Shown here: positions 1 to 43,865 of the stretch, one piece after another | Position numbering within the stretch: position 1 is the first letter of the stretch | Layout of the letters: each line of letters starts with the position of its first letter | NCBI GenBank assembly: GCA_032298335.1 | Contig: GCA_032298335.1_4702.1 | Source: a phage | Length of the DNA stretch: 43,865 nucleotides | Direction: 5' to 3' (one strand) | Notes under the pieces: model-generated | The model's input: the letters and a program-made list of their open reading frames with translations, nothing else | The model's database searches: none | Told to the model about the DNA's origin: nothing | Program-made: the position numbers and the translations under genes

Positions 1-18
1 TCACTCGCTCACGTGTAC

Positions 19-142
19 CTTAGGTTATTACTTGATGGATAGCTTAGGTTAACCTTAGTGGAACGCCTTAGTTAAAGACTTAGTGCTTATCTTAGTAACA
101 GCTTAGTAGTGTACCTTAGTTGGTCTTAGTGAATAGCCTTAG
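19..142. repeat. Periodic CTTAG(T/G) array, about 10 copies at roughly 12-bp spacing
   Basis: CTTAG begins at 19, 43, 54, 67, 79, 91, 102, 115, 125, 138; further copies at 320, 335, 354 and 459. Non-coding left-end region. Confidence 0.8.
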
Positions 143-340
143 TGATTGCACATGCAAGCATGTAAGATGCCAATAGGTCGCGGTCTGTAGACCGCTAAAG
201 AAAGAGAATAGTAATAAGATGCAGTAGGAGGAACACCAGAAGCCTAGCCAACCTAGCCTATCCTAGCTCTGTATCTATTGCTTTTCCTTAGTCTCACATG
301 TTAGACAACCTATATTATTCTTAGTGATGATAACTTAGTG

Positions 341-369
341 TTGACAAGATAATCTTAGTGTAATACCAT
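341..369 (+). promoter_or_regulatory. Candidate host sigma70 early promoter (TTGACA, 17-nt spacer, TACCAT)
   Basis: Perfect -35 hexamer TTGACA at 341-346; weak -10 TACCAT at 364-369; lies upstream of the first early ORFs. Confidence 0.3.
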
Positions 370-470
370 GCATCACGTAGGCGGTGCTGAGGCACCTAGT
401 AGCCAGCTAGTAAGGCATACGAAGAGACTAGCGCTTACATTGCTCTTTAACAATTTGCTTAGTGTAACCT

Positions 471-692
471 ATGTATGCCGTGGTTAATTACTTATTGAAT
501 GAGAGATTAACTATGACATTAAACAACCGTGAACTATCCGTTCTCTTCACTCTGTTGTGCTACATGATTCGTAAAAACGAATTGCTTACAGATGACGAGT
601 TAGCCTTGTATCACCGCTTTCTTAACGAAGGTTGGACCGATACAGTTAATCAATACCGTAACATGATAGATGAGTTGAGGGAGGGTAAATAA
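471..692 (+). CDS. Hypothetical early protein (73 aa)
   Basis: ORF in the early region; no recognisable motif; start codon uncertain (alternative ATG near 513). Confidence 0.45.
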   Translation: MYAVVNYLLNERLTMTLNNRELSVLFTLLCYMIRKNELLTDDELALYHRFLNEGWTDTVNQYRNMIDELREGK

Positions 693-916
693 TGTATCAG
701 CATGAGGTTTTCTTTGAGTCAGCTAGTGAAGCTATCCGCTTCCTTGAAGATATGCTACAAGCTGGCGTAGGTGTTGATGTACATCACTTCCTACTAGATT
801 ACGACACTGAATATCACCGAGTTACCTTAGTATCTGAGTATGACAACCAAGTCATTACTGAGTACCTAGGCAGTGAAGATTACGATTACGATGAAGTAAT
901 CACGACAAATCTCTAA
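692..916 (+). CDS. Hypothetical acidic early protein (74 aa)
   Basis: ATG overlaps the upstream stop (TAATG); GGAGGG ribosome-binding site 7 nt upstream. Confidence 0.5.
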   Translation: MYQHEVFFESASEAIRFLEDMLQAGVGVDVHHFLLDYDTEYHRVTLVSEYDNQVITEYLGSEDYDYDEVITTNL

Positions 917-1303
917 ATTAACTGTTGACAGCCACGGCATACAAGGTTACATTAAGCATCAAGACGGCGACGTCTTTAAACATCCCGCTCTTTAACAATA
1001 CGGTTTGTGTCTTGATAGGCTAACTAACTAAGGTAATTATCATGAAAGGTTTAATTTGTGTAGAACGTATGGTCAATGGTAAACTTGAAATATTACCACT
1101 GGAAAACCAATCTAGCTTCAAAGAGTGGTATGGCTGTTTCTCACTGATTTAAGGTAAAGGCTGGCACTAGTCAGCCTATCAAGGCGCAAACCAAGCTCTT
1201 TAACAATTTGGATGGTAGCTTCTTAGTCTGGATAGGTTAAACCTAGGGGATTCTCTTGAGTCTCCTATAATGTAACCTAACTAACTAAATGAGGATTAAT
1301 AAC

Positions 1304-1657
1304 ATGGCTATGTCTAATATGACTTACTCTCAGGTTTACAACACCGCTCATGCTGCATTAGTTGAACGTATCTGGAATGATGCTATTGATTGTATTGATA
1401 ACGCACATGATGCAATCCATGATGCGGCGGATAGTGCTGTACCAATCTATTATGCTGACATCTTCTCCGTGATGGCGAGTGAAGGAATTGATCATTTCTT
1501 CGAAGACTCCGGCCTGATGCCAGACACTAAGGATGTAACCGTAGTATTGCAAGCCCGTATCTATGAGCAACTCACAATTGATCTATGGGAACGTGTTCAG
1601 TATATGATTGTTGAATACGTCAACTCCGCCGAATATTTAGAAGAAGAAGAGGAATAA
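1304..1657 (+). CDS. ocr: Ocr-like anti-restriction DNA-mimic protein (T7 gp0.3 homolog)
   Basis: 117-aa acidic protein. Starts MAMSNMTY and contains [42 protein letters not shown] and [15 protein letters not shown] with an acidic C-terminus, matching T7 Ocr as I recall it. GAGGA ribosome-binding site before the ATG at 1304. Confidence 0.85.
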
Positions 1658-1659
1658 GA

Positions 1660-1773
1660 ATGGAAAAGCTATACAACTTCATCTTTTCAGACGGTGTAAC
1701 CCTGAAGTGTTCCCTGCGTTTCGCACAAATTCGTGAGGAAGCACTAGGCACTACATACAAACTATTTAGCTGA
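1660..1773 (+). CDS. Small hypothetical protein (37 aa)
   Basis: Short ORF directly after ocr; its stop lies inside a promoter-like element; weak support. Confidence 0.3.
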   Translation: MEKLYNFIFSDGVTLKCSLRFAQIREEALGTTYKLFS

Positions 1774-1788
1774 CACTATAAGAGAAGG
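1762..1788 (+). promoter_or_regulatory. Phage-promoter-like element with altered +1 (ATTTAGCTGACACTATAAGAG)
   Basis: Close to the SP6 consensus ATTTAGGTGACACTATAGAAG but TATAGAAG is replaced by TATAAGAG; upstream of the RNA polymerase gene. Confidence 0.3.
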
Positions 1789-1849
1789 CTTAACAAGGCG
1801 TTGCTACGGTAGCGCCTGATTAAACTTTCACTTACTAGGAGTTAAGACT

Positions 1850-2077
1850 ATGGATTTAGATAGCATCATTATGGCATTTGCTCTTATTGGCTTAAGCTGG
1901 TGCTCCTATCACCTTTACCGTGAGTTCTTATTTGATAAAGCTAAACGCAAACTAAGAAAAGAAGGCGGCAATTACCTTTGTGTAAGAGGTGGGCTTGTAG
2001 AATACATTGCACCTAACGGCACGGAATGCGCCATTAGCAAAGATGCATTTATAGAAACGTGGCATTACATCAAGTAA
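1850..2077 (+). CDS. Hypothetical small membrane protein (75 aa)
   Basis: N-terminal hydrophobic segment IIMAFALIGLSWCSY; AGGAG ribosome-binding site upstream. Confidence 0.5.
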   Translation: MDLDSIIMAFALIGLSWCSYHLYREFLFDKAKRKLRKEGGNYLCVRGGLVEYIAPNGTECAISKDAFIETWHYIK

Positions 2078-2140
2078 CTAGCCTATAGCCTACCTGAGTG
2101 GGTTATGTGATATTTACTTACACTATATAAGGTGACTATT

Positions 2141-3064
2141 ATGACTACTGAAAACATCCTCCTGTCTGTCCGTGAAGCTGCAACCGCTGAGATTAAGCAG
2201 CATTTGGATAATATCGGCACTTCTTACATCAAAGTTGGCGCTTGTCTGAATGAATTACGCGGTGATTTCGAAGGTCAAAAAGACTTTTTAGCTTATGTAG
2301 AATCAGAGTTCGGCATCAAGAAAGCACAATGCTACAAGCTGATGAGTGTAGCCCGTGTCTTTGAAGGAGACGAACGCTTTAAAGGTGTGGCTATGCGTGT
2401 AATGCTGGCGCTTGTTCCTTTCGCTGATGAAAATATAATCATGGAGAAGGCCGCAGAACTCGCCGCAGAGGGCAAGCTGGACACTAACGCCGTAAACGCC
2501 CTGATTGATCCTAAGAAAGAGACAAAGGCCGAGACGGTACAATCTAAGGTTGAGTCGGTAAAACCGCAGGAGAACGCGACTGAGGCCGCAGAAACTATGC
2601 AAGGACATGCAACCTTTGAGGATTTCATCTTAGAGAAGGCGAAAGAGGATTTACAAAGTGTGCCGCCAGTAAGTGAGTCGGGTAACGACGAATCCGCACC
2701 GTGGGAAGATGAAAGCAAGCCGGAAGACACAAAGGCAGCGCCACGGGATAACACGGCTAATACTGAGAATGCCGCTATTGCTGGTCTGCTGGCACAAATT
2801 AAAGCACTGACTGAGCAATTACAGGCAGCTAATGGCCGCATTGCCTCCTTAAGCAGCGCACGCGAAAGCAAGAAAGCAGCCGCGCCTATGCTGCCGCAAT
2901 TCAAATCTTCCTGCTTCTATGCTCGCTTAGGTTTAAGCGCTGAGGAGGCAACGAAGAAAACAGCAGTTAACAAGGCACGCCGCGAACTGGTTAAGCTAGG
3001 CTACGGCGAAGGCCATGAAGCATGGCCCTTAATCTCTGAGGCAGTAGAAGAATTAACTAAGTAA
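2141..3064 (+). CDS. Hypothetical early protein (307 aa)
   Basis: Long early ORF at the position T7 uses for the gp0.7 kinase, but no kinase motifs seen; ribosome-binding site AAGGTGA before the ATG at 2141 (the ORF track starts at a GTG at 2132). Confidence 0.6.
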   Translation: MTTENILLSVREAATAEIKQHLDNIGTSYIKVGACLNELRGDFEGQKDFLAYVESEFGIKKAQCYKLMSVARVFEGDERFKGVAMRVMLALVPFADENIIMEKAAELAAEGKLDTNAVNALIDPKKETKAETVQSKVESVKPQENATEAAETMQGHATFEDFILEKAKEDLQSVPPVSESGNDESAPWEDESKPEDTKAAPRDNTANTENAAIAGLLAQIKALTEQLQAANGRIASLSSARESKKAAAPMLPQFKSSCFYARLGLSAEEATKKTAVNKARRELVKLGYGEGHEAWPLISEAVEELTK

Positions 3065-3127
3065 CCTTATCGGTGGCATCTTCTTAGGTGTCACCTATTA
3101 AGGTTTCTTTCACTAGGAGTAAACAAG

Positions 3128-5755
3128 ATGCAAGACCTACACGCTATTCAACTTCAACTTGAAGAAGAAATGTTTAACGGCGGTATCCGTCGCTTTGAAG
3201 CGGACCAACAACGCCAGATTGCATCCGGTAATGAATCAGACACGGCATGGAATCGCCGCTTATTGTCCGAGTTAATCGCGCCAATGGCTGAAGGTATTCA
3301 GGCATACAAGGAAGAGTATGAAGGTAAAAGAGGCCGTGCACCGCGTGCATTAGCTTTCATTAACTGCGTAGAAAATGAAGTGGCAGCGTATATCACGATG
3401 AAAATCGTTATGGATATGCTGAACACGGATGTAACCTTGCAGGCTATAGCCATGAATGTAGCTGACCGCATTGAGGACCAAGTACGTTTTAGCAAGCTGG
3501 AAGGTCACGCCGCCAAATACTTTGAAAAAGTTAAGAAGTCACTTAAGGCAAGTAAGACTAAATCATATCGCCATGCGCACAACGTAGCGGTAGTGGCTGA
3601 GAAGTCAGTAGCTGACCGTGACGCTGATTTCTCTCGCTGGGAAGCGTGGCCTAAAGATACCTTGCTACAAATTGGGATGACCTTGCTTGAAATCTTAGAG
3701 AATAGCGTATTCTTCAACGGGCAACCTGTCTTCCTCCGCACCTTGCGCACTAATGGCGGAAAACATGGTGTTTACTACCTACAGACTAGTGAACACGTAG
3801 GTGAGTGGATAACTGCATTTAAAGAACATGTAGCGCAACTTAGTCCCGCCTATGCACCTTGCGTTATTCCTCCGCGTCCGTGGGTGTCACCCTTTAACGG
3901 TGGGTTTCATACTGAGAAAGTAGCAAGCCGTATTCGTCTGGTAAAAGGCAATCGTGAGCACGTCCGCAAGCTGACCAAAAAGCAAATGCCAGCGGTTTAC
4001 AAGGCTGTTAACGCTTTGCAGGTGACTAAGTGGCAGGTTAATAAAGAGGTTTTACAGGTTGTGGAGGACGTTATACGTCTAGACCTCGGCTATGGTGTAC
4101 CTTCCTTTAAACCACTCATCGACCGTGAGAACAAGCCAGCTAATCCGGTGCCGTTAGAGTTCCAGCACCTGCGAGGCCGTGAACTGAAAGAAATGCTTAC
4201 GCCGGAACAATGGCAAGCCTTTATCAACTGGAAAGGTGAATGTACTAAGCTGTACACCGCTGAAACTAAGCGCGGAAGCAAATCGGCGGCAACCGTTCAC
4301 ATGGTTGGTCAGGCCCGTAAATATAGCCAGTTCGACGCAATCTACTTCGTGTATGCACTGGACAGCCGCAGCCGTGTATACGCGCAATCTAGCACACTCT
4401 CACCGCAATCAAATGACTTGGGCAAGGCCTTGCTCCGTTTTACCGAAGGGCAGCGTCTTGATAGCGCTGAGGCGCTTAAGTGGTTTTTGGTGAACGGGGC
4501 TAATAACTGGGGTTGGGATAAGAAAACTTTTGACGTGCGCACTGCTAACGTGCTGGATAGTGAATTTCAAGACATGTGCCGCGACATTGCAGCGGATCCG
4601 CTGACCTTCACTCAATGGGTAAATGCCGACTCCCCTTACGGCTTCCTTGCATGGTGCTTTGAATATGCGCGTTATCTGGATGCACTGGATGAAGGCACGC
4701 AAGACCAATTCATGACGCACCTCCCAGTCCATCAAGATGGTAGTTGTTCTGGTATCCAGCACTACAGTGCTATGCTACGCGATGCAGTAGGTGCGAAAGC
4801 AGTAAACCTTAAGCCCTCTGACTCTCCTCAAGATATTTATGGTGCCGTTGCGCAGGTAGTAATTCAGAAGAATTATGCATACATGAATGCAGAGGGTGCG
4901 GAAACCTTCACTTCTGGCAGCGTGACTTTAACAGGTGCGGAACTGCGTAGTATGGCTAGTGCGTGGGATATGATAGGAATCACTCGCGGCCTGACCAAAA
5001 AGCCCGTAATGACACTACCTTATGGCAGCACACGTCTAACCTGCCGTGAGTCAGTGATTGATTATATCGTTGATTTAGAAGAAAAAGAGGCCCAACGGGC
5101 TATTGCGGAAGGGCGTACCGCCAATCCTGTACACCCTTTTGACAATGACCGTAAGGACAGCCTGACACCTAGCGCAGCTTATAACTATATGACAGCTTTA
5201 ATCTGGCCTTCTATTTCGGAAGTGGTTAAAGCTCCTATAGTGGCAATGAAAATGATTCGTCAGCTTGCACGTTTCGCAGCTAAAAGGAATGAAGGCTTAG
5301 AGTACACCTTGCCTACTGGCTTCATCTTGCAACAAAAGATAATGGCGACAGATATGCTCCGCGTATCTACTTGCTTGATGGGAGAAATCAAGATGAGTCT
5401 ACAGATTGAAACGGACGTAGTGGATGAAACGGCTATGATGGGCGCTGCTGCCCCTAACTTTGTGCACGGTCATGATGCCAGTCACCTTATCTTAACGGTC
5501 TGCGACCTTGTTGATAAAGGGATTACATCTATCGCAGTAATTCATGATTCTTTTGGCACTCATGCAGGTCGCACCGCAGACCTACGTGATAGTCTAAGGG
5601 CAGAAATGGTGAAGATGTATCAAGGCCGTAACGCTCTGCAAAGCCTGTTAGATGAGCATGAAGAACGCTGGTTAGTAGACACCGGAATCCAAGTGCCAAA
5701 GCAAGGAGAGTTTGACCTTAACGAAATCTTAGTATCTGACTATTGCTTCGCATAA
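3128..5755 (+). CDS. Single-subunit DNA-directed RNA polymerase, SP6-type
   Basis: 875 aa. Begins [32 protein letters not shown] and contains [33 protein letters not shown] and IHDSFGTHA, near-identical to SP6 RNA polymerase as recalled; T7 RNAP-family catalytic motifs present. Confidence 0.97.
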
Positions 5756-5763
5756 TATTAATA

Positions 5764-5795
5764 GGCCATTCCTTCGGGAGTGGCCTTTTCTTTTT
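5764..5795 (+). terminator. Intrinsic terminator after the RNA polymerase gene
   Basis: 9-bp stem GGCCATTCC / GGAGTGGCC (one G-U pair) with a TTCG tetraloop, followed by TTTTCTTTTT. Confidence 0.75.
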
Positions 5796-5829
5796 ACCTA
5801 CTACCGGTAACATTTCATTAACATAAAGT

Positions 5830-5845
5830 GTCTCACATGTGAGAC
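5830..5845. repeat. 16-bp perfect palindrome GTCTCACATGTGAGAC (copy 1)
   Basis: Exact self-complementary 16-mer immediately upstream of a promoter variant. Confidence 0.9.
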
Positions 5846-5847
5846 TT

Positions 5848-5868
5848 ATTTACCGGACACTATAGGAT
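5848..5868 (+). promoter_or_regulatory. Phage RNA polymerase promoter variant (ATTTACCGGACACTATAGGAT)
   Basis: Matches the window consensus ATTTACTGGACACTATAGAAG except at -11 and +3/+4. Confidence 0.6.
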
Positions 5869-5916
5869 AGCCGTCGGAGACGGGAAAGAAAGGGAAGATA
5901 AAGGATATAAAAGGAA

Positions 5917-5963
5917 GTAATAGGTATTAAAGGTTATATAGGTTATCTAGGAATACCTATTAC
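5917..5963. repeat. 12-bp perfect inverted repeat flanking a 23-bp AT-rich spacer
   Basis: GTAATAGGTATT at 5917-5928 and its reverse complement AATACCTATTAC at 5952-5963, inside an AT-rich non-coding stretch between two promoters. Confidence 0.8.
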
Positions 5964-6011
5964 CTTCTTCCTTCCTCTTATTACTACTTAGAGGAAGGGC
6001 AGATCTAGGTT

Positions 6012-6027
6012 GTCTCACATGTGAGAC
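6012..6027. repeat. 16-bp perfect palindrome GTCTCACATGTGAGAC (copy 2)
   Basis: Exact repeat of the palindrome at 5830, again directly upstream of a promoter variant. Confidence 0.9.
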
Positions 6028-6032
6028 TTCGT

Positions 6033-6053
6033 ATTTACCGGACAGTATAGATA
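6033..6053 (+). promoter_or_regulatory. Phage RNA polymerase promoter variant (ATTTACCGGACAGTATAGATA)
   Basis: Promoter-like sequence with C to G at -5 and a changed +3; upstream of the gp1.1-like and primase genes. Confidence 0.5.
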
Positions 6054-6079
6054 AGACTAACTTACTTTGGGATTTAACC

Positions 6080-6208
6080 ATGCGTAACTTTGAGAAGATG
6101 ACCCGTAAAGCTAACCGCTTTGACATGGAAGAAGGGCAGAAGAAAGGCAAGAAGCTGAATAAACCTGTCCGTGACCGTGCATCTAAACGCGCTGCGTGGG
6201 AGTTCTAA
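6080..6208 (+). CDS. Small basic protein, T7 gp1.1-like (42 aa)
   Basis: Begins MRNFEKM and ends WEF; lysine/arginine-rich; sits directly downstream of the RNA polymerase gene as T7 gene 1.1 does. Similarity is from memory. Confidence 0.6.
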   Translation: MRNFEKMTRKANRFDMEEGQKKGKKLNKPVRDRASKRAAWEF

Positions 6209-6211
6209 ATT

Positions 6212-8200
6212 ATGGCTATTATTCAGAATGTACCGTGTCCTGCCTGTCAAAAGAATGGACATGATATTACTGGCAACCATCTTATGATATTTGAGGATGG
6301 CGCTGGTTACTGTAACCGTGGTCACTTCCATGATAATGGGAAGCCTTATTACCATAAGCCAGAGGGTGGTATCGAGATAACCGAATTGCCTATTACTGGC
6401 AATATCAAATATACACCTTCTCAATTCAAAGAAATGGAGAAGGAAGGGAAGATAAGCGACCCTAAGCTACGCGCCATCGCACTTGGTGGTATGCGTATGA
6501 AAGACCGTTGGGAGGTTATGAATGAGCAAGAAAGGGCAGACCAAGAAGCAGAGTGGAAACTTGATGTTGAATGGTTCCTCACGCTTAAGCGTAAGAACCT
6601 TGTATCCCGTCACATTCGAGGTGACATCGCAGCAATGTACGATGTGCGCGTTGGACACGATGAAGAGGGAAGAGTCAACCGTCACTATTATCCACGATAT
6701 GAAAAGGGTGTGCTTGTTGGAGCAAAATGCCGGACGTTGCCGAAGGATTTTAAGTTCGGACACCTAGGTAAACTCTTTGGTATGCAAGATCTTTTCGGTA
6801 TGAATACTTTGTCTCACGTGTTAGACAAGGGGAGGCGAAAGGATTGCTTGCTTATTGTAGGCGGTGAACTTGATGCACTAGCAGCGCAGCAGATGCTCCT
6901 TGATTCTGCCAAGGGTACTAAGTGGGAAGGACAACCATATCATGTGTGGTCTGTCAACAAGGGCGAGTCTTGCCTTGAAGAGATAGTGCAGAACCGTGAG
7001 CATATCGCCCAATTCAAGAAGATTATATGGGGTTTTGATGGAGATGAGGTAGGGCAGAAGCAGAATCAGCAAGCGGCTCGCCTGTTTCCTGGCAAATCCT
7101 ATATCCTTGAATACCCCTCTGGTTGCAAAGATGCTAACAAGGCATTGATGGCTGGCAAGGCCAAAGAGTTTGTTGATGCATGGTTTAATGCCAAGTCATC
7201 TGATGAAGTCTTTGGTAGCCAGATTAAATCTATCGCATCTCAAAGGGATAAGCTCAAGGCTGCACGTCCAGAGCAAGGACTATCATGGCCTTGGCCTAAG
7301 CTGAACAAGGTAACGCTAGGTATTCGTAAGAACCAACTTATCATTGTAGGCGCAGGCTCTGGTGTAGGTAAGACTGAGTTCCTTCGTGAAGTAGTTAAGC
7401 ACCTCATTGAAGAACACGGTGAATCTGTAGGCATCATTTCTACAGAAGACCCGATGGTCAAGGTGTCCCGTGCTTTTATCGGCAAGTGGATTGATAAGCG
7501 TATTGAGTTACCGCCAACCAACGACCCTAAAGAAGACGGATACCGTGAGGTGTTCGACTACACCGAGGAAGAAGCTAACGCCGCCATTGATTATGTAGCT
7601 GATACAGGTAAGCTGTTTGTAGCTGACCTAGAGGGTGACTATTCGATGGAAAAGGTAGAGCAAACTTGCCTAGAGTTTGAGGCTATGGGCATTTCTAATA
7701 TCATCATTGATAACTTAACGGGGATTAAATTAGATGAGCGTGCTTTTGGTGGGAAGGTTGGTGCACTTGATGAATGCGTCAAGCGGATTGGTACTATCAA
7801 AGACCGACACCCGGTTACTATATTCCTTGTATCACACCTTACACGTCCTCCGGCAAACCGTACCCAACACGAAGAAGGTGGCGAAGTTATCCTTTCTGAC
7901 TTCCGAGGCTCAGGCGCTATCGGATTCTGGGCATCTTACGCCTTGGGGATTGAGCGTAATACAAGAGCTGAAACGCTTGACGAAAGGACTACCACGTACA
8001 TCTCTTGTGTCAAAGACCGCGACCAAGGAATATTTTCCGGTACTCGTATAATGCTTAAAGGTGATATTGCTACTGGTCGATTACGTGAACCAGAGCAAAG
8101 ATCTCGACCGTTTGATACTGGTGCTCCAAAAGAACAAACTGTACCAGAAGAAGTAGTGGATAAAGGAGGATTTATTGCTGACGAAGTTGAAGAGTTTTGA
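6212..8200 (+). CDS. Bifunctional DNA primase/helicase (T7 gp4-like)
   Basis: N-terminal zinc-ribbon CPACQ...CNRGHFH; Walker A GAGSGVGKTEF; helicase motifs IIIDNLTG and VSHLTRPPANRTQHEEGGEVILSDFRGSGAIG paralleling T7 gp4; acidic C-terminus ending EEF. Confidence 0.95.
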   Translation: MAIIQNVPCPACQKNGHDITGNHLMIFEDGAGYCNRGHFHDNGKPYYHKPEGGIEITELPITGNIKYTPSQFKEMEKEGKISDPKLRAIALGGMRMKDRWEVMNEQERADQEAEWKLDVEWFLTLKRKNLVSRHIRGDIAAMYDVRVGHDEEGRVNRHYYPRYEKGVLVGAKCRTLPKDFKFGHLGKLFGMQDLFGMNTLSHVLDKGRRKDCLLIVGGELDALAAQQMLLDSAKGTKWEGQPYHVWSVNKGESCLEEIVQNREHIAQFKKIIWGFDGDEVGQKQNQQAARLFPGKSYILEYPSGCKDANKALMAGKAKEFVDAWFNAKSSDEVFGSQIKSIASQRDKLKAARPEQGLSWPWPKLNKVTLGIRKNQLIIVGAGSGVGKTEFLREVVKHLIEEHGESVGIISTEDPMVKVSRAFIGKWIDKRIELPPTNDPKEDGYREVFDYTEEEANAAIDYVADTGKLFVADLEGDYSMEKVEQTCLEFEAMGISNIIIDNLTGIKLDERAFGGKVGALDECVKRIGTIKDRHPVTIFLVSHLTRPPANRTQHEEGGEVILSDFRGSGAIGFWASYALGIERNTRAETLDERTTTYISCVKDRDQGIFSGTRIMLKGDIATGRLREPEQRSRPFDTGAPKEQTVPEEVVDKGGFIADEVEEF

Positions 8201-8663
8201 GGCAGCAGGATATACCATCAAGGAGGATGGTACTATCCTTAACCCTAAAGGTGTAATACTTAAACCGAGCCAATCAGGAAGGAAATTAAAGTATTTATAT
8301 GTAAGTTGGAGACATCAAGGAAGAAGAGTAACAGAGCTTGTACACAGATTGGTTGCTAAGAAGTACATACCCAACCCACACAGTTTACCAGAAGTTCATC
8401 ATAAAGACTTTAACCCTCTTAATTGTCATAAAGACAATCTTGAATGGACAGATGGTAAGACTAATTGTGAGTATAGTTATGCAAGGGTAGAAGCTGCACT
8501 TGCACGTCATGCTACTTTATTGTCACCTGATGGCATTAAGTACGACATATTTAATGTTCGTAAATTCTGCCGCGAACATGGCCTCAATCCACCTAGTGTA
8601 TTTGAGGTGCTTAGTGGTAAACGGAAGTCACATAAAGGGTGGACTATTTACCGGACACTATAG
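8175..8663 (+). CDS. HNH homing endonuclease
   Basis: HRLVA...NP...PEVHHKDFNPLNCHKDNLEWTDGKTN HNH motif; AT-rich relative to neighbours; overlaps the helicase 3' end; paralog of the gene at 43214. Confidence 0.85.
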   Translation: MLTKLKSFEAAGYTIKEDGTILNPKGVILKPSQSGRKLKYLYVSWRHQGRRVTELVHRLVAKKYIPNPHSLPEVHHKDFNPLNCHKDNLEWTDGKTNCEYSYARVEAALARHATLLSPDGIKYDIFNVRKFCREHGLNPPSVFEVLSGKRKSHKGWTIYRTL

Positions 8664-8666
8664 AAG
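8646..8666 (+). promoter_or_regulatory. Phage RNA polymerase promoter (ATTTACCGGACACTATAGAAG)
   Basis: Near-consensus promoter; the HNH gene's TAG stop (8661-8663) ends on the predicted +1 G. Confidence 0.8.
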
Positions 8667-8776
8667 ACATTATTCGTAAGCAAGGGTTGAAGGGTCTTCA
8701 CATCTTAAATGGTGAAGAATTACTGTACCTACCTATCGTTACTGAAGAAACCTACGTGAATATCTAAGAGTTAATC

Positions 8777-8995
8777 ATGACTAAAGTATTAATTTATATG
8801 CGTGGACCTCATAAATGCTATGCAGTTGTAGCACCAAATGGTGTTAAGCCCTATAGTACTTCAAAAGGATTGGCATTAATAGGTGCTAGTAGTAGTGCAA
8901 GTTTCCAAATGGAACTTTTTGGTCATTGGACTGAATGGCAATTCCGTGAGGATTTTAAAGTCATTGGCAGCTTCATGGTGAAACATGCAGAATAA
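8777..8995 (+). CDS. Hypothetical protein (72 aa)
   Basis: ORF with no recognisable motif. Confidence 0.5.
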   Translation: MTKVLIYMRGPHKCYAVVAPNGVKPYSTSKGLALIGASSSASFQMELFGHWTEWQFREDFKVIGSFMVKHAE

Positions 8996-9008
8996 ACATA
9001 GTCTTAAA

Positions 9009-9158
9009 ATGTTCGATGGTCATGAAGACCTGCAAGCCAAGATTACTAACCAAGCCTTCCTGTTCGCACAGTTAACTATGGCTGAAGCAAAGAAGAATAG
9101 CCTGACGCGTGAACAGGTTATCAAGGAAAGTGAAGTGAAACGTAAGATTCGCAGTTGA
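9009..9158 (+). CDS. Small hypothetical protein (49 aa)
   Basis: Short ORF found by manual translation; no clear ribosome-binding site. Confidence 0.25.
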   Translation: MFDGHEDLQAKITNQAFLFAQLTMAEAKKNSLTREQVIKESEVKRKIRS

Positions 9159-9170
9159 TAAGTCAAGGGT

Positions 9171-9188
9171 TGTCTCACACGTGAGACA
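9171..9188. repeat. Palindrome variant TGTCTCACACGTGAGACA (copy 3)
   Basis: 8-bp arms identical to the 16-mer palindrome with an altered central dinucleotide; followed by a T-rich stretch. Confidence 0.8.
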
Positions 9189-9218
9189 GCCTTTCATCAT
9201 ATTGATTGGAGGTGCATT

Positions 9219-9326
9219 ATGCCACGTGATTATGATTCTGATTGGGACTATTATGACTCAATGAATCCAAAACCCGAACGTTCAGATGATTACTACGAAA
9301 CAGAGGCAATGTATGAAGACTATTAA
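9219..9326 (+). CDS. Small acidic Tyr/Asp-rich protein (35 aa)
   Basis: GGAGG ribosome-binding site 8 nt upstream; sequence MPRDYDSDWDYYDSMNPKPERSDDYYETEAMYEDY. Confidence 0.4.
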   Translation: MPRDYDSDWDYYDSMNPKPERSDDYYETEAMYEDY

Positions 9327-9462
9327 ATTAAGCAAGGTTTGCTCTTGCGGTAAAGGCTATCGCAGTCGTATTGATGGTAAGTGTGGACATTGTAGGTCTA
9401 AGAAAGAGGCTGCTTTGTTTACAAATACCACAATGAACTCTCCTATAACTACCCTCATCTAA
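9313..9462 (+). CDS. Small zinc-ribbon-like protein (49 aa)
   Basis: Cys pairs CSC and CGHC (C-x-C ... C-x2-C); overlaps the upstream ORF stop. Confidence 0.4.
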   Translation: MKTIKLSKVCSCGKGYRSRIDGKCGHCRSKKEAALFTNTTMNSPITTLI

Positions 9463-9516
9463 CACCTAATTCTTTATTAGGACTTGGTTATAGGGCTAAA
9501 TACTTTGGAGCAATCT

Positions 9517-12063
9517 ATGAAATCAATTGATTGGAAGAAGGAAGCGGAAGGGCGCATCCTAGTTATGGACGCCGAGGCGAAAGGTCTACTTGATGCTATA
9601 CGCTATGGTCATCGTGAAGACGTGCATATCATCTGCTGTATGGACCTGTTGACTACAGAGGAGTTTCTCTTCTTCGACCCGTATGAGATGCGTGACCCTG
9701 AAGCAAGAGAACGCCTGAAGGAATGGGAAGGTCATCAAGATGGTGACTTGGTTGATGGTGTTAACTTCCTGAAGCACTGTGAGGCTATTGTGTCGCAGAA
9801 CTTCCTAGGGTATGACGGTCTTCTCTTTGAGAAAGCATTCCCTGATATTTGGAAAGGCTTTAACTATACCGAGAAGCGCGGTAAGGGCAGACTCCGTGCT
9901 GACCTGTGTCCGGTGCGAGTCATGGATACGCTGGTGATGAGTCGCCTGTTAAACCCCGATAGACGCCTTCCTCCGCAAGCATATGCCAAAGGTATGGGTA
10001 ACGTCGCCCCTCACTCAATTGAGGCGCACGGCATCCGTATAGGTCGCTATAAACCGGAGAACGAGGACTGGTCTAAACTAACTGACCACATGGTTCACCG
10101 TGTACGTGAGGACGTGGCGATTGGTCGTGACTTGTTCCTCTGGCTCTTTAACGGGGAATGGATGGAGCACAAACGCCGTGGCGTGAATAAACGCACGGGC
10201 CTAGGCATTGAGACAGCCTTCCACATGGAGTCCATTGTGGCGCTGGAGATGAGCCGTCAGGCCGAGCGCGGGTTCCGTCTGGACATCGACAAGGCTTTGG
10301 CCCGATGCGAAGAATTGGACGCTAAGATTGATGAGACAGTCGCAGCGTTCCGCCCTCACATGCCTATGCGTATCAAGTCTAAACCTTTTAAACCGGAAGA
10401 AAAGAATGAAGTATGCCAACGCGCAAATGAGTATGGAGCTAGCAACAATATACCTACTGTCCTTGACCCCTCACACTTTCTTCATGCCGAGAGACGAGGA
10501 GATCGCAAGACAGTATGGAGTGTCACTACTAAGTCTGGTGATTGGTCGGCTAGTGTCAAGAAAGACTTTCCTCACCTTAGAGGAAACCGTAATGACACGC
10601 CAAGCATCAAGTGGATTGGCGCTTACTCGCCTGTTACTTTCGAAGAGATTCCCTTGGGTAACAGGGATGCAGTTAAGCAAGTGCTCTATGAGTATGGATG
10701 GAAAGGTGTTGAATTTAACGATACCGAGCAAGCTCATCTCGATGAGCACGGAGTGTTACCAAAACCTTGGAGTGGTAAGATAAATGAAAAGTCCCTCACT
10801 TTATGGCAAGAAAGAGCCGCACGTGAAGGTAAAACAGCCCCTGATTGGTGCTTGGGTATCGCTGCATGGTACATACTCGTATCCCGTCGTGGTCAGATAC
10901 TCAACCGTGGTGACGTTGAAGCCTTCAACGAGAAGGGAACGTGGCCCTCGCAGGCTGGTGTACGAAAGTGTCGCGGCCTTGTACCTGTAGCATTCAACAA
11001 GGAGCTAGGAATCAATGCGCAGCAATACTACGAGAGGTACGGATGTTGGCCTACGTCTGACAAAGATGACGGAGAGTGGCGTGTTCCAGCTGTTGCTATT
11101 AGTATTGGCACTTCTACGTTCCGTATGCGTCATCGTAACGTGGTTAATATTCCTGCCCGTGGCTTGTATCCTTTACGTGATTTATTCATAGCAGGGAAAG
11201 GCAAGCTAATCCTTGGTTGTGACGGTGCAGGTCTTGAACTGCGTGTCCTGTCTCACTTCATGAATGACCCTGAGTACCAAGAGATTGTACTGCACGGTGA
11301 TATTCATACGCATAACCAGATGAAGGCTGGTCTTCCTAAGCGTGATATGGCGAAGACGTTTATATACGCCTTCCTCTATGGTTCTGGTATAGCCAACCTT
11401 GCAGCAGTCTGCGGTGTTACTGAGGAAGAAATGAAGGAAGTTGTGGCAAGATTCGAGATTGAACTACCGTCTCTTGCACGTCTTCGTGAGAATGTTATCG
11501 CACAAGGTAACAAGTTTGGCTACCTGCAAGCACTTGATGGGCATTGGGGTCGCATCCGCATGTCTGGTGGTGAACTTAAAGAGCACACGATGCTTAACGT
11601 ATTACTCCAGATGACTGGCTCTTTGTGTATGAAATATGCATTAGTCAAGGCATTTGCAGTAATGCGCAAGGAAGGTGTAGCTTTGGATGCTATGGGAAAT
11701 CCTTGTGGTGTGGCTAACGTGCATGATGAAATCCAGATGGAAGTTCCTGAAGAGGAGGTCTTGTATCTTAACTACGACCTACCTTTCACCTTAGATGGGT
11801 TCGAAACAGAGAAGGCTGCTGTGAAAGCAGTTTTCGATGCAGAGGAGAAACGTGTTCATGTGGATTCTGAAGGACGTATGTGGTCTGCTGCAAACCTAGT
11901 TAGCGTTGATGCTGATGCTGGTGTATTGCATTGCCAGCGCCGTTATCACCGTGCAGGTCATATCATTGCCGACGCCATGACTTGGGCAGGGCAGTATCTG
12001 AAGATGCGTTGCCCGATGGCAGGAGAATATAAGATTGGCGCAAGCTGGAAGGAAACACACTGA
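9517..12063 (+). CDS. DNA polymerase, family A (T7 gp5-like)
   Basis: Motifs DGAGLELRVLSHFM, GDIHTHNQ and AKTFIYAFLYGSG match T7 DNA polymerase motifs A/B; ATG at 9517 with a ribosome-binding site (the ORF track begins at an upstream TTG at 9484). Confidence 0.95.
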   Translation: MKSIDWKKEAEGRILVMDAEAKGLLDAIRYGHREDVHIICCMDLLTTEEFLFFDPYEMRDPEARERLKEWEGHQDGDLVDGVNFLKHCEAIVSQNFLGYDGLLFEKAFPDIWKGFNYTEKRGKGRLRADLCPVRVMDTLVMSRLLNPDRRLPPQAYAKGMGNVAPHSIEAHGIRIGRYKPENEDWSKLTDHMVHRVREDVAIGRDLFLWLFNGEWMEHKRRGVNKRTGLGIETAFHMESIVALEMSRQAERGFRLDIDKALARCEELDAKIDETVAAFRPHMPMRIKSKPFKPEEKNEVCQRANEYGASNNIPTVLDPSHFLHAERRGDRKTVWSVTTKSGDWSASVKKDFPHLRGNRNDTPSIKWIGAYSPVTFEEIPLGNRDAVKQVLYEYGWKGVEFNDTEQAHLDEHGVLPKPWSGKINEKSLTLWQERAAREGKTAPDWCLGIAAWYILVSRRGQILNRGDVEAFNEKGTWPSQAGVRKCRGLVPVAFNKELGINAQQYYERYGCWPTSDKDDGEWRVPAVAISIGTSTFRMRHRNVVNIPARGLYPLRDLFIAGKGKLILGCDGAGLELRVLSHFMNDPEYQEIVLHGDIHTHNQMKAGLPKRDMAKTFIYAFLYGSGIANLAAVCGVTEEEMKEVVARFEIELPSLARLRENVIAQGNKFGYLQALDGHWGRIRMSGGELKEHTMLNVLLQMTGSLCMKYALVKAFAVMRKEGVALDAMGNPCGVANVHDEIQMEVPEEEVLYLNYDLPFTLDGFETEKAAVKAVFDAEEKRVHVDSEGRMWSAANLVSVDADAGVLHCQRRYHRAGHIIADAMTWAGQYLKMRCPMAGEYKIGASWKETH

Positions 12064-12179
12064 TGGATAGGCTTGACATTATTTGCCTATTCTTCACTCT
12101 CTTTCTTACACTCCTTATGCTTGCTTGTTATGGGAGTATGAGACTAGATATACCTGATGAAGAAGAGGGTTACGACTAA
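12063..12179 (+). CDS. Mini membrane protein (38 aa)
   Basis: ATG overlaps the DNA polymerase stop (TGATG); one hydrophobic helix then an acidic tail ending YD. Confidence 0.4.
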   Translation: MDRLDIICLFFTLFLTLLMLACYGSMRLDIPDEEEGYD

Positions 12180-12277
12180 TGCAAACTGCTTTTATTATTC
12201 TTGGTATCATATTATTTATGGTAGTACTCTGGGCCTTCTCTGGCATTGACCCGGATTGTGATGGTAACTACGACTGA
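12179..12277 (+). CDS. Mini membrane protein (32 aa)
   Basis: ATG overlaps the upstream stop (TAATG); one hydrophobic helix then an acidic tail ending YD; same architecture as the preceding peptide. Confidence 0.4.
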   Translation: MQTAFIILGIILFMVVLWAFSGIDPDCDGNYD

Positions 12278-12345
12278 GTTATACTCAAGGTCACTTACGA
12301 GTGGCCTTTATGGATAACTTATCCCTACTTATTTTGTCTAACATG

Positions 12346-12366
12346 ATTTACTGGACACTATAGAAG
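12346..12366 (+). promoter_or_regulatory. Phage RNA polymerase promoter (ATTTACTGGACACTATAGAAG)
   Basis: Exact match to the consensus defined by the other copies in this window. Confidence 0.85.
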
Positions 12367-12432
12367 GAAAGCCTAGACAATCTAGGTTTATAAGGTAGTA
12401 TAGGTAATTAAGTAAATATAGGAGATATAAAC

Positions 12433-12810
12433 ATGTCTATGGTAACTACTCTGGTATTTGTAGCTCAATACTTTCGTGGTCTGGCTAATAAGTTCAAGTC
12501 CAAGGCTATCAAAGCTATTGAGTCTCGCATCGAGGCAGTACAGGCAGAGCAAGTTAAAGTTGAAGAACATCGTAGTTCTAAAATGATTGACCGCCATAAC
12601 CGCTACTATGCATCTCGTGATGACCTTAATGCACGCCAAGTCAAAGAGGTTGAAGAGATGCTGGCACGTCACCAGCAAGAGCGCGACAGTCTGAAAGCTG
12701 AATTTGAAGAGAACAAGGCATCCATCGCCCTTGTACACCAATCTGCATCTGACAGTCTGAAGAAAGAGATTGTTATGCTTGAAATCGAACTGGACAACCT
12801 GACCAAATAA
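12433..12810 (+). CDS. Hypothetical coiled-coil protein (125 aa)
   Basis: AGGAG ribosome-binding site; charged heptad-like sequence. Confidence 0.6.
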   Translation: MSMVTTLVFVAQYFRGLANKFKSKAIKAIESRIEAVQAEQVKVEEHRSSKMIDRHNRYYASRDDLNARQVKEVEEMLARHQQERDSLKAEFEENKASIALVHQSASDSLKKEIVMLEIELDNLTK

Positions 12811-12816
12811 GGAATT

Positions 12817-13116
12817 ATGATGGAAGAAGTAATTCAAGCTAAACATGTAGGTATCATTTTTCGTGATCTAGAGCAGCGTAAAGTTGCAGGTCACACTCGT
12901 CTGGCTAAAGAGGAAGACACCGCAATCACTACGGTAGAACAAGCAGATGCCTATCGTGGTCCGGAGTTCACTCAAGGTGAAACTTGTCACCAATTGAGCC
13001 TATCACTTTGTGACACTATGGCTATTGTAAATGTGCAAGAAGTCGAAGAGGGTGAGTGTGTCAGTTACATCTACCCTTTAGATACTATTGCACGCATTAA
13101 GGTAATCCATAAGTAA
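12817..13116 (+). CDS. Hypothetical protein (99 aa)
   Basis: ORF with a ribosome-binding site; no motif recognised. Confidence 0.55.
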   Translation: MMEEVIQAKHVGIIFRDLEQRKVAGHTRLAKEEDTAITTVEQADAYRGPEFTQGETCHQLSLSLCDTMAIVNVQEVEEGECVSYIYPLDTIARIKVIHK

Positions 13117-13135
13117 TTACTGGACACTATAGAAC
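13115..13135 (+). promoter_or_regulatory. Phage RNA polymerase promoter (AATTACTGGACACTATAGAAC)
   Basis: Consensus core CACTATAGAA; overlaps the upstream stop codon. Confidence 0.8.
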
Positions 13136-13276
13136 AATAGGTCGGCTTAGTTCGGCCTATGATTGTAAAGTGTTGAACCATTGTGCATCTTGCACAACCC
13201 GATACCGTATCGGGCTTTCTAGTGAGTACATGCTTGTGCTCAGTACAAAGCTAACTGACAATAGGAGACTAAATAA

Positions 13277-14083
13277 ATGGCACGTGGTGATTTTGATTTT
13301 GGTGCTTCCGTATCTAAAGCTGAAGGTAAAGTCTTTAAGAACCCAGAAGTAGGTGATCATGAAGCAGTAATCTCTGGCATCATTCATGTTGGTTCCTTCC
13401 AAGATATCTTTAAGAAAGGTAATACCACTGAAGTTAAGAAGCCAGCAAACTTTGTTCTTGTTAAGATTATCCTGATGGGTGACGACGATAAGAATGAAGA
13501 TGATTCTCGCATGGAACAATGGATGGCTGTGCCTCTGAAGTCTGGTGATAAGGCAACACTGACTAAGTTCCTGAATGCAGTTGACCCTAAAGAGTTGCTG
13601 GGTGGCTTCGATGATTTTATCGGTGAATGTCTGACTGCAACTATGGTTGGCTCTGGCGACAAGAATGATGATGGTACTTTCAAGTATGTTAACTGGAAAG
13701 GCTTTGGCGGTATGCCTGATAAGTTGAAGAAGCTTGTACTGGCTCAGGTAGAAGAGGAAGGTCTGTCTATGACAGGTCATATCACCTTCGACAAGCTGAC
13801 CAAAGAAATCCTTGATGACATTCCTGCTAACTGGGTGCGTCAATACTTCCTTAATGAAACACCTCGTGGTAAGAACCTGTCTGTTGCTGGTTCTCACGTA
13901 GAAGCAATCATTAAAGCTGCTCGTGAAGAAGACCCAGAGTGGAAGAAAGCCAAGAAGAAAGATGACGAGGATGCTACTCCAGCTAATCGTAAATCTCTGG
14001 ATACTGGTGAGTCTGTTCCACAGGAAGTACCTGAAGCAGAAGATACTCCTGCACCGGAGATGGATGAGGACGCGGAATATTAA
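13277..14083 (+). CDS. Acidic-tailed protein, candidate ssDNA-binding protein (268 aa)
   Basis: High-expression codon usage; acidic C-terminal tail ending DEDAEY; comparable in size and position class to T7 gp2.5. The functional call is an inference. Confidence 0.6.
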   Translation: MARGDFDFGASVSKAEGKVFKNPEVGDHEAVISGIIHVGSFQDIFKKGNTTEVKKPANFVLVKIILMGDDDKNEDDSRMEQWMAVPLKSGDKATLTKFLNAVDPKELLGGFDDFIGECLTATMVGSGDKNDDGTFKYVNWKGFGGMPDKLKKLVLAQVEEEGLSMTGHITFDKLTKEILDDIPANWVRQYFLNETPRGKNLSVAGSHVEAIIKAAREEDPEWKKAKKKDDEDATPANRKSLDTGESVPQEVPEAEDTPAPEMDEDAEY

Positions 14084-14092
14084 GGAGAAAGG

Positions 14093-14311
14093 ATGAAAGT
14101 ACAAATCGTAACCCTGCACTGCAAGAAAGGTGTCACAACGCTCGGAGGTAGCACTTTCCACTCTTTCTCCGAAGGGGAGATTTATGCTGACCTGCACTAC
14201 ATCTGGCGCGACGGACAGCACGTGGTGAACTACAGCGACCCAGCTACGGGGAAACGCCACGGCGTATCGCTTCCTGCGCATGACATTGCTCAGGTGAACA
14301 CAGTTTTATAA
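14093..14311 (+). CDS. Hypothetical protein (72 aa)
   Basis: AAGGAG ribosome-binding site; no motif recognised. Confidence 0.55.
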   Translation: MKVQIVTLHCKKGVTTLGGSTFHSFSEGEIYADLHYIWRDGQHVVNYSDPATGKRHGVSLPAHDIAQVNTVL

Positions 14312-14312
14312 A

Positions 14313-14328
14313 GTCTCACATGTGAGAC
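14313..14328. repeat. 16-bp perfect palindrome GTCTCACATGTGAGAC (copy 4)
   Basis: Exact copy, 16 nt upstream of the promoter at 14344. Confidence 0.9.
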
Positions 14329-14343
14329 AAATCGGTGTCCGGT

Positions 14344-14364
14344 ATTTACTGGACACTATAGAAG
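14344..14364 (+). promoter_or_regulatory. Phage RNA polymerase promoter (ATTTACTGGACACTATAGAAG)
   Basis: Exact consensus. Confidence 0.85.
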
Positions 14365-14415
14365 AGAAGAATTTTAATCGGCGATAATGCCACAACTAAC
14401 AAAGGAGAATTTAAT

Positions 14416-14790
14416 ATGTTCAAGATTGAAACTATCGTAAACCGTGTTGTTAAAGGTGCTGCTCTGGTATCCGTTGAGTCTTTCATTATCGTCGATGAAG
14501 CTGATCAACTGGTAGCTGGTACTAAGGCTTATGATACTCGTGAAGAAGCTCAGGCTAAGATTGACAGCATGGGTAACTTCGCTGCGGGTCTGGAGTTCGC
14601 TCGTGCTTGCTTCCCTGAGCAGGCTGACAAAGCTCAGATTGGTAAGGCTAATATCGTAGCTGAATATCTGGATTGGATTGCTGCTGGTAAGCCGGTGAAA
14701 GAAGTTAAAGCTGCGGAAGAAGTTGAAGCTCCGGCAGTAGAAGAAGTAGCTGCACCGGAAGTTCCGGTAAGCGAAGAAGAAGAGTTTTAA
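14416..14790 (+). CDS. Small highly acidic protein with C-terminal EEEEF tail (124 aa)
   Basis: Strong ribosome-binding site; codon usage like the capsid gene; net charge about -13; own promoter upstream and terminator-like hairpin downstream. Confidence 0.7.
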   Translation: MFKIETIVNRVVKGAALVSVESFIIVDEADQLVAGTKAYDTREEAQAKIDSMGNFAAGLEFARACFPEQADKAQIGKANIVAEYLDWIAAGKPVKEVKAAEEVEAPAVEEVAAPEVPVSEEEEF

Positions 14791-14801
14791 TTGATGCCCT
14801 G

Positions 14802-14828
14802 TCTGCCTTAGTGTAGGCAGGGTCTTTG
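14802..14828 (+). terminator. Candidate terminator hairpin
   Basis: Stem CTGCCT / AGGCAG (6 bp plus one G-U) with loop TAGTGT, then TCTTT. Confidence 0.45.
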
Positions 14829-14853
14829 CGTAATAGTTATTGTAGAATGAATT

Positions 14854-15144
14854 ATGCCGACTATTGAAGAACGTTTCCTGATTCACGTGAGCTTCTCATC
14901 CATACATCTTGGTTATCTTATCACTATTCTCTTAGGTGAAGAGATTTATCTGCATAACCACTTAATACCAGAGTATGTATGTCACCGAGATAAGATACAC
15001 CCTGCTAATTGGGCGAAAGAGTGGCTGCGTGAACATGTGCTGAAGGAGTGGCCTACATGCGACCAAACTTCGACTTCGGAGCTACAGTATCGGAAGACAA
15101 TAACCTGTTGCTGTGGCCAACTGAAGGTAATCGAATCGCTTTAA
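14854..15144 (+). CDS. Questionable ORF (96 aa) overlapping the exonuclease start
   Basis: Fills a 230-bp gap but has no ribosome-binding site and overlaps the exonuclease gene by about 90 bp in another frame. Confidence 0.25.
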   Translation: MPTIEERFLIHVSFSSIHLGYLITILLGEEIYLHNHLIPEYVCHRDKIHPANWAKEWLREHVLKEWPTCDQTSTSELQYRKTITCCCGQLKVIESL

Positions 15145-16085
15145 TAGATGCTGATATGTTACCTTACATCGTCGGGTATACAATCAGTGACATGACTTAT
15201 GTACGAGCTACAACTCGTGTTAAGTCAGGACAAGTCCCATCAATCAAAGATACCCCTGAGTGTAAGCAAGCGTGTGACCGTGTGAACTCCTTGCTTAACT
15301 CTTGGGTGTATGCAGCAGAGTGTGATGCAGCTAAGTTATTCATGACGAAATCAGAAGCTAACTTCCGTGTTCGCCTAGCCTTCACCAAGCCTTATAAGGG
15401 TCAACGTAAGACCGAGAAGCCTCCGTTCTTCTATGAATTGCGAGAGCATCTCTTAGAGGTTCATGGTGCAATCTTGGCAGATGGAGAAGAGGCTGATGAC
15501 CTCATGAGCATTGCACAATGGGACAGCCACCGCCGCTTCCAGCAAGATACAGGTAACGAGTTCCCTATCGGTAGTCCAGAGCATAAAGCATTCTCTGATA
15601 CTTGCATCGTTTCCTTAGATAAGGATTTGATGATTGTTCCCGGTTGGCATCTTCAGCCGGGTCAAGAGAAGAAATGGGTAGAGCCTATGGGTTGGCTTGA
15701 GTTACGCCGTAAGGCTAATGGTCAGGTTAAAGACCTTAAGGGTGCTGGCCTCATGTTTCATTATGCACAGATGATTATCGGTGATGATATTGATAACTAT
15801 GCTGGCATACCTGGACGTGGTGCTAAATACGCCTATGATCTTCTCAAAGATTGTAAGACAGAGAAAGAGTTGTACATGGCAGTGCTTGGTGCTTACAAGG
15901 CTAAGTTCGGACATGGACAAGTTAAGATTAAGAATTACCGAGGGGGTTATCGTATCGGCAAGGCTTTTGACCTGATGCTCGAATGTGGTCGCCTAGCTCA
16001 CATGGCAGGATTCAAAGGTGATATATGGCGAGCCGATAAGAACCCAATCTTGTGGGGAGATGATGCGGAATGGTTAGCAAATTAA
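15057..16085 (+). CDS. 5'-3' exonuclease (T7 gp6-like)
   Basis: IALIDADMLPYIV and GDDIDNYAGIPG parallel T7 gp6 ILVMDGDWLVF and GDITDGYSGIAG; GAAGGAG ribosome-binding site before the ATG at 15057. Confidence 0.9.
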   Translation: MRPNFDFGATVSEDNNLLLWPTEGNRIALIDADMLPYIVGYTISDMTYVRATTRVKSGQVPSIKDTPECKQACDRVNSLLNSWVYAAECDAAKLFMTKSEANFRVRLAFTKPYKGQRKTEKPPFFYELREHLLEVHGAILADGEEADDLMSIAQWDSHRRFQQDTGNEFPIGSPEHKAFSDTCIVSLDKDLMIVPGWHLQPGQEKKWVEPMGWLELRRKANGQVKDLKGAGLMFHYAQMIIGDDIDNYAGIPGRGAKYAYDLLKDCKTEKELYMAVLGAYKAKFGHGQVKIKNYRGGYRIGKAFDLMLECGRLAHMAGFKGDIWRADKNPILWGDDAEWLAN

Positions 16086-16480
16086 AATCATCTGAGGTAG
16101 CAGCTTATAAGAGGGAATTGCTAGAGAAGCAAGGATGGAAGTGCCCCCTATGTGGCGGCAGTCTCAAGGCTGTTACTCCTATAAACCGTGTACTTGACCA
16201 TGACCATGAGACAGGATTCTGCCGTGCTGTTGTATGCCGAGGCTGCAATGGTGCAGAAGGAAAGATTAAGGGTGTTATCTCTGGTTACGGTAAGGCGGGT
16301 AACAACCGTTACTTCCAGCTTCAATGGTTAGAGCGACTATATGAATACTGGAAGTTACATAGTACACCTCAGACAGATAAGTTATATCACAAACATCAAA
16401 CGGAGGCAGAGAAGCGCGAGGCTAAGAACCGTAAGGCACGCCTTGCTTATGCAAGAAAGAAGGAGGTTAAAGTTGGGTAA
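16070..16480 (+). CDS. Endonuclease VII-like Holliday-junction resolvase
   Basis: CPLCGG ... LDHDHETG ... CRGCNGAEG matches the T4 endonuclease VII zinc/catalytic signature. Confidence 0.85.
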   Translation: MVSKLKSSEVAAYKRELLEKQGWKCPLCGGSLKAVTPINRVLDHDHETGFCRAVVCRGCNGAEGKIKGVISGYGKAGNNRYFQLQWLERLYEYWKLHSTPQTDKLYHKHQTEAEKREAKNRKARLAYARKKEVKVG

Positions 16481-17480
16481 GCTTCGCAGCTTGTACAAAG
16501 ACTCCGAGGTACTTGATGCAATCGAGCAAGCTACCGACGAGAAAGGTAATGTTAATTACAATGAGATGGCACGTGTATTATCGTGTCACCCTGTGGGTAA
16601 GAAGATTACCCGCCAGTTGGCTCGATACTGGCATGGTCAATTCAAGAAGACCAAGAAGAATGGTGATTATTACCAGACCCTTCTGCAAGAAGATAAGCGT
16701 ATCAAAGAAGAGCGTAAGCTCAGGACTCCTGACCGCTACGAGGATTTGGCTATTGTACCATTGCCTGACTCACCTCATCGAAGTGTACTGGTAATCCCTG
16801 ATACTCATGCACCTTATGAGCATCCAGATACCTTAGAGTTCCTTGCAGCAGTCGCGGCACGTTACCGTCCAGACACAGTGGTACACCTAGGAGATGAGGC
16901 AGACAAACATGCCTTGTCATTCCACGATTCGGACCCAAATCTGGATAGTGCTGGCATGGAGTTAGAGAAGGCTCGTATCTTCATGCACAAATTGCACAAG
17001 ATGTTCCCTGTGATGCGCCTGTGTCACTCCAACCACGGCTCTATGCACTTCCGTAAGGCAAGCGCCAAGGGCATCCCTGTGCAATACCTGCGCACCTACC
17101 GTGAAGTCTTTTTCCCAAATGGAGGTGGCGACCAGTGGGGTTGGCAGCATACACATGTTCTTGAGTTGCCGAATGGTGAACAAGTGGCATTCAAGCATCA
17201 ACCTGCTGGCTCTGTCCTAGCAGATGCAGCGCATGAGCGTATGAACCTTGTGTGTGGTCACTTGCACGGTAAGATGTCTGTGGAGTACGCACGTAATACA
17301 CATGAACAGTATTGGGCTGTGCAAGGTGGCTGCTTAATTGATGAGTCATCCCGTGCATTTGCCTATGGGCGTGAGTCTAAATACAAGCCAGCATTAGGTT
17401 GTGTGGTTATTCTGGAGGGTGTACCTCATATTGTCCCGATGCAAACCAATAGCGACAACCGTTGGATTGGCAAGATTTAG
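16449..17480 (+). CDS. Calcineurin-like metallophosphoesterase
   Basis: Ordered motifs DTH (in VIPDTHAPY), GDEAD, SNHG and CGHLHG follow the DxH / GDxxD / GNH / GHxH pattern. Start is uncertain: ATG at 16449, or TTG at 16473 with an AGGAGG ribosome-binding site. Confidence 0.75.
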   Translation: MQERRRLKLGKLRSLYKDSEVLDAIEQATDEKGNVNYNEMARVLSCHPVGKKITRQLARYWHGQFKKTKKNGDYYQTLLQEDKRIKEERKLRTPDRYEDLAIVPLPDSPHRSVLVIPDTHAPYEHPDTLEFLAAVAARYRPDTVVHLGDEADKHALSFHDSDPNLDSAGMELEKARIFMHKLHKMFPVMRLCHSNHGSMHFRKASAKGIPVQYLRTYREVFFPNGGGDQWGWQHTHVLELPNGEQVAFKHQPAGSVLADAAHERMNLVCGHLHGKMSVEYARNTHEQYWAVQGGCLIDESSRAFAYGRESKYKPALGCVVILEGVPHIVPMQTNSDNRWIGKI

Positions 17481-17495
17481 TTGACACTATAGAAC
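17475..17495 (+). promoter_or_regulatory. Phage RNA polymerase promoter variant (ATTTAGTTGACACTATAGAAC)
   Basis: Closer to the SP6 form (ATTTAGGTGACACTATAGAAG); overlaps the phosphoesterase stop codon. Confidence 0.7.
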
Positions 17496-17579
17496 AAGGG
17501 CTAGGTAAGACTTTATCGGCTGGCGTATCCAAATGATATTGCACTAGCCCTTGATTGTATAGTGAATGGAGGATTCAAT

Positions 17580-18083
17580 ATGTCACACTATGAATGTAAG
17601 AAGTGTCATAAGTGTTATGATTACTGTACTTGTGGTCAAGAGAAAACATCTTTTAAAGTCGGAGACAAGGTATTTCGTAATGAAAAAGATTCTATTCCTT
17701 GGAATCAATTCTGCAAAGAAGCTGGTATTGACCCTGATAGCCCTGTAACCATAGATGATATTGATGGCATTAACTTGTGCTTTCGTGAGGTGAGGGGTAC
17801 AGGTTGGGATTCCAAAAAATTCAAACTTGCATCTGATAAGTTAGACAACAATATGGTAACTCAGCCTAAGCACTACGAGTTCTTTGATGGTGTAGAGGCA
17901 ATCACTATCATTGCCCGCAGTATGACTGAAAAGCAATTCGCTGGGTACTGCATGGGTAATGCCCTTAAGTATCGCCTGCGTGCAGGTAAGAAGTTCAATA
18001 CTGAAGAAGACTTGAAGAAGGCAGACTATTATAAAGAGTTATTCCAGAAGCATCGTCACGAATGTATTGATGAGGATATTTAA
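17580..18083 (+). CDS. Hypothetical Cys-rich protein (167 aa)
   Basis: N-terminal cluster CKKCHKCYDYCTCG; C-terminal conserved-looking block GNALKYRLRAGKK; GGAGGA ribosome-binding site before the ATG at 17580. Confidence 0.6.
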   Translation: MSHYECKKCHKCYDYCTCGQEKTSFKVGDKVFRNEKDSIPWNQFCKEAGIDPDSPVTIDDIDGINLCFREVRGTGWDSKKFKLASDKLDNNMVTQPKHYEFFDGVEAITIIARSMTEKQFAGYCMGNALKYRLRAGKKFNTEEDLKKADYYKELFQKHRHECIDEDI

Positions 18084-18084
18084 T

Positions 18085-18258
18085 ATGGAAGGTAAACTGT
18101 ATAGAGGGTACTTCGGTAACTTATATAAAGTAAGCTCTCGCGGTTTTGTATTGACCTCTGATGATGAAGGTGCAATGTGGCACCTAAGTGCATATGGTTC
18201 TAACTTAGCACACTTTAAAGAGGCAATAGTCAAAGGTGTGATGAAGGAGGTGAAATGA
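18085..18258 (+). CDS. Small hypothetical protein (57 aa)
   Basis: GAGGA ribosome-binding site; stop overlaps the ligase start (ATGA). Confidence 0.45.
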   Translation: MEGKLYRGYFGNLYKVSSRGFVLTSDDEGAMWHLSAYGSNLAHFKEAIVKGVMKEVK

Positions 18259-19202
18259 ACATCTTCCAATTCCTAGGTCTTCCAGAAGACCACCGCAATC
18301 ATCCATTCATGCTGGTGAAGCATCGCGGTGAAGTTCCTGAGAAGAAACTTACTTTTCCATGTTATGCACAGGTGAAACGAGATGGAATATTCAGTGCTGT
18401 TGTGGTGCGCAATGATGGTGCTGTTGCCATCTTTGGTCGTACTGGTAAGAAGCTCGCAAATGTTGAATCCTTGGAAAAGACATTTAGTGTATTTCCTGTC
18501 GGGTTGTATCTTGGTGAGTTGCAATCTATGGCTGTTGATGTTTATCTTGAAGCTCTGTCAGGAGTGGTAAACCCTAATCGTACAGAGCCACTTGACTTCA
18601 TAGGCCAGCAGATTAAAGACAACCTGTATATCGACTTCTTCGATATGTTAACTATTAAGGCATTCCATGATGGATTCACTGATGTTTCTTATCTCAAACG
18701 TTACGATGCTTTACATCGCCGCATCGGCGCTCATCTTAGCGGGTACAACGCTATCCTTCCTATTACTCCTTGCCATAATGAGCGAGAAGTTGAAGCGTTT
18801 GCGCAAGAGCAGATAGACGCAGGCCGAGAAGGTGCGGTATTTAAACTTGACGTGGAGTACGAAAGTGGGCACAAAGGCTATCGTCAAACGAAGATCGTTC
18901 GTATGGTATCTTACGACCTCACCTGTATTGGGTGGGAGGAAGGAAAAGGTAAGTATAAAGGTAAAGTAGCTAACCTCATTTTCAAATGGAAAGGAGGCAA
19001 GTCTATTAAGGCTATGCTGGGCCGTGGCTGGTCACATGAGGATGCAGCCCAAATGTATCACGATATTAAGCACGGTGGCGAACTGAACGTCATTGGGAAG
19101 ATCTTCGCTGTCAAGGCGTTGCAGGAATCTAGCAAGGGAGTCCTGAGACTTCCCAAGGTTTCTGAATTACGCCACGATAAGGAGGTTCCTGATGTTTATT
19201 GA
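18255..19202 (+). CDS. ATP-dependent DNA ligase
   Basis: KxDG adenylation motif (AQVKRDGIFS) and a later EGAVFK block analogous to T7 ligase EGLIVK; strong ribosome-binding site. Confidence 0.85.
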   Translation: MNIFQFLGLPEDHRNHPFMLVKHRGEVPEKKLTFPCYAQVKRDGIFSAVVVRNDGAVAIFGRTGKKLANVESLEKTFSVFPVGLYLGELQSMAVDVYLEALSGVVNPNRTEPLDFIGQQIKDNLYIDFFDMLTIKAFHDGFTDVSYLKRYDALHRRIGAHLSGYNAILPITPCHNEREVEAFAQEQIDAGREGAVFKLDVEYESGHKGYRQTKIVRMVSYDLTCIGWEEGKGKYKGKVANLIFKWKGGKSIKAMLGRGWSHEDAAQMYHDIKHGGELNVIGKIFAVKALQESSKGVLRLPKVSELRHDKEVPDVY

Positions 19203-19317
19203 TTTGAACGAAAAACAGCTTGAATTGTTAATAGAAGCCATTGAGCAATACTATTACATGTGTGGCTATCAGTCAGAAGAATTAGACTCCTTATATTCAC
19301 AACTAAAAGGAGGTTAA
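19192..19317 (+). CDS. Small hypothetical protein (41 aa)
   Basis: AAGGAGG ribosome-binding site; overlaps the ligase 3' end. Confidence 0.4.
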   Translation: MFIDLNEKQLELLIEAIEQYYYMCGYQSEELDSLYSQLKGG

Positions 19318-19319
19318 TT

Positions 19320-19517
19320 ATGTCTTTTGATTCTATGAAGGCAACTCGTGCTGTTGAGGTAGCAGAGGCCATCTTCGAAACTCTATCCTGTGGCATGGAA
19401 GTGCCATATACTTTACTGGCTGATGCAGAAGAACTTGGTCTTTCTGTAGAAGCTATCCAAGAGAAGGTTGACGAATTATATGGTACAGACGAAGAAGAAA
19501 CCGACGATTTCATTTGA
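19320..19517 (+). CDS. Small acidic hypothetical protein (65 aa)
   Basis: AAAGGAGG ribosome-binding site; ends EEETDDFI. Confidence 0.5.
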   Translation: MSFDSMKATRAVEVAEAIFETLSCGMEVPYTLLADAEELGLSVEAIQEKVDELYGTDEEETDDFI

Positions 19518-19527
19518 AGGAATGGAG

Positions 19528-19650
19528 ATGCTTGAGATGATTCTCAAGCCTTCTTCTCCTAAGGTGACTAAGACTCATGAAGAGTTAATCGTTGATGAGG
19601 TTAAGCGTTACATCATGGATTGTGTCAGAGCACAACTGGTGATCCAATGA
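19528..19650 (+). CDS. Small hypothetical protein (about 40 aa)
   Basis: Short ORF whose stop overlaps the acetyltransferase start; start codon ambiguous (19522 or 19528). Confidence 0.3.
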   Translation: MLEMILKPSSPKVTKTHEELIVDEVKRYIMDCVRAQLVIQ

Positions 19651-20108
19651 TACGTCCAGCTTCCTTCCTAGATATTCCTGAGATTATAAACCTTGGGAAT
19701 AAATATGTGGAAGAGGAAGTCAAGGTTGTAGCCCACCACTCAGCCTCATGGAATGCAGAACAAAGTGCACATAACCTTTGTGCATCTCTTAGTAGAGAAG
19801 ATTTATTCCTATGGGTTGCTGTAGATGAAGGGCAGATTGTAGGGTTCCTGTGGGCTGGCTGTCACGAGTTGGCCCCTTGGACACCTGTAAGAGTTGCCTC
19901 TGACATTCTCTTTTATATTATACCAGAGAGGCGAGGAACACTTCTTGGTATGCGTCTCATCAAAGCCCTAAAGCAATGGGCTAGTGATAATGAATGCTCT
20001 GAGGTTCGCCTGTCTATCGCCTCTGGTATTAATGAAGAACGTGTCGGACGTATGTATAAGCGACTTGGCTTTGAACCGTTTGGCACTGTGTATAACATGA
20101 AGTTCTAA
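19647..20108 (+). CDS. GNAT-family N-acetyltransferase
   Basis: RRGTLLGMRLIKAL ... SEVRLSI ... YKRLGF fits the GNAT acetyl-CoA-binding pattern. Confidence 0.7.
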   Translation: MIRPASFLDIPEIINLGNKYVEEEVKVVAHHSASWNAEQSAHNLCASLSREDLFLWVAVDEGQIVGFLWAGCHELAPWTPVRVASDILFYIIPERRGTLLGMRLIKALKQWASDNECSEVRLSIASGINEERVGRMYKRLGFEPFGTVYNMKF

Positions 20109-20117
20109 GGAGATAAC

Positions 20118-20327
20118 ATGGGTGTTGTAAAGAAAGCATTTAAGGCTATCGGTCTTGCTCAAGATGCACCACGTATTGAAGCCAAAGTACCAGCACAGCA
20201 GCTTGAGCGTAATCCTGAGACTGAAGCTGAAGATATTCAAATTGGTGCAGGTGGTGATGATGCGACTGCATCTGCAAAAGGTAAGCGCGGCCTTGTCCGT
20301 CCGGTAGCTTCTAGCTTGAAGGTGTGA
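20118..20327 (+). CDS. Small Gly/Ala-rich protein, possible minor virion protein (69 aa)
   Basis: Strong ribosome-binding site; sits immediately upstream of the portal gene where T7 carries small virion genes. Confidence 0.5.
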   Translation: MGVVKKAFKAIGLAQDAPRIEAKVPAQQLERNPETEAEDIQIGAGGDDATASAKGKRGLVRPVASSLKV

Positions 20328-20328
20328 T

Positions 20329-21879
20329 ATGAAACAGAGCACAGATTTGGAGTATGGAGGTAAGAGATCTAAGATACCTAAGCTATGGGAGAAGTTCTCC
20401 ACTAAACGTAGCTCTTTCCTTGATAGGGCGAAGCATTACTCCAAATTAACCTTGCCCTATCTGATGAATGACAAAGGTGATAACGAGACTTCGCAGAATG
20501 GATGGCAAGGTGTAGGTGCTCAGGCAACTAATCATCTAGCCAACAAGCTAGCGCAAGTACTATTCCCTGCACAGCGTTCCTTCTTCCGTGTAGACTTAAC
20601 TGCACAAGGTGAGAAGGTTCTTAATCAGCGTGGCCTGAAGAAGACAGAGCTAGCTACCATCTTCGCTCAAGTGGAAACACGGGCAATGAAAGAGTTAGAG
20701 CAACGTCAATTCCGGCCTGCTGTAGTAGAAGCATTTAAGCATCTTATTGTTGCTGGCAGCTGTATGCTATACAAGCCGAGCAAAGGTGCAATCAGTGCTA
20801 TCCCAATGCATCACTACGTAGTTAACCGTGACACCAATGGCGACCTGTTAGACATTATCTTACTGCAAGAGAAAGCCTTACGCACCTTTGACCCAGCTAC
20901 ACGTGCTGTAGTAGAGGTTGGCCTGAAAGGTAAGAAGTGCAAGGAAGATGACAGCATTAAGCTGTACACACATGCTAAGTATCTTGGTGATGGATTTTGG
21001 GAACTCAAGCAGTCTGCTGATGATATCCCTGTGGGTAAGGTGAGTAAAATCAAATCAGAAAAGCTACCTTTCACCCCATTAACTTGGAAGCGAAGCTATG
21101 GTGAGGATTGGGGTCGCCCTCTTGCAGAGGATTACTCCGGTGATTTATTCGTTATCCAATTCTTATCTGAAGCGGTTGCCCGTGGTGCTGCGCTGATGGC
21201 AGATATCAAGTACCTGATTCGTCCGGGTGCTCAAACTGATGTTGACCACTTTGTTAACTCTGGCACTGGTGAGGTTGTCACTGGTGTAGAAGAAGACATC
21301 CATATTGTACAGTTAGGTAAGTACGCAGACCTCACACCTATTAGCGCGGTTCTAGAGGTATACACTCGCCGTATCGGTGTTGTCTTTATGATGGAGACAA
21401 TGACACGCCGTGACGCCGAACGTGTTACTGCTGTAGAAATCCAGCGAGATGCGTTAGAGATTGAGCAGAACATGGGTGGTGTATACTCCCTCTTTGCTAC
21501 TACTATGCAATCGCCAGTAGCGATGTGGGGTCTGCTGGAGGCAGGGGAGTCCTTCACTAGTGACCTAGTAGACCCTGTGATTATCACAGGTATTGAAGCT
21601 TTAGGACGCATGGCTGAGTTGGATAAACTGGCTAACTTTGCCCAGTATATGTCACTGCCATTACAATGGCCTGAGCCTGTCCTAGCTGCTGTGAAATGGC
21701 CTGACTATATGGATTGGGTGCGTGGTCAAATCTCTGCTGAACTGCCGTTCCTTAAATCGGCTGAAGAGATGGCACAAGAACAGGAAGCACAGATGCAAGC
21801 ACAGCAAGCACAGATGCTTGAAGAAGGTGTGGCTAAGGCCGTGCCGGGTGTAATTCAACAAGAACTTAAGGAGGCGTAA
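20329..21879 (+). CDS. Portal (head-to-tail connector) protein
   Basis: 516 aa; NGWQGVGAQATNHLANKLAQVLFP parallels T7 gp8 TPWQAVGARGLNNLASKLMLALFP. Confidence 0.92.
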   Translation: MKQSTDLEYGGKRSKIPKLWEKFSTKRSSFLDRAKHYSKLTLPYLMNDKGDNETSQNGWQGVGAQATNHLANKLAQVLFPAQRSFFRVDLTAQGEKVLNQRGLKKTELATIFAQVETRAMKELEQRQFRPAVVEAFKHLIVAGSCMLYKPSKGAISAIPMHHYVVNRDTNGDLLDIILLQEKALRTFDPATRAVVEVGLKGKKCKEDDSIKLYTHAKYLGDGFWELKQSADDIPVGKVSKIKSEKLPFTPLTWKRSYGEDWGRPLAEDYSGDLFVIQFLSEAVARGAALMADIKYLIRPGAQTDVDHFVNSGTGEVVTGVEEDIHIVQLGKYADLTPISAVLEVYTRRIGVVFMMETMTRRDAERVTAVEIQRDALEIEQNMGGVYSLFATTMQSPVAMWGLLEAGESFTSDLVDPVIITGIEALGRMAELDKLANFAQYMSLPLQWPEPVLAAVKWPDYMDWVRGQISAELPFLKSAEEMAQEQEAQMQAQQAQMLEEGVAKAVPGVIQQELKEA

Positions 21880-22799
21880 TGTCTTTCTCATTTACTGAAC
21901 CGTCAACCACTCACCCCACTGCTGAAGAGGGTCCGGTAGAAACCAAGGAGGTAACAACTGATGCTGCTACTACTGATGCTCCTGCTGACGCTGGCACTGC
22001 TGTACAAGATGACAATGCTGGTGCACAACCTACTGAAGACACCGGAGGAGAAGCTTCTGGACAGCCTTCAGAAAAAGGAGACAATGGCGGAGAGAATGGT
22101 GAACCTAAGCCAGATGATACCACGACCGACACTGAGGAAGTGCAATACTTCTTCGGAGAACATGAAGTAACAGTAGACATCCCACAGGATGTAACTGACA
22201 GCCTTAAAGAGAAAGGCATTGATGCCAAGCAGGTTGCCAAGGAACTCTATTCCAAAGGTGGCAAGTTTGAACTGTCAGATGCAACCAAGCAGAAATTGTA
22301 TGATGCTTTTGGCAAGTTTGCGGTAGATGCTTACCTGTCAGGTCTTAAGGCTCAAAATGAAGCCTTCTTCCTGAAAGAAGCCAACGCAGCTAAAGAGTTG
22401 GAAGCAGCTAACACCCAACGCTTCTCTGATGTTTCTAAGGAAATTGGTGGCGAAGAAGGTTGGTCCCGTCTTGAGGAGTGGGCGCTTGAAACCCTATCCG
22501 ATGACGAACTCACGGCATTCAATGCGGTGATGGAGTCTGGCAACCAGTACCTCCAGCAGTACGCTGTGCGTGAACTGGAGAGCCGCCGTAAGGCTGCACA
22601 GGGTGATGACAAACCAAACCTGATTGAACCCTCTGCACCTGCTGCTGCATCTGAAGATAATGGCCCACTCTCTCGTGAGCAGTACCTGCGTGAGATGATG
22701 ACTCTTAGCTCTCGCTTCGGTACAGACAAGAAAGCTGCTGCTGAGTATCAGGCTAAACTGGATGCTCGCCGTCGTGCGGGGATGGCTCGCGGACTCTAA
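21879..22799 (+). CDS. Capsid assembly scaffolding protein
   Basis: Acidic, low-complexity N-terminus and alpha-helical remainder; lies between the portal and capsid genes; ATG overlaps the portal stop. Confidence 0.8.
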   Translation: MSFSFTEPSTTHPTAEEGPVETKEVTTDAATTDAPADAGTAVQDDNAGAQPTEDTGGEASGQPSEKGDNGGENGEPKPDDTTTDTEEVQYFFGEHEVTVDIPQDVTDSLKEKGIDAKQVAKELYSKGGKFELSDATKQKLYDAFGKFAVDAYLSGLKAQNEAFFLKEANAAKELEAANTQRFSDVSKEIGGEEGWSRLEEWALETLSDDELTAFNAVMESGNQYLQQYAVRELESRRKAAQGDDKPNLIEPSAPAAASEDNGPLSREQYLREMMTLSSRFGTDKKAAAEYQAKLDARRRAGMARGL

Positions 22800-22804
22800 T
22801 CAGT

Positions 22805-22825
22805 ATTTACTGGACACTATAGAAG
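22805..22825 (+). promoter_or_regulatory. Phage RNA polymerase promoter upstream of the capsid gene
   Basis: Exact consensus ATTTACTGGACACTATAGAAG. Confidence 0.85.
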
Positions 22826-22875
22826 GGAGAAATGTCTCCCTAAAATATCACTTTGATTTATAAGGAGGTTTATTA

Positions 22876-24084
22876 GTGTCTACGCCGAATAACCTGACCA
22901 ACGTTGCAGTCTCCGCTTCCGGTGAGGTAGACAGCCTTCTCATTGAGAAATTCAATGGTAAGGTAAATGAGCAGTACCTGAAGGGTGAGAACATCATGTC
23001 ATACTTTGATGTTCAGACTGTTACTGGTACTAATACTGTAAGCAACAAATACTTAGGTGAAACAGAGTTGCAGGTTCTGGCACCGGGTCAGTCTCCTGCT
23101 GCAACCTCTACTCAGGCCGATAAAAACCAGCTGGTAATTGATGCCACTGTTATCGCTCGTAACACCGTTGCACACCTGCATGACGTACAGGGTGATATTG
23201 ATAGCCTGAAGCCGAAGCTTGCTACTAACCAAGCGAAGCAGCTGAAGAAGATGGAAGATGAAATGCTGATTCAGCAGATGCTGCTGGGCGGTATTGCTAA
23301 CACTCAGGCTAAGCGCACAAACCCTCGTGTGAAAGGCCACGGCTTCTCTGTCAACGTAGAAGTTGCAGAAAGTGAAGCGCTGGTCAACCCGCAGTATGTA
23401 ATGGCGGCTGTAGAGTTTGCTCTTGAGCAGCAGCTTGAGCAGGAAGTAGACATCTCTGATGTAGCTATCCTGATGCCGTGGCGCTACTTCAACGTACTGC
23501 GTGATGCAGACCGTATCGTTGACAAGAGCTACACCATTAGCCAGTCGGGTGCAACCATTCAGGGTTTTGTTCTGTCTTCTTACAACTGCCCTGTTATCCC
23601 GTCTAACCGCTTCCCTAAATTCTCTGCGGGTCAGAAACATCACCTGCTGTCAAATGAAGACAACGGTTATCGTTATGACTCGACTGCAGAAATGAATGGC
23701 GCTATCGCTGTACTGTTCACAGCTGACGCTCTTCTTGTTGGTCGTTCAATTGATGTAACAGGTGATATCTTCTATGAGAAGAAAGAGAAGACCTATTACA
23801 TTGACACCTTTATGTCTGAAGGTGCAATCCCTGACCGTTGGGAGGCAGTGTCTGTAGTTACCACCAAGCGAGAGACAAGTGGCAAGCCTACCACTCCTGC
23901 AACTCAGGCCGCACAGCACACTCAGGTTCTTAACCGTGCACAGCGCAAAGCTGTATACGTCAAGAATGCTGCCCCGGCAGGTGCCGCTGCCGCTGCTAGC
24001 TTGTCTGCTGAAGACTTGGTTGCTGCTGTTCGTGCTGTAATGGCTAATGACATTAAGCCGACTGCAATGAAAACTACTGAGTAA
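22876..24084 (+). CDS. Major capsid protein
   Basis: 402 aa; GTG start 6 nt after TAAGGAGGT; high-expression codon usage; followed by a strong terminator as for T7 gene 10. Confidence 0.9.
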   Translation: MSTPNNLTNVAVSASGEVDSLLIEKFNGKVNEQYLKGENIMSYFDVQTVTGTNTVSNKYLGETELQVLAPGQSPAATSTQADKNQLVIDATVIARNTVAHLHDVQGDIDSLKPKLATNQAKQLKKMEDEMLIQQMLLGGIANTQAKRTNPRVKGHGFSVNVEVAESEALVNPQYVMAAVEFALEQQLEQEVDISDVAILMPWRYFNVLRDADRIVDKSYTISQSGATIQGFVLSSYNCPVIPSNRFPKFSAGQKHHLLSNEDNGYRYDSTAEMNGAIAVLFTADALLVGRSIDVTGDIFYEKKEKTYYIDTFMSEGAIPDRWEAVSVVTTKRETSGKPTTPATQAAQHTQVLNRAQRKAVYVKNAAPAGAAAAASLSAEDLVAAVRAVMANDIKPTAMKTTE

Positions 24085-24092
24085 CACCTATG

Positions 24093-24125
24093 CCCTATCT
24101 ACCTTGCGTAGGTAGGGTTCTTTTT
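24093..24125 (+). terminator. Intrinsic terminator after the capsid gene
   Basis: 10-bp stem CCCTATCTAC / GTAGGTAGGG (one G-U pair), loop CTTGC, then TTCTTTTT. Confidence 0.8.
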
Positions 24126-24138
24126 GTTAGGAGGATTC

Positions 24139-24876
24139 ATGCCTGTAATTAGACAAACCAGTAAATTAGGACATATGATGGAAGATGTGGCCTTCCAGAT
24201 TATTGATAGTAAGCTGGAAGCGGTAAACTTGTGTATGCGAGCTATTGGTCGTGAGGGTGTGGATTCCCTCGACTCAGGGGACTTGGACGCAGAAGATGCA
24301 AGCAAAATGATCGACATCGTATCCCAGCGGTTCCAGTACAACAAAGGAGGTGGCTGGTGGTTCAATCGTGAACCAAACTGGCAACTTGCACCAGACACTA
24401 ACGGTGAAGTTAATTTACCTAACAACTGCCTAGCAGTATTGCAGTGTTATGCTTTAGGTGAAAAGAAAGTACCTATGACTATGCGAGCAGGTAAGCTCTA
24501 CTCTACTTGGAGTCACACCTTTGATATGCGTAAGCATGTTAATGCTAATGGTATGATTCGTCTTACCTTACTCACCTTACTACCCTACGAGCATCTACCT
24601 ACAAGTGTAATGCAGGCTATTGCCTATCAAGCTGCTGTAGAGTTTATTGTGTCTAAGGATGCAGATCAGACTAAGCTAGCCACTGCGCAGCAGATAGCCA
24701 CTCAGCTTCTTATGGATGTACAATCTGAGCAAATGTCACAGAAGCGATTAAACATGCTGGTACATAACCCCACTCAGCGTCAGTTTGGTATCATGGCTGG
24801 TGGCTCTCAGAATGTACCTGCTTACTCTCATTCACCTTATGAGAGTTGGGCGCTCCGTCCGTGGGAGGATCGTTAA
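24139..24876 (+). CDS. Tail tubular protein A (gp11-like)
   Basis: Follows the capsid gene; AGGAGG ribosome-binding site; W.FN.E pattern as in T7 gp11. Confidence 0.75.
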   Translation: MPVIRQTSKLGHMMEDVAFQIIDSKLEAVNLCMRAIGREGVDSLDSGDLDAEDASKMIDIVSQRFQYNKGGGWWFNREPNWQLAPDTNGEVNLPNNCLAVLQCYALGEKKVPMTMRAGKLYSTWSHTFDMRKHVNANGMIRLTLLTLLPYEHLPTSVMQAIAYQAAVEFIVSKDADQTKLATAQQIATQLLMDVQSEQMSQKRLNMLVHNPTQRQFGIMAGGSQNVPAYSHSPYESWALRPWEDR

Positions 24877-27278
24877 TGGAAGTACAAGGTTCATTAGGTA
24901 GACAAATCCAAGGGATTAGCCAGCAGCCGCCAGCGGTACGCTTGGATGGTCAGTGCACAGCTATGGTTAATATGATACCTGATGTAGTGAATGGTACTCA
25001 ATCACGCATGGGTACAACTCATATTGCAAAGATACTTGATGCTGGGACTGATGACATGGCTATTCATCATTATCGCAGAGGTGATGGTGATGAAGAGTAT
25101 TTCTTCACGTTGAAGAAAGGACAAGTTCCTGAGATATTTGATAAGTATGGGCGCAAATGTAATGTGACTTCACAAGATGCACCTATGACCTACCTCTCTG
25201 AGGTTGTTAATCCAAGGGAAGATGTACAATTCATGACGATAGCTGATGTTACTTTCATGCTTAATCGTAGGAAAGTAGTTAAAGCTAGTAACAGGAAGTC
25301 ACCTAAAGTTGGAAACAAAGCCATTGTGTTTTGTGCGTATGGTCAATATGGTACATCTTATTCCATTGTAATTAATGGGACCAACGCTGCTAGTTTTAAA
25401 ACACCGGATGGTGGAAGTGCAGACCATGTTGAACAAATTCGAACTGAACGTATCACTTCTGAATTGTACTCTAAGTTGCAGCAATGGAGCGGTGTGAGTG
25501 ACTATGAAATACAAAGAGACGGTACTAGTATATTTATCGAGAGACGGGATGGTGCTAGCTTTACAATAACAACCACCGATGGTGCAAAAGGTAAGGACTT
25601 AGTGGCTATCAAGAATAAAGTTAGCTCTACTGACCTACTCCCTTCTCGTGCGCCTGCTGGTTATAAAGTACAAGTGTGGCCTACTGGCAGCAAACCTGAG
25701 TCTCGTTACTGGCTGCAAGCTGAGCCTAAAGAGGGAAACCTTGTGTCTTGGAAAGAAACAATAGCTGCTGATGTATTACTTGGGTTTGATAAAGGCACAA
25801 TGCCTTACATTATTGAACGTACAGATATCATCAACGGCATAGCTCAATTCAAGATAAGACAAGGTGATTGGGAAGATCGTAAAGTAGGGGATGACTTGAC
25901 TAACCCTATGCCCTCTTTTATTGATGAGGAGGTACCCCAGACAATAGGTGGAATGTTCATGGTGCAGAACCGCCTATGCTTTACAGCAGGTGAAGCGGTT
26001 ATTGCTTCTCGTACATCATACTTCTTCGATTTCTTTCGTTATACGGTTATCTCTGCATTGGCAACTGACCCATTTGATATTTTCTCAGATGCTAGTGAAG
26101 TCTACCAGCTAAAAAATGCAGTGACCTTAGATGGCGCTACCGTGTTGTTCTCTGATAAGTCACAATTCATACTGCCAGGCGATAAGCCTTTAGAGAAGTC
26201 AAATGCACTGCTTAAGCCTGTTACAACATTTGAAGTGAACAATAAAGTGAAGCCAGTAGTAACTGGTGAATCGGTAATGTTTGCCACTAATGATGGTTCT
26301 TACTCTGGTGTACGAGAGTTCTATACAGACTCTTATAGTGACACTAAGAAGGCACAAGCAATCACAAGTCATGTGAATAAACTCATCGAAGGTAACATTA
26401 CCAACATGGCAGCAAGCACCAATGTCAACAGGTTACTTGTCACTACCGATAAGTATCGTAACATAATCTACTGCTACGATTGGTTATGGCAAGGAACAGA
26501 CCGTGTACAATCAGCATGGCATGTATGGAAGTGGCCTATAGGTACAAAGGTGCGAGGTATGTTTTATTCTGGTGAATTACTTTACCTGCTCCTTGAGCGA
26601 GGAGATGGCGTATATCTGGAGAGGATGGACATGGGTGATGCACTAACCTACGGTTTGAATGACCGCATCAGAATGGATAGGCAAGCAGAGTTAGTCTTCA
26701 AGTATTTTAAAGCAGAAGATGAATGGGTATCTGAACCGCTCCCTTGGACTCCTACTAACCCAGAACTTTTAGATTGCATCTTAATCGAGGGTTGGGATTC
26801 ATATATTGGTGGCTCTTTCTTATTCAAGTACAACCCTAGTGACAATACTTTGTCTACAACCTTTGATATGTATGATGACAGTCATGTAAAAGCGAAGGTT
26901 ATTGTTGGTCAGATTTACCCTCAAGAGTTTGAACCTACGCCTGTGGTTATCAGAGACAATCAAGACCGTGTATCCTACATTGATGTACCAGTTGTAGGAT
27001 TGGTTCACCTTAATCTTGACATGTACCCCGATTTCTCCGTAGAAGTTAAGAATGTGAAGAGTGGTAAAGTACGTAGAGTATTAGCGTCAAACCGTATAGG
27101 TGGTGCTCTCAATAATACAGTAGGCTATGTTGAACCGAGAGAAGGTGTCTTCAGATTTCCACTGAGAGCTAAGAGCACGGATGTTGTTTATCGTATTATT
27201 GTAGAGTCACCTCACACATTCCAGCTTCGTGATATTGAGTGGGAAGGGAGCTACAATCCAACCAAAAGGAGGGTCTAA
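24876..27278 (+). CDS. Tail tubular protein B (gp12-like)
   Basis: 800 aa ORF translationally coupled (TAATG) to the tail tube A gene; size and position match T7 gp12. Confidence 0.8.
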   Translation: MEVQGSLGRQIQGISQQPPAVRLDGQCTAMVNMIPDVVNGTQSRMGTTHIAKILDAGTDDMAIHHYRRGDGDEEYFFTLKKGQVPEIFDKYGRKCNVTSQDAPMTYLSEVVNPREDVQFMTIADVTFMLNRRKVVKASNRKSPKVGNKAIVFCAYGQYGTSYSIVINGTNAASFKTPDGGSADHVEQIRTERITSELYSKLQQWSGVSDYEIQRDGTSIFIERRDGASFTITTTDGAKGKDLVAIKNKVSSTDLLPSRAPAGYKVQVWPTGSKPESRYWLQAEPKEGNLVSWKETIAADVLLGFDKGTMPYIIERTDIINGIAQFKIRQGDWEDRKVGDDLTNPMPSFIDEEVPQTIGGMFMVQNRLCFTAGEAVIASRTSYFFDFFRYTVISALATDPFDIFSDASEVYQLKNAVTLDGATVLFSDKSQFILPGDKPLEKSNALLKPVTTFEVNNKVKPVVTGESVMFATNDGSYSGVREFYTDSYSDTKKAQAITSHVNKLIEGNITNMAASTNVNRLLVTTDKYRNIIYCYDWLWQGTDRVQSAWHVWKWPIGTKVRGMFYSGELLYLLLERGDGVYLERMDMGDALTYGLNDRIRMDRQAELVFKYFKAEDEWVSEPLPWTPTNPELLDCILIEGWDSYIGGSFLFKYNPSDNTLSTTFDMYDDSHVKAKVIVGQIYPQEFEPTPVVIRDNQDRVSYIDVPVVGLVHLNLDMYPDFSVEVKNVKSGKVRRVLASNRIGGALNNTVGYVEPREGVFRFPLRAKSTDVVYRIIVESPHTFQLRDIEWEGSYNPTKRRV

Positions 27279-28000
27279 TGGCTATAGGTTCAGCCGTTAT
27301 GGCTGGTATGTCTTCTATTGGTAGCATGTTTGCAGGCAGTGGTGCAGCAGCCGCTGCTGGAGGTGCTGCCGCAGGTGGCGGAGGCTTGCTAGGTTCTCTA
27401 GGTGGCTTCCTAAGCGGCTCTACTGCTGGCTTCTCTAATGCTGGGCTTCTTGGTGCTGGCCTTCAAGGTTTAGGCTTGATTGGTGATCTCTTTGGTGGAA
27501 GTGATGAAGCCAAGGCAATGAAGAAAGCACAAGAAGAACAGTGGCGGCAGCAACTTATTGCTACACAAGAAGCATACAAAACAGTAGCAGATGCAGAGCG
27601 TTCTGCTGCTAAACAATATCATGCAGATGCAATAAGCAATCAGGCTTCACTACTACAGCAGCGAGCACAGGTTGCATTACTAGCAGGTGCTACTGGTACT
27701 GGTGGTAACTCTGTAACTTCTATGCTGAATGACTTAGCAGCAGAGGGCGGGAGGAACCAGAGTACAATTATTGATAACTATGAGAATCAGAAGATTAACT
27801 TCACCAATCAGCTTAAGTCTATCCAGCGAGGTGGACAGATGCAGATGCGTGAGTTTAAGAAGCCTTCTGCCGTGAGCACCTTGGTGCAAGGTATACCGAG
27901 TCTGGCATCTGCCTATGTAACAGGTAGTAAGTCCGGCATGGCTTTAGGTAAAGCTTTAACTGATTCTCGTACATATTCATCTGGAACAAGAGGTATTTAA
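27278..28000 (+). CDS. Internal virion protein, Gly/Ala-rich
   Basis: Low-complexity N-terminal region; translationally coupled within the tail/core module. Confidence 0.7.
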   Translation: MAIGSAVMAGMSSIGSMFAGSGAAAAAGGAAAGGGGLLGSLGGFLSGSTAGFSNAGLLGAGLQGLGLIGDLFGGSDEAKAMKKAQEEQWRQQLIATQEAYKTVADAERSAAKQYHADAISNQASLLQQRAQVALLAGATGTGGNSVTSMLNDLAAEGGRNQSTIIDNYENQKINFTNQLKSIQRGGQMQMREFKKPSAVSTLVQGIPSLASAYVTGSKSGMALGKALTDSRTYSSGTRGI

Positions 28001-30948
28001 TGGCAATTGAGCGACAAGCAGTACAAGGTCTGCCACAAGTGCAGGCCACTTCTCCTAATGTCATGACCTTTGCACCTCAGCGAGTTGGAGGTGTGGAGGC
28101 TGGTGTAGCTTCTACCTCCGGTAGTCGATTTATCGAAGACCTTATTCGAGCAGCCAGTAGTGTAGCTGATGTAACCACTGGTATCCTTAATCAAAAGATT
28201 GAGGAAGATAAGGTTGTTCAAATGGAACGGGCATATAACGGATTAATGCCTTCTGAGGATGCAACTCGTGGTGGCGCTCGTGCTAACATGCTTGTCAAAG
28301 CTCAACTGCTAGCTAATGATGAAGCAGCACGAATGAAAGACATGGCTACTCGTTTCCAAGGGACGGATGACGAGTGGACACAACTTATGGTTGACTCTCG
28401 TAATGAGATGCAGAATAAGCTGTTCCAGCAATACCCTGAGTTGCAAGGTGACAAAGATACTATGCGTATGGTCACTAATGTCTTCCAAGAACAGCAGCCT
28501 CAGATTTGGGCGACACGAACCCAGCATAAACTTGACCGTGAACAAGCAGACCGTGAGGATACCTTTGACGGGCGAGTGGCTTCTACTTGGGATTCTAATA
28601 TTGACCCTGAAGCATCTGGCTATGCTTTACAGGAACGAATCCGCGAAGGTCTTACTCAAGGATTACTACCTGAACAGATGCACAAGAAGTTAGTCCAGCG
28701 AGCAATTTCACTTGCACAAGGCGGTGATGTTAGCATGGCTGAAGCCCTGAAGTATGTGAAGGACGATAAGGGTGTTTCTGTTTATGCTAAGAATCCACAG
28801 CTTATCACAGCCATCACTAGTGGTAATGCAGTTTGGGCTAGGAATAATGTAGCTGATGTAACTCGTATGTCTTTCGAAGTTAAAGAATCATACCTTGCAG
28901 GTGATTTAACTGATGAAGAATTGTTGGAACGAGCACAGCACATTAATAATCTGACAGGTAACTATGTCTTCTCTAATCCAGAACTAGAGGCACTGATGCG
29001 CCAACGGGCTAAGCAGAATGCAGAGCTAGGTGCAATGCAGGATATGCGACGTGAGCTTTACTCCGACCGCCTGACTGGCTTCCAAGGTAAGACTGATAAA
29101 GAGAAGAAGGCTTACATTGATGTTATCAAACAGGATAGCCAACTTTATGCAGACCAGCAAATCAAACAACGTGGCTTGGATCCTTACAGTCAAGAGGCTG
29201 AAGCTATTCGTGGTGCAGTGGAAGTGCAGCGTCTGCAATTCATGAACTCCAAAGGCTTAGTGGATGACACCTTTGAGTCTCGTATCAAAGCCATGGAATC
29301 TATGCTATCGCCTGAGCACTTTGCCAAGGGCGAACCACAGGAGTTGATGACTATTCGCCAGTTGTGGGAACAGTTGCCAGAAGAGAGCCGAGGTGTCTTT
29401 GGTGACACGGTTAATGGCTACATGGATAACTACAACACTGCACTACAAATGGGAGAGACACCTTTGCAGGCTGCAAGGTTTGCGCGTGAAGCACAGCAGA
29501 AATTCTCTCGTACTGAGAAGGAAACCAAGAAGTTCAACTCAGCTATTGGAGATGCACTGGATGAGGTGTCTGGTGCTGGCTGGTTTGATGGTAAAACCGA
29601 AGTGTCAGACTTAGGTAAAGCTATTGCGGAAGAAGAGTTACGAGCTAAGGCCAATATGTTGTGGTCTAGCGGTATGCGTAACATGGATTCTATCAAGAAG
29701 GCTTTAATTACTTGGGGCAACAAACGCTACACTCAATCAGAGGATGCAAAGACTTCCGGTGGCTATTTCATTAAAGGTGATTACACTTCTGCATCTGATA
29801 TGCTTATGTCAGTTGGGAAAGGTGTAAACCCTACCGATGTCCCTCTGGCGCTTGGTAGGTATGTAGAAACACAGATGCCAGAATTGAAGAAGGAGCTTCA
29901 AGAGTGGGAAACTAAGGATGATGTGTACATTGATTACAATGAACAGAAAGGAACTTTTGTGATTCGTGCTGGTGCAGCAGGTCGCCCTCTTTCTGGAGTA
30001 ATCCCTGTAACTTCTTTGGATACCACTTCACTACTGGATTCTGCCTATCAGAAGAAAGTAGAAGAACGAAATAAAGGCGAGTATGTTCACCCTTATCGTA
30101 CAGATATTGGTGCACAAGAGCCTATGCCAGCTAAACCAACTGCCAAAGATATTGGTAAATTTGGACTAGCTAACTTCCTCATGTCTTCTGCTTTTGCTTC
30201 TGGTGAGAATCTACCTTCTAATTTCGAGATTAACTATCGAGGTAATATGCAACAATTCTATGACAAGCTAGCTATGGATGAGAATAAAGATAAAGTTGGC
30301 TTTAATAAGGCAACTGGAACCTTTACTCCATATAAAGACGCTCACGGCGAGTCTATCGGTTACGGTCATTTCTTAACGGAAGAAGAGAAGCGAAACGGGT
30401 ATATTAAGATTGGCGATGAACTAGTTCCCTATCGAGGATCTATGTCTCAGCTTACAGAGAGTAAGGCTCGCGCTCTTATGGAGCAAGATGCTAAGAAGCA
30501 TGTGCCTTCTACTCGTGACTGGAAGATTCCGTTTGACCAGATGCATCCTGCACAGCAACGTGGCTTGATGGATTTAACCTACAATTTAGGTAAAGGTGGA
30601 ATCCAGAACTCACCGCGTGCTCTTGCTGCATTCAAAGCTGGTAAGCTTACGGAAGGCTTTATCGAAATGCTGGGCACTGCATCAAGTGAAGGTAAACGTA
30701 TTCCGGGCCTACTGAAGCGACGCGCTGAGGCATACAATATGGCAGCTGCTGGTGGTGTACCTAAGATCACAGAAGTGGAGACGAGGGAAGATGGCTCTAT
30801 GTGGGTTAAGTTTGGTGGACCTATGCCAGCAGGCTCTGTTTCTGCGTGGACGCATAAACGTATTGGAGCCGATGGCTGGTATCAGGTTTATGAGGCTGCA
30901 CCTACCAAGTTAGCTAAAGACTCTAAGGTAGGTAAAGTTAAATTGTAG
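28000..30948 (+). CDS. Internal virion (core) protein with C-terminal lysozyme-like domain
   Basis: 982 aa; the C-terminal region (about nt 30250-30750) contains YKDAHGESIGYGHFL and downstream blocks resembling T4 lysozyme YKDTEGYYTIGIGHLL. Confidence 0.8.
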   Translation: MAIERQAVQGLPQVQATSPNVMTFAPQRVGGVEAGVASTSGSRFIEDLIRAASSVADVTTGILNQKIEEDKVVQMERAYNGLMPSEDATRGGARANMLVKAQLLANDEAARMKDMATRFQGTDDEWTQLMVDSRNEMQNKLFQQYPELQGDKDTMRMVTNVFQEQQPQIWATRTQHKLDREQADREDTFDGRVASTWDSNIDPEASGYALQERIREGLTQGLLPEQMHKKLVQRAISLAQGGDVSMAEALKYVKDDKGVSVYAKNPQLITAITSGNAVWARNNVADVTRMSFEVKESYLAGDLTDEELLERAQHINNLTGNYVFSNPELEALMRQRAKQNAELGAMQDMRRELYSDRLTGFQGKTDKEKKAYIDVIKQDSQLYADQQIKQRGLDPYSQEAEAIRGAVEVQRLQFMNSKGLVDDTFESRIKAMESMLSPEHFAKGEPQELMTIRQLWEQLPEESRGVFGDTVNGYMDNYNTALQMGETPLQAARFAREAQQKFSRTEKETKKFNSAIGDALDEVSGAGWFDGKTEVSDLGKAIAEEELRAKANMLWSSGMRNMDSIKKALITWGNKRYTQSEDAKTSGGYFIKGDYTSASDMLMSVGKGVNPTDVPLALGRYVETQMPELKKELQEWETKDDVYIDYNEQKGTFVIRAGAAGRPLSGVIPVTSLDTTSLLDSAYQKKVEERNKGEYVHPYRTDIGAQEPMPAKPTAKDIGKFGLANFLMSSAFASGENLPSNFEINYRGNMQQFYDKLAMDENKDKVGFNKATGTFTPYKDAHGESIGYGHFLTEEEKRNGYIKIGDELVPYRGSMSQLTESKARALMEQDAKKHVPSTRDWKIPFDQMHPAQQRGLMDLTYNLGKGGIQNSPRALAAFKAGKLTEGFIEMLGTASSEGKRIPGLLKRRAEAYNMAAAGGVPKITEVETREDGSMWVKFGGPMPAGSVSAWTHKRIGADGWYQVYEAAPTKLAKDSKVGKVKL

Positions 30949-30965
30949 TACCTAACTCAAGGCTT

Positions 30966-30981
30966 GTCTCACATGTGAGAC
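30966..30981. repeat. 16-bp perfect palindrome GTCTCACATGTGAGAC (copy 5)
   Basis: Exact copy between the two large internal virion protein genes, followed by GGTCTTTA. Confidence 0.9.
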
Positions 30982-31012
30982 AGGTCTTTATGATAGGCAC
31001 TATGGAGGAACT

Positions 31013-34000
31013 ATGGAACAAGATATTAAGACTAATTGGGCTGGATATGTCCAGTCTACTCCTGAGCCGTTTTCTATTGAGGCGGCTCCGGTATCGGCTC
31101 CTACGATACGCCAGCGTAATGAGTTACAAGAGCAAGTTCTTGAATCTAAAGCTGATGCTGATATCTTAGGTGCTGTAGGTGCTGCCTTCCAGAATGAGTG
31201 GTTGGCATTCGGAGGCAAGCGGTGGTATGACCGTGCCACTGCTGATTTCACACCTCAACCAGACTTCGAGATACAACCTGAGCAACGTGAAGCACTACGT
31301 TTCAAATATGGTACAGATATGATGCAGACAATCACTGAGGGTGTTCGTTCTGAGGATGAATTGAACTTCCGTATTCAGAATGCTGATGAAGACCTTGAGC
31401 GCAATAAGCGCATTGCTCAGGCTGGCTGGGTTGGCTCTGTGGCGACGATTGGCGCTGCTGTGCTTGACCCTGTGGGATGGGTTGCCTCTATTCCAACCGG
31501 TGGTGCCGCTAAAGTTGGACTCGTAGGCCGTGCTGTGCGTGGCGCTATCGCCGCTGGCGTAAGTAATGCCGCTATTGAATCCGTATTGGTCCAAGGTGAC
31601 ATGACTCGTGATTTAGATGACATTATGGTAGCACTAGGCTCCGGTATGGCTATGGGTGGCGTTATTGGAGCTGTAGCGCGTGGTAGGGCCACTAAGCTCA
31701 GTGAGCAAGGAGATGACAGGGCTGCGAGCATTGTGCGCAGTGCAGACGCAGGGGACCGCTATGTGCGTGCTGTTGCTGATGATAGTATCGGTGCGATGCG
31801 TGTTAAGGGTGAAGAGGTACTCACTGAGGGTGCATTTGATATCTCTAGCAAAGGTGAAGATTTGCTGAAAACCCTACAGCGGGAAGGTAATGCAATTGAT
31901 ATGACCCCTCGCCGCTGGGCCGGAACTCTGTCTGCCCTTGGGACTGTCGTGCACTCCTCTCATGATGCTAGTGTTCGTGGCCTCGGTGCTCGCCTGTTTG
32001 AGTCTCCGCAAGGTTTAGGTATGCAAAAGGCATCTGCCAGTCTTATGCAGAATACCAACTTGAATCGACTGAAGTCTGCTGATATGAACCGTTTCAATGA
32101 CGGGTTTGACTTATGGCTCAAAGAAAATAATATCAATCCAGTTGCAGGCCATACTAACTCTCACTATGTGCAGCAATATAATGAGAAGGTATGGGAAGCT
32201 GTACGCATCGGTATGGATGAGTCTACGCCTAAGTCTATCCGTATGGCAGCAGAGGGGCAGCAAGCTATGTACCGAGAAGCTTTAGCTTTAAGGAAGCGCT
32301 CCGGTGAAGCTGGCTTTGAAAACATTAAAGCAGATAATAAGTATATGCCTGATATCTTTGACACTATGAAAGCTCGCCGTCAATTTGATAGGATAGGAAA
32401 GGATATAGATAAAGAAGATATCATTGAGTTATTCTCTCGTGCTTATCAGAACGGCGCTCGTAAAATTCCAAAAGAAGTAGCGGATGAAATTGCACGAGCA
32501 CAAGTAAACCGTGTTGTGGATGCCACTCTGACAGGACGTATGAGTTTCGAAAAGGCTATGTCTGGTCAGACTAAAGCCGAGTATGAAGCAATAATGCGCA
32601 AGGCAGGCTTCAGTGATGAAGAAATTGAAAAGATGGTAGAAGCTCTGGATAACAAAGAAACCAGAGATAACATCTCTAACCGAGCTAAAATGAGTTTAGG
32701 ACTAGATGTTACTCAAGAATACAATGGTATTCGTATGCGTGACTTCATGAATACCAACGTGGAAGAGCTAACAGATAACTATATGAAGGAGGCAGCAGGT
32801 GGCGCTGCATTGGCCCGTCAAGGATTCTCTACCTATCAGGCTGCACTTAATGCAATTGACCTTGTAGAGCGAAATGCACGAAACGCGGCTAAGGATAGCA
32901 AGGCTAGCTTAGCACTAGATGAAGAGATTCGTCAAATGCGAGAAGGGCTTCGCTTGATTATGGGTAAATCTATCGATGTAGACCCACAGGCTTTGTCTAC
33001 TAAAATGCTGCGACGTGGTCGTGACATTACAGGTGTACTTCGCTTAGGTCAGATGGGCTTCGCACAGCTAGGTGAACTTGCTAACTTCATGGGTGAGTTT
33101 GGTATTGCTGCAACCACTATAGCTTTAGGTAAGCAATTCCGCTTTACATCTAAGGCTTTGCGGAGCGGTGATGGCTTCTTTCGAGATAAGAACTTGGCAG
33201 AAGTAGAGAGAATGGTAGGTTACATTGGTGAGGATAACTGGCTAACAACCAAGGGTGCACGTCCAGATGAGTTTGGTGATGTAACCACAGTAAAAGGAAT
33301 GATGGCTCACTTTGACCAATCCATGAACTCAATACGTCGTGCTCAGACCAACCTATCACTTTTCCGCATGGCACAGGGTTCTCTGGAGCGAATGACCAAT
33401 AGGCAAATAGCTTTGTCTTTCATTGACCACCTTGAAGGCAAGAAGATTATTCCTCAGAAGAAACTGGAGGAACTTGGTCTTACTCAGGAGTTCATGACTA
33501 ATCTACAGAAGCACTATGATGCTAACTCTAAAGGCTCTGGCTTGCTTGGCTTTGATACAATGCCTTATGTCATGGGTGAAACTTTAGCTAATGCTATTCG
33601 TCGTAAGTCAGGTCTAATTATCCAACGTAACTTCATTGGTGATGAAGGTATCTGGATGAACAAAGCACTAGGTAAGACATTTGCACAGCTTAAGTCATTC
33701 TCTCTTGTATCTGGTGAGAAGCAATTTGGTCGAGGGATTCGCCACGATAAAATTGGTCTTGCTAAGAAGACAGCTTACGGGTTTGCTTTGGGTTCAATAG
33801 TGTATGCGGCAAAAGCCTATGTGAACTCTATTGGGCGAGAAGACCAAGATGAATATTTGGAAGAGAAGTTATCTCCTAAAGGGTTGGCCTTTGGTGCAAT
33901 GGGTATGATGAGTACAACTGCTGTATTTAGTCTAGGTGGAGATTTCTTAGGTGGCCTAGGTGTTCTACCTTCTGAGTTAGTACAATCCCGTTATGAGGCT

Positions 34001-34210
34001 GGCTTTCAGACTAAGGGTTTGATAGACCAAATACCACTAGTAGGTGTTGGTCAAGATGCATATCGTTTAGCAGATTCTATAACTAAATATGCAGAGGGTG
34101 ATGCAGAAGGTGTAGATGTGGCACGTAGGGTTTTACGCTTAGTGCCTCTAACTAATGTAATAGGAATCCAGAACGCATTGCGTTATGGCTTAGATGAACT
34201 GGAGGATTGA
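31013..34210 (+). CDS. Large internal virion (core/ejection) protein
   Basis: 1065 aa; position equivalent to T7 gp16; GGAGGA ribosome-binding site. Confidence 0.8.
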   Translation: MEQDIKTNWAGYVQSTPEPFSIEAAPVSAPTIRQRNELQEQVLESKADADILGAVGAAFQNEWLAFGGKRWYDRATADFTPQPDFEIQPEQREALRFKYGTDMMQTITEGVRSEDELNFRIQNADEDLERNKRIAQAGWVGSVATIGAAVLDPVGWVASIPTGGAAKVGLVGRAVRGAIAAGVSNAAIESVLVQGDMTRDLDDIMVALGSGMAMGGVIGAVARGRATKLSEQGDDRAASIVRSADAGDRYVRAVADDSIGAMRVKGEEVLTEGAFDISSKGEDLLKTLQREGNAIDMTPRRWAGTLSALGTVVHSSHDASVRGLGARLFESPQGLGMQKASASLMQNTNLNRLKSADMNRFNDGFDLWLKENNINPVAGHTNSHYVQQYNEKVWEAVRIGMDESTPKSIRMAAEGQQAMYREALALRKRSGEAGFENIKADNKYMPDIFDTMKARRQFDRIGKDIDKEDIIELFSRAYQNGARKIPKEVADEIARAQVNRVVDATLTGRMSFEKAMSGQTKAEYEAIMRKAGFSDEEIEKMVEALDNKETRDNISNRAKMSLGLDVTQEYNGIRMRDFMNTNVEELTDNYMKEAAGGAALARQGFSTYQAALNAIDLVERNARNAAKDSKASLALDEEIRQMREGLRLIMGKSIDVDPQALSTKMLRRGRDITGVLRLGQMGFAQLGELANFMGEFGIAATTIALGKQFRFTSKALRSGDGFFRDKNLAEVERMVGYIGEDNWLTTKGARPDEFGDVTTVKGMMAHFDQSMNSIRRAQTNLSLFRMAQGSLERMTNRQIALSFIDHLEGKKIIPQKKLEELGLTQEFMTNLQKHYDANSKGSGLLGFDTMPYVMGETLANAIRRKSGLIIQRNFIGDEGIWMNKALGKTFAQLKSFSLVSGEKQFGRGIRHDKIGLAKKTAYGFALGSIVYAAKAYVNSIGREDQDEYLEEKLSPKGLAFGAMGMMSTTAVFSLGGDFLGGLGVLPSELVQSRYEAGFQTKGLIDQIPLVGVGQDAYRLADSITKYAEGDAEGVDVARRVLRLVPLTNVIGIQNALRYGLDELED

Positions 34211-35172
34211 TGAGTTATACTTTCACAGAACATATAGCCAACGGTACGCAAGTAACCTATCCCTTTAGATTTGCTGGCAGGGATAAAGGCTATCTTCGTG
34301 CCTCAGATGTGATAGTGGAATCTCTTCAAGGTAACACTTGGATTGAGGTTACATCTGGCTGGCAACTAACTGGCATGCACCAGATTACTTTTGATGTAGC
34401 ACCAGTTGCAGGTTTGAAGTTCCGTATTCGAAGGGAAGTACAAAAGGAGTATCCATACGCTGAGTTTGACCGTGGTGTTACCTTGGATATGAAGTCTTTA
34501 AATGGTTCTTTCATTCATATACTGGAGATTACACAGGAGTTACTTGACGGGTTTTATCCAGAAGGATACTTCATTAAACAGAATGTAAGCTGGGGCGGCA
34601 ATAAGATTACTGATTTGGCTGATGGCACAAATCCTGGAGATGCAGTAAATAAAGGGCAGCTTGATGCCATCGACAAGAAGCATACAGATTGGAACGCCAA
34701 ACAGGACATTGAGATTGCTGGCCTTAAGGTTGGTATGACTTCTGGTATTGCGCACAGAACTGTTCCTTGGTACACGATAGCCAAAGGTGGTGAGATTTCC
34801 GTAAAACCACCTTATGAATTTCAAGATGCACTAGTTTTCCTTAATGGGGTATTGCAGCACCAAATTGTAGGCGCATACTCTATAAGCAACAACACTATCA
34901 CTTTCGCAGAGCCGCTTGTGGCGGGTACAGAGGTGTATGTGCTGATTGGTAGTCGTGTGGCTACATCTGAACCTAATATTCAGTTAGAGTTGAACTTTGA
35001 CTTAGTAGAAGGCCAACAAGTAGTACAGATTGGCTCTGCATTTAAGTACATTGAGGTCTACCTTGATGGATTATTACAACCTAAACTTGCTTATCAGGTA
35101 GACGGTGACATTGTTACTTTCTCAGAGGGAGTGCCAGAATGCCGGATGACTGCTAAGATTATCACAGCATAA
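34210..35172 (+). CDS. Tail-fibre adaptor protein (T7 gp17 N-terminal-domain-like)
   Basis: 320 aa; tail-attachment-domain-like N-terminus; sits directly after the core proteins, while the actual tailspikes are at the right end. Confidence 0.75.
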   Translation: MSYTFTEHIANGTQVTYPFRFAGRDKGYLRASDVIVESLQGNTWIEVTSGWQLTGMHQITFDVAPVAGLKFRIRREVQKEYPYAEFDRGVTLDMKSLNGSFIHILEITQELLDGFYPEGYFIKQNVSWGGNKITDLADGTNPGDAVNKGQLDAIDKKHTDWNAKQDIEIAGLKVGMTSGIAHRTVPWYTIAKGGEISVKPPYEFQDALVFLNGVLQHQIVGAYSISNNTITFAEPLVAGTEVYVLIGSRVATSEPNIQLELNFDLVEGQQVVQIGSAFKYIEVYLDGLLQPKLAYQVDGDIVTFSEGVPECRMTAKIITA

Positions 35173-35181
35173 GGAGGTGGG

Positions 35182-35376
35182 ATGATTAACTCAGAACCGG
35201 TAGATAGTGGTGTGAAGCTTGCGCCACCTGCATTAGTCTCAGGTGGGTACTTCCTCGGTATCAGTTGGAATGATTGGGTTCTTATAGCTACATTCATTTA
35301 TACTGTATTACAAATTGGCGATTGGTTTTATGTAAAATACAAAGCTAGGAGAGATAAGCGTGAGCGTACACAATAA
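35182..35376 (+). CDS. Holin (T7 gp17.5-like)
   Basis: 64 aa; LGISWNDWVLIATFIYTVLQIG parallels T7 holin FGLSLNEWFYVAAIAYTVVQIG; one transmembrane segment and a basic C-terminus. Confidence 0.7.
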   Translation: MINSEPVDSGVKLAPPALVSGGYFLGISWNDWVLIATFIYTVLQIGDWFYVKYKARRDKRERTQ

Positions 35377-35659
35377 ACATGCAGCTACAGAGGATGAGGT
35401 TGGCATTCTGCATGGTGCTATTACCAAAATCTTCAATAAGAAAGCACAGGCAATACTGGACACTATAGAAGAAGACCCTGATGCAGCATTACATTTAGTG
35501 TCTGGTAAGGATATTGGTGCGATGTGTAAGTGGGTTCTTGATAACGGCATTACCGCCACACCTGCTGCACAGCAGGAAGAGTCCAAGTTATCTAAGCGCC
35601 TCAAGGCTATCCGAGAGGCATCCAGTGGTAAGATAATTCAATTCACTAAGGAGGATTGA
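35360..35659 (+). CDS. Terminase small subunit (gp18-like)
   Basis: 99 aa ORF immediately upstream of, and coupled to, the large terminase gene; GTG start with an AGGAGAG ribosome-binding site. Confidence 0.6.
   Translation: MSVHNKHAATEDEVGILHGAITKIFNKKAQAILDTIEEDPDAALHLVSGKDIGAMCKWVLDNGITATPAAQQEESKLSKRLKAIREASSGKIIQFTKED
35451..35471 (+). promoter_or_regulatory. Internal phage promoter inside the small terminase gene
   Basis: CAATACTGGACACTATAGAAG: the 18-nt core is identical to the consensus, the upstream 3 nt differ. Confidence 0.55.
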
Positions 35660-37557
35660 TGGCTAAGGCAAGAGAATCACAAGCGGAGGCTCTTGCCAGA
35701 TGGGAGATGCTACAGGAGTTACAGCAGACCTTTCCTTTCACAGCGGAAGGTTTGCTTCTCTTTGCAGATACAGTTATTCATAACTTAATTGCAGGCAACC
35801 CTCATCTGATTCGTATGCAGGCGGATATCTTGAAGTTCCTATTTTACGGACACAAGTACCGCCTCATCGAAGCGCCTCGTGGTATCGCTAAGACAACACT
35901 ATCAGCAATCTATACGGTATTCCGTATTATTCATGAACCGCATAAGCGTATCATGGTTGTGTCCCAAAACGCCAAGCGAGCAGAGGAAATCGCAGGTTGG
36001 GTAGTTAAAATCTTCCGTGGCTTAGACTTTCTTGAGTTTATGCTGCCGGATATCTACGCTGGGGACCGTGCATCCGTTAAGGCGTTTGAGATTCATTACA
36101 CCCTACGTGGTAGTGATAAGTCTCCTTCTGTATCCTGTTACTCAATCCAAGCAAGTATGCAGGGTGCTCGTGCTGATATTATTCTAGCGGATGACGTAGA
36201 GTCGATGCAGAATGCTCGTACGGCAGCGGGCCGTGCCTTGCTTGAGGAACTGACTAAGGAGTTTGAATCTATCAACCAGTTTGGGGATATCATTTACCTT
36301 GGTACACCTCAGAACGTAAACTCTATCTACAACAACCTACCTGCTCGTGGTTACTCTGTTCGTATCTGGACTGCGCGTTACCCTTCAGTAGAGCAAGAGC
36401 AATGTTATGGCGACTTCCTTGCACCTATGATTGTGCAGAATATGAAGGACAACCCAGCACTGCGCTCAGGGTACGGGTTGGATGGTAATAGTGGTGCACC
36501 TTGTGCCCCTGAAATGTATGATGATGAAGTCCTGATTGAGAAGGAAATCTCTCAGGGTGCTGCTAAGTTCCAGCTTCAGTTCATGCTTAACACTCGCATG
36601 ATGGATGCTGACAGATACCCATTACGCCTGAACAATCTAATCTTCACCTCGTTTGGTACAGAGGAAGTCCCTGTGATGCCTACGTGGAGTAATGATTCCA
36701 TAAACATCATTGGTGATGCACCTAAGTATGGTAACAAGCCTACGGATTTCATGTACAGACCTGTAGCTCGCCCATACGAATGGGGTACTGTCTCCCGCAA
36801 GATTATGTATATTGACCCTGCGGGTGGCGGTAAGAATGGGGATGAGACGGGTGTGGCTATCGTATTCCTGCACGGCACATTCATTTACGTGTATCAGTGC
36901 TTCGGTGTGCCGGGTGGATACCGCGAATCGTCCCTGAATCGCATTGTGCAGGCCGCAAAGCAGGCGGGTGTTAAAGAGGTATTCATTGAGAAGAACTTTG
37001 GTCATGGCGCGTTTGAGGCGGTAATTAAGCCGTACTTTGAACGAGAGTGGCCTGTAACGCTGGAAGAGGATTACGCCACCGGACAGAAAGAGTTGCGTAT
37101 CATTGAGACGCTGGAGCCGCTCATGGCAGCCCATAGGCTTATCTTCAATGCAGAGATGGTGAAGTCAGACTTTGAGTCGGTACAGCACTATCCGCTTGAA
37201 CTACGCATGTCCTACAGTCTTTTCAATCAAATGTCGAACATAACGATTGAGAAGAACAGCCTCCGGCACGATGACCGCCTAGACGCCCTGTATGGCGCTA
37301 TACGGCAATTAACTTCTCAGATAGACTATGACGAGGTTACACGGATTAATCGCCTCAGAGCGCAGGAGATGCGAGATTACATCCATGCTATGAACACACC
37401 TCATCTACGCAGGGCAATGCTATATGGGGATTACGGTACTGAGCGAAGAGTGACCAACACTTCCGTAGCGATGCAGCAGCGAGTTTACGGGCAGAACTAC
37501 CGAAATAAATCGGCAAGCAGAAATACACTTTCTGCAAGGATTTCAAGGACTTATTAA
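35659..37557 (+). CDS. Terminase large subunit (gp19-like)
   Basis: 632 aa; ATPase N-terminal half and nuclease C-terminal half expected from size and position; ATG overlaps the small-subunit stop. Confidence 0.9.
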   Translation: MAKARESQAEALARWEMLQELQQTFPFTAEGLLLFADTVIHNLIAGNPHLIRMQADILKFLFYGHKYRLIEAPRGIAKTTLSAIYTVFRIIHEPHKRIMVVSQNAKRAEEIAGWVVKIFRGLDFLEFMLPDIYAGDRASVKAFEIHYTLRGSDKSPSVSCYSIQASMQGARADIILADDVESMQNARTAAGRALLEELTKEFESINQFGDIIYLGTPQNVNSIYNNLPARGYSVRIWTARYPSVEQEQCYGDFLAPMIVQNMKDNPALRSGYGLDGNSGAPCAPEMYDDEVLIEKEISQGAAKFQLQFMLNTRMMDADRYPLRLNNLIFTSFGTEEVPVMPTWSNDSINIIGDAPKYGNKPTDFMYRPVARPYEWGTVSRKIMYIDPAGGGKNGDETGVAIVFLHGTFIYVYQCFGVPGGYRESSLNRIVQAAKQAGVKEVFIEKNFGHGAFEAVIKPYFEREWPVTLEEDYATGQKELRIIETLEPLMAAHRLIFNAEMVKSDFESVQHYPLELRMSYSLFNQMSNITIEKNSLRHDDRLDALYGAIRQLTSQIDYDEVTRINRLRAQEMRDYIHAMNTPHLRRAMLYGDYGTERRVTNTSVAMQQRVYGQNYRNKSASRNTLSARISRTY

Positions 37558-37576
37558 TTACTGGACACTATAGAAG
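37556..37576 (+). promoter_or_regulatory. Phage RNA polymerase promoter after the terminase gene
   Basis: AATTACTGGACACTATAGAAG; overlaps the terminase stop. Confidence 0.85.
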
Positions 37577-37649
37577 GAAGGCCCAGATAATAAGAGAAAT
37601 AATAGGTAATATATAGGTTAACCTAGGTTATATAGGTATGCCTTAGTAT

Positions 37650-37669
37650 AGGTGTACTCCTGTACACCT
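37650..37669. repeat. Hairpin-forming inverted repeat AGGTGTAC-TCCT-GTACACCT
   Basis: 8-bp perfect stem with a 4-nt loop in the AT-rich leader after the promoter, followed by a tandem TACCTTAC x2. Confidence 0.7.
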
Positions 37670-37721
37670 TATTCATTACTACCTTACTACCTTACTATAT
37701 TTACATAATAGGAGAGAGACA

Positions 37722-37997
37722 ATGGCTAATGATTATAGTAGTCAACCATTAACAGGTAAGTCTAAGAGAAAGCAGGTACAACCTGTAAGTGAAGAACTAA
37801 TGCTTCCGGTAATCAAAAAAGAGGAAGCTAGTAAGAAAAGCAATGTCATTAATGATGCCACCAAATCAGGTAAACAGAAAGGGGCCATGGTGTGCCTTGA
37901 AGTGGAAGGTGTATTGAAGATTGCTATAGCGGTTGATGGCAAAGAAGATTCAGCGTGGAAGTTAGTAACAAGCGGACCAGCTGTTAACCCAGTTTAA
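37722..37997 (+). CDS. Small protein, paralog A (91 aa)
   Basis: Shares SGKQKGAMV ... IA(I/V)A ... SW core with the next ORF; good ribosome-binding site. Confidence 0.6.
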   Translation: MANDYSSQPLTGKSKRKQVQPVSEELMLPVIKKEEASKKSNVINDATKSGKQKGAMVCLEVEGVLKIAIAVDGKEDSAWKLVTSGPAVNPV

Positions 37998-38015
37998 GAT
38001 AAGGAGGAAGATTAC

Positions 38016-38309
38016 ATGGCTAAATATGGTACTACAGGTTCTGTTACTGGTCAGGCTTTTCGAGTAAAAGCAGTACAAACTATTGCAACGGCAATCCCTG
38101 TGCCTGTTGTTAAAGAAGCAGACCTTAAGAGTAAAGATCACCCTATCAACATCAAACACCTGTCAGGTAAGCAGAAAGGCGCAATGGTTGCTGTTGAGAG
38201 AGATGGCACAATCGTGCATATTGCTGTTGCACGTGGTAGTGAACCAACAGACTCTTGGGATGTAACTGGTATGGAAGAGGCCGCTGTCACTCCAGCAGGT
38301 AGAGATTAA
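38016..38309 (+). CDS. Small protein, paralog B (97 aa)
   Basis: Tandem paralog of 37722-37997; good ribosome-binding site. Confidence 0.6.
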   Translation: MAKYGTTGSVTGQAFRVKAVQTIATAIPVPVVKEADLKSKDHPINIKHLSGKQKGAMVAVERDGTIVHIAVARGSEPTDSWDVTGMEEAAVTPAGRD

Positions 38310-38653
38310 TGCTTAACAAATACTTCAAGCGTAAAGAGTTCGCTTGCCGTTGTGGGTGCGGTACATCCACTGTTGATGCTGAATTACTACAGGTAGTCAC
38401 AGATGTGCGTGAGCACTTTGGTTCTCCTGTAGTTATCACTTCGGGGCACCGCTGTGCTAAGCACAATGCTAATGTAGGAGGAGCTAAGAACTCCATGCAT
38501 CTTACTGGTAAGGCTGCTGACATTAAGGTGTCTGGTGTTGGCCCAATGGAGGTACGTGCATACCTCTGCAATAAATACCATGATAAGTACGGTATTGGTG
38601 CTTATCCTACTTTTACCCATATCGACGTTAGAGATAACAAAGCAAGATGGTAA
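38309..38653 (+). CDS. Endolysin, peptidase M15-type cell-wall peptidase
   Basis: 114 aa; KEFACRCGCG ... SGHRC ... H ... GKAADI ... H pattern typical of zinc D-Ala-D-Ala carboxypeptidase-like phage endolysins. Confidence 0.8.
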   Translation: MLNKYFKRKEFACRCGCGTSTVDAELLQVVTDVREHFGSPVVITSGHRCAKHNANVGGAKNSMHLTGKAADIKVSGVGPMEVRAYLCNKYHDKYGIGAYPTFTHIDVRDNKARW

Positions 38654-38761
38654 GATGCATTGAATGGTGTGAACGCATGGTTGCTAAGGCTTCAGAGGAA
38701 GGTAACTATGAAGATTGGCAGAACTACTCAACTTTATTAGCACAATGGAAAGGGAGGTGCA

Positions 38762-38910
38762 ATGAAAAAGCTGTTCAAATCTAAGAAGGTTGTAGGTGCA
38801 CTAGTTGCATTGGCAATTGCTCTTGTTTCTGTAGGTCTTGGTGTAGACCTTGGCTCTGGCACGGAATCCTCTGTGACAGATGTGGTCTGCCAAGTGATCA
38901 CCTGTGAATA
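38762..38910 (+). CDS. Small membrane protein (49 aa), possible second holin or antiholin
   Basis: GGGAGG ribosome-binding site; basic N-terminus then one hydrophobic helix VVGALVALAIALVSVGLGV. Confidence 0.45.
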
Positions 38911-39125
38911 AGTTTCTAGAAGTTCTGGCAGGTCTTATTGGCCTGCTTGTCTCTGCTAAGAAGAAACAAGAAGAGAAGGAGGCACAAAGTGAAGCGAATC
39001 ATGTTAGTGACAACCCTTCTGATTGGTTCGCTGACCACTTCCGGGTGTCAGCAGGCGTTACCAGAGAAAGCAATGGTGAAACCTCTGAGGCCGACGCTGA
39101 CGGAAGTTTACGAGGTAGACGATAA
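38904..39125 (+). CDS. Inner-membrane spanin-like protein (Rz-like, 73 aa)
   Basis: GTG start; N-terminal transmembrane helix FLEVLAGLIGLLVSA then a charged periplasmic part; overlaps the lipoprotein ORF. Confidence 0.45.
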   Translation: MNKFLEVLAGLIGLLVSAKKKQEEKEAQSEANHVSDNPSDWFADHFRVSAGVTRESNGETSEADADGSLRGRR

Positions 39126-39198
39126 GGTCTGCTTTAGTAAGCCTGACGCTACAAAATTAGGTTTGTATATTCTTTCGCTGGAACGCGGATATAATTAA
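38989..39198 (+). CDS. Outer-membrane lipoprotein spanin (Rz1-like)
   Basis: Signal peptide MKRIMLVTTLLIGSLTTSGC with a lipobox Cys; embedded in and extending past the Rz-like frame; AAGGAGG ribosome-binding site before a GTG start. Confidence 0.6.
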   Translation: MKRIMLVTTLLIGSLTTSGCQQALPEKAMVKPLRPTLTEVYEVDDKVCFSKPDATKLGLYILSLERGYN

Positions 39199-39227
39199 TA
39201 CATAGCTTTATGTATCAGTGTCTTACG

Positions 39228-39248
39228 ATTTACTGGACACTATAGAAG
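39228..39248 (+). promoter_or_regulatory. Phage RNA polymerase promoter upstream of the tailspike genes
   Basis: Exact consensus ATTTACTGGACACTATAGAAG. Confidence 0.85.
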
Positions 39249-39329
39249 AGATAAGATAGCGCCGTTCTTTTGAGCGGCCTATTACTAGCCAATCTTCATA
39301 GGGAGGGTTGGAAAGTAATAGGAGATAGT

Positions 39330-41228
39330 ATGGCTAAATTAACCAAACCTAATACTGAAGGAATCTTGCATAAAGGACAATCTTTGTATGAGTACCTTGA
39401 TGCGAGAGTTTTAACATCAAAGCCGTTTGGTGCTGCAGGTGACGCCACTACTGATGATACGGAGGTTATAGCTGCTTCATTAAACTCTCAGAAAGCTGTC
39501 ACAGTCTCAGACGGTGTATTCTCTAGCTCTGGTATTAATAGTAATTACTGTAACTTAGACGGTAGGGGTAGTGGCGTGCTAAGTCACCGTTCCAGTACAG
39601 GTAACTACTTAGTATTTAACAATCTACGTGCAGGTCGCTTAAGTAATATTACGGTAGAAAGTAATAAGGCGACTGATACAACTCAGGGACAGCAGGTATC
39701 TCTTGCTGGTGGAAGTGATGTTACTGTAAGTGACGTTAACTTCTCAAACGTTAAAGGTACTGGTTTCAGTTTAATCGCATACCCTAATGATGCGCCACCT
39801 GATGGACTTATGATTAAAGGCATTCGAGGTCGCTATTCCGGCTATGCTACTAATAAGGCAGCTGGATGCGTACTTGCTGACTCCTCAGTTAACTCCCTCA
39901 TAGATAACGTCATTGCTAAGAACTACCCTCAGTTTGGAGCAGTAGAGTTGAAAGGTACAGCCAGTTACAACATAGTCAGTAATGTTATAGGGGCAGATTG
40001 CCAGCATGTAACTTACAACGGCACTGAAGGGCCAATAGCTCCTTCTAATAACCTTATCAATGGGGTAGTGGCTAATAATCCTAAGTATGCAGCGGTTGTT
40101 GCAGGCAAAGGTAGTACGAACTTAATATCAGATGTGCTCGTAGATTACTCAACCTCTGATGCTAGGCAGGCTCATGGTGTTACAGTAGAGGGGTCTGATA
40201 ACGTCATAAATAATGTGCTTATGTCAGGATGTGATGGTACTAACTCTTTAGGACAAAGGCAGACTGCTACAATTGCACGCTTTATAGGTACAGCTAATAA
40301 CAACTATGCGTCTGTATTTCCTAGCTACAGTGCTACAGGTGTTATTACTTTCGAATCCGGCTCTACCCGTAACTTCGTAGAGGTAAAGCACCCTGGCAGG
40401 AGAAACGACCTTCTCAGTTCTGCTAGCACTATTGACGGTGCAGCTACTATTGACGGCACTAATAATAGTAACGTAGTGCACGCACCTGCCTTAGGGCAGT
40501 ACATAGGTAGTATGTCAGGTAGGTTCGAATGGCGGATTAAGTCCATGTCACTCCCTTCAGGCGTTCTTACTTCTAATGATAAGTACAGAATGCTTGGGGA
40601 TGGTGCTGTATCATTAGCTTTAGGTGGGGGTACTTCTTCTCAAGTTCGCCTATTTACTTCTGATGGTACTTCTCGTACAGTGTCCCTCACCAAAGGTAAC
40701 GTGCGTCTTTCTACCAGTAGCACAGGCTATTTGCAGTTAGGTGCTGATGCAATGACCCCAGATAGTACTGGTACATACGCATTAGGTTCCGCCAGTCGAG
40801 CATGGTCTGGAGGTTTTACTCAAGCAGCATTCACTGTTACATCAGATGCTCGGTGTAAAACAGAACCTCTTACTATCTCAGATGCCTTACTGGATGCTTG
40901 GTCTGAAGTTGACTTTGTGCAGTTTCAGTATTTGGATCGTGTTGAGGAGAAGGGTGCAGACTCAGCTAGATGGCACTTCGGTATCATCGCTCAGCGAGCT
41001 AAGGAGGCTTTCGAACGCCACGGTATAGATGCACATCGCTATGGCTTCTTGTGCTTCGACAGTTGGGATGATGTATACGAGGAAGATGCCAATGGCTCTC
41101 GTAAACTGATTACACCAGCAGGTTCACGCTACGGTATTCGTTACGAGGAAGTACTGATATTAGAGGCTGCGTTGATGCGGAGGACTATCAAGCGTATGCA
41201 GGAAGCACTAGCTTCCCTGCCTAAGTGA
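39330..41228 (+). CDS. Tailspike 1 with C-terminal intramolecular chaperone domain
   Basis: 632 aa; beta-helix-like repeats rich in Gly/Ser/Thr/Asn; the C-terminal roughly 130 aa (TSDAR ... GIIAQRAKEAF ... RYGIRYEEVLILEAALM) resemble the self-cleaving chaperone domain of endosialidase and K5-lyase tailspikes. Confidence 0.85.
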   Translation: MAKLTKPNTEGILHKGQSLYEYLDARVLTSKPFGAAGDATTDDTEVIAASLNSQKAVTVSDGVFSSSGINSNYCNLDGRGSGVLSHRSSTGNYLVFNNLRAGRLSNITVESNKATDTTQGQQVSLAGGSDVTVSDVNFSNVKGTGFSLIAYPNDAPPDGLMIKGIRGRYSGYATNKAAGCVLADSSVNSLIDNVIAKNYPQFGAVELKGTASYNIVSNVIGADCQHVTYNGTEGPIAPSNNLINGVVANNPKYAAVVAGKGSTNLISDVLVDYSTSDARQAHGVTVEGSDNVINNVLMSGCDGTNSLGQRQTATIARFIGTANNNYASVFPSYSATGVITFESGSTRNFVEVKHPGRRNDLLSSASTIDGAATIDGTNNSNVVHAPALGQYIGSMSGRFEWRIKSMSLPSGVLTSNDKYRMLGDGAVSLALGGGTSSQVRLFTSDGTSRTVSLTKGNVRLSTSSTGYLQLGADAMTPDSTGTYALGSASRAWSGGFTQAAFTVTSDARCKTEPLTISDALLDAWSEVDFVQFQYLDRVEEKGADSARWHFGIIAQRAKEAFERHGIDAHRYGFLCFDSWDDVYEEDANGSRKLITPAGSRYGIRYEEVLILEAALMRRTIKRMQEALASLPK

Positions 41229-41313
41229 GAGACAGGTAGTGCGTAAGCACTGCTTTTCACGCAACTTTTCTTAAAGGTTATCATGGTGGTAGCCTTTCAG
41301 AAGAGGAGGTTAC

Positions 41314-43026
41314 ATGCTTCAAAGATTAAGTGCTTACTTGGTGAAGTACAAGAGTAAACTAACAGGTACTATTGAGCGCCTGCTATCTGATAAACTATCG
41401 GATACAATAGATGTTGCGGATTTTGGAGTTACTCCATCTTCCAATGACAACAGGCAAGCACTTCAAGCTGCGTTCAATGCAGTCAGAGTGTTAGGCGGTG
41501 GCACTGTATTAGTCACTAAAGCTGGAAAATACAAACTCAGTGGTACTGTTGAGATATTTGCTAATACACACTTCAAGGTTGCTAAAGGTGTAACATTTGT
41601 ACGTGACTACGAAACAGGAGATACGCTATTCAGATTATCACAAGGGCAAGCTAGTAATGTAACAGTCAGTGGAGGTATCTATGAAGGCAATGGTCACACT
41701 AAGGGAGATACACCTTTTGTAGTATTTGCATCTACTAGTAATAATGATTTGAAGTTTGAAGGCATAACAGTTAACAATGTAGTGGACTACCACGCCATAG
41801 ATTTAGCAGATTGGAACAACGTAGTTATTCGTGATTGTAAATTCCTAGGTTTTAAGAATACAGGCAGTCGTAACTTCTCAGAGGCTATACAGTTAGACCC
41901 AGGTCTTATTACAGTTGGTCACTATGTACAGTCAAGTGGTATGCTGGTGGAGAATTGCTATGCTGGTCCAAACACAGAATCAGGGTTTGGAGGTTATGGT
42001 GCACTAATTGGAAATCACGCCTCAGCTTACGGTGTACAGGACAACAATATCCGTATCTTGAATTGCACTACAGATGGTGCTCTCTTTGCAGGTGTACGTG
42101 TATTTAACTGGAAAAACTGGACAGTGCGTGGTTGCACATTTAGGAACTCTAATGCAAGAGGTGTCCATGTTACACCTGTCTCATCTCAGACTAAACCGCA
42201 GGGTACTCGACAAGGTAGTATTGTAGATTGCACTTTTGATGGCGTAAGGACACCAGTGCTAATTGCTGCACCATCTTGGCCTTTTACTGATATTAGTGAC
42301 ATTTGGCATGACCATATTGAAATTTCTAATAATACTATGATCCTCACAGAGGATGCATCCTATGGTGTAGATGCAAGGTGGTGTAAGAATTTAATTGTAA
42401 AAGGTAATACAGGCTCTGGCGGCTTAGGTTTAATCGGTTTACGCTTTGGGACAAAATACCACATCGAAGGTAATACTTGGGAGAACGGAAGAGGTAGTGG
42501 GATTTGGTTAGGTGAGTCTGATGCTACTACATTCATTGGTACTGGATTATCGGGCGAAGGTGTACTTAGTCGTAATATCCTCTCTAAATTAGGGCAATAT
42601 GGTATTCATGTAAACTGCAAGGTTGGCGGTCTAGTGATTAAGGCTAATAATATGAAGGAAGTATCTACAGCTGAAGCAGGTATGCACTTCATTAGCATAG
42701 ACACAGGAGCTAACAACATCCTAGTAGAGGGTAATATTGGAGTAGATGGAGAAAGCCCTAACAAGCCAAGCCTTGGTATTCGTGTTACTTCTTCTTGTTC
42801 CAATATTAAACTCATTGGCAATGATTGCTATGGTACACAGGCGCCTCAGAATAACCAAGGAGTTGGTTCTAGTACGGTGATTGTTTATGGACTAAATGGC
42901 AACCCTACAACTTTAGGCGTAGGTGCACCTGTAGGCTCTTTAGCAACTGATATCAATGGTTCTGGTGGTAGTACATTGTACGTTAAAGAATCTGGTACAT
43001 CTGCTCAAGGTTGGGTTGCAAAGTAG
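41314..43026 (+). CDS. Tailspike 2, right-handed beta-helix (pectate-lyase-like) putative depolymerase
   Basis: 570 aa; N-terminal VADFGVTPSSNDNRQALQAAFNAV ... GGGTVLV typical of pectate-lyase-fold tailspikes; repeated beta-helix rungs; no T7 gp17-like tail-attachment domain. Confidence 0.8.
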   Translation: MLQRLSAYLVKYKSKLTGTIERLLSDKLSDTIDVADFGVTPSSNDNRQALQAAFNAVRVLGGGTVLVTKAGKYKLSGTVEIFANTHFKVAKGVTFVRDYETGDTLFRLSQGQASNVTVSGGIYEGNGHTKGDTPFVVFASTSNNDLKFEGITVNNVVDYHAIDLADWNNVVIRDCKFLGFKNTGSRNFSEAIQLDPGLITVGHYVQSSGMLVENCYAGPNTESGFGGYGALIGNHASAYGVQDNNIRILNCTTDGALFAGVRVFNWKNWTVRGCTFRNSNARGVHVTPVSSQTKPQGTRQGSIVDCTFDGVRTPVLIAAPSWPFTDISDIWHDHIEISNNTMILTEDASYGVDARWCKNLIVKGNTGSGGLGLIGLRFGTKYHIEGNTWENGRGSGIWLGESDATTFIGTGLSGEGVLSRNILSKLGQYGIHVNCKVGGLVIKANNMKEVSTAEAGMHFISIDTGANNILVEGNIGVDGESPNKPSLGIRVTSSCSNIKLIGNDCYGTQAPQNNQGVGSSTVIVYGLNGNPTTLGVGAPVGSLATDINGSGGSTLYVKESGTSAQGWVAK

Positions 43027-43037
43027 TAGGAAGTTGA

Positions 43038-43187
43038 ATGCCATTAATCAAATCAGTTAAGCAAAGTGCTGTACGCCAGAACACAGAAGAGCTTATTCAA
43101 TCAGGACGTGACCCTAAGCAAGCTTATGCCATTGCCAAGGATGTTCAACGTCGTGCCTTGAAGAAACCTTCTGCATCTTCTGCGTAA
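43038..43187 (+). CDS. Small basic hypothetical protein (49 aa)
   Basis: Short ORF with an AGGAAG ribosome-binding site. Confidence 0.35.
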   Translation: MPLIKSVKQSAVRQNTEELIQSGRDPKQAYAIAKDVQRRALKKPSASSA

Positions 43188-43213
43188 GCAGGTTAATATC
43201 TTAGGAGGTAATT

Positions 43214-43675
43214 ATGGAAGTTTGGAGGCCTATTGCTGGTATACCAGATTACATGGTTTCCTCCTTTGGTCGTGTTAGATCTCATAAAAGAGGTAAGGTT
43301 ACTATACTAAACCCTCCGCACGACAAAGGGGGTTATCGTAATGTTGTGCTACGTGTTAATGGTGAAAAGATAAATCGCAAGGTACATAGGCTTGTGGCAG
43401 AGGCTTTCTTACCTAATCCTCACGGTTTACCTCAAGTAAATCACAAGGATGAAGTAAGAGACAATAATCATGTAAGTAATCTGGAGTGGTGTGATTGTGC
43501 ATACAACGTAGATTACTCTCAAGCAGCTACTTATACTGTGATGTGCCCTAAAGGTAATATCTTAGTAGTAAGGAATGTGGCTAAGTTTTGTAGGGAAAAC
43601 GGATTAAGCAGTGGTTCTTTTACAGATATGCTTAAGGGGAGACGTAAGCAACATAAGGGTTATCGCTTAGTGTAA
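43214..43675 (+). CDS. HNH homing endonuclease (second copy)
   Basis: HRLVAEAF ... NP ... PQVNHKD ... NLEW HNH motif; C-terminal FCRENGL ... KG(R)RKQHKG block shared with the 8175-8663 protein; AT-rich. Confidence 0.85.
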   Translation: MEVWRPIAGIPDYMVSSFGRVRSHKRGKVTILNPPHDKGGYRNVVLRVNGEKINRKVHRLVAEAFLPNPHGLPQVNHKDEVRDNNHVSNLEWCDCAYNVDYSQAATYTVMCPKGNILVVRNVAKFCRENGLSSGSFTDMLKGRRKQHKGYRLV

Positions 43676-43865
43676 TACTTAGTGAGAGGGCTATACATGC
43701 CAAGTGGAAAATTTGATATGTATATGCGTCAAGTGTCTCGCCCTCGCCCTCGCCGGGTTGCCCCCCATAGGGTGGCCTGAGGGAATCCGTCTTCGACGGG
43801 CAGGGCTGATGTACTCCTTGCCTAGTACAAGGGAGGCGGAGGGAACGCCTAGGGAGGCCTAGGAA

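Follow-up and report, generated by a model that had tools for sequence, protein, structure and literature searches.

The window, by which we mean the whole 43,865-nucleotide stretch of K1E-like phage DNA analysed here, contains a short open reading frame (ORF) for an HNH endonuclease, wedged between the end of the primase/helicase gene and a promoter for the phage RNA polymerase (Table 1). A sequence-only reading had placed the start of this ORF within the helicase 3' end, in agreement with the 26-nt overlap seen here with the primase/helicase ORF, and had set its end at 8669, which is 6 nt too far, the stop codon being the TAG at 8661-8663. The ORF has no in-frame ATG; it starts at a TTG (8175) preceded at 5 nt by GGAGG. 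The position of the start is kept in 10 orthologs, as TTG, ATG or GTG, with an A/G-rich, Shine-Dalgarno-like stretch 5' of the start in all of them and an exact GGAGG in several, and the overlap with the helicase is arranged identically in all 10 HNH-positive loci, which belong to three clades.

Table 1. Features at the primase/helicase-HNH locus, numbered from the first letter of the window.
Feature	Position	Strand	Evidence and remarks
Primase/helicase gene, K1E gp9 homolog	6212..8200	+	662 aa; Pfam DnaB_C (E 1.8e-14), Toprim_2; primase/helicase in relatives
Diverged helicase segment inherited with HNH	8028..8148	+	121 nt; identity breakpoint at ~8028
Start of minimal insertion, substitute helicase tail	8149..8200	+	(E)EVVDKGGFIADEVEEF and stop, in place of ancestral DLPDTIEETNFDEESEF and stop; occupied/empty alignment
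GGAGG ribosome-binding site of HNH ORF	8165..8169	+	Inside helicase coding sequence; read from sequence
HNH ORF, I-HmuI-like endonuclease type	8175..8663	+	162 aa; ORF list, Pfam, PHROG, PDB, fold match
Dual-coded 26 nt	8175..8200	+	Helicase frame ...IADEVEEF and stop; HNH frame MLTKLKSFE
Resident phage-RNAP promoter, ATTTACCGGACACTATAGAAG	8646..8666	+	K1E-type; 0 mismatches to the genome's own consensus; HNH codons 157-162 (IYRTL and stop)
Deletion junction	8654..8667	+	GACACTATAGAAGA, repeat found in the promoter and, near the gene 10 3' end, in a promoter-like sequence
Gene 10 remnant (K1E gp10, 227 aa)	8668..8767	+	Last ~40 codons; gp10 is PHROG 6703, function unknown
gp10.5 homolog	8777..8995	+	72 aa; PHROG 9214 (E 9e-47); K1E annotation; first intact gene 3' of the promoter

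The exact protein is present in NCBI as an entry titled 'TPA: HNH endonuclease'. Its matches to PHROG 59 ('HNH endonuclease', E 1e-30) and to the sequence of I-HmuI (PDB 1U3E, E 2.7e-9) are strong enough to offset scores below the curated cut-offs for the Pfam HNH_3 family (PF13392, 20.9 vs 24.8 bits) and the I-HmuI NUMOD-like domain (PF22083, 20.1 vs 27 bits). The AlphaFold2 model (pLDDT 85.6) has 1U3E as its sole significant Foldseek match in the PDB (E 3.5e-11, probability 1.00, 163 aligned columns, full length), at a TM of only 0.47, a value to be expected of an elongated protein with several domains. By sequence, too, 1U3E is the one significant match. The product contains the HNH motif VHHKDFNPLNCHKDNLEWTDGKTN and a C-terminal helix-turn-helix ending in ...HKGWTI. 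Residues H75, H76, N88 and N97 align with D74, H75, N87 and N96 of I-HmuI, and H76, N88 and N97 are invariant across 28 homologs; I-HmuI reportedly uses a catalytic histidine together with metal-binding or structural asparagines, and His76 is the putative catalytic residue of the window protein, together with Asn88 and Asn97. Across 10 orthologs dN/dS values of 0.04-0.25 indicate purifying selection, and one copy (L104) appears frameshifted. On this sequence evidence, the ORF encodes an I-HmuI-like HNH endonuclease that is intact and subject to purifying selection.

The last six codons of the ORF (ATT TAC CGG ACA CTA TAG, 8646-8663) had been read as promoter sequence, and they do match a repeated motif, ATTTACYGGACACTATAGAAG, that is found in nine copies at three or fewer mismatches, every one on the + strand, where chance would yield 0.01; the core GACA[CG]TATAG occurs 11 times in the window. 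In SP6 promoters, +1 is by convention the G after TATA. By analogy with SP6, +1 would here be 8663, the last base of the HNH stop codon, as the sequence-only reading had also proposed. As a promoter of the SP6/K1E type the element is ordinary, differing from the SP6 consensus ATTTAGGTGACACTATAGAAG in the specificity region only; 12 such promoters have been reported in SP6 itself (PMC11880802). What sets it apart is its position, ancestrally inside the helicase ORF and now inside the HNH ORF. Host-type promoters and intrinsic terminators are no more frequent in 7900-9300 than expected by chance. It is common in this genome for a gene to end at or within a promoter.

The junction between the HNH gene and the promoter recurs in relatives that use other promoters. 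Every intact ortholog examined keeps ...GW(T/H)(I/V) followed by the promoter, across three promoter types; in the BP12B lineage and clade L101 the junction holds the clade's own promoter (ATTTAGGTGACACTATAG, ATTTAAGGGCTACTATAG), and the HNH ORF stops four codons earlier, with a TAG or TAA at -14 to -12, as compared with the TAG at -2 to +1 seen here. The occurrence of three clades, three promoter types and differing stop positions at one junction indicates that the promoter is resident and not part of the element. The insert has no stop codon of its own, the stop being supplied by the promoter of each clade. It might be argued that the overlap of ORF and promoter arose by chance in a compact genome and means nothing, and that the ORF is perhaps not expressed, since in three further ORFs of the window the stop codon overlaps a promoter and transcripts from this promoter exclude HNH. 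The conservation of the junction speaks against chance, however, and a strong ribosome-binding site, a conserved start and a dN/dS well below 1 speak against non-expression, so that we give this explanation almost no credence.

Comparison with HNH-less relatives, as had been suggested from the sequence, defined the empty site. Seven empty sites were read (UKE1, VEc3, K1E, K1-5, P433.1, SP6 and Kenya-K30), and in all seven the promoter lies within the helicase ORF; vB_EcolP_P433.1, which has no HNH gene, carries an intact gene 10 at the locus. The HNH-less helicase ends in ...VPDLPDTIEETNFDEESEF and a stop, the promoter encoding DLPDTIEE ahead of an acidic tail that ends in EF. The comparison shows that in the ancestral state the helicase ORF ran through the promoter as (D/E)L(P/G)DTIEE, followed by a short acidic tail and a C-terminal Phe. 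In the occupied state, ~497 nt (8149-8645) lie between helicase codons VP(D/E) and the promoter, and in the alignment of occupied and empty sites homology stops after GTACCnGA and restarts at (A)TTTACCGG. The proposal of a homing-endonuclease-type insertion by the promoter at the helicase 3' end is therefore well founded, with empty sites in most relatives, but its details require revision. The helicase C-terminal tail was not preserved, as had been supposed: the gene is cut just 5' of the promoter and ends in a new 17-aa acidic tail that again terminates in EF. The promoter was indeed retained, yet not simply as a downstream element, because it was ancestrally part of the helicase coding sequence.

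The last ~57 codons of the window helicase constitute an HNH-linked haplotype, within which the substitute tail and the helicase stop are dual-coded with the ribosome-binding site, start codon and N-terminus of the HNH gene. The old tail survives, no longer coding, behind the promoter of most HNH-positive relatives (L001, L005, L006, L094, L095, L096, L101, L104 and L109), and the remnant in L094 is identical to the functional tail of UKE1. In T7, the acidic C-terminal tail of gp4 binds basic patches on the polymerase, and gp4 lacking 17 residues shows a drop in processivity from 17 kb to ~5 kb (PMC12593628). An endonuclease encoded within a group I intron was considered and rejected: an Rfam scan of 7600-9300 at E values up to 1 gave no family match, and so no group I intron or other structured RNA, and the helicase has its own in-frame stop (8198-8200). 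The old helicase tail, moreover, lies out of reach behind the HNH ORF, which argues against a splicing-type restoration. Judged by its sequence, the ORF is a free-standing homing endonuclease gene of a known kind, without an intron. A literature search on the element, on mapped K1E promoters and on direct-repeat deletions in T7 found no paper describing the HNH protein or any ortholog, and turned up background alone.

Orthologs of the HNH protein (at least 75% amino acid identity) are present in 8 of ~105 related phage records (~8%), distributed over three clades, and not with conserved flanks in all relatives, the pattern that the sequence-only reading had associated with an ancestral gene. 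Eight further metagenomic lineages carry HNH, always at the helicase end, and a search of IMG/VR for more occupied sites returned only BP12B itself. An HNH gene ancestral to the SP6/K1E-like phages and deleted in most lineages, with nothing inserted, would fit its occurrence at one site in three clades, a divergence similar to that of the helicase (72-80% nucleotide identity) and the saturation of dS between clades. Nevertheless, we hold such a history to be improbable. HNH-positive genomes keep an undecayed old tail after the promoter, in frame with the DTIEE reading, and a precise loss would have to rebuild the gene end exactly. The more distant Era103 helicase is of the empty type (...ELPPSIEEEE...EF and stop), and HNH is present in some and absent from other backbones that match each other at 97-100% as far as a sharp breakpoint. 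HNH alleles also appear incongruent with the backbone phylogeny within Vectrevirus.

That breakpoint is well defined in the window. Up to ~8028 its backbone is 97-100% identical both to UKE1, which lacks HNH, and to L094, which carries it; beyond this point, identity to UKE1 falls to ~60%, and the HNH-positive L094, L104 and L005 stay 95-100% identical across 8028-8148. Within Vectrevirus, HNH-positive and HNH-negative alleles share 58.7% identity in this segment, as against 93.4% just upstream. The segment is probably either a co-converted flank or a target-immune flank, although its divergence could also reflect the sequence of an unknown donor instead of target immunity. The near-identity of the backbone to an HNH-less phage up to ~8028 indicates a recent exchange, and to this extent the earlier description of the insertion as recent is apt; it does not extend to the element, which is old and diverse. 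The HNH genes of the window and L094 differ by a dS of 0.54, and the window gene is a mosaic with respect to those of L104 and L095; dS values are 0.5-0.9 within Vectrevirus and saturated between clades, and the phylogeny of the element is discordant with that of the backbone, with sharp recombination boundaries. Since HNH is about as diverged as the backbone between clades, long vertical inheritance with occasional transfer fits as well as frequent homing.

Taken together, these observations lead us to estimate at roughly three in four the probability that a free-standing I-HmuI-type homing endonuclease gene invaded the primase/helicase 3' end of SP6/K1E-like phages (Molineuxvirinae). By analogy with I-HmuI/I-HmuII and with T4 SegG/MobE, the enzyme would nick or cut the helicase 3' end of an HNH-less genome in a mixed infection, and repair would then use the HNH-positive genome as template, copying from it the HNH gene together with the new tail and resistant flank. 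On the same analogy, HNH transcripts would arise solely by read-through from the promoters at 5848 and 6033, which lie upstream of the helicase, HNH would be translated at a low level from its TTG, and the promoter at its end would still drive the downstream genes. As the occupied sites show, the HNH reading frame runs past the insert into the resident promoter and ends at whatever stop this offers.

The nuclease could instead have been retained for a role other than homing, such as competitor exclusion or DNA processing, or the gene could be a near-inert passenger spread by ordinary recombination at the conserved promoter. Strong purifying selection speaks for such readings; the conserved promoter and helicase flanks are natural crossover points at which ordinary recombination could shuffle the cassette, and the apparent frameshift in L104 implies that the gene is dispensable. 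Against them stands the fact that the ~8% of relatives carrying HNH imply that it is not needed for growth, and I-HmuI, the closest solved relative, is reportedly a proven homing and marker-exclusion enzyme. The tightly linked, diverged flank is the product expected of a cleavage-and-repair drive with target immunity, and neutral recombination does not predict it. We consider these readings unlikely.

The proposed invasion of the helicase end by a homing endonuclease gene has close parallels, and the locus is no new kind of system, but a tidy and ordinary case of a known mobile element. The I-HmuI, I-HmuII and I-BasI nicking enzymes (HNH) of Bacillus phages SPO1, SP82 and Bastille belong to the same protein family, with the same order of an N-terminal beta-sheet DNA-binding region, an HNH motif and a C-terminal NUMOD-like helix-turn-helix, and with a similar genetic signature of a replication gene as target and flanking markers inherited with the endonuclease gene. 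Those enzymes, however, are encoded inside self-splicing group I introns of the DNA polymerase gene, whereas the window gene is free-standing, interrupts the last 17 codons of the helicase and compensates by a substitute tail and not by splicing. The free-standing endonucleases of T4-like phages (SegF, SegG and MobE), which engage in intronless homing, likewise occur sporadically between or at the ends of conserved genes, and resemble the window gene in a weak start codon and in the read-through expression predicted for it; the linked, diverged flank is consistent with the cleavage of a neighbouring gene and co-conversion described for intronless homing of the T4 type (PMC2988022, PMC2790892). 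They are intergenic, however; the window gene is located within the terminal coding part of an essential gene, is dual-coded with it and has no stop of its own. Endonuclease genes lodged within a coding region, with host function maintained by sequences that accompany the insertion or adapt to it, are found in the split nrdD of Felix O1-like phages (PMC4837284), among other cases. Both fragments of the interrupted gene are translated and reassemble in such instances, whereas here the old tail is discarded and the element provides a new one. A further such case is the mobE insertion said to lie in nrdA of Aeromonas phage Aeh1.

The sequence-only reading made no mention of a deletion in gene 10 adjacent to the HNH gene. 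Window positions 7000-8667 align up to the promoter of PDP21P3 or L094, and the sequence from 8646 onward aligns to a repeat internal to gene 10 that lies 887 nt (PDP21P3) or 691 nt (L094) further on, showing that the promoter recombined with a 14-nt promoter-like repeat within gene 10 and that ~0.7-0.9 kb was thereby lost. A tblastn alignment places gp10 residues 188-227 on window positions 8645-8764 (87.5%), and 74 of the 88 related records contain gp10. An ORF at 8639-8767 (42 aa) was rejected as a gene, as it consists of the gene 10 end fused to promoter sequence and lacks a proper ribosome-binding site. The deletion junction was found nowhere else in 50,697 phage records, IMG/VR or JGI metagenome contigs, and the deletion is hence rare. 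Five assemblies of the Salmonella phage BP12B lineage show a parallel, independent deletion, whose right flanks are Zindervirus-specific. Compensation of genome size as a necessity for the deletion was rejected, HNH-positive relatives without it measuring 44.4-45.9 kb. Collapse of a 14-22 nt repeat during assembly could mimic such a deletion in a single contig, but is unlikely.

In an HNH-less genome, the same deletion would join the helicase in frame with the C-terminal part of gp10, with loss of the acidic tail; once the tail had moved upstream of HNH, deletion of gene 10 would be harmless. More tentatively, and with somewhat less than even confidence, we envisage the HNH gene as a homing cassette adapted to one tightly constrained site, where a promoter is contained in the terminal part of a replication gene that is essential. 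Such a cassette would bring a replacement gene end dual-coded with its own start, and the host promoter would serve as both 3' boundary and stop codon, allowing moves between genera with different RNA polymerase specificities. The uncoupling of promoter and helicase would open gp9.5/gp10 to loss through promoter repeats, on at least two independent occasions, and the hypervariable flank would record an arms race of HNH variants with target immunity. Two events underlie the proposed connection of HNH with the deletion.

The locus offers a clean natural example of how an essential gene can accommodate a selfish nuclease gene within its coding end without much cost, and marks a recombination boundary in K1E/SP6-like phages. 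These phages serve as sources of RNA polymerases and are used therapeutically against E. coli K1 and Salmonella. The locus also shows gp9.5 and gp10 to be dispensable. The HNH-positive ULINTec6 and the HNH-negative ULINTec4 and ULINTec7 were isolated on one host strain and thus have had the opportunity for co-infection. Natural pairs of this kind on a single host provide material for studying homing and marker exclusion among phages of the T7 supergroup, as well as the sequence freedom of the polymerase-binding tail of the helicase.

The HNH ORF at the helicase end of this K1E/K1-5-like podophage (Vectrevirus, Autographiviridae) appears to behave as a free-standing homing endonuclease gene, judging by its distribution, its fixed site, the empty sites of relatives and its discordant phylogeny. 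The sequence-only reading, an HNH insertion ending on a promoter, is borne out as an observation and in part as an interpretation. The ORF does start within the helicase 3' end, the two ORFs sharing 26 nt, and its last six codons (ATT TAC CGG ACA CTA TAG, 8646-8663) do form the promoter, a perfect ATTTACCGGACACTATAGAAG. Following the SP6 convention, we take +1 to be the G after TATA; the stop codon then ends on +1 as proposed, at 8663 and not at 8669. The exact protein is already present in NCBI, annotated as 'TPA: HNH endonuclease [Escherichia coli]'.

Coordinates of the features discussed (window positions unless a record is named)
Feature	Coordinates	Remarks
Single-subunit RNA polymerase	3128-5755	
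Primase/helicase	6212-8200	
HNH ORF	8175-8663	162 aa; TTG start 5 nt past GGAGG; no in-frame ATG
DNA polymerase	9484-12063	
Promoter	17475-17495	TAG within its 'ATTTAG' is the stop codon of ORF 16332-17480
Promoter	13115-13135	TAA stop of ORF ending 13116 overlaps first promoter bases
Promoter	37556-37576	TAA stop of ORF ending 37557 overlaps first promoter bases
Deletion, window	8654-8767	K1E gp10, gene after helicase
Parallel deletion, BP12B (L004)	2985-3070	SP6 gene 11, gene after helicase

The encoded protein is an I-HmuI-like member of the HNH family. Although its Pfam matches (HNH_3 and the I-HmuI NUMOD-like domain) lie under the curated cut-offs, it matches PHROG 59 (HNH endonuclease; E 1e-30) and, over residues 40-158, the SPO1 intron endonuclease I-HmuI (PDB 1U3E; E 2.7e-9), which is also the sole significant PDB match of its AlphaFold2 model (pLDDT 85.6; E 3.5e-11, full length). 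Residues D74, H75, N87 and N96 of I-HmuI align with H75, H76, N88 and N97, the last three being invariant in 28 homologs, and dN/dS values of 0.04-0.25 (10 orthologs) indicate that selection maintains the protein. The gene resembles I-HmuI in family but, unlike it, stands free: no intron or other Rfam family was found around the ORF, and an intron-encoded endonuclease was therefore rejected.

Most relatives lack the ORF, and their empty sites can be read, which argues for an insertion, as proposed, rather than for an ancestral gene carried by all. The helicase ends in ...VPDLPDTIEETNFDEESEF and a stop codon in UKE1, VEc3, K1E, K1-5, P433.1 and Kenya-K30, and in ...VPDELGDTIEENTQEFNG and a stop codon in SP6. 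In occupied genomes, homology to these sites ends past the VP(D/E) codons and picks up again at the promoter, giving a minimal insertion of ~497 nt (8149-8645). The 5' end of the insert is a new acidic helicase tail of 14-17 aa, again closing with ...EF and a stop codon, and the same nucleotides in another frame constitute the ribosome-binding site, the start codon and the first residues (MLTKLKSFE) of the HNH ORF. Why such a substitute would be needed is explained by the acidic C-terminal tail of the T7 helicase, which binds DNA polymerase and whose shortening by 17 residues reduces processivity from 17 kb to ~5 kb (PMC12593628). The old tail persists as non-coding DNA 3' of the promoter in nine HNH+ lineages, and its remnant in the related record L094 is identical to the functional tail of UKE1. 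The idea that the insertion preserved both helicase tail and promoter hence holds for the promoter, which in empty sites lies within the helicase ORF and codes for (D/E)L(P/G)DTIEE, but the old tail was cut off and replaced.

Close orthologs occur in 8 of ~105 related phage records and in eight more metagenomic lineages, the latter all at the helicase-end site, and a single host strain has yielded both HNH+ and HNH- phages. Against HNH-less UKE1, the window retains 97-100% identity from 7100 to ~8028 and then collapses to ~60%, whereas identity to three HNH+ records (L094, L104, L005) remains at 95-100% past that point. Vectrevirus alleles with and without the HNH gene are 93.4% identical across 7421-8027 but 58.7% identical across 8028-8148, so that the final ~40 codons of helicase sequence 5' of the insertion travel with the HNH gene. 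HNH alleles in near-identical backbones are mosaic, with dS ~0.5, and dS between clades is saturated; the element is therefore old and diverse, and the presumed recency applies to its arrival, or exchange, in this backbone. Given this observed anatomy, distribution and linkage, the most likely mechanism is that in a co-infected cell the enzyme would nick or cut the 3' end of the helicase gene lacking the HNH insertion, and recombinational repair would copy the HNH gene, substitute tail and resistant flank, on the model of I-HmuI/I-HmuII and the 'intronless homing' of T4 SegG/MobE (PMC2988022, PMC2790892). Transcripts of the gene would arise at the 5848 and 6033 promoters by read-through, translation from the TTG would be weak and possibly coupled to helicase termination, and the promoter at the HNH end would keep driving downstream genes. 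The closest relative of the 5' part of the gene lies in the related record L104 (3001-3519; 60-nt blocks of the first ~245 nt show 92-98% nucleotide identity; P0014, 97% amino acid identity over 59% of the query). Two extra nucleotides in a run of A there put the reading frame out after ...WTDGK, so that this copy is either decaying or wrongly assembled.

The promoter itself is a property of the phage and not of the element. ATTTACCGGACACTATAGAAG occurs nine times in the window at up to three mismatches, always on the + strand (0.01 expected), and its core 11 times. Three further ORFs have stop codons overlapping promoters; gene ends of this kind are a habit of this genome, a caveat on the HNH/promoter overlap. 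Orthologs at the same site in three clades (75-90% amino acid identity) end differently: the Vectrevirus protein reads through ATTTACCGGACACTATAG to ...GWTIYRTL, the Salmonella BP12B lineage (Zindervirus) ends in ...GWTI at the TAG of ATTTAGGTGACACTATAG, and the uncultured clade of L101 in ...GWHI at the TAA of ATTTAAGGGCTACTATAG. The element thus brings no stop codon with it, and the additional YRTL residues are a chance product of the K1E-type promoter; I-HmuI homology stops at ...HKGWT(I/F), and model confidence falls at the final two residues (mean pLDDT 54 for 161-162). The three leftmost promoters (5848-5868, 6033-6053, 8646-8666) carry ACCGG at -13 to -9; all those from 12346 onward have ACTGG or a variant of it, a difference suggestive of two classes of promoter.

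The sequence-only reading passed over an adjacent deletion in gene 10 (K1E gp10, 227 aa, function not assigned; found in 74 of the 88 related records). From 8646 onward the window fails to align to the post-promoter DNA of other HNH+ phages; its counterpart is a promoter-like sequence close to the 3' end of gene 10 (...CATTTTGCCGACACTATAGAAGR...), which has GACACTATAGAAGA in common with the promoter. Compared with L094 the window lacks 691 nt, and compared with PDP21P3 it lacks 887 nt. Lost with this DNA are the old-tail remnant, gp9.5 in genomes that have it, a hairpin and 187 of 227 gp10 codons, and searches of IMG/VR, the JGI metagenomes and the phage collection gave no match to the junction. 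An analogous deletion in the BP12B lineage (five assemblies) runs from the SP6-type promoter to a gene-11-internal GTGACACTATAGGTG, and its Zindervirus-specific right flanks mark it as an independent event. Both deletions arose by recombination of the helicase-end promoter with a conserved promoter-like sequence inside the next gene; in both lineages promoter and repeat code for DTI(E/G) in the same frame (here DTIE). Were an HNH-less genome to undergo the same deletion, its helicase would be joined to the C-terminal part of gp10 and would lose the acidic ...EF tail. Since HNH+ genomes already have the tail upstream, we propose from these two events that it is the insertion that lets the genome tolerate the deletion; the deletion itself may have been stimulated by a break or be due to chance. 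The hairpin, GC-rich and conserved (GGGCTTGTCTCACACGTGAGACAGGCTC-like), is found again 3' of several early genes of these phages (window 9163-9192; L002, a related record, 1114-1143), its copy 3' of the helicase in relatives being the one deleted here, and could act as a terminator or be cleaved by RNase III.

No report of a substitute tail, a promoter-supplied stop or a permissive deletion turned up in the literature searched. These unusual details, including the dual coding of the tail with the endonuclease start, are variations on a known theme, and the element belongs to a known type of homing endonuclease gene rather than to a new kind of system. Other HNH genes occur in these phages. A second I-HmuI-like ORF (43205-43675, + strand, 156 codons stop-to-stop, 42% identity to the first protein) lies near the right genome end, with HNH genes at a similar position in G9 and LL11. 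In ULINTec6 (L001, 1-1092) the primase/helicase, annotated over its C-terminal 266 codons only, has an additional interruption at a more upstream position, an HNH gene that is annotated as 'Phage intron'. Lastly, Erwinia phage Era103 (L007) carries a distantly related HNH gene (2504-2989, 34% identity) whose start overlaps the stop codon of the helicase (TAATG). The helicase of this phage keeps an empty-type tail (...ELPPSIEEEE...EF), and the HNH gene may represent a separate invasion of the neighbouring site.

Follow-up and report, generated by a model that had tools for sequence, protein, structure and literature searches.

Gene layout behind the DNA polymerase gene

The window, a stretch of 43,865 nucleotides of phage DNA, is from a K1E/SP6-type phage in the K1E/K1-5 group of Vectrevirus. 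Ten SP6-type promoter sites were observed in it (0.28 expected). Two ORFs immediately downstream of the DNA polymerase gene (pol), at 12063–12179 and 12179–12277, are identified by their sequences as K1E gp13.5 and gp14, which were previously annotated as hypothetical. The features of this locus are listed below.

9484–12063, + strand: DNA polymerase gene, K1E gp13 homologue (upstream ORF, 848/859 aa)
12049–12053, + strand: AAGGA, Shine-Dalgarno-like, within the K-E codons of pol (AAG GAA, its last codons), 9 nt 5' of the gp13.5 ATG
12061–12065, + strand: TGATG, in which the stop of pol and the start of gp13.5 overlap, read from the sequence
12063–12179, + strand: gp13.5 coding sequence, 38 aa, PHROG 15860, translation MDRLDIICLFFTLFLTLLMLACYGSMRLDIPDEEEGYD
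12078–12140, + strand: predicted apolar helix of gp13.5, residues 6–26 (apolar stretch and AlphaFold2)
12141–12176, + strand: acidic tail of gp13.5, residues 27–38, RLDIPDEEEGYD (variant alignment)
12165–12169, + strand: GAGGG, Shine-Dalgarno-like for gp14, 9 nt 5' of the gp14 ATG, within gp13.5 tail codons E-E-G
12177–12181, + strand: TAATG, in which the stop of gp13.5 and the start of gp14 overlap, read from the sequence
12179–12277, + strand: gp14 coding sequence, 32 aa, PHROG 4539, homologue of SP6 gene 14/15, translation MQTAFIILGIILFMVVLWAFSGIDPDCDGNYD
12185–12247, + strand: predicted apolar helix of gp14, residues 3–23 (apolar stretch and AlphaFold2)
12248–12274, + strand: gp14 tail D-P-D-C-D-G-N-Y-D, which fits xDxDxDGxxD (variant alignment)
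12276–12320, + strand: conserved RNA hairpin beginning within the gp14 stop codon (dG -16.9 kcal/mol, z = -4.0)
12346–12366, + strand: SP6-type phage promoter ATTTACTGGACACTATAGAAG, opening the next transcription unit (gp15; sequence match)

The true start of pol is probably the ATG near 9517. An earlier note had described two mini ORFs of 38 and 32 aa joined to pol and to each other by TGATG and TAATG overlaps, and the sequence confirms this layout. The pol stop (TGA, 12061–12063) and the gp13.5 start (ATG, 12063–12065) have one A in common, as do the gp13.5 stop (TAA, 12177–12179) and the gp14 start (ATG, 12179–12181). The same genes, in the same position and with the same stop/start overlaps, are found as gp13.5 and gp14 in K1E, 13.5 and 14 in K1-5, and gene 14 in SP6 (numbered 15 in a second SP6 record). 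The window peptides are 84% (gp13.5) and 88% (gp14) identical to those of K1E, and gp14 is 88% identical to that of SP6. There is no essential difference from these counterparts, all of which are annotated only as hypothetical or of unknown function.

The overlap arrangement is maintained among relatives whether the preceding gene is pol, gp13.5, or an HNH endonuclease gene that has been inserted. Behind pol it takes the form TGATG, TAATG, or TAGTG (with a GTG start), and behind gp13.5 it is TAATG or TGATG; in NTNC80A, gp13.5 lies behind the HNH gene with a 14-nt overlap. The Shine-Dalgarno sequences are only moderate, with anti-SD duplex energies of -5.7 kcal/mol for gp13.5 and -6.3 kcal/mol for gp14 (top 19% and top 13% of ATG/GTG codons on the + strand, respectively). 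Translational coupling through the stop/start overlap appears to be the simplest account for both genes. The peptides would be co-transcribed with pol from a middle-period promoter at ~8655 and translated by termination-reinitiation at the one-base overlaps, aided by the moderate Shine-Dalgarno sequences in the upstream codons. A pol-gp13.5 frameshift fusion was rejected: the sequence ...GGAAGGAAACACACTGA shows no slippery heptamer, and gp13.5 also functions where the gene before it is the HNH gene.

A precedent for such coupling is the trx-cve pair of the cyanophage Syn5, in which the cve start overlaps the trx stop; translational coupling by this overlap has been shown experimentally in this T7-like phage, and cve affects fitness (bioRxiv 10.1101/2025.10.05.680603). 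Like gp13.5 and gp14, cve is a small, patchily distributed, non-core gene of the replication region that begins at a stop/start overlap. It differs in its unrelated sequence and its upstream partner, and a transmembrane segment is not mentioned in the text of that paper (bioRxiv 10.1101/2025.10.05.680603).

Coding status and peptide architecture

Both ORFs are intact in related phages with diverged DNA, the conservation on which the earlier note had made its proposal depend. gp13.5 aligned with PHROG 15860 over its entire length (E = 9.8e-28; residues 1–38 on profile positions 1–38 of 38), and tblastn placed it in 68 phage records at 74%–100% identity. gp14 matched PHROG 4539 (E = 2e-16) and was found in 69 records, including SP6, with synteny after pol or gp13.5 confirmed. 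Degenerate tail DNA patterns and exhaustive phmmer searches identified neither gene beyond Vectrevirus/Zindervirus-like phages; the lone GTDB match, to a Methanospirillum MAG without the hydrophobic segment, was attributed to chance. Searches of Pfam, NCBIfam, and PADLOC gave nothing at E ≤ 1 except noise, and the PDB gave nothing at E ≤ 10. Neither sequence is present in the accessory-gene screens examined, and a search of the accessible literature found no experiments showing, for either gene, that its peptide is translated, enters the membrane, has a given topology, or binds cations, and none describing a phenotype.

Substitution patterns were assessed in 12 distinct nucleotide sequences per gene, all from closely related phages. 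Minimum spanning tree counts gave 32 synonymous and 34 non-synonymous changes in gp13.5 (P = 1.6e-7; expected synonymous fraction 0.20) and 24 and 26 in gp14 (P = 1.6e-5). In-frame omega was ~0.26 for gp13.5 and ~0.28 for gp14, compared with 0.44–1.36 in the other frames, and pairwise Nei-Gojobori pN/pS was 0.15 and 0.21 in frame, compared with 0.65–1.18 out of frame. These are more than chance ORFs, because they are intact in diverged relatives and the synonymous bias is confined to the annotated frame. Judged by this pattern of substitutions, gp13.5 and gp14 are genuine protein-coding genes under purifying selection. Two competing ORFs were rejected on the out-of-frame omega values, namely an alternative-frame ORF of 30 aa at 12157–12249, which also has a weak Shine-Dalgarno sequence (-2.7 kcal/mol), and a minus-strand ORF at 12115–12246.

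Constraint is concentrated at the C-termini. The C-terminal halves have 17 synonymous vs 8 non-synonymous changes in gp13.5 and 8 vs 4 in gp14, and the N-terminal halves have 15 vs 26 and 16 vs 22, respectively. The tails are the most constrained part of both peptides and are nearly invariant, whereas the N-terminal hydrophobic halves are free to vary among hydrophobic residues. Among relatives, residues 6–17 of gp13.5 are variable, L18–S25 (LMLACYGS) are invariant, and I30–D38 are invariant across 10 variants. Variation in the gp14 tail occurs only at the x positions I23 and C27, and D24, D26, D28, G29, and D32 are invariant across nine variants.

The architecture described in the earlier note, a hydrophobic helix followed by an acidic tail ending in YD, holds for each peptide. 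Each has a 21-residue segment without charged or strongly polar residues (gp13.5 residues 6–26, gp14 residues 3–23), with a mean Kyte-Doolittle hydropathy over 15 residues of 2.9–3.1, and the net charge of the last 14 residues is -5 in gp13.5 and -4 in gp14. Single-sequence AlphaFold2 predicted one helix in each peptide (gp13.5 residues 3–28, gp14 residues 2–20; pLDDT ~90) and returned the tails as low-confidence coil. No lysine or arginine occurs in gp14 or in the NTNC80A variant of gp13.5. An inner-membrane location is plausible for these predicted one-helix peptides.

Independent gain or loss of the two genes

The proposal in the earlier note that the two ORFs form a duplicated micro-protein pair was not supported: the likeness is confined to an 8-residue PDxxxxYD tail, and the genes also occur singly. 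gp14 occurs alone in SP6, UAB_Phi78, and mutPK1A2, gp13.5 occurs alone in CrRp3, NTNC80A, and Raoultella P3a, and several relatives have neither. The four states (both, gp13.5 alone, gp14 alone, and neither) are found among close relatives and are interleaved on the polymerase tree, with precise junctions. Many phages with near-identical polymerases lack both genes, and in ULINTec6 a frameshifted gp13.5 adjoins an intact gp14. A degraded gp14 in L007 (IMG/VR) was excluded from the losses; its indels are of the homopolymer type and are possibly sequencing errors. gp14 is more widely spread, in both Zindervirus and Vectrevirus, and is the older of the two genes; gp13.5 is limited to Vectrevirus-like phages. 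The two are separate, individually dispensable accessory genes that have been gained or lost independently, with base-pair precision, in a plastic region behind pol. Any benefit they confer is conditional, since natural loss is frequent.

We consider it improbable that gp13.5 and gp14 are tandem-duplication paralogues working together, for example as an inner-membrane hetero-oligomer. They are neighbouring genes of like architecture in which P-D-x4-Y-D-stop lies equally far from the C-terminus and the DNA string TACGACT-RA is common. Composition-preserving tail shuffles gave the tail likeness a post hoc P of ~0.007–0.035, and profile-profile alignment with hhalign selected the same last 8 residues (PDEEEGYD and PDCDGNYD; E = 0.039). 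However, the hhalign probability was 1.3%, BLASTP produced no alignment between the peptides, and the helices are dissimilar. The occurrence of either gene alone in many phages, the broken gp13.5 of ULINTec6 beside its intact neighbour, and the greater age and spread of gp14 also count against a co-acting pair. The common PDxxxxYD-COOH ending may reflect a shared target, ancient common descent, or recombination of the units via TACGACT-RA, a short repeated junction.

Membrane location and possible roles of the acidic tails

The reading we favor, with a probability of about 55%, is that gp13.5 and gp14 each encode an accessory micro-protein of the inner membrane, independent of the other and made in the middle period by coupled translation, with an acidic tail that probably faces the periplasm and acts as an effector. 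Each peptide would span the inner membrane with one helix, and its insertion is expected to be Sec-independent because basic residues are few or absent. The positive-inside rule is well established, and acidic tails of the Pf3 and M13 coat proteins are translocated by pmf/YidC-driven insertion. From these precedents and the lack of lysine and arginine in gp14 and the NTNC80A gp13.5, the acidic tail would be expected on the periplasmic side (N-in/C-out). The orientation is not securely predicted from sequence, because basic residues are almost absent.

The specific effector would be the tail and not the helix. In gp14 the invariant D24, D26, D28, G29, and D32 correspond to D1, D3, D5, G6, and [DSTN]9 of the Dx[DN]xDG loop pattern (PMC3123361). 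Known loops of this kind include those of EF-hand, Excalibur, and thrombospondin type 3 proteins and the xDxDxDGxxD loop of PepX (PMC3123361, PMC10536834), and they are strongly biased toward periplasmic, surface, or secreted proteins (PMC3123361). The sequence I-D-P-D-C-D-G-N-Y-D fits the pattern with its ligand positions invariant, and the extracytoplasmic setting of known loops agrees with that predicted for the gp14 tail. The gp14 candidate differs in being a 9-residue C-terminal tail without a flanking fold or profile match (Pfam EF-hand, Excalibur, and TSP3 models). It has Tyr instead of I/L/V at loop position 8, and the chain stops at position 9, short of the acidic ligand that EF-hands have at position 12. 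Across the 23.6 k residues encoded by the ORFs of this genome, DxDxDG occurs only in the gp14 tail, and the motif arises in 3.6% of shuffles of the 11-residue tail. gp13.5 has no DxDxDG-type motif.

We propose that the effector in gp14 is a minimal divalent-cation loop (xDxDxDGxxD) made by its tail, and that in gp13.5 it is the PDEEEGYD tail. The tail would bind Ca2+/Mg2+, a basic surface on some conserved component of the enterobacterial envelope or membrane, or both. Binding could alter the envelope of the infected cell during replication, for example by superinfection exclusion or by blocking a membrane-bound host factor.

Small single-pass regulators of this design are known from MgrB and SafA, which act on PhoQ and in which a short periplasmic C-terminal tail does the specific binding. 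They resemble gp13.5 and gp14 in size (~30–65 aa), in having one helix, and in the short tail, which is extracytoplasmic in MgrB and SafA. There is no sequence similarity, and basic residues fix the topology of MgrB and SafA, whereas gp14 has none. Phages also encode small membrane or lipoprotein exclusion factors of ~60–180 aa, such as T4 Imm, HK97 gp15, T5 Llp, and phi80 Cor. These are likewise accessory, dispensable, small, patchily distributed, and located in the envelope, the location predicted for gp13.5 and gp14. They are larger and not homologous, and exclusion is only a candidate role for gp13.5 and gp14.

Much of what remains unexplained in the gene content of therapeutic phages, even well-studied ones, consists of small accessory ORFs, and phages related to K1E, K1-5, and SP6 are applied against K1 E. 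coli and Salmonella. The finding alone would not surprise a specialist. Two hypothetical ORFs are recognized here as selected peptides and independent, swappable modules with a conserved acidic tail of 9–12 residues. The tails can be synthesized, and natural plus/minus phage pairs exist for competition and exclusion assays, so the question is tractable. gp14 would rank among the smallest candidate membrane-anchored cation-binding loops, and superinfection exclusion or host-factor inhibition, if true, would be relevant to the design of phage cocktails.

An unlikely alternative is that the peptides are precursors for export, with gp13.5 carrying a lipoprotein signal cut between LMLA and C to leave a lipidated 17-residue CYGSMRLDIPDEEEGYD, and gp14 carrying a cleavable signal (between AFS and G) that would release an 11-residue periplasmic peptide. 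gp13.5 fits the PROSITE PS00013 lipobox, with Cys22 in the permitted range and R3 within the first seven residues; neither Cys22 nor the residues around it vary, in contrast to Cys8 (C/Y). A variable hydrophobic part joined to a conserved C-terminal part is also as expected of a signal peptide and its mature product. However, the PS00013 pattern occurs in 5 of the 257 ORFs in this genome, mostly in non-coding frames, and the M-L-A-C of gp13.5 fails the stricter lipobox [LVI][ASTVI][GAS]C. The MDRLD n-region of gp13.5 is net acidic, basic residues are entirely lacking in the NTNC80A variant (MSTSD...), and the 21-residue apolar stretch has the length of a membrane anchor and not of a signal h-region. 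In gp14 a basic n-region is lacking, and SP6 has Tyr in place of the Cys. With Rz1-type o-spanins and other phage lipoproteins gp13.5 shares a Cys that follows a hydrophobic stretch and fits the loose PROSITE pattern; the real o-spanin of the window, with a canonical TSGC lipobox, is encoded at 38998–39198. A lipoprotein or o-spanin function was rejected as the main role of gp13.5 on the strict lipobox, the acidic n-region, and this separate o-spanin.

It is doubtful that the peptides act as toxin-, pinholin-, or antiholin-like helices that depolarize or permeabilize the inner membrane for host shut-off or lysis timing, with tails that only set topology. Numerous peptides of similar length, from phages and from hosts, act on membranes in this way, and gp13.5 and gp14 are very hydrophobic single helices expected to be expressed before lysis. 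Selection is nevertheless strongest on the tails and not the helices, which argues for specific recognition over bulk membrane damage. In addition, gp13.5 and gp14 belong to the replication module and not the lysis module, and a complete lysis set of holin, endolysin, and i-/o-spanin is encoded elsewhere in the window, at 35182–39198 (matches to holin PHROG 920, endolysin PHROG 894, and Rz-like PHROG 8971). Neither peptide matches any of these holin, endolysin, or spanin families, and gp13.5 and gp14 are not lysis genes.

Cytoplasmic tails (N-out/C-in) that mimic those of replisome proteins, engage the phage DNA polymerase or proteins that work with it, and tether or regulate replication at the inner membrane are very unlikely. 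Acidic tails of T7 gp2.5 and gp4 (ending in Phe) and of E. coli SSB do bind polymerase or partner proteins. The genes abut pol, with predicted translational coupling to it, and three proteins of this genome have comparable ends (helicase-primase ...DEVEEF, a 268-aa protein ...MDEDAEY, and a 124-aa protein ...SEEEEF). In gp13.5 and gp14, however, the aromatic residue is penultimate and not C-terminal, export rather than retention is expected for an acidic tail that has no basic residues beside it, and DxDxDG is typical of extracytoplasmic proteins. gp13.5 also works equally well behind the HNH endonuclease gene, and near-identical polymerases do without both genes in many phages. If true, the peptides, synthesized alongside the polymerase through translational coupling, would give a T7-like replisome an optional and minimal module for attachment to the membrane.

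That translation itself matters and not the peptides, with ribosomes moving past the pol stop to control processing or termination at the hairpin or to shield the mRNA 3' end, is highly improbable: the conserved hairpin does begin in the stop codon of whichever ORF comes last, but purifying selection on the amino-acid sequences is strong, above all in the tails, and the mini-ORFs are not needed for this geometry, because the pol stop abuts the hairpin likewise in relatives with neither ORF.

The hairpin has a core stem of 9 bp (12287–12308) and an outer stem (GAGUUAU/AUAACUU), and an Rfam search gave no match. It is unchanged in relatives regardless of the preceding ORF and forms the constant right-hand boundary of the variable cassette behind pol.

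Selected peptide genes behind the DNA polymerase gene

A 551-bp query around two small ORFs directly 3' of the DNA polymerase gene (pol) matched 91 phage records (top match, 100% identity), which belong to Vectrevirus (K1E, K1-5, VEc3, LL11, and others; subfamily Molineuxvirinae) and the SP6-group Salmonella phages (Zindervirus). SP6-type promoter cores (ACACTATAGAAG, one mismatch allowed) occur 10 times in the window against 0.28 expected. Translation confirmed the layout described in an earlier note, with consecutive ORFs of 38 and 32 aa behind pol and stop/start overlaps TGATG (pol/gp13.5) and TAATG (gp13.5/gp14).

Features behind pol
12061-12063, stop codon TGA of pol, read from sequence
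12063-12179, gp13.5, ATG at 12063, 38 codons, stop TAA 12177-12179, read from sequence
12179-12277, gp14, ATG at 12179, 32 codons, stop TGA 12275-12277, read from sequence
About 9 nt 5' of the gp13.5 start, SD-like AAGGA within pol K-E codons, moderate (-5.7 kcal/mol)
About 9 nt 5' of the gp14 start, SD-like GAGGG within E-E-G codons of the gp13.5 tail, moderate (-6.3 kcal/mol)
12276-12320, RNA hairpin at the right border of the variable cassette (-16.9 kcal/mol, z=-4.0)
12355-12366, SP6-type promoter core just 3' of gp14, by core match

The mechanical start of the pol ORF, TTG at 9484, has no SD (+1.7 kcal/mol); the true start is likely the ATG near 9517, which has GGAG ahead of it and yields the 848-aa product annotated in K1E.

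The two ORFs are named genes 13.5 and 14 in K1E, and the 32-aa ORF is gene 14 in SP6 (gene 15 in another SP6 record); all are annotated as hypothetical. Profile matches placed gp13.5 in PHROG 15860 and gp14 in PHROG 4539, both annotated as of unknown function. Searches of Pfam, NCBIfam, PADLOC, and PDB sequences gave no match, and a literature search found no function for either. As small accessory membrane peptides of a phage they fall into a familiar class, and existing catalogs already list them as hypothetical proteins. New here are the evidence of selection, the tail-centered conservation, the four-state modular presence and absence with junctions exact to the base, and the resemblance of the gp14 tail to a calcium loop.

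In each peptide, 21 consecutive residues include none that is charged or strongly polar, and the tail is acidic and ends in YD (net charge of the last 14 residues, -5 in gp13.5 and -4 in gp14). Single-sequence AlphaFold2 models have one confident helix each (residues 3-28 in gp13.5, 2-20 in gp14) with the tail as low-confidence coil, in agreement with the single hydrophobic helix and acidic tail noted earlier. Selection was measured on 12 distinct nucleotide versions per ORF (phage records, IMG/VR, and metagenome contigs), with changes counted along their minimum spanning tree. This yielded 32 synonymous and 34 non-synonymous changes in gp13.5 (expected synonymous fraction 0.20, P=1.6e-7, omega ~0.26) and 24 and 26 in gp14 (0.21, P=1.6e-5, omega ~0.28), while omega in the other two frames was 0.44-1.36. 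Pairwise Nei-Gojobori values were 0.15 (gp13.5) and 0.21 (gp14) in frame and 0.65-1.18 out of frame. Synonymous versus non-synonymous changes numbered 17 vs 8 (gp13.5) and 8 vs 4 (gp14) in the C-terminal halves, and 15 vs 26 and 16 vs 22 in the N-terminal hydrophobic halves, where the non-synonymous changes are in the main hydrophobic-for-hydrophobic swaps. LMLACYGS and IPDEEEGYD do not vary in gp13.5, nor do W18, F20-S21-G22, D24-P25-D26, and D28-G29-N30-Y31-D32 in gp14. The synonymous bias and invariant tail segments indicate purifying selection on both peptides, above all on their tails; gp13.5 and gp14 are genuine selected genes. A 30-aa ORF that spans the junction in another frame (12157-12249) was rejected, given its weak SD and the lack of constraint in that frame.

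Predicted topology and the acidic tails

Very probably, gp13.5 and gp14 are real, independent accessory micro-proteins of the membrane. Ribosomes reinitiating after the upstream gene would produce each peptide during the middle period, and each would insert into the inner membrane. Basic residues are absent from gp14 and from some gp13.5 variants, and the tails carry 4-6 acidic residues. Given the positive-inside rule and the pmf/YidC-driven export of the acidic tails of Pf3 and M13 coat proteins, an N-in/C-out orientation is favored. In the periplasm the tails may bind a divalent cation, a conserved component of the envelope, or both, and the peptides could be accessory modifiers of the envelope during infection; the leading guesses are superinfection exclusion and neutralization of a membrane-bound host factor. 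The topology and cation-binding details are tentative predictions; together with the core they form our best explanation, with a probability of roughly 0.55.

The gp14 tail, I-D-P-D-C-D-G-N-Y-D, fits xDxDxDGxxD, and all ligand-type positions are invariant, with variation at x positions only (residue 23, I/V/T; residue 27, C/Y). Among 23.6 k residues of genome ORFs, DxDxDG occurs in this tail only; shuffles of the 11-residue tail produce the motif in 3.6% of cases. Dx[DN]xDG loops bind calcium in at least 12 unrelated structural contexts, with a strong bias toward proteins that are periplasmic, on the surface, or secreted (PMC3123361), and an xDxDxDGxxD loop has been described in PepX (PMC10536834). 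The ligand pattern of gp14 is like that of the calcium loops, but the fit is incomplete, with Tyr at position 8 and no twelfth-position ligand. No Pfam model matched the gp14 tail, and gp13.5 has no motif of this type.

It is improbable that the peptides are precursors of exported or lipidated products. gp13.5 fits the loose PROSITE lipobox pattern and its Cys22 is invariant, but its M-L-A-C departs from the strict lipobox, its n-region is acidic (without any basic residue in the NTNC80A variant), and the loose pattern matches 5 of the genome's 257 ORFs, mostly in non-coding frames. A membrane-perturbing action of the hydrophobic peptides is also improbable, and a role as lysis proteins was ruled out, since those are encoded elsewhere in the window, at coordinates that mark the lysis genes as dispersed.

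Lysis genes
35182-35376, holin
38309-38653, endolysin
38904-39125, i-spanin-like ORF, GTG start, 73 aa
38998-39198, o-spanin, start at M21 of an 86-aa ORF, canonical lipobox TSGC, overlapping the i-spanin gene

Two small hydrophobic ORFs lie outside the larger ORFs treated as genes, one of 27 aa (MRQPFIILIGGALCHVIMILIGTIMTQ, GTG start) at 9181-9264, upstream of pol, and one of 49 aa (MKKLFKSKKVVGALVALAIALVSVGLGV...) at 38762-38911, just before the spanin genes.

Independent occurrence and modular junctions

The earlier note had proposed a duplicated pair, which the comparison did not support. BLASTP gave no alignment between gp13.5 and gp14, a profile-profile match covered the last eight residues only (PDEEEGYD/PDCDGNYD; E=0.039, probability 1.3%), and the genes occur independently in relatives. 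When one tail was shuffled with its composition kept, 0.7-3.5% of trials scored as high as the observed C-terminally anchored alignment (post hoc). The shared ending P-D-x4-Y-D-COOH is real but short; the sequences argue weakly for common descent and homology is not demonstrable, and a co-acting duplicate pair seems quite unlikely.

gp14 alone lies directly behind pol in SP6, UAB_Phi78, Kenya-K30, mutPK1A2, and one IMG/VR contig; gp13.5 alone is found in CrRp3, NTNC80A, and Raoultella phage P3a; several contigs have neither. In ULINTec6 (L044, MZ997840.1; locus 838-960), gp13.5 is frameshifted in a TTCTTTCTT run and gp14 is intact; that record leaves both mini-ORFs unannotated. An IMG/VR contig (L007, 3300045988_003055; 848-945) carries a gp14 that starts with GTG and shows several indels of homopolymer type, which may be sequencing errors. 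When lineages are arranged by the final 600 nt of pol, the presence/absence states are interleaved among those differing by <10%, indicating repeated gain or loss. A related polymerase C-terminus was found in 213 phage-database records (at least 90% identical in 93). Both genes are conserved in related phages: 68 records contain gp13.5, with no Salmonella phage among them, and 69 contain gp14, of which nine are Salmonella phage records, SP6 included. More distant relatives (Proteus, Klebsiella, Erwinia, and Pectobacterium phages; contigs L017-L029) have neither; their pol is followed by HNH endonucleases, by a nucleotidyltransferase-like ORF, or by nothing. In IMG/VR, degenerate patterns of both tails matched none but SP6-like contigs, and the gp13.5 pattern matched two Vectrevirus contigs in JGI metagenomes. 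Across 185,579 species genomes, the gp14 pattern had zero matches and the gp13.5 pattern one chance match without a hydrophobic segment. An exhaustive phmmer search with gp14 against 1.84 billion cluster representatives returned one cluster (32 aa, 94% identity). Both peptides are selected, single-helix, and tail-centered, and their genes are dispensable, independent of each other, and lineage-restricted.

Junctions read ...CACACTGATGGAT..., ...TACGACTAATGCAA..., and ...TACGACTGAGTTATAC in genomes with both genes, ...CACACTAATGCAA with gp14 only, ...TACGACTGAGTTATAC with gp13.5 only, and ...CACACTGAGTTATAC with neither. Every unit ends in ACT-(G/A)A, and that A is the first base of the next feature. 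The precise junctions are consistent with deletion or insertion by recombination between short repeats (ACACT / TACGACT), a possible DNA-level reason for the YD ending of both peptides.

The hairpin at 12276-12320 is invariant and has a 9-bp GC-rich core and an outer stem (GAGUUAU/AUAACUU) that includes the last stop codon; it begins inside the stop codon of the last ORF, be that pol, gp13.5, or gp14. Only three U's come next on its 3' side, and no Rfam family matched. Possible roles are RNA processing and weak termination of the phage polymerase. UAB_Phi78 and Kenya-K30 lack it, and the SP6 promoter comes directly instead.

The stretch from the pol stop to the next promoter (window 12310-12345) is an insertion hot spot among relatives (loci L003, L004, L006, L012, L013, L015, L017, L024, and L043). 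Among the inserts are a 194-aa nucleotidyltransferase-like ORF (GGAVRD...PKDYD), an 86-aa ORF, and, immediately after pol, HNH homing endonucleases. Of the start of such an insert, the window retains only a short remnant (ATGGATAACTTATCC...). An HNH endonuclease gene (PHROG 59/959) also lies at 43214-43675, near the genome's right end, and with the HNH insertions behind pol in relatives shows active homing-endonuclease traffic in this phage group.

Expression and acidic tails elsewhere in the genome

The overlap layout is retained behind differing upstream genes, as TGATG, TAATG, or TAGTG (GTG start) behind pol and as TAATG or TGATG behind gp13.5. In NTNC80A, an HNH homing-endonuclease gene is inserted between pol and gp13.5, and gp13.5 overlaps it by 14 nt. 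In the T7-like phage Syn5, the trx-cve stop/start overlap was shown experimentally to couple translation (bioRxiv 10.1101/2025.10.05.680603). gp13.5 and gp14 are probably translationally coupled to the gene upstream, as first proposed. No phage promoter was found between 8655 and 12355, so they most simply form the 3' end of the pol transcript.

Acidic tails elsewhere
6212-8200, helicase-primase, ...DEVEEF
9219-9326, 35-aa acidic ORF, ...AMYEDY
13277-14083, 268-aa protein, ...MDEDAEY
14416-14790, 124-aa protein, ...SEEEEF

These tails resemble the acidic polymerase-docking tails of T7 gp4 and gp2.5, which have a terminal aromatic residue. That the gp13.5 and gp14 tails are cytoplasmic mimics of such replisome tails would fit the terminal Phe/Tyr of the helicase-primase, 268-aa, and 124-aa proteins and the predicted coupling to pol, but is very unlikely, as the aromatic residue is penultimate in both peptides, export of the tails is expected, and the genes are freely lost. 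It is highly improbable that only the act of translation matters and not the peptides, on which purifying selection acts.

Downstream, gp15 (12433-12810, 125 aa) has a hydrophobic N-terminus and is otherwise charged and possibly coiled-coil. Its label, polysaccharide chain length determinant protein, comes from PHROG 7450 and RefSeq and looks like over-annotation, as no Pfam match supports the name. Homologs are recognizable in many relatives, the distant contig L026 among them, but not at all loci. Adjacent 91- and 97-aa ORFs at 37722-38309 each match the N-terminal ~100 of 238 positions of PHROG 2725 (acetyl-CoA acetyltransferase) and look like a tandem pair of truncated paralogs.

What the first reader, a model, noticed from the sequence alone, without database searches (positions are those of the whole stretch)
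12346..14830. Promoter-dense block of five unknown genes between the polymerase and exonuclease genes
In T7 the gene 5 to gene 6 interval holds host-interference genes 5.5, 5.7 and 5.9. Here the same interval holds five unknown ORFs driven by three consensus promoters (12346, 13115, 14344) in 2.4 kb. This makes the block the best place to look for uncharacterised anti-defence or host-shutoff functions in this genome.
Basis: partly seen in the sequence, partly recalled or inferred. Interest (0 to 1): 0.55.

Follow-up and report, generated by a model that had tools for sequence, protein, structure and literature searches.

The report
Missing SSB and replisome partners, SP6-like phage
The five "unknown" genes between the polymerase and exonuclease genes of this K1-5/SP6-like phage are mostly a conserved replication module rather than an anti-defence island: it appears to hold the phage's unannotated single-stranded-DNA-binding protein and a second small protein carrying the same docking tail as the helicase.

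Summary
The window is a Vectrevirus (K1-5/K1E, SP6-like). Three exact phage-RNAP promoters (12346, 13115, 14344) drive genes 15, 15.5, 16, 17 and 18, and 22 of 23 relatives with this promoter type keep all three positions.

The anti-defence reading is only weakly supported.
- **Acidic-aromatic tails.** Only three of 255 ORFs end this way: primase-helicase, gp16 and gp18. The three tails co-vary across lineages, which mirrors the T7 gp4/gp2.5 logic.
- **Shared N-terminal peptide.** gp16 and the downstream 5'-3' exonuclease share a co-varying F-x-[FY]-G peptide in all 40 related loci.
- **Selection.** gp16, gp17 and gp18 are syntenic and under purifying selection like the polymerase.

Only gp15 (fast-evolving coiled coil) and gp15.5 (sporadic paralog of gp17) look accessory. 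None of the five resembles T7 5.3 to 5.9. All functions are inferred, none is tested.

The parts
12287..12308 (+). Stem-loop after gene 14 that closes the polymerase transcription unit, just upstream of the first promoter.
   Evidence: RNA fold of 12270-12345: -19.0 kcal/mol, z -3.1.
12346..12366 (+). K1-5/SP6-type phage RNAP promoter 1 (ATTTACTGGACACTATAGAAG). It drives genes 15 and 15.5.
   Evidence: Exact 18-mer match at 12348-12365. The same position, about 79 nt before gene 15, recurs in 22 of 23 relatives.
12433..12810 (+). Gene 15, 125 aa. Hydrophobic N-terminal helix followed by a coiled coil. Fast-evolving, function unknown. The 'polysaccharide chain length determinant' label is spurious.
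   Evidence: phrog_7450. TIGR03007 scores only 20.9 bits against a cut-off of 278.85. dN/dS 0.13-0.40. No PDB or Pfam hit.
12817..13116 (+). Gene 15.5, 99 aa. A sporadically present paralog of gene 17.
   Evidence: phrog_8057. Present in only 5 of the 23 loci with the K1-5/SP6 promoter type. Linked to gp17 through intermediate sequences L036, L040 and L041.
13115..13135 (+). Phage promoter 2, directly upstream of gene 16. It is the analogue of T7 promoter phi2.5 in front of gene 2.5.
   Evidence: Exact match at 13117-13134. Position conserved in relatives. T7 phi2.5 annotation.
13137..13250 (+). Structured 5' leader of the gene 16 mRNA, with four hairpins. Its length varies among relatives.
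   Evidence: Fold of 13131-13290: -47.6 kcal/mol, z -2.3. No Rfam match. Promoter-to-ATG distance is mostly 71, about 155 or about 203 nt in relatives.
13277..14083 (+). Gene 16, 268 aa. Predicted single-stranded-DNA-binding protein with four parts: a disordered N-tail carrying the FDFGA motif (residues 1-18), an OB fold (about 26-145), a helical domain (148-218) and an acidic tail ending ...MDEDAEY.
14093..14311 (+). Gene 17, 72 aa. Small conserved protein of the gp15.5/gp17 family, always placed immediately after gene 16. Function unknown.
   Evidence: phrog_5791 plus a weak hit to phrog_8057. Synteny. dN/dS 0.08-0.25.
14344..14364 (+). Phage promoter 3. It drives gene 18.
   Evidence: Exact match at 14346-14363. 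Position, about 65 nt before gene 18, conserved in relatives.
14416..14790 (+). Gene 18, 124 aa. A domain of about 95 aa (beta-hairpin plus three helices), an Ala/Glu/Pro linker, and an acidic tail ending in an invariant Phe (...SEEEEF). Proposed replisome accessory protein.
   Evidence: AF2 pLDDT 75, tail disordered. No structural homolog. F124 invariant in 34 sequences. Tail co-varies with the helicase and gp16 tails.
14796..14823 (+). Hairpin of 11 bp directly after the gene 18 stop codon, followed by UCUUUG. Terminator-like end of the block.
   Evidence: -18.3 kcal/mol, z -3.5, 0 of 200 shuffles fold as well.
15057..16085 (+). FEN-like 5'-3' exonuclease (K1-5 gene 20). Its N-terminus MRPNFDFGATVS carries the same peptide as gp16.
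   Evidence: phrog_107 exonuclease, E 1.5e-71. T7 gp6 BLASTP E 0.001. Motif analysis.
6212..8200 (+). Primase-helicase. It lies outside the finding but is the third protein ending in an acidic, aromatic tail (...ADEVEEF).
   Evidence: Pfam DnaB_C and Toprim_2. One of only 3 of 255 ORFs with such a tail.

Best explanation
The block is the middle-gene replication module of an SP6-like phage. It is transcribed as three promoter-driven units: genes 15 and 15.5, genes 16 and 17, and gene 18.

gp16 is the phage's own single-stranded-DNA-binding protein. It is the functional counterpart of T7 gp2.5. An OB-fold core coats ssDNA. A disordered N-terminal peptide (F-D-F-G-A) most likely docks on a neighbouring molecule, as the PrgE N-tail does. 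An acidic C-terminal tail ending in an aromatic residue recruits a partner.

The primase-helicase and gp18 carry the same kind of tail, and the three tails change together across lineages. All three probably plug into one receptor site. By analogy with T7 that site is most likely on the DNA polymerase. gp18 would then be a previously unrecognised replisome accessory or regulatory subunit.

The 5'-3' exonuclease carries the same N-terminal peptide as gp16. This would let it dock where a gp16 N-tail docks and so be targeted to SSB-coated lagging-strand or recombination intermediates.

What is shown: promoters, ORFs, synteny, purifying selection, the fold prediction, the tail and motif patterns and their co-variation. 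What is inferred: ssDNA binding, the identity of the receptors, and any role for gp15, gp15.5 and gp17.

For: Tail. ...[ML]D-x-x-x-E-[YF] is conserved in 26 of 26 aligned homologs. 51 of 92 family representatives have acidic, aromatic tails. Several end in DDDIPF, DDEIPF or DDEVPF, the E. coli SSB tip.

No other SSB. None is recognisable in the K1-5 annotation or in the early and middle ORFs of the window that were scanned.

Tail specificity. Exactly 3 of 255 ORFs end in an acidic tail plus an aromatic residue: helicase, gp16 and gp18.

Tail co-variation. In L029-L031 all three tails end in Tyr. In L041 and L042 all three have Phe at position -2 or -3.

N-terminal motif. F-x-[FY]-G-x occurs at the N-terminus of both gp16 and the exonuclease in 40 of 40 loci, and in no other N-terminus apart from 2 stray matches among 952 ORFs. 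Position 5 co-varies (A/A, G/G, V/V, T/C). Within-genome identity is 5.85 of 12, against 4.60 +/- 0.21 when shuffled. The codons differ, so conservation is at the protein level.

Precedent. The PrgE N-tail mediates oligomerisation and cooperativity (PMC11137577). The T7 gp2.5 tail anchors to the polymerase, and a DTDF peptide mimicking the gp4 tail is seen on gp5 in PDB 6P7E (PMC12339929).

Synteny and selection. A strong promoter sits directly before gene 16, as phi2.5 does before T7 gene 2.5.
Against: No sequence-level link exists to any characterised SSB. hhalign probability is below 1% against the gp2.5 family and 1.5% against the N4 SSB family. There are no Pfam or PDB sequence hits.

PrgE itself binds dsDNA as well as ssDNA and is not a typical SSB.

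The T7 polymerase 'front basic patch' loop (K587-R599) falls in a gap in this polymerase. The tail receptor is therefore not the same site and may not be the polymerase at all.

gp18 has no structural relative. Its positional counterparts in the most distant loci are not significantly similar (hhalign probability 1.6%).

The co-variation statistics are inflated by shared ancestry. The concordant tail changes may amount to only two evolutionary events.

Nothing here tests DNA binding or any protein contact.
Confidence: 0.6

Rival explanations
1. The block is a cassette of host-takeover or anti-defence genes, positionally equivalent to T7 5.5, 5.7 and 5.9. Examples would be nuclease inhibitors, DNA mimics or H-NS antagonists. 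On this view gp18 (pI 4.3) acts as an acidic decoy or DNA mimic.
For: The position between polymerase and exonuclease matches T7. The proteins have no annotated function. gp18 and gp16 are strongly acidic, with net charges of -13.5 and -18. gp15.5 is sporadic and gp15 evolves fast. An SSB-like tail could in principle titrate host proteins that bind the SSB tail.
Against: There is no similarity to T7 5.3, 5.5, 5.7 or 5.9. Genes 16 and 18 are conserved in order in phages of Escherichia, Salmonella, Klebsiella, Proteus, Vibrio, Pseudomonas and Marinomonas. Their dN/dS is close to that of the polymerase. The acidity of gp18 is concentrated in a disordered tail that matches the helicase tail, not spread over a DNA-mimic surface. 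gp16 has an OB fold.
Confidence: 0.15
2. gp16 is an OB-fold protein with a role other than replicative SSB. It could be a replication initiator or origin-binding protein, or a single-strand annealing or recombination mediator working with the exonuclease as a two-component recombinase of the Exo/Beta type.
For: A weak NCBIfam hit to the 'phage replication initiation protein, NGO0469 family' (E 0.0016, 18 bits against a cut-off of 75). Gene 16 lies close to the exonuclease and endonuclease VII genes. It shares an N-terminal peptide with the exonuclease. T7 gp2.5 itself anneals ssDNA (annotation note).
Against: The NGO0469 hit is far below its cut-off. The SSB-type acidic tails, including DDDIPF tips in distant members, and co-variation with the helicase tail point to the replication fork. 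An annealing role would add to the SSB role, as it does in T7, rather than replace it.
Confidence: 0.15
3. The shared N-terminal F-x-[FY]-G peptide and the shared C-terminal tails are not docking sites for phage partners. They could bind a host factor such as the clamp, host SSB partners or a protease, or act as stability or degron signals, or result from gene conversion.
For: The receptor is unidentified. The T7 basic patch is not conserved in this polymerase. Distant family members carry the host-type SSB tip DDDIPF, which in E. coli binds many host proteins (established knowledge).
Against: The motifs co-vary among phage proteins within each genome across very different hosts. The two copies of the N-terminal motif use different codons, which argues against recent gene conversion. 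The motif does not match the known clamp-binding consensus QL[SD]LF (my own knowledge, not tested here).
Confidence: 0.1

Closest known systems
T7 gp2.5 single-stranded-DNA-binding protein, with the T7 gp4 helicase C-tail
   Same: Both phages belong to the Autographiviridae. Both proteins have an OB-fold core and a disordered acidic C-tail with a terminal aromatic residue. In both phages the helicase carries a similar tail. In both, a dedicated phage promoter sits directly upstream of the gene.
   Different: There is no detectable sequence or profile similarity (hhalign probability below 1%). The gene lies after the polymerase gene rather than before the helicase gene. gp16 has an extra helical domain and a conserved N-terminal peptide shared with the exonuclease. 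A third tail-bearing protein, gp18, has no T7 counterpart. The T7 polymerase basic patch that receives the tails is not conserved.
PrgE of plasmid pCF10 (PDB 8s4s), a phage-derived OB-fold DNA binder
   Different: Identity is only 15%. PrgE has 144 aa and lacks the long acidic, aromatic tail. It binds dsDNA as well as ssDNA and is dispensable for conjugation. Its tail contacts are polar, whereas the gp16 motif is aromatic.
N4 SSB / DUF669 group of divergent viral OB-fold SSBs (Kazlauskas et al. 2016, PMC4889955)
   Same: Both are highly diverged OB folds with acidic C-tails, found in phages that lack a recognisable SSB. Foldseek links gp16 to DUF669 proteins (E 3e-5 to 1e-4).
   Different: None of 92 family members matches Pfam DUF669. 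hhalign against the N4 SSB family gives a probability of 1.5%. The family is represented by phrog_862, 6599, 2544 and 32668, all listed as 'unknown function'.
T7 genes 5.3, 5.5, 5.7 and 5.9 (H-NS antagonist, RecBCD inhibitor and others)
   Same: They occupy the same genomic interval, between the polymerase and exonuclease genes.
   Different: No sequence similarity to any of the five proteins. The genes here are conserved core genes rather than dispensable ones.
T4 RNase H and gp32 coupling (my own knowledge of the T4 literature, not checked here)
   Same: A FEN-type 5'-3' exonuclease is targeted to lagging-strand intermediates through a direct contact with the phage SSB.
   Different: Here the proposed contact is a short N-terminal peptide duplicated between the SSB and the nuclease. 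No such mimicry is described for T4.

Membership tests
T7 gp2.5-like SSB family | Sequence or profile similarity to gp2.5 | tested here: not met
   hhalign of A1 and A2 against T7 gp2.5 alone and against an alignment of 62 gp2.5 homologs gives probabilities of 0.1-0.4%. BLASTP finds nothing.
T7 gp2.5-like SSB family | OB-fold core | tested here: met
T7 gp2.5-like SSB family | Acidic C-terminal tail with a terminal aromatic residue | tested here: met
   The tail ...EMDEDAEY is conserved in 26 of 26 aligned homologs and in 51 of 92 distant representatives.
Functional class: replicative SSB | Preferential, sequence-independent ssDNA binding and stimulation of the cognate polymerase | not testable with these tools
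   This needs EMSA or fluorescence anisotropy and primer-extension assays with purified gp16.
Functional class: replicative SSB | It is the only SSB candidate in a genome that encodes its own replisome | tested here: met
   The K1-5 annotation has no SSB. PHROG and Pfam scans of the window's early and middle ORFs find none.
DUF669 / N4-type SSB | Match to Pfam DUF669 or to the N4 SSB profile | tested here: not met
   0 of 92 family members hit DUF669. hhalign against the N4 SSB family gives a probability of 1.5%. Only fold-level similarity exists.
Wzz-type polysaccharide chain-length determinant (database label of gp15) | Score above the family threshold, and a periplasmic coiled-coil domain flanked by two transmembrane helices | tested here: not met
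   TIGR03007 scores 20.9 bits against a cut-off of 278.85. The protein has 125 aa. My hand Kyte-Doolittle estimate for its only hydrophobic stretch is about 0.6, too low for a membrane helix. The similarity is coiled-coil composition only.
   BLASTP against the T7 5.3-5.9 proteins finds nothing below E 0.4. Ocr itself was not compared. The ocr-like gene of this phage lies elsewhere, at 1289-1657.
   Met for gp15.5 (5 of the 23 loci with the K1-5/SP6 promoter type) and partly for gp15 (dN/dS up to 0.40). Not met for gp16, gp17 and gp18, which are syntenic and have dN/dS 0.05-0.25.
SP6/K1-5-type single-subunit RNAP promoters | Match to the conserved promoter (ATTTACTGGACACTATAGAAG), same strand as the genes, intergenic, position conserved | tested here: met
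   Three exact 18-mer matches lie in the block, 0.06 matches of any quality are expected by chance, and all are on the + strand. The positions are conserved in 22 of 23 relatives.

The most novel reading that the evidence does not exclude
SP6-like phages (Molineuxvirinae and related Vibrio, Pseudomonas and Marinomonas podophages) organise their replisome with two kinds of short peptide.

The first is a C-terminal acidic, aromatic tail shared by helicase, SSB (gp16) and a new subunit (gp18). All three would compete for one receptor.

The second is an N-terminal F-x-[FY]-G peptide shared by the SSB and the FEN-like exonuclease. The nuclease would mimic the SSB's own self-association tail and so load onto the end of SSB filaments.

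This would define a previously unannotated SSB family (phrog_862 and relatives, no Pfam model). It would also be a new example of tail mimicry as a way to recruit nucleases.
Probability: 0.35. Interest if true: 0.65.

Novelty: new variant of a known kind. Interest (0 to 1): 0.5.

Why it matters
SP6, K1-5 and K1E are widely used phages, for SP6 RNA polymerase and for K1-capsule therapy work. Yet no SSB is annotated in the K1-5 record, and all 60 listed rows of the 216 database records that hold a gene 16 homolog call it hypothetical or give no annotation.

Assigning gp16 as the SSB fills a gap in the replisome parts list for a whole subfamily. It also gives a name to a large unannotated protein family: 102 cluster representatives at 50% identity, with no Pfam model.

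The co-varying tails and the N-terminal peptide shared by SSB and exonuclease give precise, cheap experiments: point mutants, peptide pull-downs and AF-Multimer runs. These address how small phage replisomes coordinate helicase, polymerase, SSB and primer-removal nuclease.

For screens, deletions of genes 16 and 18 are likely to be lethal rather than informative about defence. Genes 15 and 15.5 are the realistic accessory candidates in this block.

Tried and rejected
Searches that found nothing usable for the five proteins:
- Pfam gave only sub-threshold noise.
- NCBIfam gave only far-sub-threshold hits.
- PDB sequence searches with single sequences and with profiles found nothing.
- Rfam found no RNA family in the block.

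Family tests for gp16 that failed:
- gp2.5 family, tested with a 62-sequence gp2.5 alignment: no signal.
- N4 SSB family: no signal.
- DUF669 by Pfam: 0 of 92 members.

Other negative or weak results:
- The gp18 fold search gave only low-Z, high-rmsd matches, so no fold assignment was possible.
- Homology of gp15 and gp18 to their positional counterparts in the most distant loci was not significant (hhalign probabilities 0.6% and 1.6%). Those loci show synteny only.
- Direct gp15.5 versus gp17 profile comparison, without the intermediate sequences, is weak (E 0.04). The paralogy rests on intermediate sequences that hit both proteins, a PHROG cross-hit and a pairwise BLAST E of 0.003.
- The T7 polymerase front basic patch was sought in this polymerase and falls in an alignment gap.

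Not available:
- The afdb50 fold library.
- The original SP6 genome paper.
- The supplements of PMC4889955.
Full report
**Identity of the window and check of the observation**

The 3.2 kb around the finding is 92-99% identical to Vectrevirus genomes, namely K1-5, K1E and many K1-capsule coliphages. More distant matches are to SP6-type Salmonella and Klebsiella phages. In K1-5 and K1E the five ORFs are genes 15, 15.5, 16, 17 and 18. They lie between the DNA polymerase gene (gene 13) and the exonuclease gene (gene 20).

The 18-mer TTACTGGACACTATAGAA occurs exactly at 12348, 13117 and 14346. The window holds six exact and eleven near copies, all on the + strand, against 0.06 expected by chance.

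All five ORFs exist as described, and each has an AGGAG-type ribosome-binding site.

The three promoter positions lie about 79 nt before gene 15, a variable 24-203 nt before gene 16, and about 65 nt before gene 18. They recur in 22 of 23 related loci that use this promoter specificity.

The block is bracketed by stable stem-loops:
- 12287-12308, -19.0 kcal/mol, z -3.1.
- 14796-14823, 11 bp, -18.3 kcal/mol, z -3.5, followed by UCUUUG.

**What the databases say**

Pfam gives nothing significant for any of the five proteins. PHROGs places them in families 7450, 8057, 862, 5791 and 4429. Four of these are listed as 'unknown function'.

The only label is 'polysaccharide chain length determinant' for gp15. 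It rests on a 20.9-bit coiled-coil match to a model whose cut-off is 278.85 bits and should be disregarded.

None of the five resembles T7 gp5.3, 5.5, 5.7, 5.9 or 2.5 by BLASTP. The T7 analogy is therefore positional only.

**gp16 is most likely the missing SSB**

*Family.* A homology search found 43 relatives at 33-96% identity. A profile search of 1.84 billion cluster representatives found 102. None of 92 members scanned has a Pfam domain. All fall in PHROGs of unknown function, and one member weakly hits the SSB family phrog_378.

*Model.* An AlphaFold2 model built on the alignment has pLDDT 78.6 and pTM 0.72. It shows four parts:
- a disordered N-tail, residues 1-18;
- a beta-barrel, about residues 26-145;
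- a helical domain, residues 148-218;
- a disordered C-tail.

*C-terminal tail.* The C-terminus ...[ML]D-x-x-x-E-[YF] is conserved in every aligned homolog. Among the 92 representatives, 51 have an acidic tail with a terminal aromatic residue. Several end in DDDIPF, DDEIPF or DDEVPF, which is the canonical E. coli SSB tip.

*No alternative candidate.* The K1-5 genome has no annotated SSB. None turned up among the window's other early and middle ORFs that were scanned.

*Annotation status.* All 60 sampled rows of the 216 phage records that hold a gp16 homolog call it hypothetical, 'unknown function', or carry no annotation.

*Promoter.* Gene 16 has its own consensus promoter, as T7 gene 2.5 has phi2.5.

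*Membership.* Membership in the gp2.5 or N4 SSB sequence families was tested and is not met. The claim is therefore 'works like gp2.5', not 'is a gp2.5 homolog'.

**Three proteins share one kind of tail**

I scanned all 255 ORFs of at least 40 aa on both strands. Exactly three end in an acidic stretch plus an aromatic residue:
- the primase-helicase, ...ADEVEEF;
- gp16, ...MDEDAEY;
- gp18, ...SEEEEF.

In T7 the gp4 and gp2.5 tails both engage the polymerase. A DTDF peptide mimicking the gp4 tail is seen on gp5 in PDB 6P7E, and the gp2.5 tail anchors to the front basic patch (PMC12339929).

Across 40 related loci fetched from IMG/VR the three tails change together:
- In the Klebsiella-phage clade L029-L031, all three end in Tyr (...EEESEY, ...DEGAEY, ...TEAEEY).
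- In L041 and L042, all three have the Phe moved to position -2 or -3 (...EPETFD, ...EEEVFE, ...EEAFEG; and ...EPKTFE, ...EEQTFD, ...EEESFS).

This is the pattern expected if the three tails serve one receptor.

That receptor need not be the T7-type patch. The loop carrying T7 K587-R599 is absent from this polymerase.

gp18 itself models as a beta-hairpin plus three helices with a disordered tail (pLDDT 75). Its terminal Phe is invariant in 34 sequences. It has no structural relative. I infer that it is a replisome accessory or regulatory subunit, but its activity is unknown.

**An N-terminal peptide shared by gp16 and the exonuclease**

gp16 begins MARGDFDFGASVS. The exonuclease begins MRPNFDFGATVS. 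These are the only two occurrences of the motif in the six-frame translation of the window.

In all 40 loci both proteins carry F-x-[FY]-G-x a few residues from the start. In two of them the exonuclease uses an ATT or ATC start behind a perfect AAGGAGG.

Among 952 ORFs in those loci, the motif occurs at the N-terminus almost only in these two proteins. The exceptions are two stray matches. The remaining hits are the unrelated internal polymerase motif FLYGSG.

The fifth residue co-varies between the two proteins (A/A, G/G, V/V, T/C), and flanking residues follow (for example FDYGVDKDEL and FDYGVAPEEL). Within-genome identity is 5.85 of 12 positions, against 4.60 +/- 0.21 when the partners are shuffled. 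That figure is inflated by shared ancestry.

The codons differ (TTT GAT TTT GGT in gene 16, TTC GAC TTC GGA in the exonuclease gene). Conservation is therefore at the protein level.

The gp16 N-tail is predicted to be disordered. In PrgE the N-tail docks on the neighbouring subunit and gives cooperativity.

My best inference has two steps. First, the peptide is the gp16 self-association tail. Second, the FEN-like exonuclease copies it in order to load onto gp16-coated DNA. This is an inference and was not tested.

**The remaining genes**

gp15.5 and gp17 are paralogs. In Vibrio-phage-like relatives a single 91-93-aa ORF directly after gene 16 matches both proteins:

| Comparison | BLASTP E-value |
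|---|---|
| Intermediate ORF vs gp15.5 | 4e-17 to 9e-9 |
| Intermediate ORF vs gp17 | 6e-5 to 7e-4 |

Further support comes from a PHROG cross-hit and a pairwise BLAST E of 0.003. The direct profile comparison without the intermediates is weak.

gp17 always follows gene 16. gp15.5 is an extra copy, present in only 5 of the 23 loci with the K1-5/SP6 promoter type.

gp15 is a coiled-coil protein that evolves faster than its neighbours. Distant relatives have a small coiled-coil ORF at the same place, but it shows no detectable homology.

dN/dS measured against three relatives (dS is saturated, so the values are approximate):

| Gene | dN/dS |
|---|---|
| gene 16 | 0.05-0.13 |
| gene 18 | 0.08-0.21 |
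| gene 17 | 0.08-0.25 |
| gene 15 | 0.13-0.40 |
| polymerase | about 0.05 |
| ORF 19 | 0.22-0.79 |

**Verdict**

The block is real and promoter-rich. Its conserved core is genes 16 and 18, with a gp15.5/gp17-type gene retained after gene 16. This core reads as the SSB-centred part of the replication module, not as an anti-defence island.

The high promoter density fits the need for stoichiometric amounts of SSB.

gp15 and gp15.5 remain open and are the only plausible accessory genes here.

The SSB assignment is a new family of a known kind. Two features appear to be undescribed: the third tail-bearing protein, and the N-terminal peptide shared by SSB and exonuclease. I found no description of either in the searchable literature. 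Both are directly testable.

Noticed in passing
window 8175-8663 (and the helicase 3' end at about 8150-8200): An HNH homing-endonuclease ORF (phrog_59, Pfam HNH_3 plus an I-HmuI NUMOD-like domain) starts inside the last codons of the primase-helicase gene. The helicase C-terminus here (...VDKGGFIADEVEEF) differs from that of close relatives (...DTIEETNFDEESEF) but keeps the acidic tail ending in Phe. This looks like a homing-endonuclease insertion with co-conversion of the flank under selection to retain the tail.
   Followed up: partly
window 12063-12179 and 12179-12277: Two tiny conserved ORFs (genes 13.5 and 14, 38 and 32 aa) lie directly after the polymerase gene. Each has one hydrophobic helix and an acidic C-terminus ending in ...GYD or ...GNYD. 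They may be paralogous small membrane peptides (phrog_15860, phrog_4539). Function unknown.
   Followed up: no
window 14854-15144: ORF 19 is labelled 'DNA repair protein' in RefSeq and PHROG. It overlaps the exonuclease start in another frame, is poorly conserved (32-93% identity where the flanking genes are 66-100%) and has dN/dS 0.22-0.79. The label and perhaps the gene itself are doubtful. The interval between gene 18 and the exonuclease gene is a mosaic hot spot.
   Followed up: partly
window 13137-13250: The 5' leader of the gene 16 mRNA folds into four hairpins (-47.6 kcal/mol, z -2.3). Its length varies among close relatives, with promoter-to-ATG distances mostly of 71, about 155 or about 203 nt. 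It could be an RNase III or processing site, or a translational operator for SSB autoregulation as in T4 gene 32. There is no Rfam match.
   Followed up: partly
L127-L146 (N4-like SSB loci): N4-type SSBs carry the same short motif at both ends: the N-terminus reads M-S-(N)-L-F-G-N-L and the C-terminus reads ...K-S-L-F-G-K-K. This may be another case of terminal peptide motifs on a divergent phage SSB.
   Followed up: no
L032 4881-4989 and L033 2004-2100: In two metagenomic relatives the exonuclease gene appears to start at ATT or ATC, 5 nt after a perfect AAGGAGG. This places the F-D-Y-G motif at residue 3. Standard ORF callers truncate the protein by about 35 residues.
   Followed up: yes
window 1289-1657: An ocr-like anti-restriction gene (phrog_2568, E 3e-46) lies in the early region and ends in EEEEE. 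With the neighbouring unknown early ORFs (471-3064), it marks a more conventional place to look for anti-defence functions than the block examined here.
   Followed up: no

Follow-up and report, generated by a model that had tools for sequence, protein, structure and literature searches.

AT-rich TAGGTA-repeat leaders downstream of phage-polymerase promoters at three loci of a Vectrevirus genome

Three loci of a Vectrevirus genome (K1-5/K1E/SP6 group), here named P0, P1 and P2, carry a cassette composed of a phage RNA polymerase promoter followed by a tandem array of 9–10-nt units (approximately ATATAGGTAAT). In the window (the whole stretch of DNA analysed, 43,865 nt) these cassettes are restricted to the three loci, and most of the relatives checked have them at the corresponding places. 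The AT-rich repeat leader is a real, family-wide feature, but it is not a shared folded RNA. That P1 and P2 have their first 19 transcribed bases in common is due to the same type of AT-rich TAGGTA-repeat leader beginning at each. By analogy with T7, our leading though still tentative explanation is that the leaders may be related dual-use elements, each serving as a 5' UTR and as a T7-type replication promoter.

Promoters and repeat arrays at three loci

The genome contains 12–13 phage-RNAP promoter sites, all on the + strand, with the consensus ATTTACTGGACACTATAG. P1 and P2 both show the feature of this promoter class, a conserved stretch of ~17 nt ending in CACTATA directly 5' of a purine start, and their orthologues are present in K1-5, K1E, SP6 and others. 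An 875-aa ORF (3128–5755) lies where K1-5 and K1E annotate the RNA polymerase gene and supplies the cognate polymerase gene. No transcriptome of the SP6/K1-5 phage group was found in the literature, and the +1 positions of P1 and P2 are predicted. The features discussed below are the following.

5848–6049, + strand: P0, the third member of the cassette family, 3' of the RNA polymerase gene; promoter +1 at 5865
12281–12318, + strand: hairpin upstream of P1, outside the P1 transcript (−19 kcal/mol)
12346–12362, + strand: P1 phage-RNAP promoter, −17 to −1, ATTTACTGGACACTATA then G (+1 at 12363), 3' of the DNA polymerase gene
12356–12381, + strand: 26-nt match at P1, −7 to +19
12363–12432, + strand: P1 leader of tandem AGG-centred 9–10-nt units, 5 C in 70 nt, the weakest duplex among promoter-downstream windows
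12369–12389, + strand: P1 5' stem-loop, +7 to +27, 9 bp, loop CAA in this phage (−9.8 kcal/mol, z = −3.3)
12433–12810, + strand: gp15 ORF, 125 aa, PHROG 7450, function unknown, predicted to be expressed from P1
37556–37572, + strand: P2 phage-RNAP promoter, −17 to −1, AATTACTGGACACTATA then G (+1 at 37573)
37566–37591, + strand: 26-nt match at P2, −7 to +19
37573–37655, + strand: P2 purine-rich, C-poor 5' tract and TAGGTA array (units at ~37601–37653), unstructured as RNA
37650–37669, + strand: P2 central GC-rich hairpin, AGGTGTAC-TCCT-GTACACCT, 8 bp, at +78 from +1
37670–37700, + strand: P2 pyrimidine-rich tract of inverted unit copies (TTACTACC x 2.8)
37708–37724, + strand: Shine-Dalgarno, (GA)n tract and gp41 start codon (gp41 ORF, 37722–37997)

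The original prediction placed the two promoters at 12346 and 37556, which are the correct coordinates of position −17 in each, and the AT-rich motifs that it reported in the leaders are present (AATAGGTAAT at 37601, TATAGGTAAT at 12399). The P2 promoter overlaps the stop of the large terminase gene (35656–37557). P0 comprises a 5' hairpin (5871–5883), a polypurine tract with a TAGGT array (5885–5952), a hairpin of ~17 bp (5911–5969) and a second promoter (+1 at 6050), and is followed by the homologue of T7 gene 1.1 (6080–6208). Since the P0 array leads to that second promoter and not to a ribosome-binding site, the array cannot be solely a translation element.

The units are depleted in C and confined to the sense strand, with an invariant AGG core and variable flanks. 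From one core to the next the distance is 9 nt in 53 cases and 10 nt in 48, or else a multiple of these. Clusters of WAGGW occur only at 5901–5952, 12364–12423 and 37603–37653, all on the + strand and corresponding to P0, P1 and P2; TRF independently detects the P0 and P2 arrays. Seven of the nine other genomes checked have such clusters at all three loci, PM85 has them at P0 and P2 but not at P1, and phD2B, where the array is degenerate, has none. The P1 array ends in the gp15 Shine-Dalgarno (ATAGGAG, 12417–12423), and P0 and P2 each have a central hairpin with inverted unit copies on its flanks. The array leaders are the lowest-GC and lowest-C windows genome-wide, and purine bias is strong at P0, P2 and P1.

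The match between P1 and P2, and conservation and folding of the leaders

The near-identity of 26 nt reported after the two promoters is real, holding at 23 of 26 positions (12356–12381 against 37566–37591). It is made up of 7 promoter bases (−7 to −1), 6 initially transcribed bases (GAAGGA) and 13 bases beyond (+7 to +19). The degenerate 26-mer has exactly two occurrences in the genome, both on the + strand, a count that is circular as a test because the pattern came from those two sites. As a re-test, we aligned the full set of 13 phage-promoter sites at +1 (78 pairs). P1 and P2 were identical over +1 to +6 and at 10 of 13 positions over +7 to +19, where the next-best pair reached 7/13 and the 78 pairs averaged 3.2 (sd 1.7). 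Only 10 other 13-mers genome-wide had at least 10 matches to P1 +7 to +19 (~2e-4 per position). Beyond +6 the match thus exceeds chance, modestly. It ends at +19 (11/20 over +7 to +26), and among the promoters of this genome only P1 and P2 have GAAGGA followed by RRCCYAG. The GAC at P1 +15 to +17 is derived and confined to a sub-lineage (the phage of this window, L004, L131, L132 and L138), K1-5, K1E, SP6 and others having GGT; in most relatives P1 and P2 are identical at 8–9 of 13 positions over +7 to +19. The 19 shared bases are six polymerase-related ones (GAAGGA) and, for the rest, the first repeat units.

The P1 leader is nearly invariant across genera. Compared with distant relatives, it is the 60-nt bin of its region that is best conserved, at 90% in cp4 (gp15 coding bins, 26–76%) and 86% in K32 (gp15 coding bins, 60–76%). 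The P2 leader changes more quickly than the coding sequence that flanks it, and in most relatives the arrays stay at the three loci even as their sequence turns over. PM85 has a promoter 3' of the DNA polymerase gene with neither array nor gp15, so the P1 cassette is tied to gp15 and not to the position. In phD2B a lineage-specific CCCATGTAATA stands at both P1 and P2, a sign that the two sites have evolved in a linked manner. With a covariance model built on the 5' module of P1, P2 of this genome scored 21.8 bits (a rough E of ~1e-3) as that module carrying an insertion of 32 nt. We conclude that the two cassettes are probably related by descent, with sequence exchange between the sites probably contributing, and that this is why P1 resembles P2.

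The P1 5' stem-loop is stable in 7 lineages, with a stem start at +5 to +7 and a conserved outer stem (+7 to +11 with +23 to +27). Covariation among 16 distinct leaders (7:27 AU/UA/CG; 8:26 AU/GC/GU; 9:25 GU/AU) shows selection on it at the RNA level. Folding of 11 lineages gave the P2 central hairpin in most of them, at −12 to −15 kcal/mol and with differing stem sequences, which, judged by eye only, shows the same kind of selection. P2 has no 5' hairpin in this phage, its first 36–45 nt being unstructured (−0.6 kcal/mol), and the whole P2 leader has no conserved fold and folds no better than shuffled sequences (z = +0.34). As P1 has a 5' stem-loop and P2 does not, no RNA structure is common to both. 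Most other phage promoters of this genome are also followed by a 5' hairpin. Rfam gave no match at the gathering threshold over the whole window and, at E up to 1, only chance-level matches in both leaders. A common functional RNA motif made of the 19 shared bases is not supported: in P1 they supply the loop and the 5' arm of the hairpin, and in P2 they are unstructured.

These results divide two claims of the original prediction. It had held that conservation extends beyond what the promoter needs, such that the leader RNA may be functional: selection on the leaders stands (P1 bin, P1 covariation, P2 hairpin), a shared RNA motif does not. It had also described a short hairpin in each leader; both exist, but they are non-homologous and differ in distance from +1 (+7 against +78).

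Resemblance to the replication promoters of T7

In T7, phiOL is an origin-associated promoter. When the 17 T7 promoters were ranked by the C count or duplex stability of +1 to +70, the top four were phiOL, phiOR, phi1.1B and phi6.5, exactly the origin-associated promoters. The T7 origins include phi1.1A/B, phiOR and phi6.5 (PMC8373140). By duplex stability, P1 ranks first here (0.1th percentile) and P2 next (0.7th percentile), and both have AT-rich, easily melted DNA directly after a phage promoter. Gene order agrees at two loci: P2 follows the large terminase gene, the position of T7 phiOR, and P0, with its two promoters, lies between the RNA polymerase gene and the gene 1.1 homologue, as phi1.1A/B do. 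For P1, which lies 3' of the DNA polymerase gene, the gene order of T7 offers no counterpart. According to a secondary citation of the SP6 genome paper, a bidirectional origin is located at the DNA polymerase gene, which adjoins P1.

Several observations speak against this reading. No sequence homology between the P2 and T7 phiOR leaders could be demonstrated: only PM85 reached z = 3.9, the others scoring 0.3 to 1.8. Purine bias, which would favour an RNA–DNA hybrid, is not validated as a metric because it is absent from T7 phi1.1B and phiOL. The SP6 primase recognizes 5'-GCA-3' (PMC2034472); this trinucleotide, present in the genome at ~20 per kb per strand, is absent from both strands of the P1 leader and occurs once in P2 (− strand) and once in P0 (+ strand). 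Cumulative GC skew is monotonic across the genome, with no origin signal, and no replication data for the SP6/K1-5 phage group were found in the literature accessible to the analysis.

In each cassette the array gives the genome its most AT-rich, C-poor and readily melted transcribed DNA, and it leaves the transcript largely unstructured. On the dual-use reading, the cassettes would be the SP6-group counterparts of T7 phi1.1A/B, phiOR, phi6.5 and phiOL: transcription by the phage polymerase into the AT-rich tract would open the duplex, and the transcript would prime DNA synthesis. The same RNA would form the 5' UTR of gp8/helicase, gp15 and gp41-43, with the P1 hairpin as a putative 5' stabiliser. 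The replication-promoter model gives no reason for a regular TAGGTA unit. As modelled on T7, it needs just a promoter and AT-rich DNA, so it predicts neither the 9–10-nt unit nor the near-invariance of P1; the latter suggests sequence-specific recognition instead.

Competing explanations and known systems

A possible but less probable explanation is that the leaders act purely at the RNA level, replication being uninvolved. The P1 5' stem-loop and the P2 central hairpin would stabilise transcripts, and the C-free, AU/purine-rich unstructured repeat tract would promote or control translation of gp15 and gp41, for example through ribosome/S1 loading or as the operator of a translational repressor. 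The P1 covariation and the variety of P2 stems, as signs of selection on RNA, argue for this, as do arrays that are restricted to the sense strand and start at +1, the 5' hairpins at most other phage promoters here, and a genuine P1 Shine-Dalgarno (ATAGGAG) in phase with the array. The P1 leader also outconserves gp15 coding sequence, as expected of an operator or translation-initiation region, and its cassette goes along with gp15, both being missing in PM85. However, pairing of TAGGTA with the anti-Shine-Dalgarno is weak (−3.1 to −4.9 kcal/mol, against −12.5 for a full site). A Shine-Dalgarno-like stabiliser (STAB-SD) or ribosome standby array would call for strong pairing with the 16S rRNA 3' end; 9-mers scoring −4 kcal/mol or lower made up 0.15 of P1 and 0.05 of P2, the genome-wide value being 0.09, which we judged to be no enrichment of either array over the genome background. 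Distances also argue against this explanation: the P0 array lies ~130 nt from the next start codon, with hairpins and the second promoter between, and the P2 array lies ~70 nt from its Shine-Dalgarno, with a stable hairpin between. Starting at +5 to +7, the P1 stem leaves more unpaired 5' bases than classical stabilisers do.

We consider it rather improbable that the TAGGTA units are binding sites of a sequence-specific phage or host factor coordinating the three promoters, whether on DNA (iteron-like), nascent RNA or the displaced strand. Through such a factor the arrays might mark and coordinate three regions where replication or transcription starts, acting either like iterons or as a leader RNA of ~100 nt that is bound by protein and ends at the P2 hairpin; this proposal we hold to be equally improbable. 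Regular 9–10-nt spacing with an invariant AGG core and variable flanks would fit a binding site, as would the restriction of arrays to three loci and their recurrence there in most relatives, the near-invariance of the P1 leader, the concerted change of P1 and P2 in phD2B, and the inverted unit copies around the central hairpin at P0 and P2. Against it, no candidate binding protein was found, the neighbouring genes being without informative annotation, the phD2B array is degenerate, and the period of ~9.5 is off the DNA helical repeat. T7-group phages are not known to use an initiator protein, and the T7 supergroup is generally considered to need no origin-binding protein.

Less probable still is that nothing beyond the promoter is involved, the match reflecting the initially transcribed sequence and residual common ancestry and the repeats being functionless slippage products. 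The modest match past +6 (just 10/13, ending at +19), its weakness in relatives and the faster change of the P2 leader than of flanking coding sequence are consistent with this. It does not explain why arrays persist at three loci in most relatives despite turnover, why the P1 leader outconserves adjacent coding sequence, or why the hairpins vary in a compensatory manner.

That the leaders are RNase III processing sites, cleavage at which the original prediction had proposed to map, is very unlikely and unsupported computationally: P0 has the hairpin of ~17 bp, the purine and pyrimidine tracts of K44 P2 could pair into a helix of ~21 bp, and in T7 an RNase III site lies next to the primary origin, but the leader hairpins reach just 9 bp (P1) and 8 bp (P2), the long-range P2 helix is not conserved, the P1 and P2 transcripts contain neither an irregular stem of ~20 bp nor a conserved long helix, and a far better candidate is the hairpin upstream of P1, which the P1 transcript does not include. 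Both arms of this hairpin (12281–12318) are near-identical to those of the T7 hairpin at 5855–5895, between phi1.1A and phi1.1B, which we take to be the R1.1 RNase III site.

If the dual-use reading is true, replication start regions of the SP6/K1-5 group, which includes therapeutic K1 and Klebsiella phages, could be located by sequence alone. Since the lowest-C or weakest-duplex criterion recovers the known T7 origin promoters, it is usable on further phages that encode a single-subunit polymerase of their own. For users of SP6-type promoters, GAAGGA belongs with the promoter and the further bases are a separable leader. The compact, conserved 5' hairpin of P1 is a candidate transcript-stabilising element, and the TAGGTA unit, persisting at the same loci amid turnover, offers a concrete target for a binding-factor search.

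From −17 to +1, P1 and P2 fit the SP6/K1-5 promoter family, with a purine-rich GAAGNN over +1 to +6 as in the SP6 promoter (ATTTAGGTGACACTATAGAAG), but their match runs to +19, past the initially transcribed region. The conserved, covariation-supported P1 hairpin close to the 5' end resembles 5' stem-loop mRNA stabilisers such as the E. coli ompA and T7 gene 10 leaders. In these the stem lies within 2–4 nt of the end, whereas that of P1 begins at +5 to +7, and P2 has no such hairpin. The arrays recall the iterons of plasmid and phage origins in being tandem direct repeats beside AT-rich DNA with inverted copies nearby; they differ in their short (9–10 nt), contiguous, degenerate units, in having no known initiator protein, and in being transcribed and strand-asymmetric. 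The hairpin upstream of P1 matches T7 R1.1 almost base for base in its arms (ACTCAAGGTCA ... GAGTGGCCTTTATG) and, like it, stands just 5' of a promoter with an AT-rich leader, but this putative cleavage site lies outside the P1 leader and was found only in Vectrevirus members. With the replication promoters of T7 the cassettes share a promoter followed by the most AT-rich, C-poor, weakest-duplex leader DNA, and leaders that also serve small genes as 5' UTRs. A short recurring motif (CTTAAG / CTTTAAG) is present in T7 leaders too. The tract here differs in being a regular 9–10-nt TAGGTA array with purine bias.

Promoters and the stretch shared by two leaders

In BLAST searches, Vectrevirus genomes (K1-5, K1E and relatives) matched both the P1 and P2 promoter regions at 92–98% identity, and SP6-like phages were more distant matches. 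The window represents approximately an entire genome, with every long ORF on the + strand. Its last ~130 bases (43738-43865) correspond to the first ~125 bases of the K1-5 genome, a terminal repeat, so, compared with where the genome truly ends, the window is slightly permuted. A core search of the window identified 12–13 SP6-type promoter sites on the + strand (consensus ATTTACTGGACACTATA followed by G); the three whose leaders are built from short repeats are listed here, together with a hairpin near P1:

P0, +1 at 5865, + strand: promoter after the RNA polymerase gene, its leader array lying between two promoters
Hairpin, 12281-12318: -19 kcal/mol, ~35 nt upstream of the P1 promoter and outside its leader
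P1, +1 at 12363, + strand: promoter following the DNA polymerase gene (9484-12063) and preceding the gp15 ORF (125 aa)
P2, +1 at 37573, + strand: promoter sharing bases with the large terminase stop codon (gene at 35656-37557), upstream of gp41, gp42 and the endolysin gene

A full promoter match also lies within coding sequence at 35451-35467 (+1 = 35468), close to the genes for the holin and the small terminase, and is conserved in K1-5, K1E and P433.1; a weaker promoter-like match at 38631 on the - strand is probably due to chance. The palindrome GTCTCACATGTGAGAC precedes each of the two P0 promoters (5838-5853 and 6015-6030); in K1-5 and P433.1 a similar one, GTCTCACATGTGAGACAGG, is found after another promoter. 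In K1E (L002), phD2B (L008) and P433.1 (L010) a homing endonuclease gene interrupts the large terminase gene (40A / 40.5 / 40B); the window's copy is intact.

For comparison, ten whole genomes from at least five genera were fetched and protein-anchored loci from viral contigs were added, yielding P1 and P2 orthologues across Molineuxvirinae. Scanning viral contigs for a 14-base pattern yielded largely chance hits; protein-anchored retrieval did better.

The original prediction was that P1 and P2 share a near-identical stretch of 26 nt extending well beyond the promoter. We confirmed this stretch at exactly 12356-12381 and 37566-37591 (23 of 26 positions). It runs from -7 to +19 and includes seven promoter bases, the six initially transcribed bases GAAGGA and the remainder. 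When promoters were aligned on +1, P1 and P2 were identical at 10 of 13 positions over +7 to +19, against 7 of 13 for the next-best of 78 pairs (mean 3.2, s.d. 1.7), and only 10 other 13-mers genome-wide match this part of P1 equally well. Beyond +19 the two leaders diverge (11/20 identical over +7 to +26). The near-identity beyond the promoter is therefore real but modest, and on sequence comparison it is partly lineage-specific: P1 carries GAC at +15 to +17 in the window and GGT in K1-5, K1E, SP6, cp4 and others. The GAC variant lengthens the P1 hairpin and also happens to increase the likeness to P2. Since both leaders in every genome open with GAAGGA (or GGAGGA) and pass through RRCC-N-AG into AGG-centred units, the 19 shared transcribed bases comprise the initially transcribed sequence and, after it, the opening units of a leader made of repeats.

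The two leaders differ in how well they are conserved among relatives. Of the 60-nt bins in its region, that of the P1 leader is the most conserved, at 90% versus cp4 and 86% versus K32, against 26–76% and 60–76%, respectively, for the gp15 coding bins. Conservation of the P2 leader falls below that of the terminase coding sequence (40–56% versus SP6); here the architecture is kept and the sequence is not. Ahead of gp41, a (GA)n tract separating the Shine-Dalgarno sequence from the start codon (37708-37724) varies from one to eight copies among close relatives (L002, L144-L161), with three in the window and eight in K1E. Because copy number shifts the Shine-Dalgarno-to-ATG spacing by up to ~14 nt, the tract may act as a slippage-prone tuner of gp41 translation.

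Repeat arrays and base composition

Across P0, P1 and P2 of the ten genomes, successive WAGG cores were 9 nt apart in 53 cases and 10 nt apart in 48, the rest being mostly multiples, and the repeat unit approximates ATATAGGTAAT. Within the window, clusters of at least four WAGGW with gaps of at most 20 nt are confined to three stretches of the + strand: 5901-5952, 12364-12423 and 37603-37653. TRF independently called the arrays at P0 and P2. The same three loci carry clusters in seven of the nine other genomes; PM85 lacks the one at P1, and phD2B has none. No other part of the genome is as low in GC or as depleted of C as these three leaders (1–5 C per 70 nt, versus a mean of 14).

A different array, at 15-160 and 280-360, consists of CTTAGT(G) units spaced ~10–13 nt apart and adjoins the terminal repeat. 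It resembles the short repeat arrays that adjoin the terminal repeats of T7. One copy of this type (GCCTTAGT) lies inside the P2 leader at 37639-37646, and TTAGGTTAACCTTAG at 45-59 is similar to ATAGGTTAACCTAGG in P2.

RNA structure in and around the leaders

The P1 leader folds near its 5' end into a stem-loop at +7 to +27 (-9.8 kcal/mol, z = -3.3), and each of the seven lineages tested gave a stable hairpin here (-6.4 to -13.1 kcal/mol). Across 16 different P1 leader sequences, pair 7:27 is found as AU, UA and CG, pair 8:26 as AU, GC (four times) and GU, and pair 9:25 as GU and AU. The observed covariation score was reached by none of 500 shuffles and collapsed in shifted registers.

The first 36–45 nt of P2 are unstructured (0 to -2 kcal/mol) in Vectrevirus, Zindervirus and Klebsiella phages, a weak hairpin being kept only by PM85, phD2B and PP1. 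A GC-rich hairpin at 37650-37669, ~80 nt downstream, is followed by a pyrimidine tract of inverted repeat units; judged by eye, it is present in most folded lineages at -12 to -15 kcal/mol with differing stem sequences. The P2 leader as a whole gave no consensus fold and folded no better than shuffles. No Rfam family matched: nothing in the whole window reached the gathering threshold, and allowing E up to 1 gave only chance-level hits in the P1 and P2 leaders. When a covariance model was built from the P1 5' module, it matched the window P2 (21.8 bits, E roughly 1e-3) with a 32-nt loop insertion, which is consistent with common descent. In phD2B, CCCATGTAATA replaces CCTAGGTAAT in both P1 and P2, a joint change that points to exchange between the sites or to a shared constraint.

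Most other phage promoters have their own 5' hairpin (22822-22845, 13137-13160, 17498-17555, 39255-39283 and 1790-1823), and the GGGAGA-AATG-TCTCCC hairpin of the capsid-gene leader shows compensatory changes in SP6 (GGGAGG..CCTCCC) and cp4. The hairpin upstream of P1 is confined to Vectrevirus members. Both of its arms are nearly identical to those of the T7 hairpin between phi1.1A and phi1.1B (ACTCAAGGTCA ... GAGTGGCCTTTATG), which we take to be the R1.1 RNase III site. Its motif GAGTGGCCTTT is found again at 5778, within the hairpin that follows the RNA polymerase gene. The sequence YYWTGATTGTA, which resembles the T7 R1.1 cleavage region, closes the leaders of two further promoters, those at 13132 and 17492.

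Candidate functions and comparison with T7

T7 replication starts at phi1.1A/B, with secondary origins at phiOR and phi6.5; every T7 origin requires a T7 promoter, and phiOR plasmid replication is consistent with R-loop priming (PMC8373140). Over the first 70–80 transcribed bases, the C count, GC content and duplex stability of the 17 annotated T7 promoters were ranked, lowest first, and phiOL, phiOR, phi1.1B and phi6.5 came out as the top four. In the window, P1 (0.1th percentile) and P2 (0.7th percentile) rank first for weakness of the duplex, and P0, P1 and P2 for low C count. By gene order, P0 corresponds to the position of phi1.1A/B, the gene following it starting with MRNFEKMT and resembling T7 gene 1.1, and P2 to that of phiOR, immediately after the large terminase gene. 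P1 is adjoined by the DNA polymerase gene, at which a bidirectional origin was proposed according to a secondary citation of the SP6 genome paper.

Our preferred reading, tentative and falling a little short of an even chance, is that these are T7-like dual-use cassettes. Each would combine a promoter with an easily melted AT-rich leader that doubles as 5' UTR and likely replication start region, and the P1 and P2 hairpins would be RNA-level elements superimposed on it. The main rival is that the leaders act only as RNA, in transcript stability or in controlling translation. It draws on the covariation, on how strongly the P1 leader is conserved and on the association of the P1 cassette with gp15; we regard it as rather unlikely. 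Neither of these accounts for the regular TAGGTA unit, which leaves room for a putative binding factor recognising it, an explanation we consider quite improbable.

Other mechanisms were rejected. A Shine-Dalgarno-like array (STAB-SD or standby site) was discarded as the main role because anti-Shine-Dalgarno binding is weak and the units are not enriched in P1 or P2; moreover, no start codon lies close to the P0 array. GCA, the SP6 primase recognition sequence (PMC2034472), is missing from the repeat unit and nearly absent from the leaders. RNase III sites inside the P1 and P2 leaders were dismissed, the stems being too short and no long helix conserved. Sequence homology between T7 phiOR and the P2 leader reached z = 3.9 for PM85 only and was not significant for five others. 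RNA-DNA hybrid stability, calculated with nearest-neighbour parameters, is extreme at P0, P2 and P1 but not at T7 phi1.1B and phiOL, and was therefore not used as evidence. Cumulative GC skew of the window was monotonic, without inflection, and our literature search found no transcriptome or origin mapping for the SP6/K1-5 group.

As for the proposed dual-use cassettes, the literature searched gave no description of SP6-group leaders at three particular promoters built from a regular 9–10-nt unit, of such arrays limited to three loci and recurring there in most relatives, or of the same composition criterion recovering the T7 origin promoters. The T7 supergroup is already known to have AT-rich origin leaders next to promoters, hairpins that stabilise 5' ends, and initially transcribed sequences rich in purines.

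Follow-up and report, generated by a model that had tools for sequence, protein, structure and literature searches.

The DNA from nt 14344 onwards of this phage genome raises the question of what a small, strongly acidic protein contributes to infection, when its gene is bracketed by a phage promoter on one side and a stable hairpin on the other. From the sequence alone, it had been proposed that the 124 aa protein is very highly expressed from its own promoter–terminator unit, and that it acts as a DNA-mimic inhibitor in the manner of Ocr or T7 gp5.9. The analysis described here supports the first proposal in silico but points away from the second, and a protein of the phage replication module, docking through its C-terminal tail, is tentatively preferred.

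Genome and locus

The window (the whole stretch of 43,865 nt that was analysed) is, by sequence comparison, a Vectrevirus genome of the K1-5/K1E group of SP6-like podoviruses. A megablast search with nt 13200–16500 matched 104 phage records, the best of them at 98–99% identity. The ORF at 14416–14790 (+ strand, 124 aa) encodes a homologue of SP6 gp20 and of gp24 of Escherichia phage LL11, and belongs to PHROG 4429, a family of unknown function; a published table also gives gp20 as the SP6 counterpart (PMC4837284). The SP6 name is used below. The gene order in LL11 is DNA polymerase, small ORFs, gp21–gp23, gp24, a 'DNA repair protein', exonuclease and endonuclease VII, and gp24, the counterpart of gp20, carries the annotation 'hypothetical'. 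In the window, the genes for primase-helicase, DNA polymerase and exonuclease lie at 6212–8200, 9484–12063 and 15048–16085. In every phage examined, gp20 belongs by position to the replication module, and the portal gene follows 6 kb further downstream. An Rfam scan of nt 13000–16000 detected no known RNA family. The features of the locus are listed below.

13277–14083, + strand: gp18 gene (268 aa, net charge −18, C-terminus ...EMDEDAEY, CAI 0.50)
14313–14328, + strand: palindrome/hairpin GTCTCACATGTGAGAC, between the gp19 stop codon, which it directly follows, and the gp20 promoter (read and folded)
14334–14357, + strand: 10 bp hairpin GGTGTCCGGT-attt-ACTGGACACT (ΔG about −15 kcal/mol)
14344–14366, + strand: predicted phage RNA-polymerase promoter of the SP6/K1-5 type (exact consensus)
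14402–14407, + strand: Shine-Dalgarno sequence AAGGAG, 8 nt before the ATG
14416–14790, + strand: gene of the gp20 family (from homology, dN/dS and CAI)
14416–14694, + strand: predicted folded domain of gp20, residues 1–93 (AF2 model and conservation)
14695–14763, + strand: predicted disordered, acidic linker of gp20, rich in Pro, Ala, Glu and Val (pLDDT about 50; in-frame indels)
14764–14787, + strand: C-terminal peptide of gp20, PVSEEEEF, invariant among close homologues
14796–14830, + strand: terminator-like hairpin (14796–14823) with the short U-run CUUUGCG (folding, and paralogy with the capsid hairpin)

Promoter and upstream hairpins

The promoter at 14344–14366 is identical over all 23 positions (0 mismatches) to ATTTACTGGACACTATAGAAGAG, the consensus of the phage promoters in the window, and ends 50 nt before the ATG, so the consensus promoter that had been placed 50 nt upstream of the gene is confirmed. 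The genome carries eight sites within three mismatches of this consensus, against none expected by chance. The only perfect copies are those at 14344 and 39228, while that of the capsid gene (22805) departs from the consensus at one position. A sigma-70 scan gave no site at the gp20 promoter or upstream of gp20, and 14344–14366 is read from its sequence as a promoter of the phage RNA polymerase, not of the sigma-70 type. By the convention for SP6 and T7 promoters, transcription would start (+1) at G14361.

Two inverted repeats lie close to this promoter. The 3′ arm of the hairpin at 14334–14357 is the specificity region of the promoter itself, and in four other phages the 5′ arm has changed along with the promoter sequence. 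The palindrome at 14313–14328 has further copies upstream of the promoters at 5848 and 6033, and a counterpart with compensatory changes in related loci (L005, L009, L011 and L017).

Coding signals and selection

The Shine-Dalgarno sequence at 14402–14407 is at a place equivalent to that where the annotators of LL11 put a ribosome-binding site. When the codon usage of 35 genes was compared by E. coli CAI, gp20 ranked top (0.662), above the major capsid gene (0.503) and gp18; the gene had been described as having capsid-like codon usage, and its bias is stronger than that. Values of dN/dS for gp20 against four relatives were 0.06–0.16, indicating that the + frame is a real gene and that the antisense ORF at 14374–14886 is spurious.

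The downstream hairpin

The hairpin at 14796–14823 (GCCCTGTCTGCC-ttagtg-TAGGCAGGGT) has a GC-rich stem of 10–11 bp, with a ΔG of −17.8 to −20 kcal/mol and a z-score of −3.7, and ranks first in stability among the simple hairpins of the + strand of the genome. It is a paralogue of the hairpin that follows the capsid gene (24092–24118, GCCCTATCTACC..TAGGTAGGGT), from which GCCCTGTCTGCC..TAGGCAGGGT differs by two compensatory changes. The T-tract behind it is weak (CTTTGCG, three consecutive T), and a generic terminator scan, which requires 5 T in 8, misses the element. Of the hairpin and T-tract that had been noted downstream of the gene, the hairpin is thus well supported and the T-tract is poorly developed in this genome. 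The runs are longer in relatives, where TTTTG or TTATTTTTGTT is found (in RNA, UUUUG or UUAUUUUUGUU).

In its GC-rich stem-loop followed by a U-run, the element resembles the class I terminator of the T7 T-phi type that follows the capsid gene. It differs in the shortness of its U-run (CUUUG) and in its location in the middle-gene region, where it must pass transcription on to downstream genes. Downstream of 14823, the next phage promoter found is a weaker one at about 17475, so the genes for exonuclease, endonuclease VII and phosphoesterase must be transcribed by read-through. We infer that the hairpin is probably a leaky attenuator, setting gp20 expression far above that of its downstream neighbours. 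The annotators of Proteus phage PM 93 mark a terminator at the corresponding position, and the hairpin behind gp20 in Vibrio phage AS51 is built like the capsid terminator published for phiA318, a near-identical phage.

The promoter, ribosome-binding site, top-ranking CAI and capsid-type hairpin support, in silico, the proposal that gp20 forms a self-contained, very highly expressed transcription unit of its own. Searches of the literature turned up no paper on this protein in SP6 or on its homologues, nor did they yield transcriptome or proteome data for a family member.

Conservation and distribution

A tblastn search of 50,697 phage records detected gp20 in 213, all of them podoviruses of 42–47 kb, with hosts in the genera Escherichia, Klebsiella, Salmonella, Proteus, Pectobacterium, Erwinia, Vibrio, Pseudomonas, Marinomonas, Ralstonia and Aeromonas. 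In 40 of 40 records sampled across the 213, the gene is annotated as hypothetical or carries no annotation. A HMMER scan of 1.84 billion representatives returned only 29 gp20 clusters, nearly all of 87–149 aa, and several of the distant members lie on contigs too short for gene context. One truncated homologue, without the terminal Phe, is found between a gp18-like gene and an exonuclease gene on a 45 kb podovirus contig. A long match in the deep search (P0144), considered as a possible fusion of the gp20 domain, was rejected as an unrelated repeat protein.

The arrangement around the gene is conserved. In all 14 loci examined, representing nine host genera, the order DNA polymerase, gp18-like, gp20-like, exonuclease and endonuclease VII is maintained, and a GC hairpin (ΔG −16 to −22) followed by a T-rich run, often TTATTTTTGTT, occurs 4–66 nt past gp20. 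A motif of the phage promoter type is present 45–65 nt upstream of gp20 in most of the 14, and the annotators of Vibrio phage AS51 mark a promoter upstream of the homologue. Promoter and hairpin sequences differ between genera but the layout is retained. Between distant phages, gp20 shows 45–51% identity, compared with 50–54% for DNA polymerase and 45–48% for exonuclease; by this measure, gp20 diverges at the pace of the core replication genes.

Charge distribution and predicted fold

The protein has 25 acidic and 12 basic residues, a net charge of −13 and a pI of 4.3. Residues 1–93 have a net charge of −4 and residues 94–124 one of −9, so that the tail accounts for 9–10 of the 13 net negative charges. 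The protein is therefore as strongly acidic as had been stated, but its charge is not evenly spread, most of it lying in the disordered C-terminal tail. Across the family, the folded domain has a net charge of 0 to −5 and a pI of 4.6–6.7.

The AF2 model (m86e7a8848486), made with a diverse alignment (A2), has a pLDDT of 81.5 overall, about 90 for residues 1–95 and about 50 for the tail; a shallow alignment had yielded only a poor model (pLDDT 58). It predicts a beta-hairpin (3–13, 16–26) followed by helices at 42–51, 53–65 and 71–89. Residues conserved in the diverse alignment, which reaches down to 25% identity, are K37, A45, G58, K77-A78-N79, A82, W87 and G91. Among 30 close homologues (alignment A1), there is hardly any variation over the first ~95 residues; the following ~20 differ through in-frame indels, and the terminal eight residues, PVSEEEEF, are identical in all 30.

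Comparison of the predicted fold with solved structures gave no relative above noise, and no match to Ocr, gp5.9 or an OB fold. Neither the single protein nor the family profile gave a match among PDB sequences; scans of Pfam, NCBIfam and PADLOC gave nothing meaningful, and PHROGs only family 4429. By hhalign, the family profile matched T7 gp5.5, gp5.9 and gp2.5 with probabilities of 0.1%, 0.2% and 0.8%, and gp5.3 with less than 1%, and showed no relationship to the window's helicase. On the model, the folded domain is a new fold of the alpha+beta type, of ~93 aa, without known relative. It is mildly acidic and unlike any known replisome protein, which counts against a place for gp20 in the replication module.

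Acidic, aromatic-ended tails

Among the 35 main proteins of the window, an acidic run ending in a terminal aromatic residue is found in only three: the primase-helicase (...ADEVEEF), gp18 (...EMDEDAEY) and gp20 (...SEEEEF). Helicase C-termini in the window and in diverged relatives are DEVEEF, DDTQEF, DEKETY, TEEVEF and DEIEEF, and those of gp18 are DEDAEY, DEEF, EQEY, SEF and similar. The acidic stretch with terminal Phe is present in 18 of 26 diverse gp20 family members, and a few more have a Phe 1–2 residues from the end. About a fifth of the family (P0133, P0134, P0137, P0142 and P0149) has no terminal or near-terminal Phe, an observation that counts against a tail-dependent role in replication.

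Similar tails are known from the replication proteins of T7, in which the helicase gp4 ends in ...NDTDF and gp2.5 in ...DEDGDF. Through its tail, gp2.5 binds to a basic patch on the DNA polymerase (gp5) and to the helicase gp4; gp2.5 without its tail fails to stimulate the gp6 exonuclease, and the terminal Phe has been the topic of dedicated studies (PMC4124056, PMC12339929). An acidic, Phe-ended peptide of the gp4 type is carried by gp20 and by the helicases of the SP6 group, and its retention by these helicases suggests that the tail logic of T7 applies in this phage group also; in gp20, however, it sits on a small, non-enzymatic domain rather than on a helicase. [quoted passage not shown] The two differ in sequence (0.8% by hhalign), in size, gp20 being half as large, and in fold, gp2.5 having an OB fold and gp20 a predicted beta-hairpin and three helices. 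With free tails present at capsid level, the helicase and gp18 could face competition for the polymerase; this would look inhibitory, and does not sit easily with a replication function.

The gp18 gene was found in 216 of the 50,697 phage records and gp20 in 213, in the same genera except for a difference in Pseudomonas (15 versus 12 records); the two genes co-occur almost perfectly. When their family profiles were compared by hhalign, only the C-terminal tips aligned, and not significantly. Searches with gp18 against T7 gp2.5, PDB and Pfam gave no match and no link to any SSB, and in the sampled records it is never annotated as one. The role of gp18 as an SSB is therefore unproven, and to speak of an 'SSB neighbourhood' around gp20 is itself conjecture, which weakens a replication-module assignment made on that ground. 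No ssDNA-binding protein was identified for the SP6/K1-5 group, gp18 and gp20 both being unlike T7 gp2.5.

Alternative functions of gp20

Like gp5.9 and Ocr, gp20 is small and acidic (net −13), and like T7 gene 5.9 it lies immediately upstream of the exonuclease gene; these features agree with the suggestion that it is a DNA mimic inhibiting host nucleases or restriction systems. DNA mimics show a folded acidic surface, whereas the charge of gp20 is in its disordered tail and the folded domain has only −4. Structure prediction, which had been recommended as a way to look for a DNA-like charge array, gave an AF2 domain with this low charge and no mimic-like fold. There was no structural match to any mimic, the hhalign comparison with gp5.9 gave 0.2%, PADLOC and Pfam gave no matches, and membership of the Ocr family was not indicated by sequence or profile, which led to PHROG 4429 only. 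An Ocr-like gene is already present in the early region of the window (1289–1657, net −19; phrog_2568 at E = 3e-46), and SP6 gp5 is likewise Ocr-like (PMC4837284). Early expression by the host RNA polymerase, as for Ocr, is not indicated for gp20, which is located at 14.4 kb behind a phage promoter with no sigma-70-like site upstream; transcription by the phage polymerase, ~14 kb into the genome, would come too late for anti-restriction. A target such as RecBCD, which is scarce, would not need an inhibitor made at capsid level, and anti-defence genes are usually patchy in occurrence, whereas gp20 is part of the fixed core of the replication module. The analogy with Ocr and gp5.9 is thus not upheld, and a mimic of this type is very unlikely. 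What is left of the idea is a weaker form, resting on the resemblance of the acidic, Phe-ended tail of gp20 to that of T7 gp2.5, a competitor of ssDNA for the binding cleft; Marintcheva et al. (2008) are said to have found such competition by a tail of the gp2.5 type. Alternatively, gp20 could be a stoichiometric inhibitor or decoy that titrates an abundant host protein, as T7 gp5.5 does with H-NS, the novel domain binding the host target, or the tail luring away proteins that recognise SSB-type tails, and capsid-level expression being needed for saturation. The extremely strong expression signals of so small a protein, the new fold without enzyme-like features, and a formal similarity of the tail to SSB C-terminal tips would suit such a role, as would a gene position between DNA polymerase and exonuclease, shared with T7 genes 5.5 and 5.9; T7 gp5.5 is also a small and reportedly highly expressed protein. 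Homology to gp5.5 (DUF2675) was not detectable (0.1%, and no Pfam match for gp20), and gp5.5 has no acidic Phe tail of the gp20 kind. The gp20 tail is like those of the phage's own helicase and gp18 (xEEF) rather than the host SSB tip, DDDIPF. Genes for host takeover tend to be patchily distributed, but gp20 is universal in its own phage group, is fixed in position in phages of Vibrio, Pseudomonas, Ralstonia and E. coli, shows the divergence rate of core genes and co-occurs almost perfectly with gp18. A host decoy is accordingly regarded as unlikely, though it deserves more weight than a DNA mimic.

T7-type replication needs a phage SSB, in stoichiometric and very high amounts, yet no gp2.5 homologue is detectable in gp18 or gp20. 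The expression signals of gp20, its gp2.5-type tail and the conservation of K37, K77, N79, W87 and aromatic positions 39 and 84 are compatible with gp20 being this protein, or one subunit of a two-protein SSB with gp18: the conserved lysines and aromatics would coat ssDNA and the tail would recruit the polymerase, in place of gp2.5, the OB-fold protein of T7. The fold predicted for gp20 is not OB, no known ssDNA binder was matched above noise, the folded domain has a net charge of 0 to −5, and gp18 is, by its size, the better candidate, all of which make an SSB function of gp20 improbable. A related and similarly doubtful possibility is that gp18 and gp20 together form a non-OB system for ssDNA binding and replisome organisation, which would replace gp2.5 across the SP6/K1-5 supergroup. 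The small, hyper-abundant part of this system would be gp20, either coating DNA or serving as a free 'tail reservoir', the tails of which would regulate how the polymerase is passed between helicase, SSB and exonuclease. A component of the virion or of its assembly (decoration or scaffold-like) might be suspected from the promoter and terminator of major-capsid type and a CAI even higher than that of the capsid gene. The location in the replication module, well upstream of the portal gene in each phage, the long disordered acidic tail, and co-occurrence with gp18 and not with a structural gene argue in the other direction, and a virion role is extremely improbable.

A proposed replication-module protein with a putative docking tail

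The most plausible assignment, which is offered tentatively, is that gp20 is an abundant protein of the replication module that docks by its tail on the phage DNA polymerase or on another receptor of such tails. A tail peptide common to the primase-helicase, gp18, T7 gp4 and gp2.5 is what would place it within the replication–recombination module. A replication-module factor is more likely than an Ocr-like DNA mimic. From the anatomy, expression signals, conservation, co-occurrence and shared tail motif observed, we infer both the binding partner and the role in replication.

Under this assignment, gp20 would be produced from its own short unit with a phage promoter of consensus sequence and a strong ribosome-binding site in front of a gene of optimal codons, and a leaky terminator of the capsid type behind it; the same terminator would throttle the downstream genes for exonuclease, endonuclease VII and phosphoesterase. 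The protein consists of three parts: a folded domain of ~93 aa, a flexible, acidic Pro/Ala/Glu linker of ~25 aa, and the acidic, Phe-ended peptide. The tail would tether gp20 to the DNA polymerase or other receptor, and the novel domain would supply some activity, possibly together with gp18. As modelled, the family appears to be an uncharacterised orphan in which a new fold bears a known kind of docking peptide.

SP6, K1-5 and K1E are classic model phages and relevant to therapy, and in this group the gene with the strongest expression signals is annotated as 'hypothetical', or not at all, in the 40 records sampled. A docking tail of the T7 type on a new fold would offer a testable entry into the organisation of the replisome in SP6/K1-5 phages. 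The gp20 unit is also a compact, natural promoter–gene–attenuator design for a single-subunit phage RNA polymerase. If docking holds, the principle of an acidic tail with a terminal Phe would extend beyond helicases and SSBs of known fold.

Hairpins and promoters near gp20 and elsewhere in the window

A tandem pair of hairpins (14313-14357) lies immediately upstream of the gp20 promoter and overlaps it. In the second hairpin, the specificity region of the promoter forms one arm and is paired with a 5′ arm (GGTGTCCGGT/ACTGGACACT). This 5′ arm co-varies with the promoter sequence upstream of gp20 homologues in four other phages (L005, L009, L011 and L017), where the paired arms are GGTGTCCTCT/AGGGGACACT, TGGTGGTCT/AGACCACTA, AGGGCGGCTT/AAGTTGCCCT and CCGCCC/GGGCGG. 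Among the loci compared with the window, the promoter-overlapping hairpin was absent at L002, L013, L014 and L018. Its role could lie in transcripts that read through this region, as a structure for RNA processing or 3′ stabilisation, or it could be a DNA element linked to the promoter.

Three additional, more divergent phage-promoter-like sites are present in the window, which were not caught by the consensus search with its threshold of three mismatches:

6033-6055, phage-promoter-like site, ATTTACCGGACAGTATAGATAAG
17475-17497, phage-promoter-like site, ATTTAGTTGACACTATAGAACAA
35451-35473, phage-promoter-like site, CAATACTGGACACTATAGAAGAA

A palindrome, GTCTCACATGTGAGAC, is repeated within the window, and three copies are found a few nt upstream of phage promoters, while two longer hairpin variants (pattern AAGGxTTGTCTCACAyGTGAGACAGxxCTT) are sited away from these:

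5830-5845, palindrome, upstream of promoter 5848
6012-6027, palindrome, upstream of promoter 6033
14313-14328, palindrome, upstream of promoter 14344
9165-9194, extended variant
30959-30988, extended variant

One possibility is that the palindrome represents an RNase III-type processing site.

Terminator-like hairpins

The hairpin downstream of gp20 (14796-14823) is a paralogue of the one after the major capsid gene (24092-24118), from which it differs by two compensatory base-pair changes. The capsid-gene hairpin is followed by TCTTTTTGTT. The early terminator (5763-5786), located after the RNA polymerase gene and followed by TTTCTTTTT, is unrelated to these two hairpins.

Acidic proteins and the genes upstream of gp20

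The early region carries an Ocr-like anti-restriction gene (1289-1657; phrog_2568, E = 3e-46), the 122 aa product of which has a net charge of -19 and the C-terminus EYLEEEEE.

Both PHROGs and GenBank records label the homologue of gp17 (12433-12810) a 'polysaccharide chain length determinant protein'. The label looks like a spurious transfer, because the protein is coiled-coil-like, 125 aa long, has a high codon adaptation index (CAI, 0.50) and is served by its own promoter at 12346.

Two small ORFs flank gp18, one on each side. The first (12817-13116) specifies a 99 aa protein of PHROG 8057, and the second, gp19 (14093-14311), a 72 aa protein of PHROG 5791. Since gp19 also shows a second, weak match to PHROG 8057 (E = 0.0034), the two may be distant paralogues.

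The gp18 protein itself (13277-14083; 268 aa, net charge -18, CAI 0.50) belongs to PHROG 862, annotated as 'unknown'. No similarity was detectable to T7 gp2.5, PDB chains or Pfam families, and the sole weak match, to the NCBIfam family NGO0469 ('phage replication initiation protein'), was sub-threshold (E = 0.0016). Its C-terminus is an acidic tail with Tyr as the last residue, where most relatives have Phe. By its features gp18 looks SSB-like, and its co-occurrence with gp20 is almost perfect.
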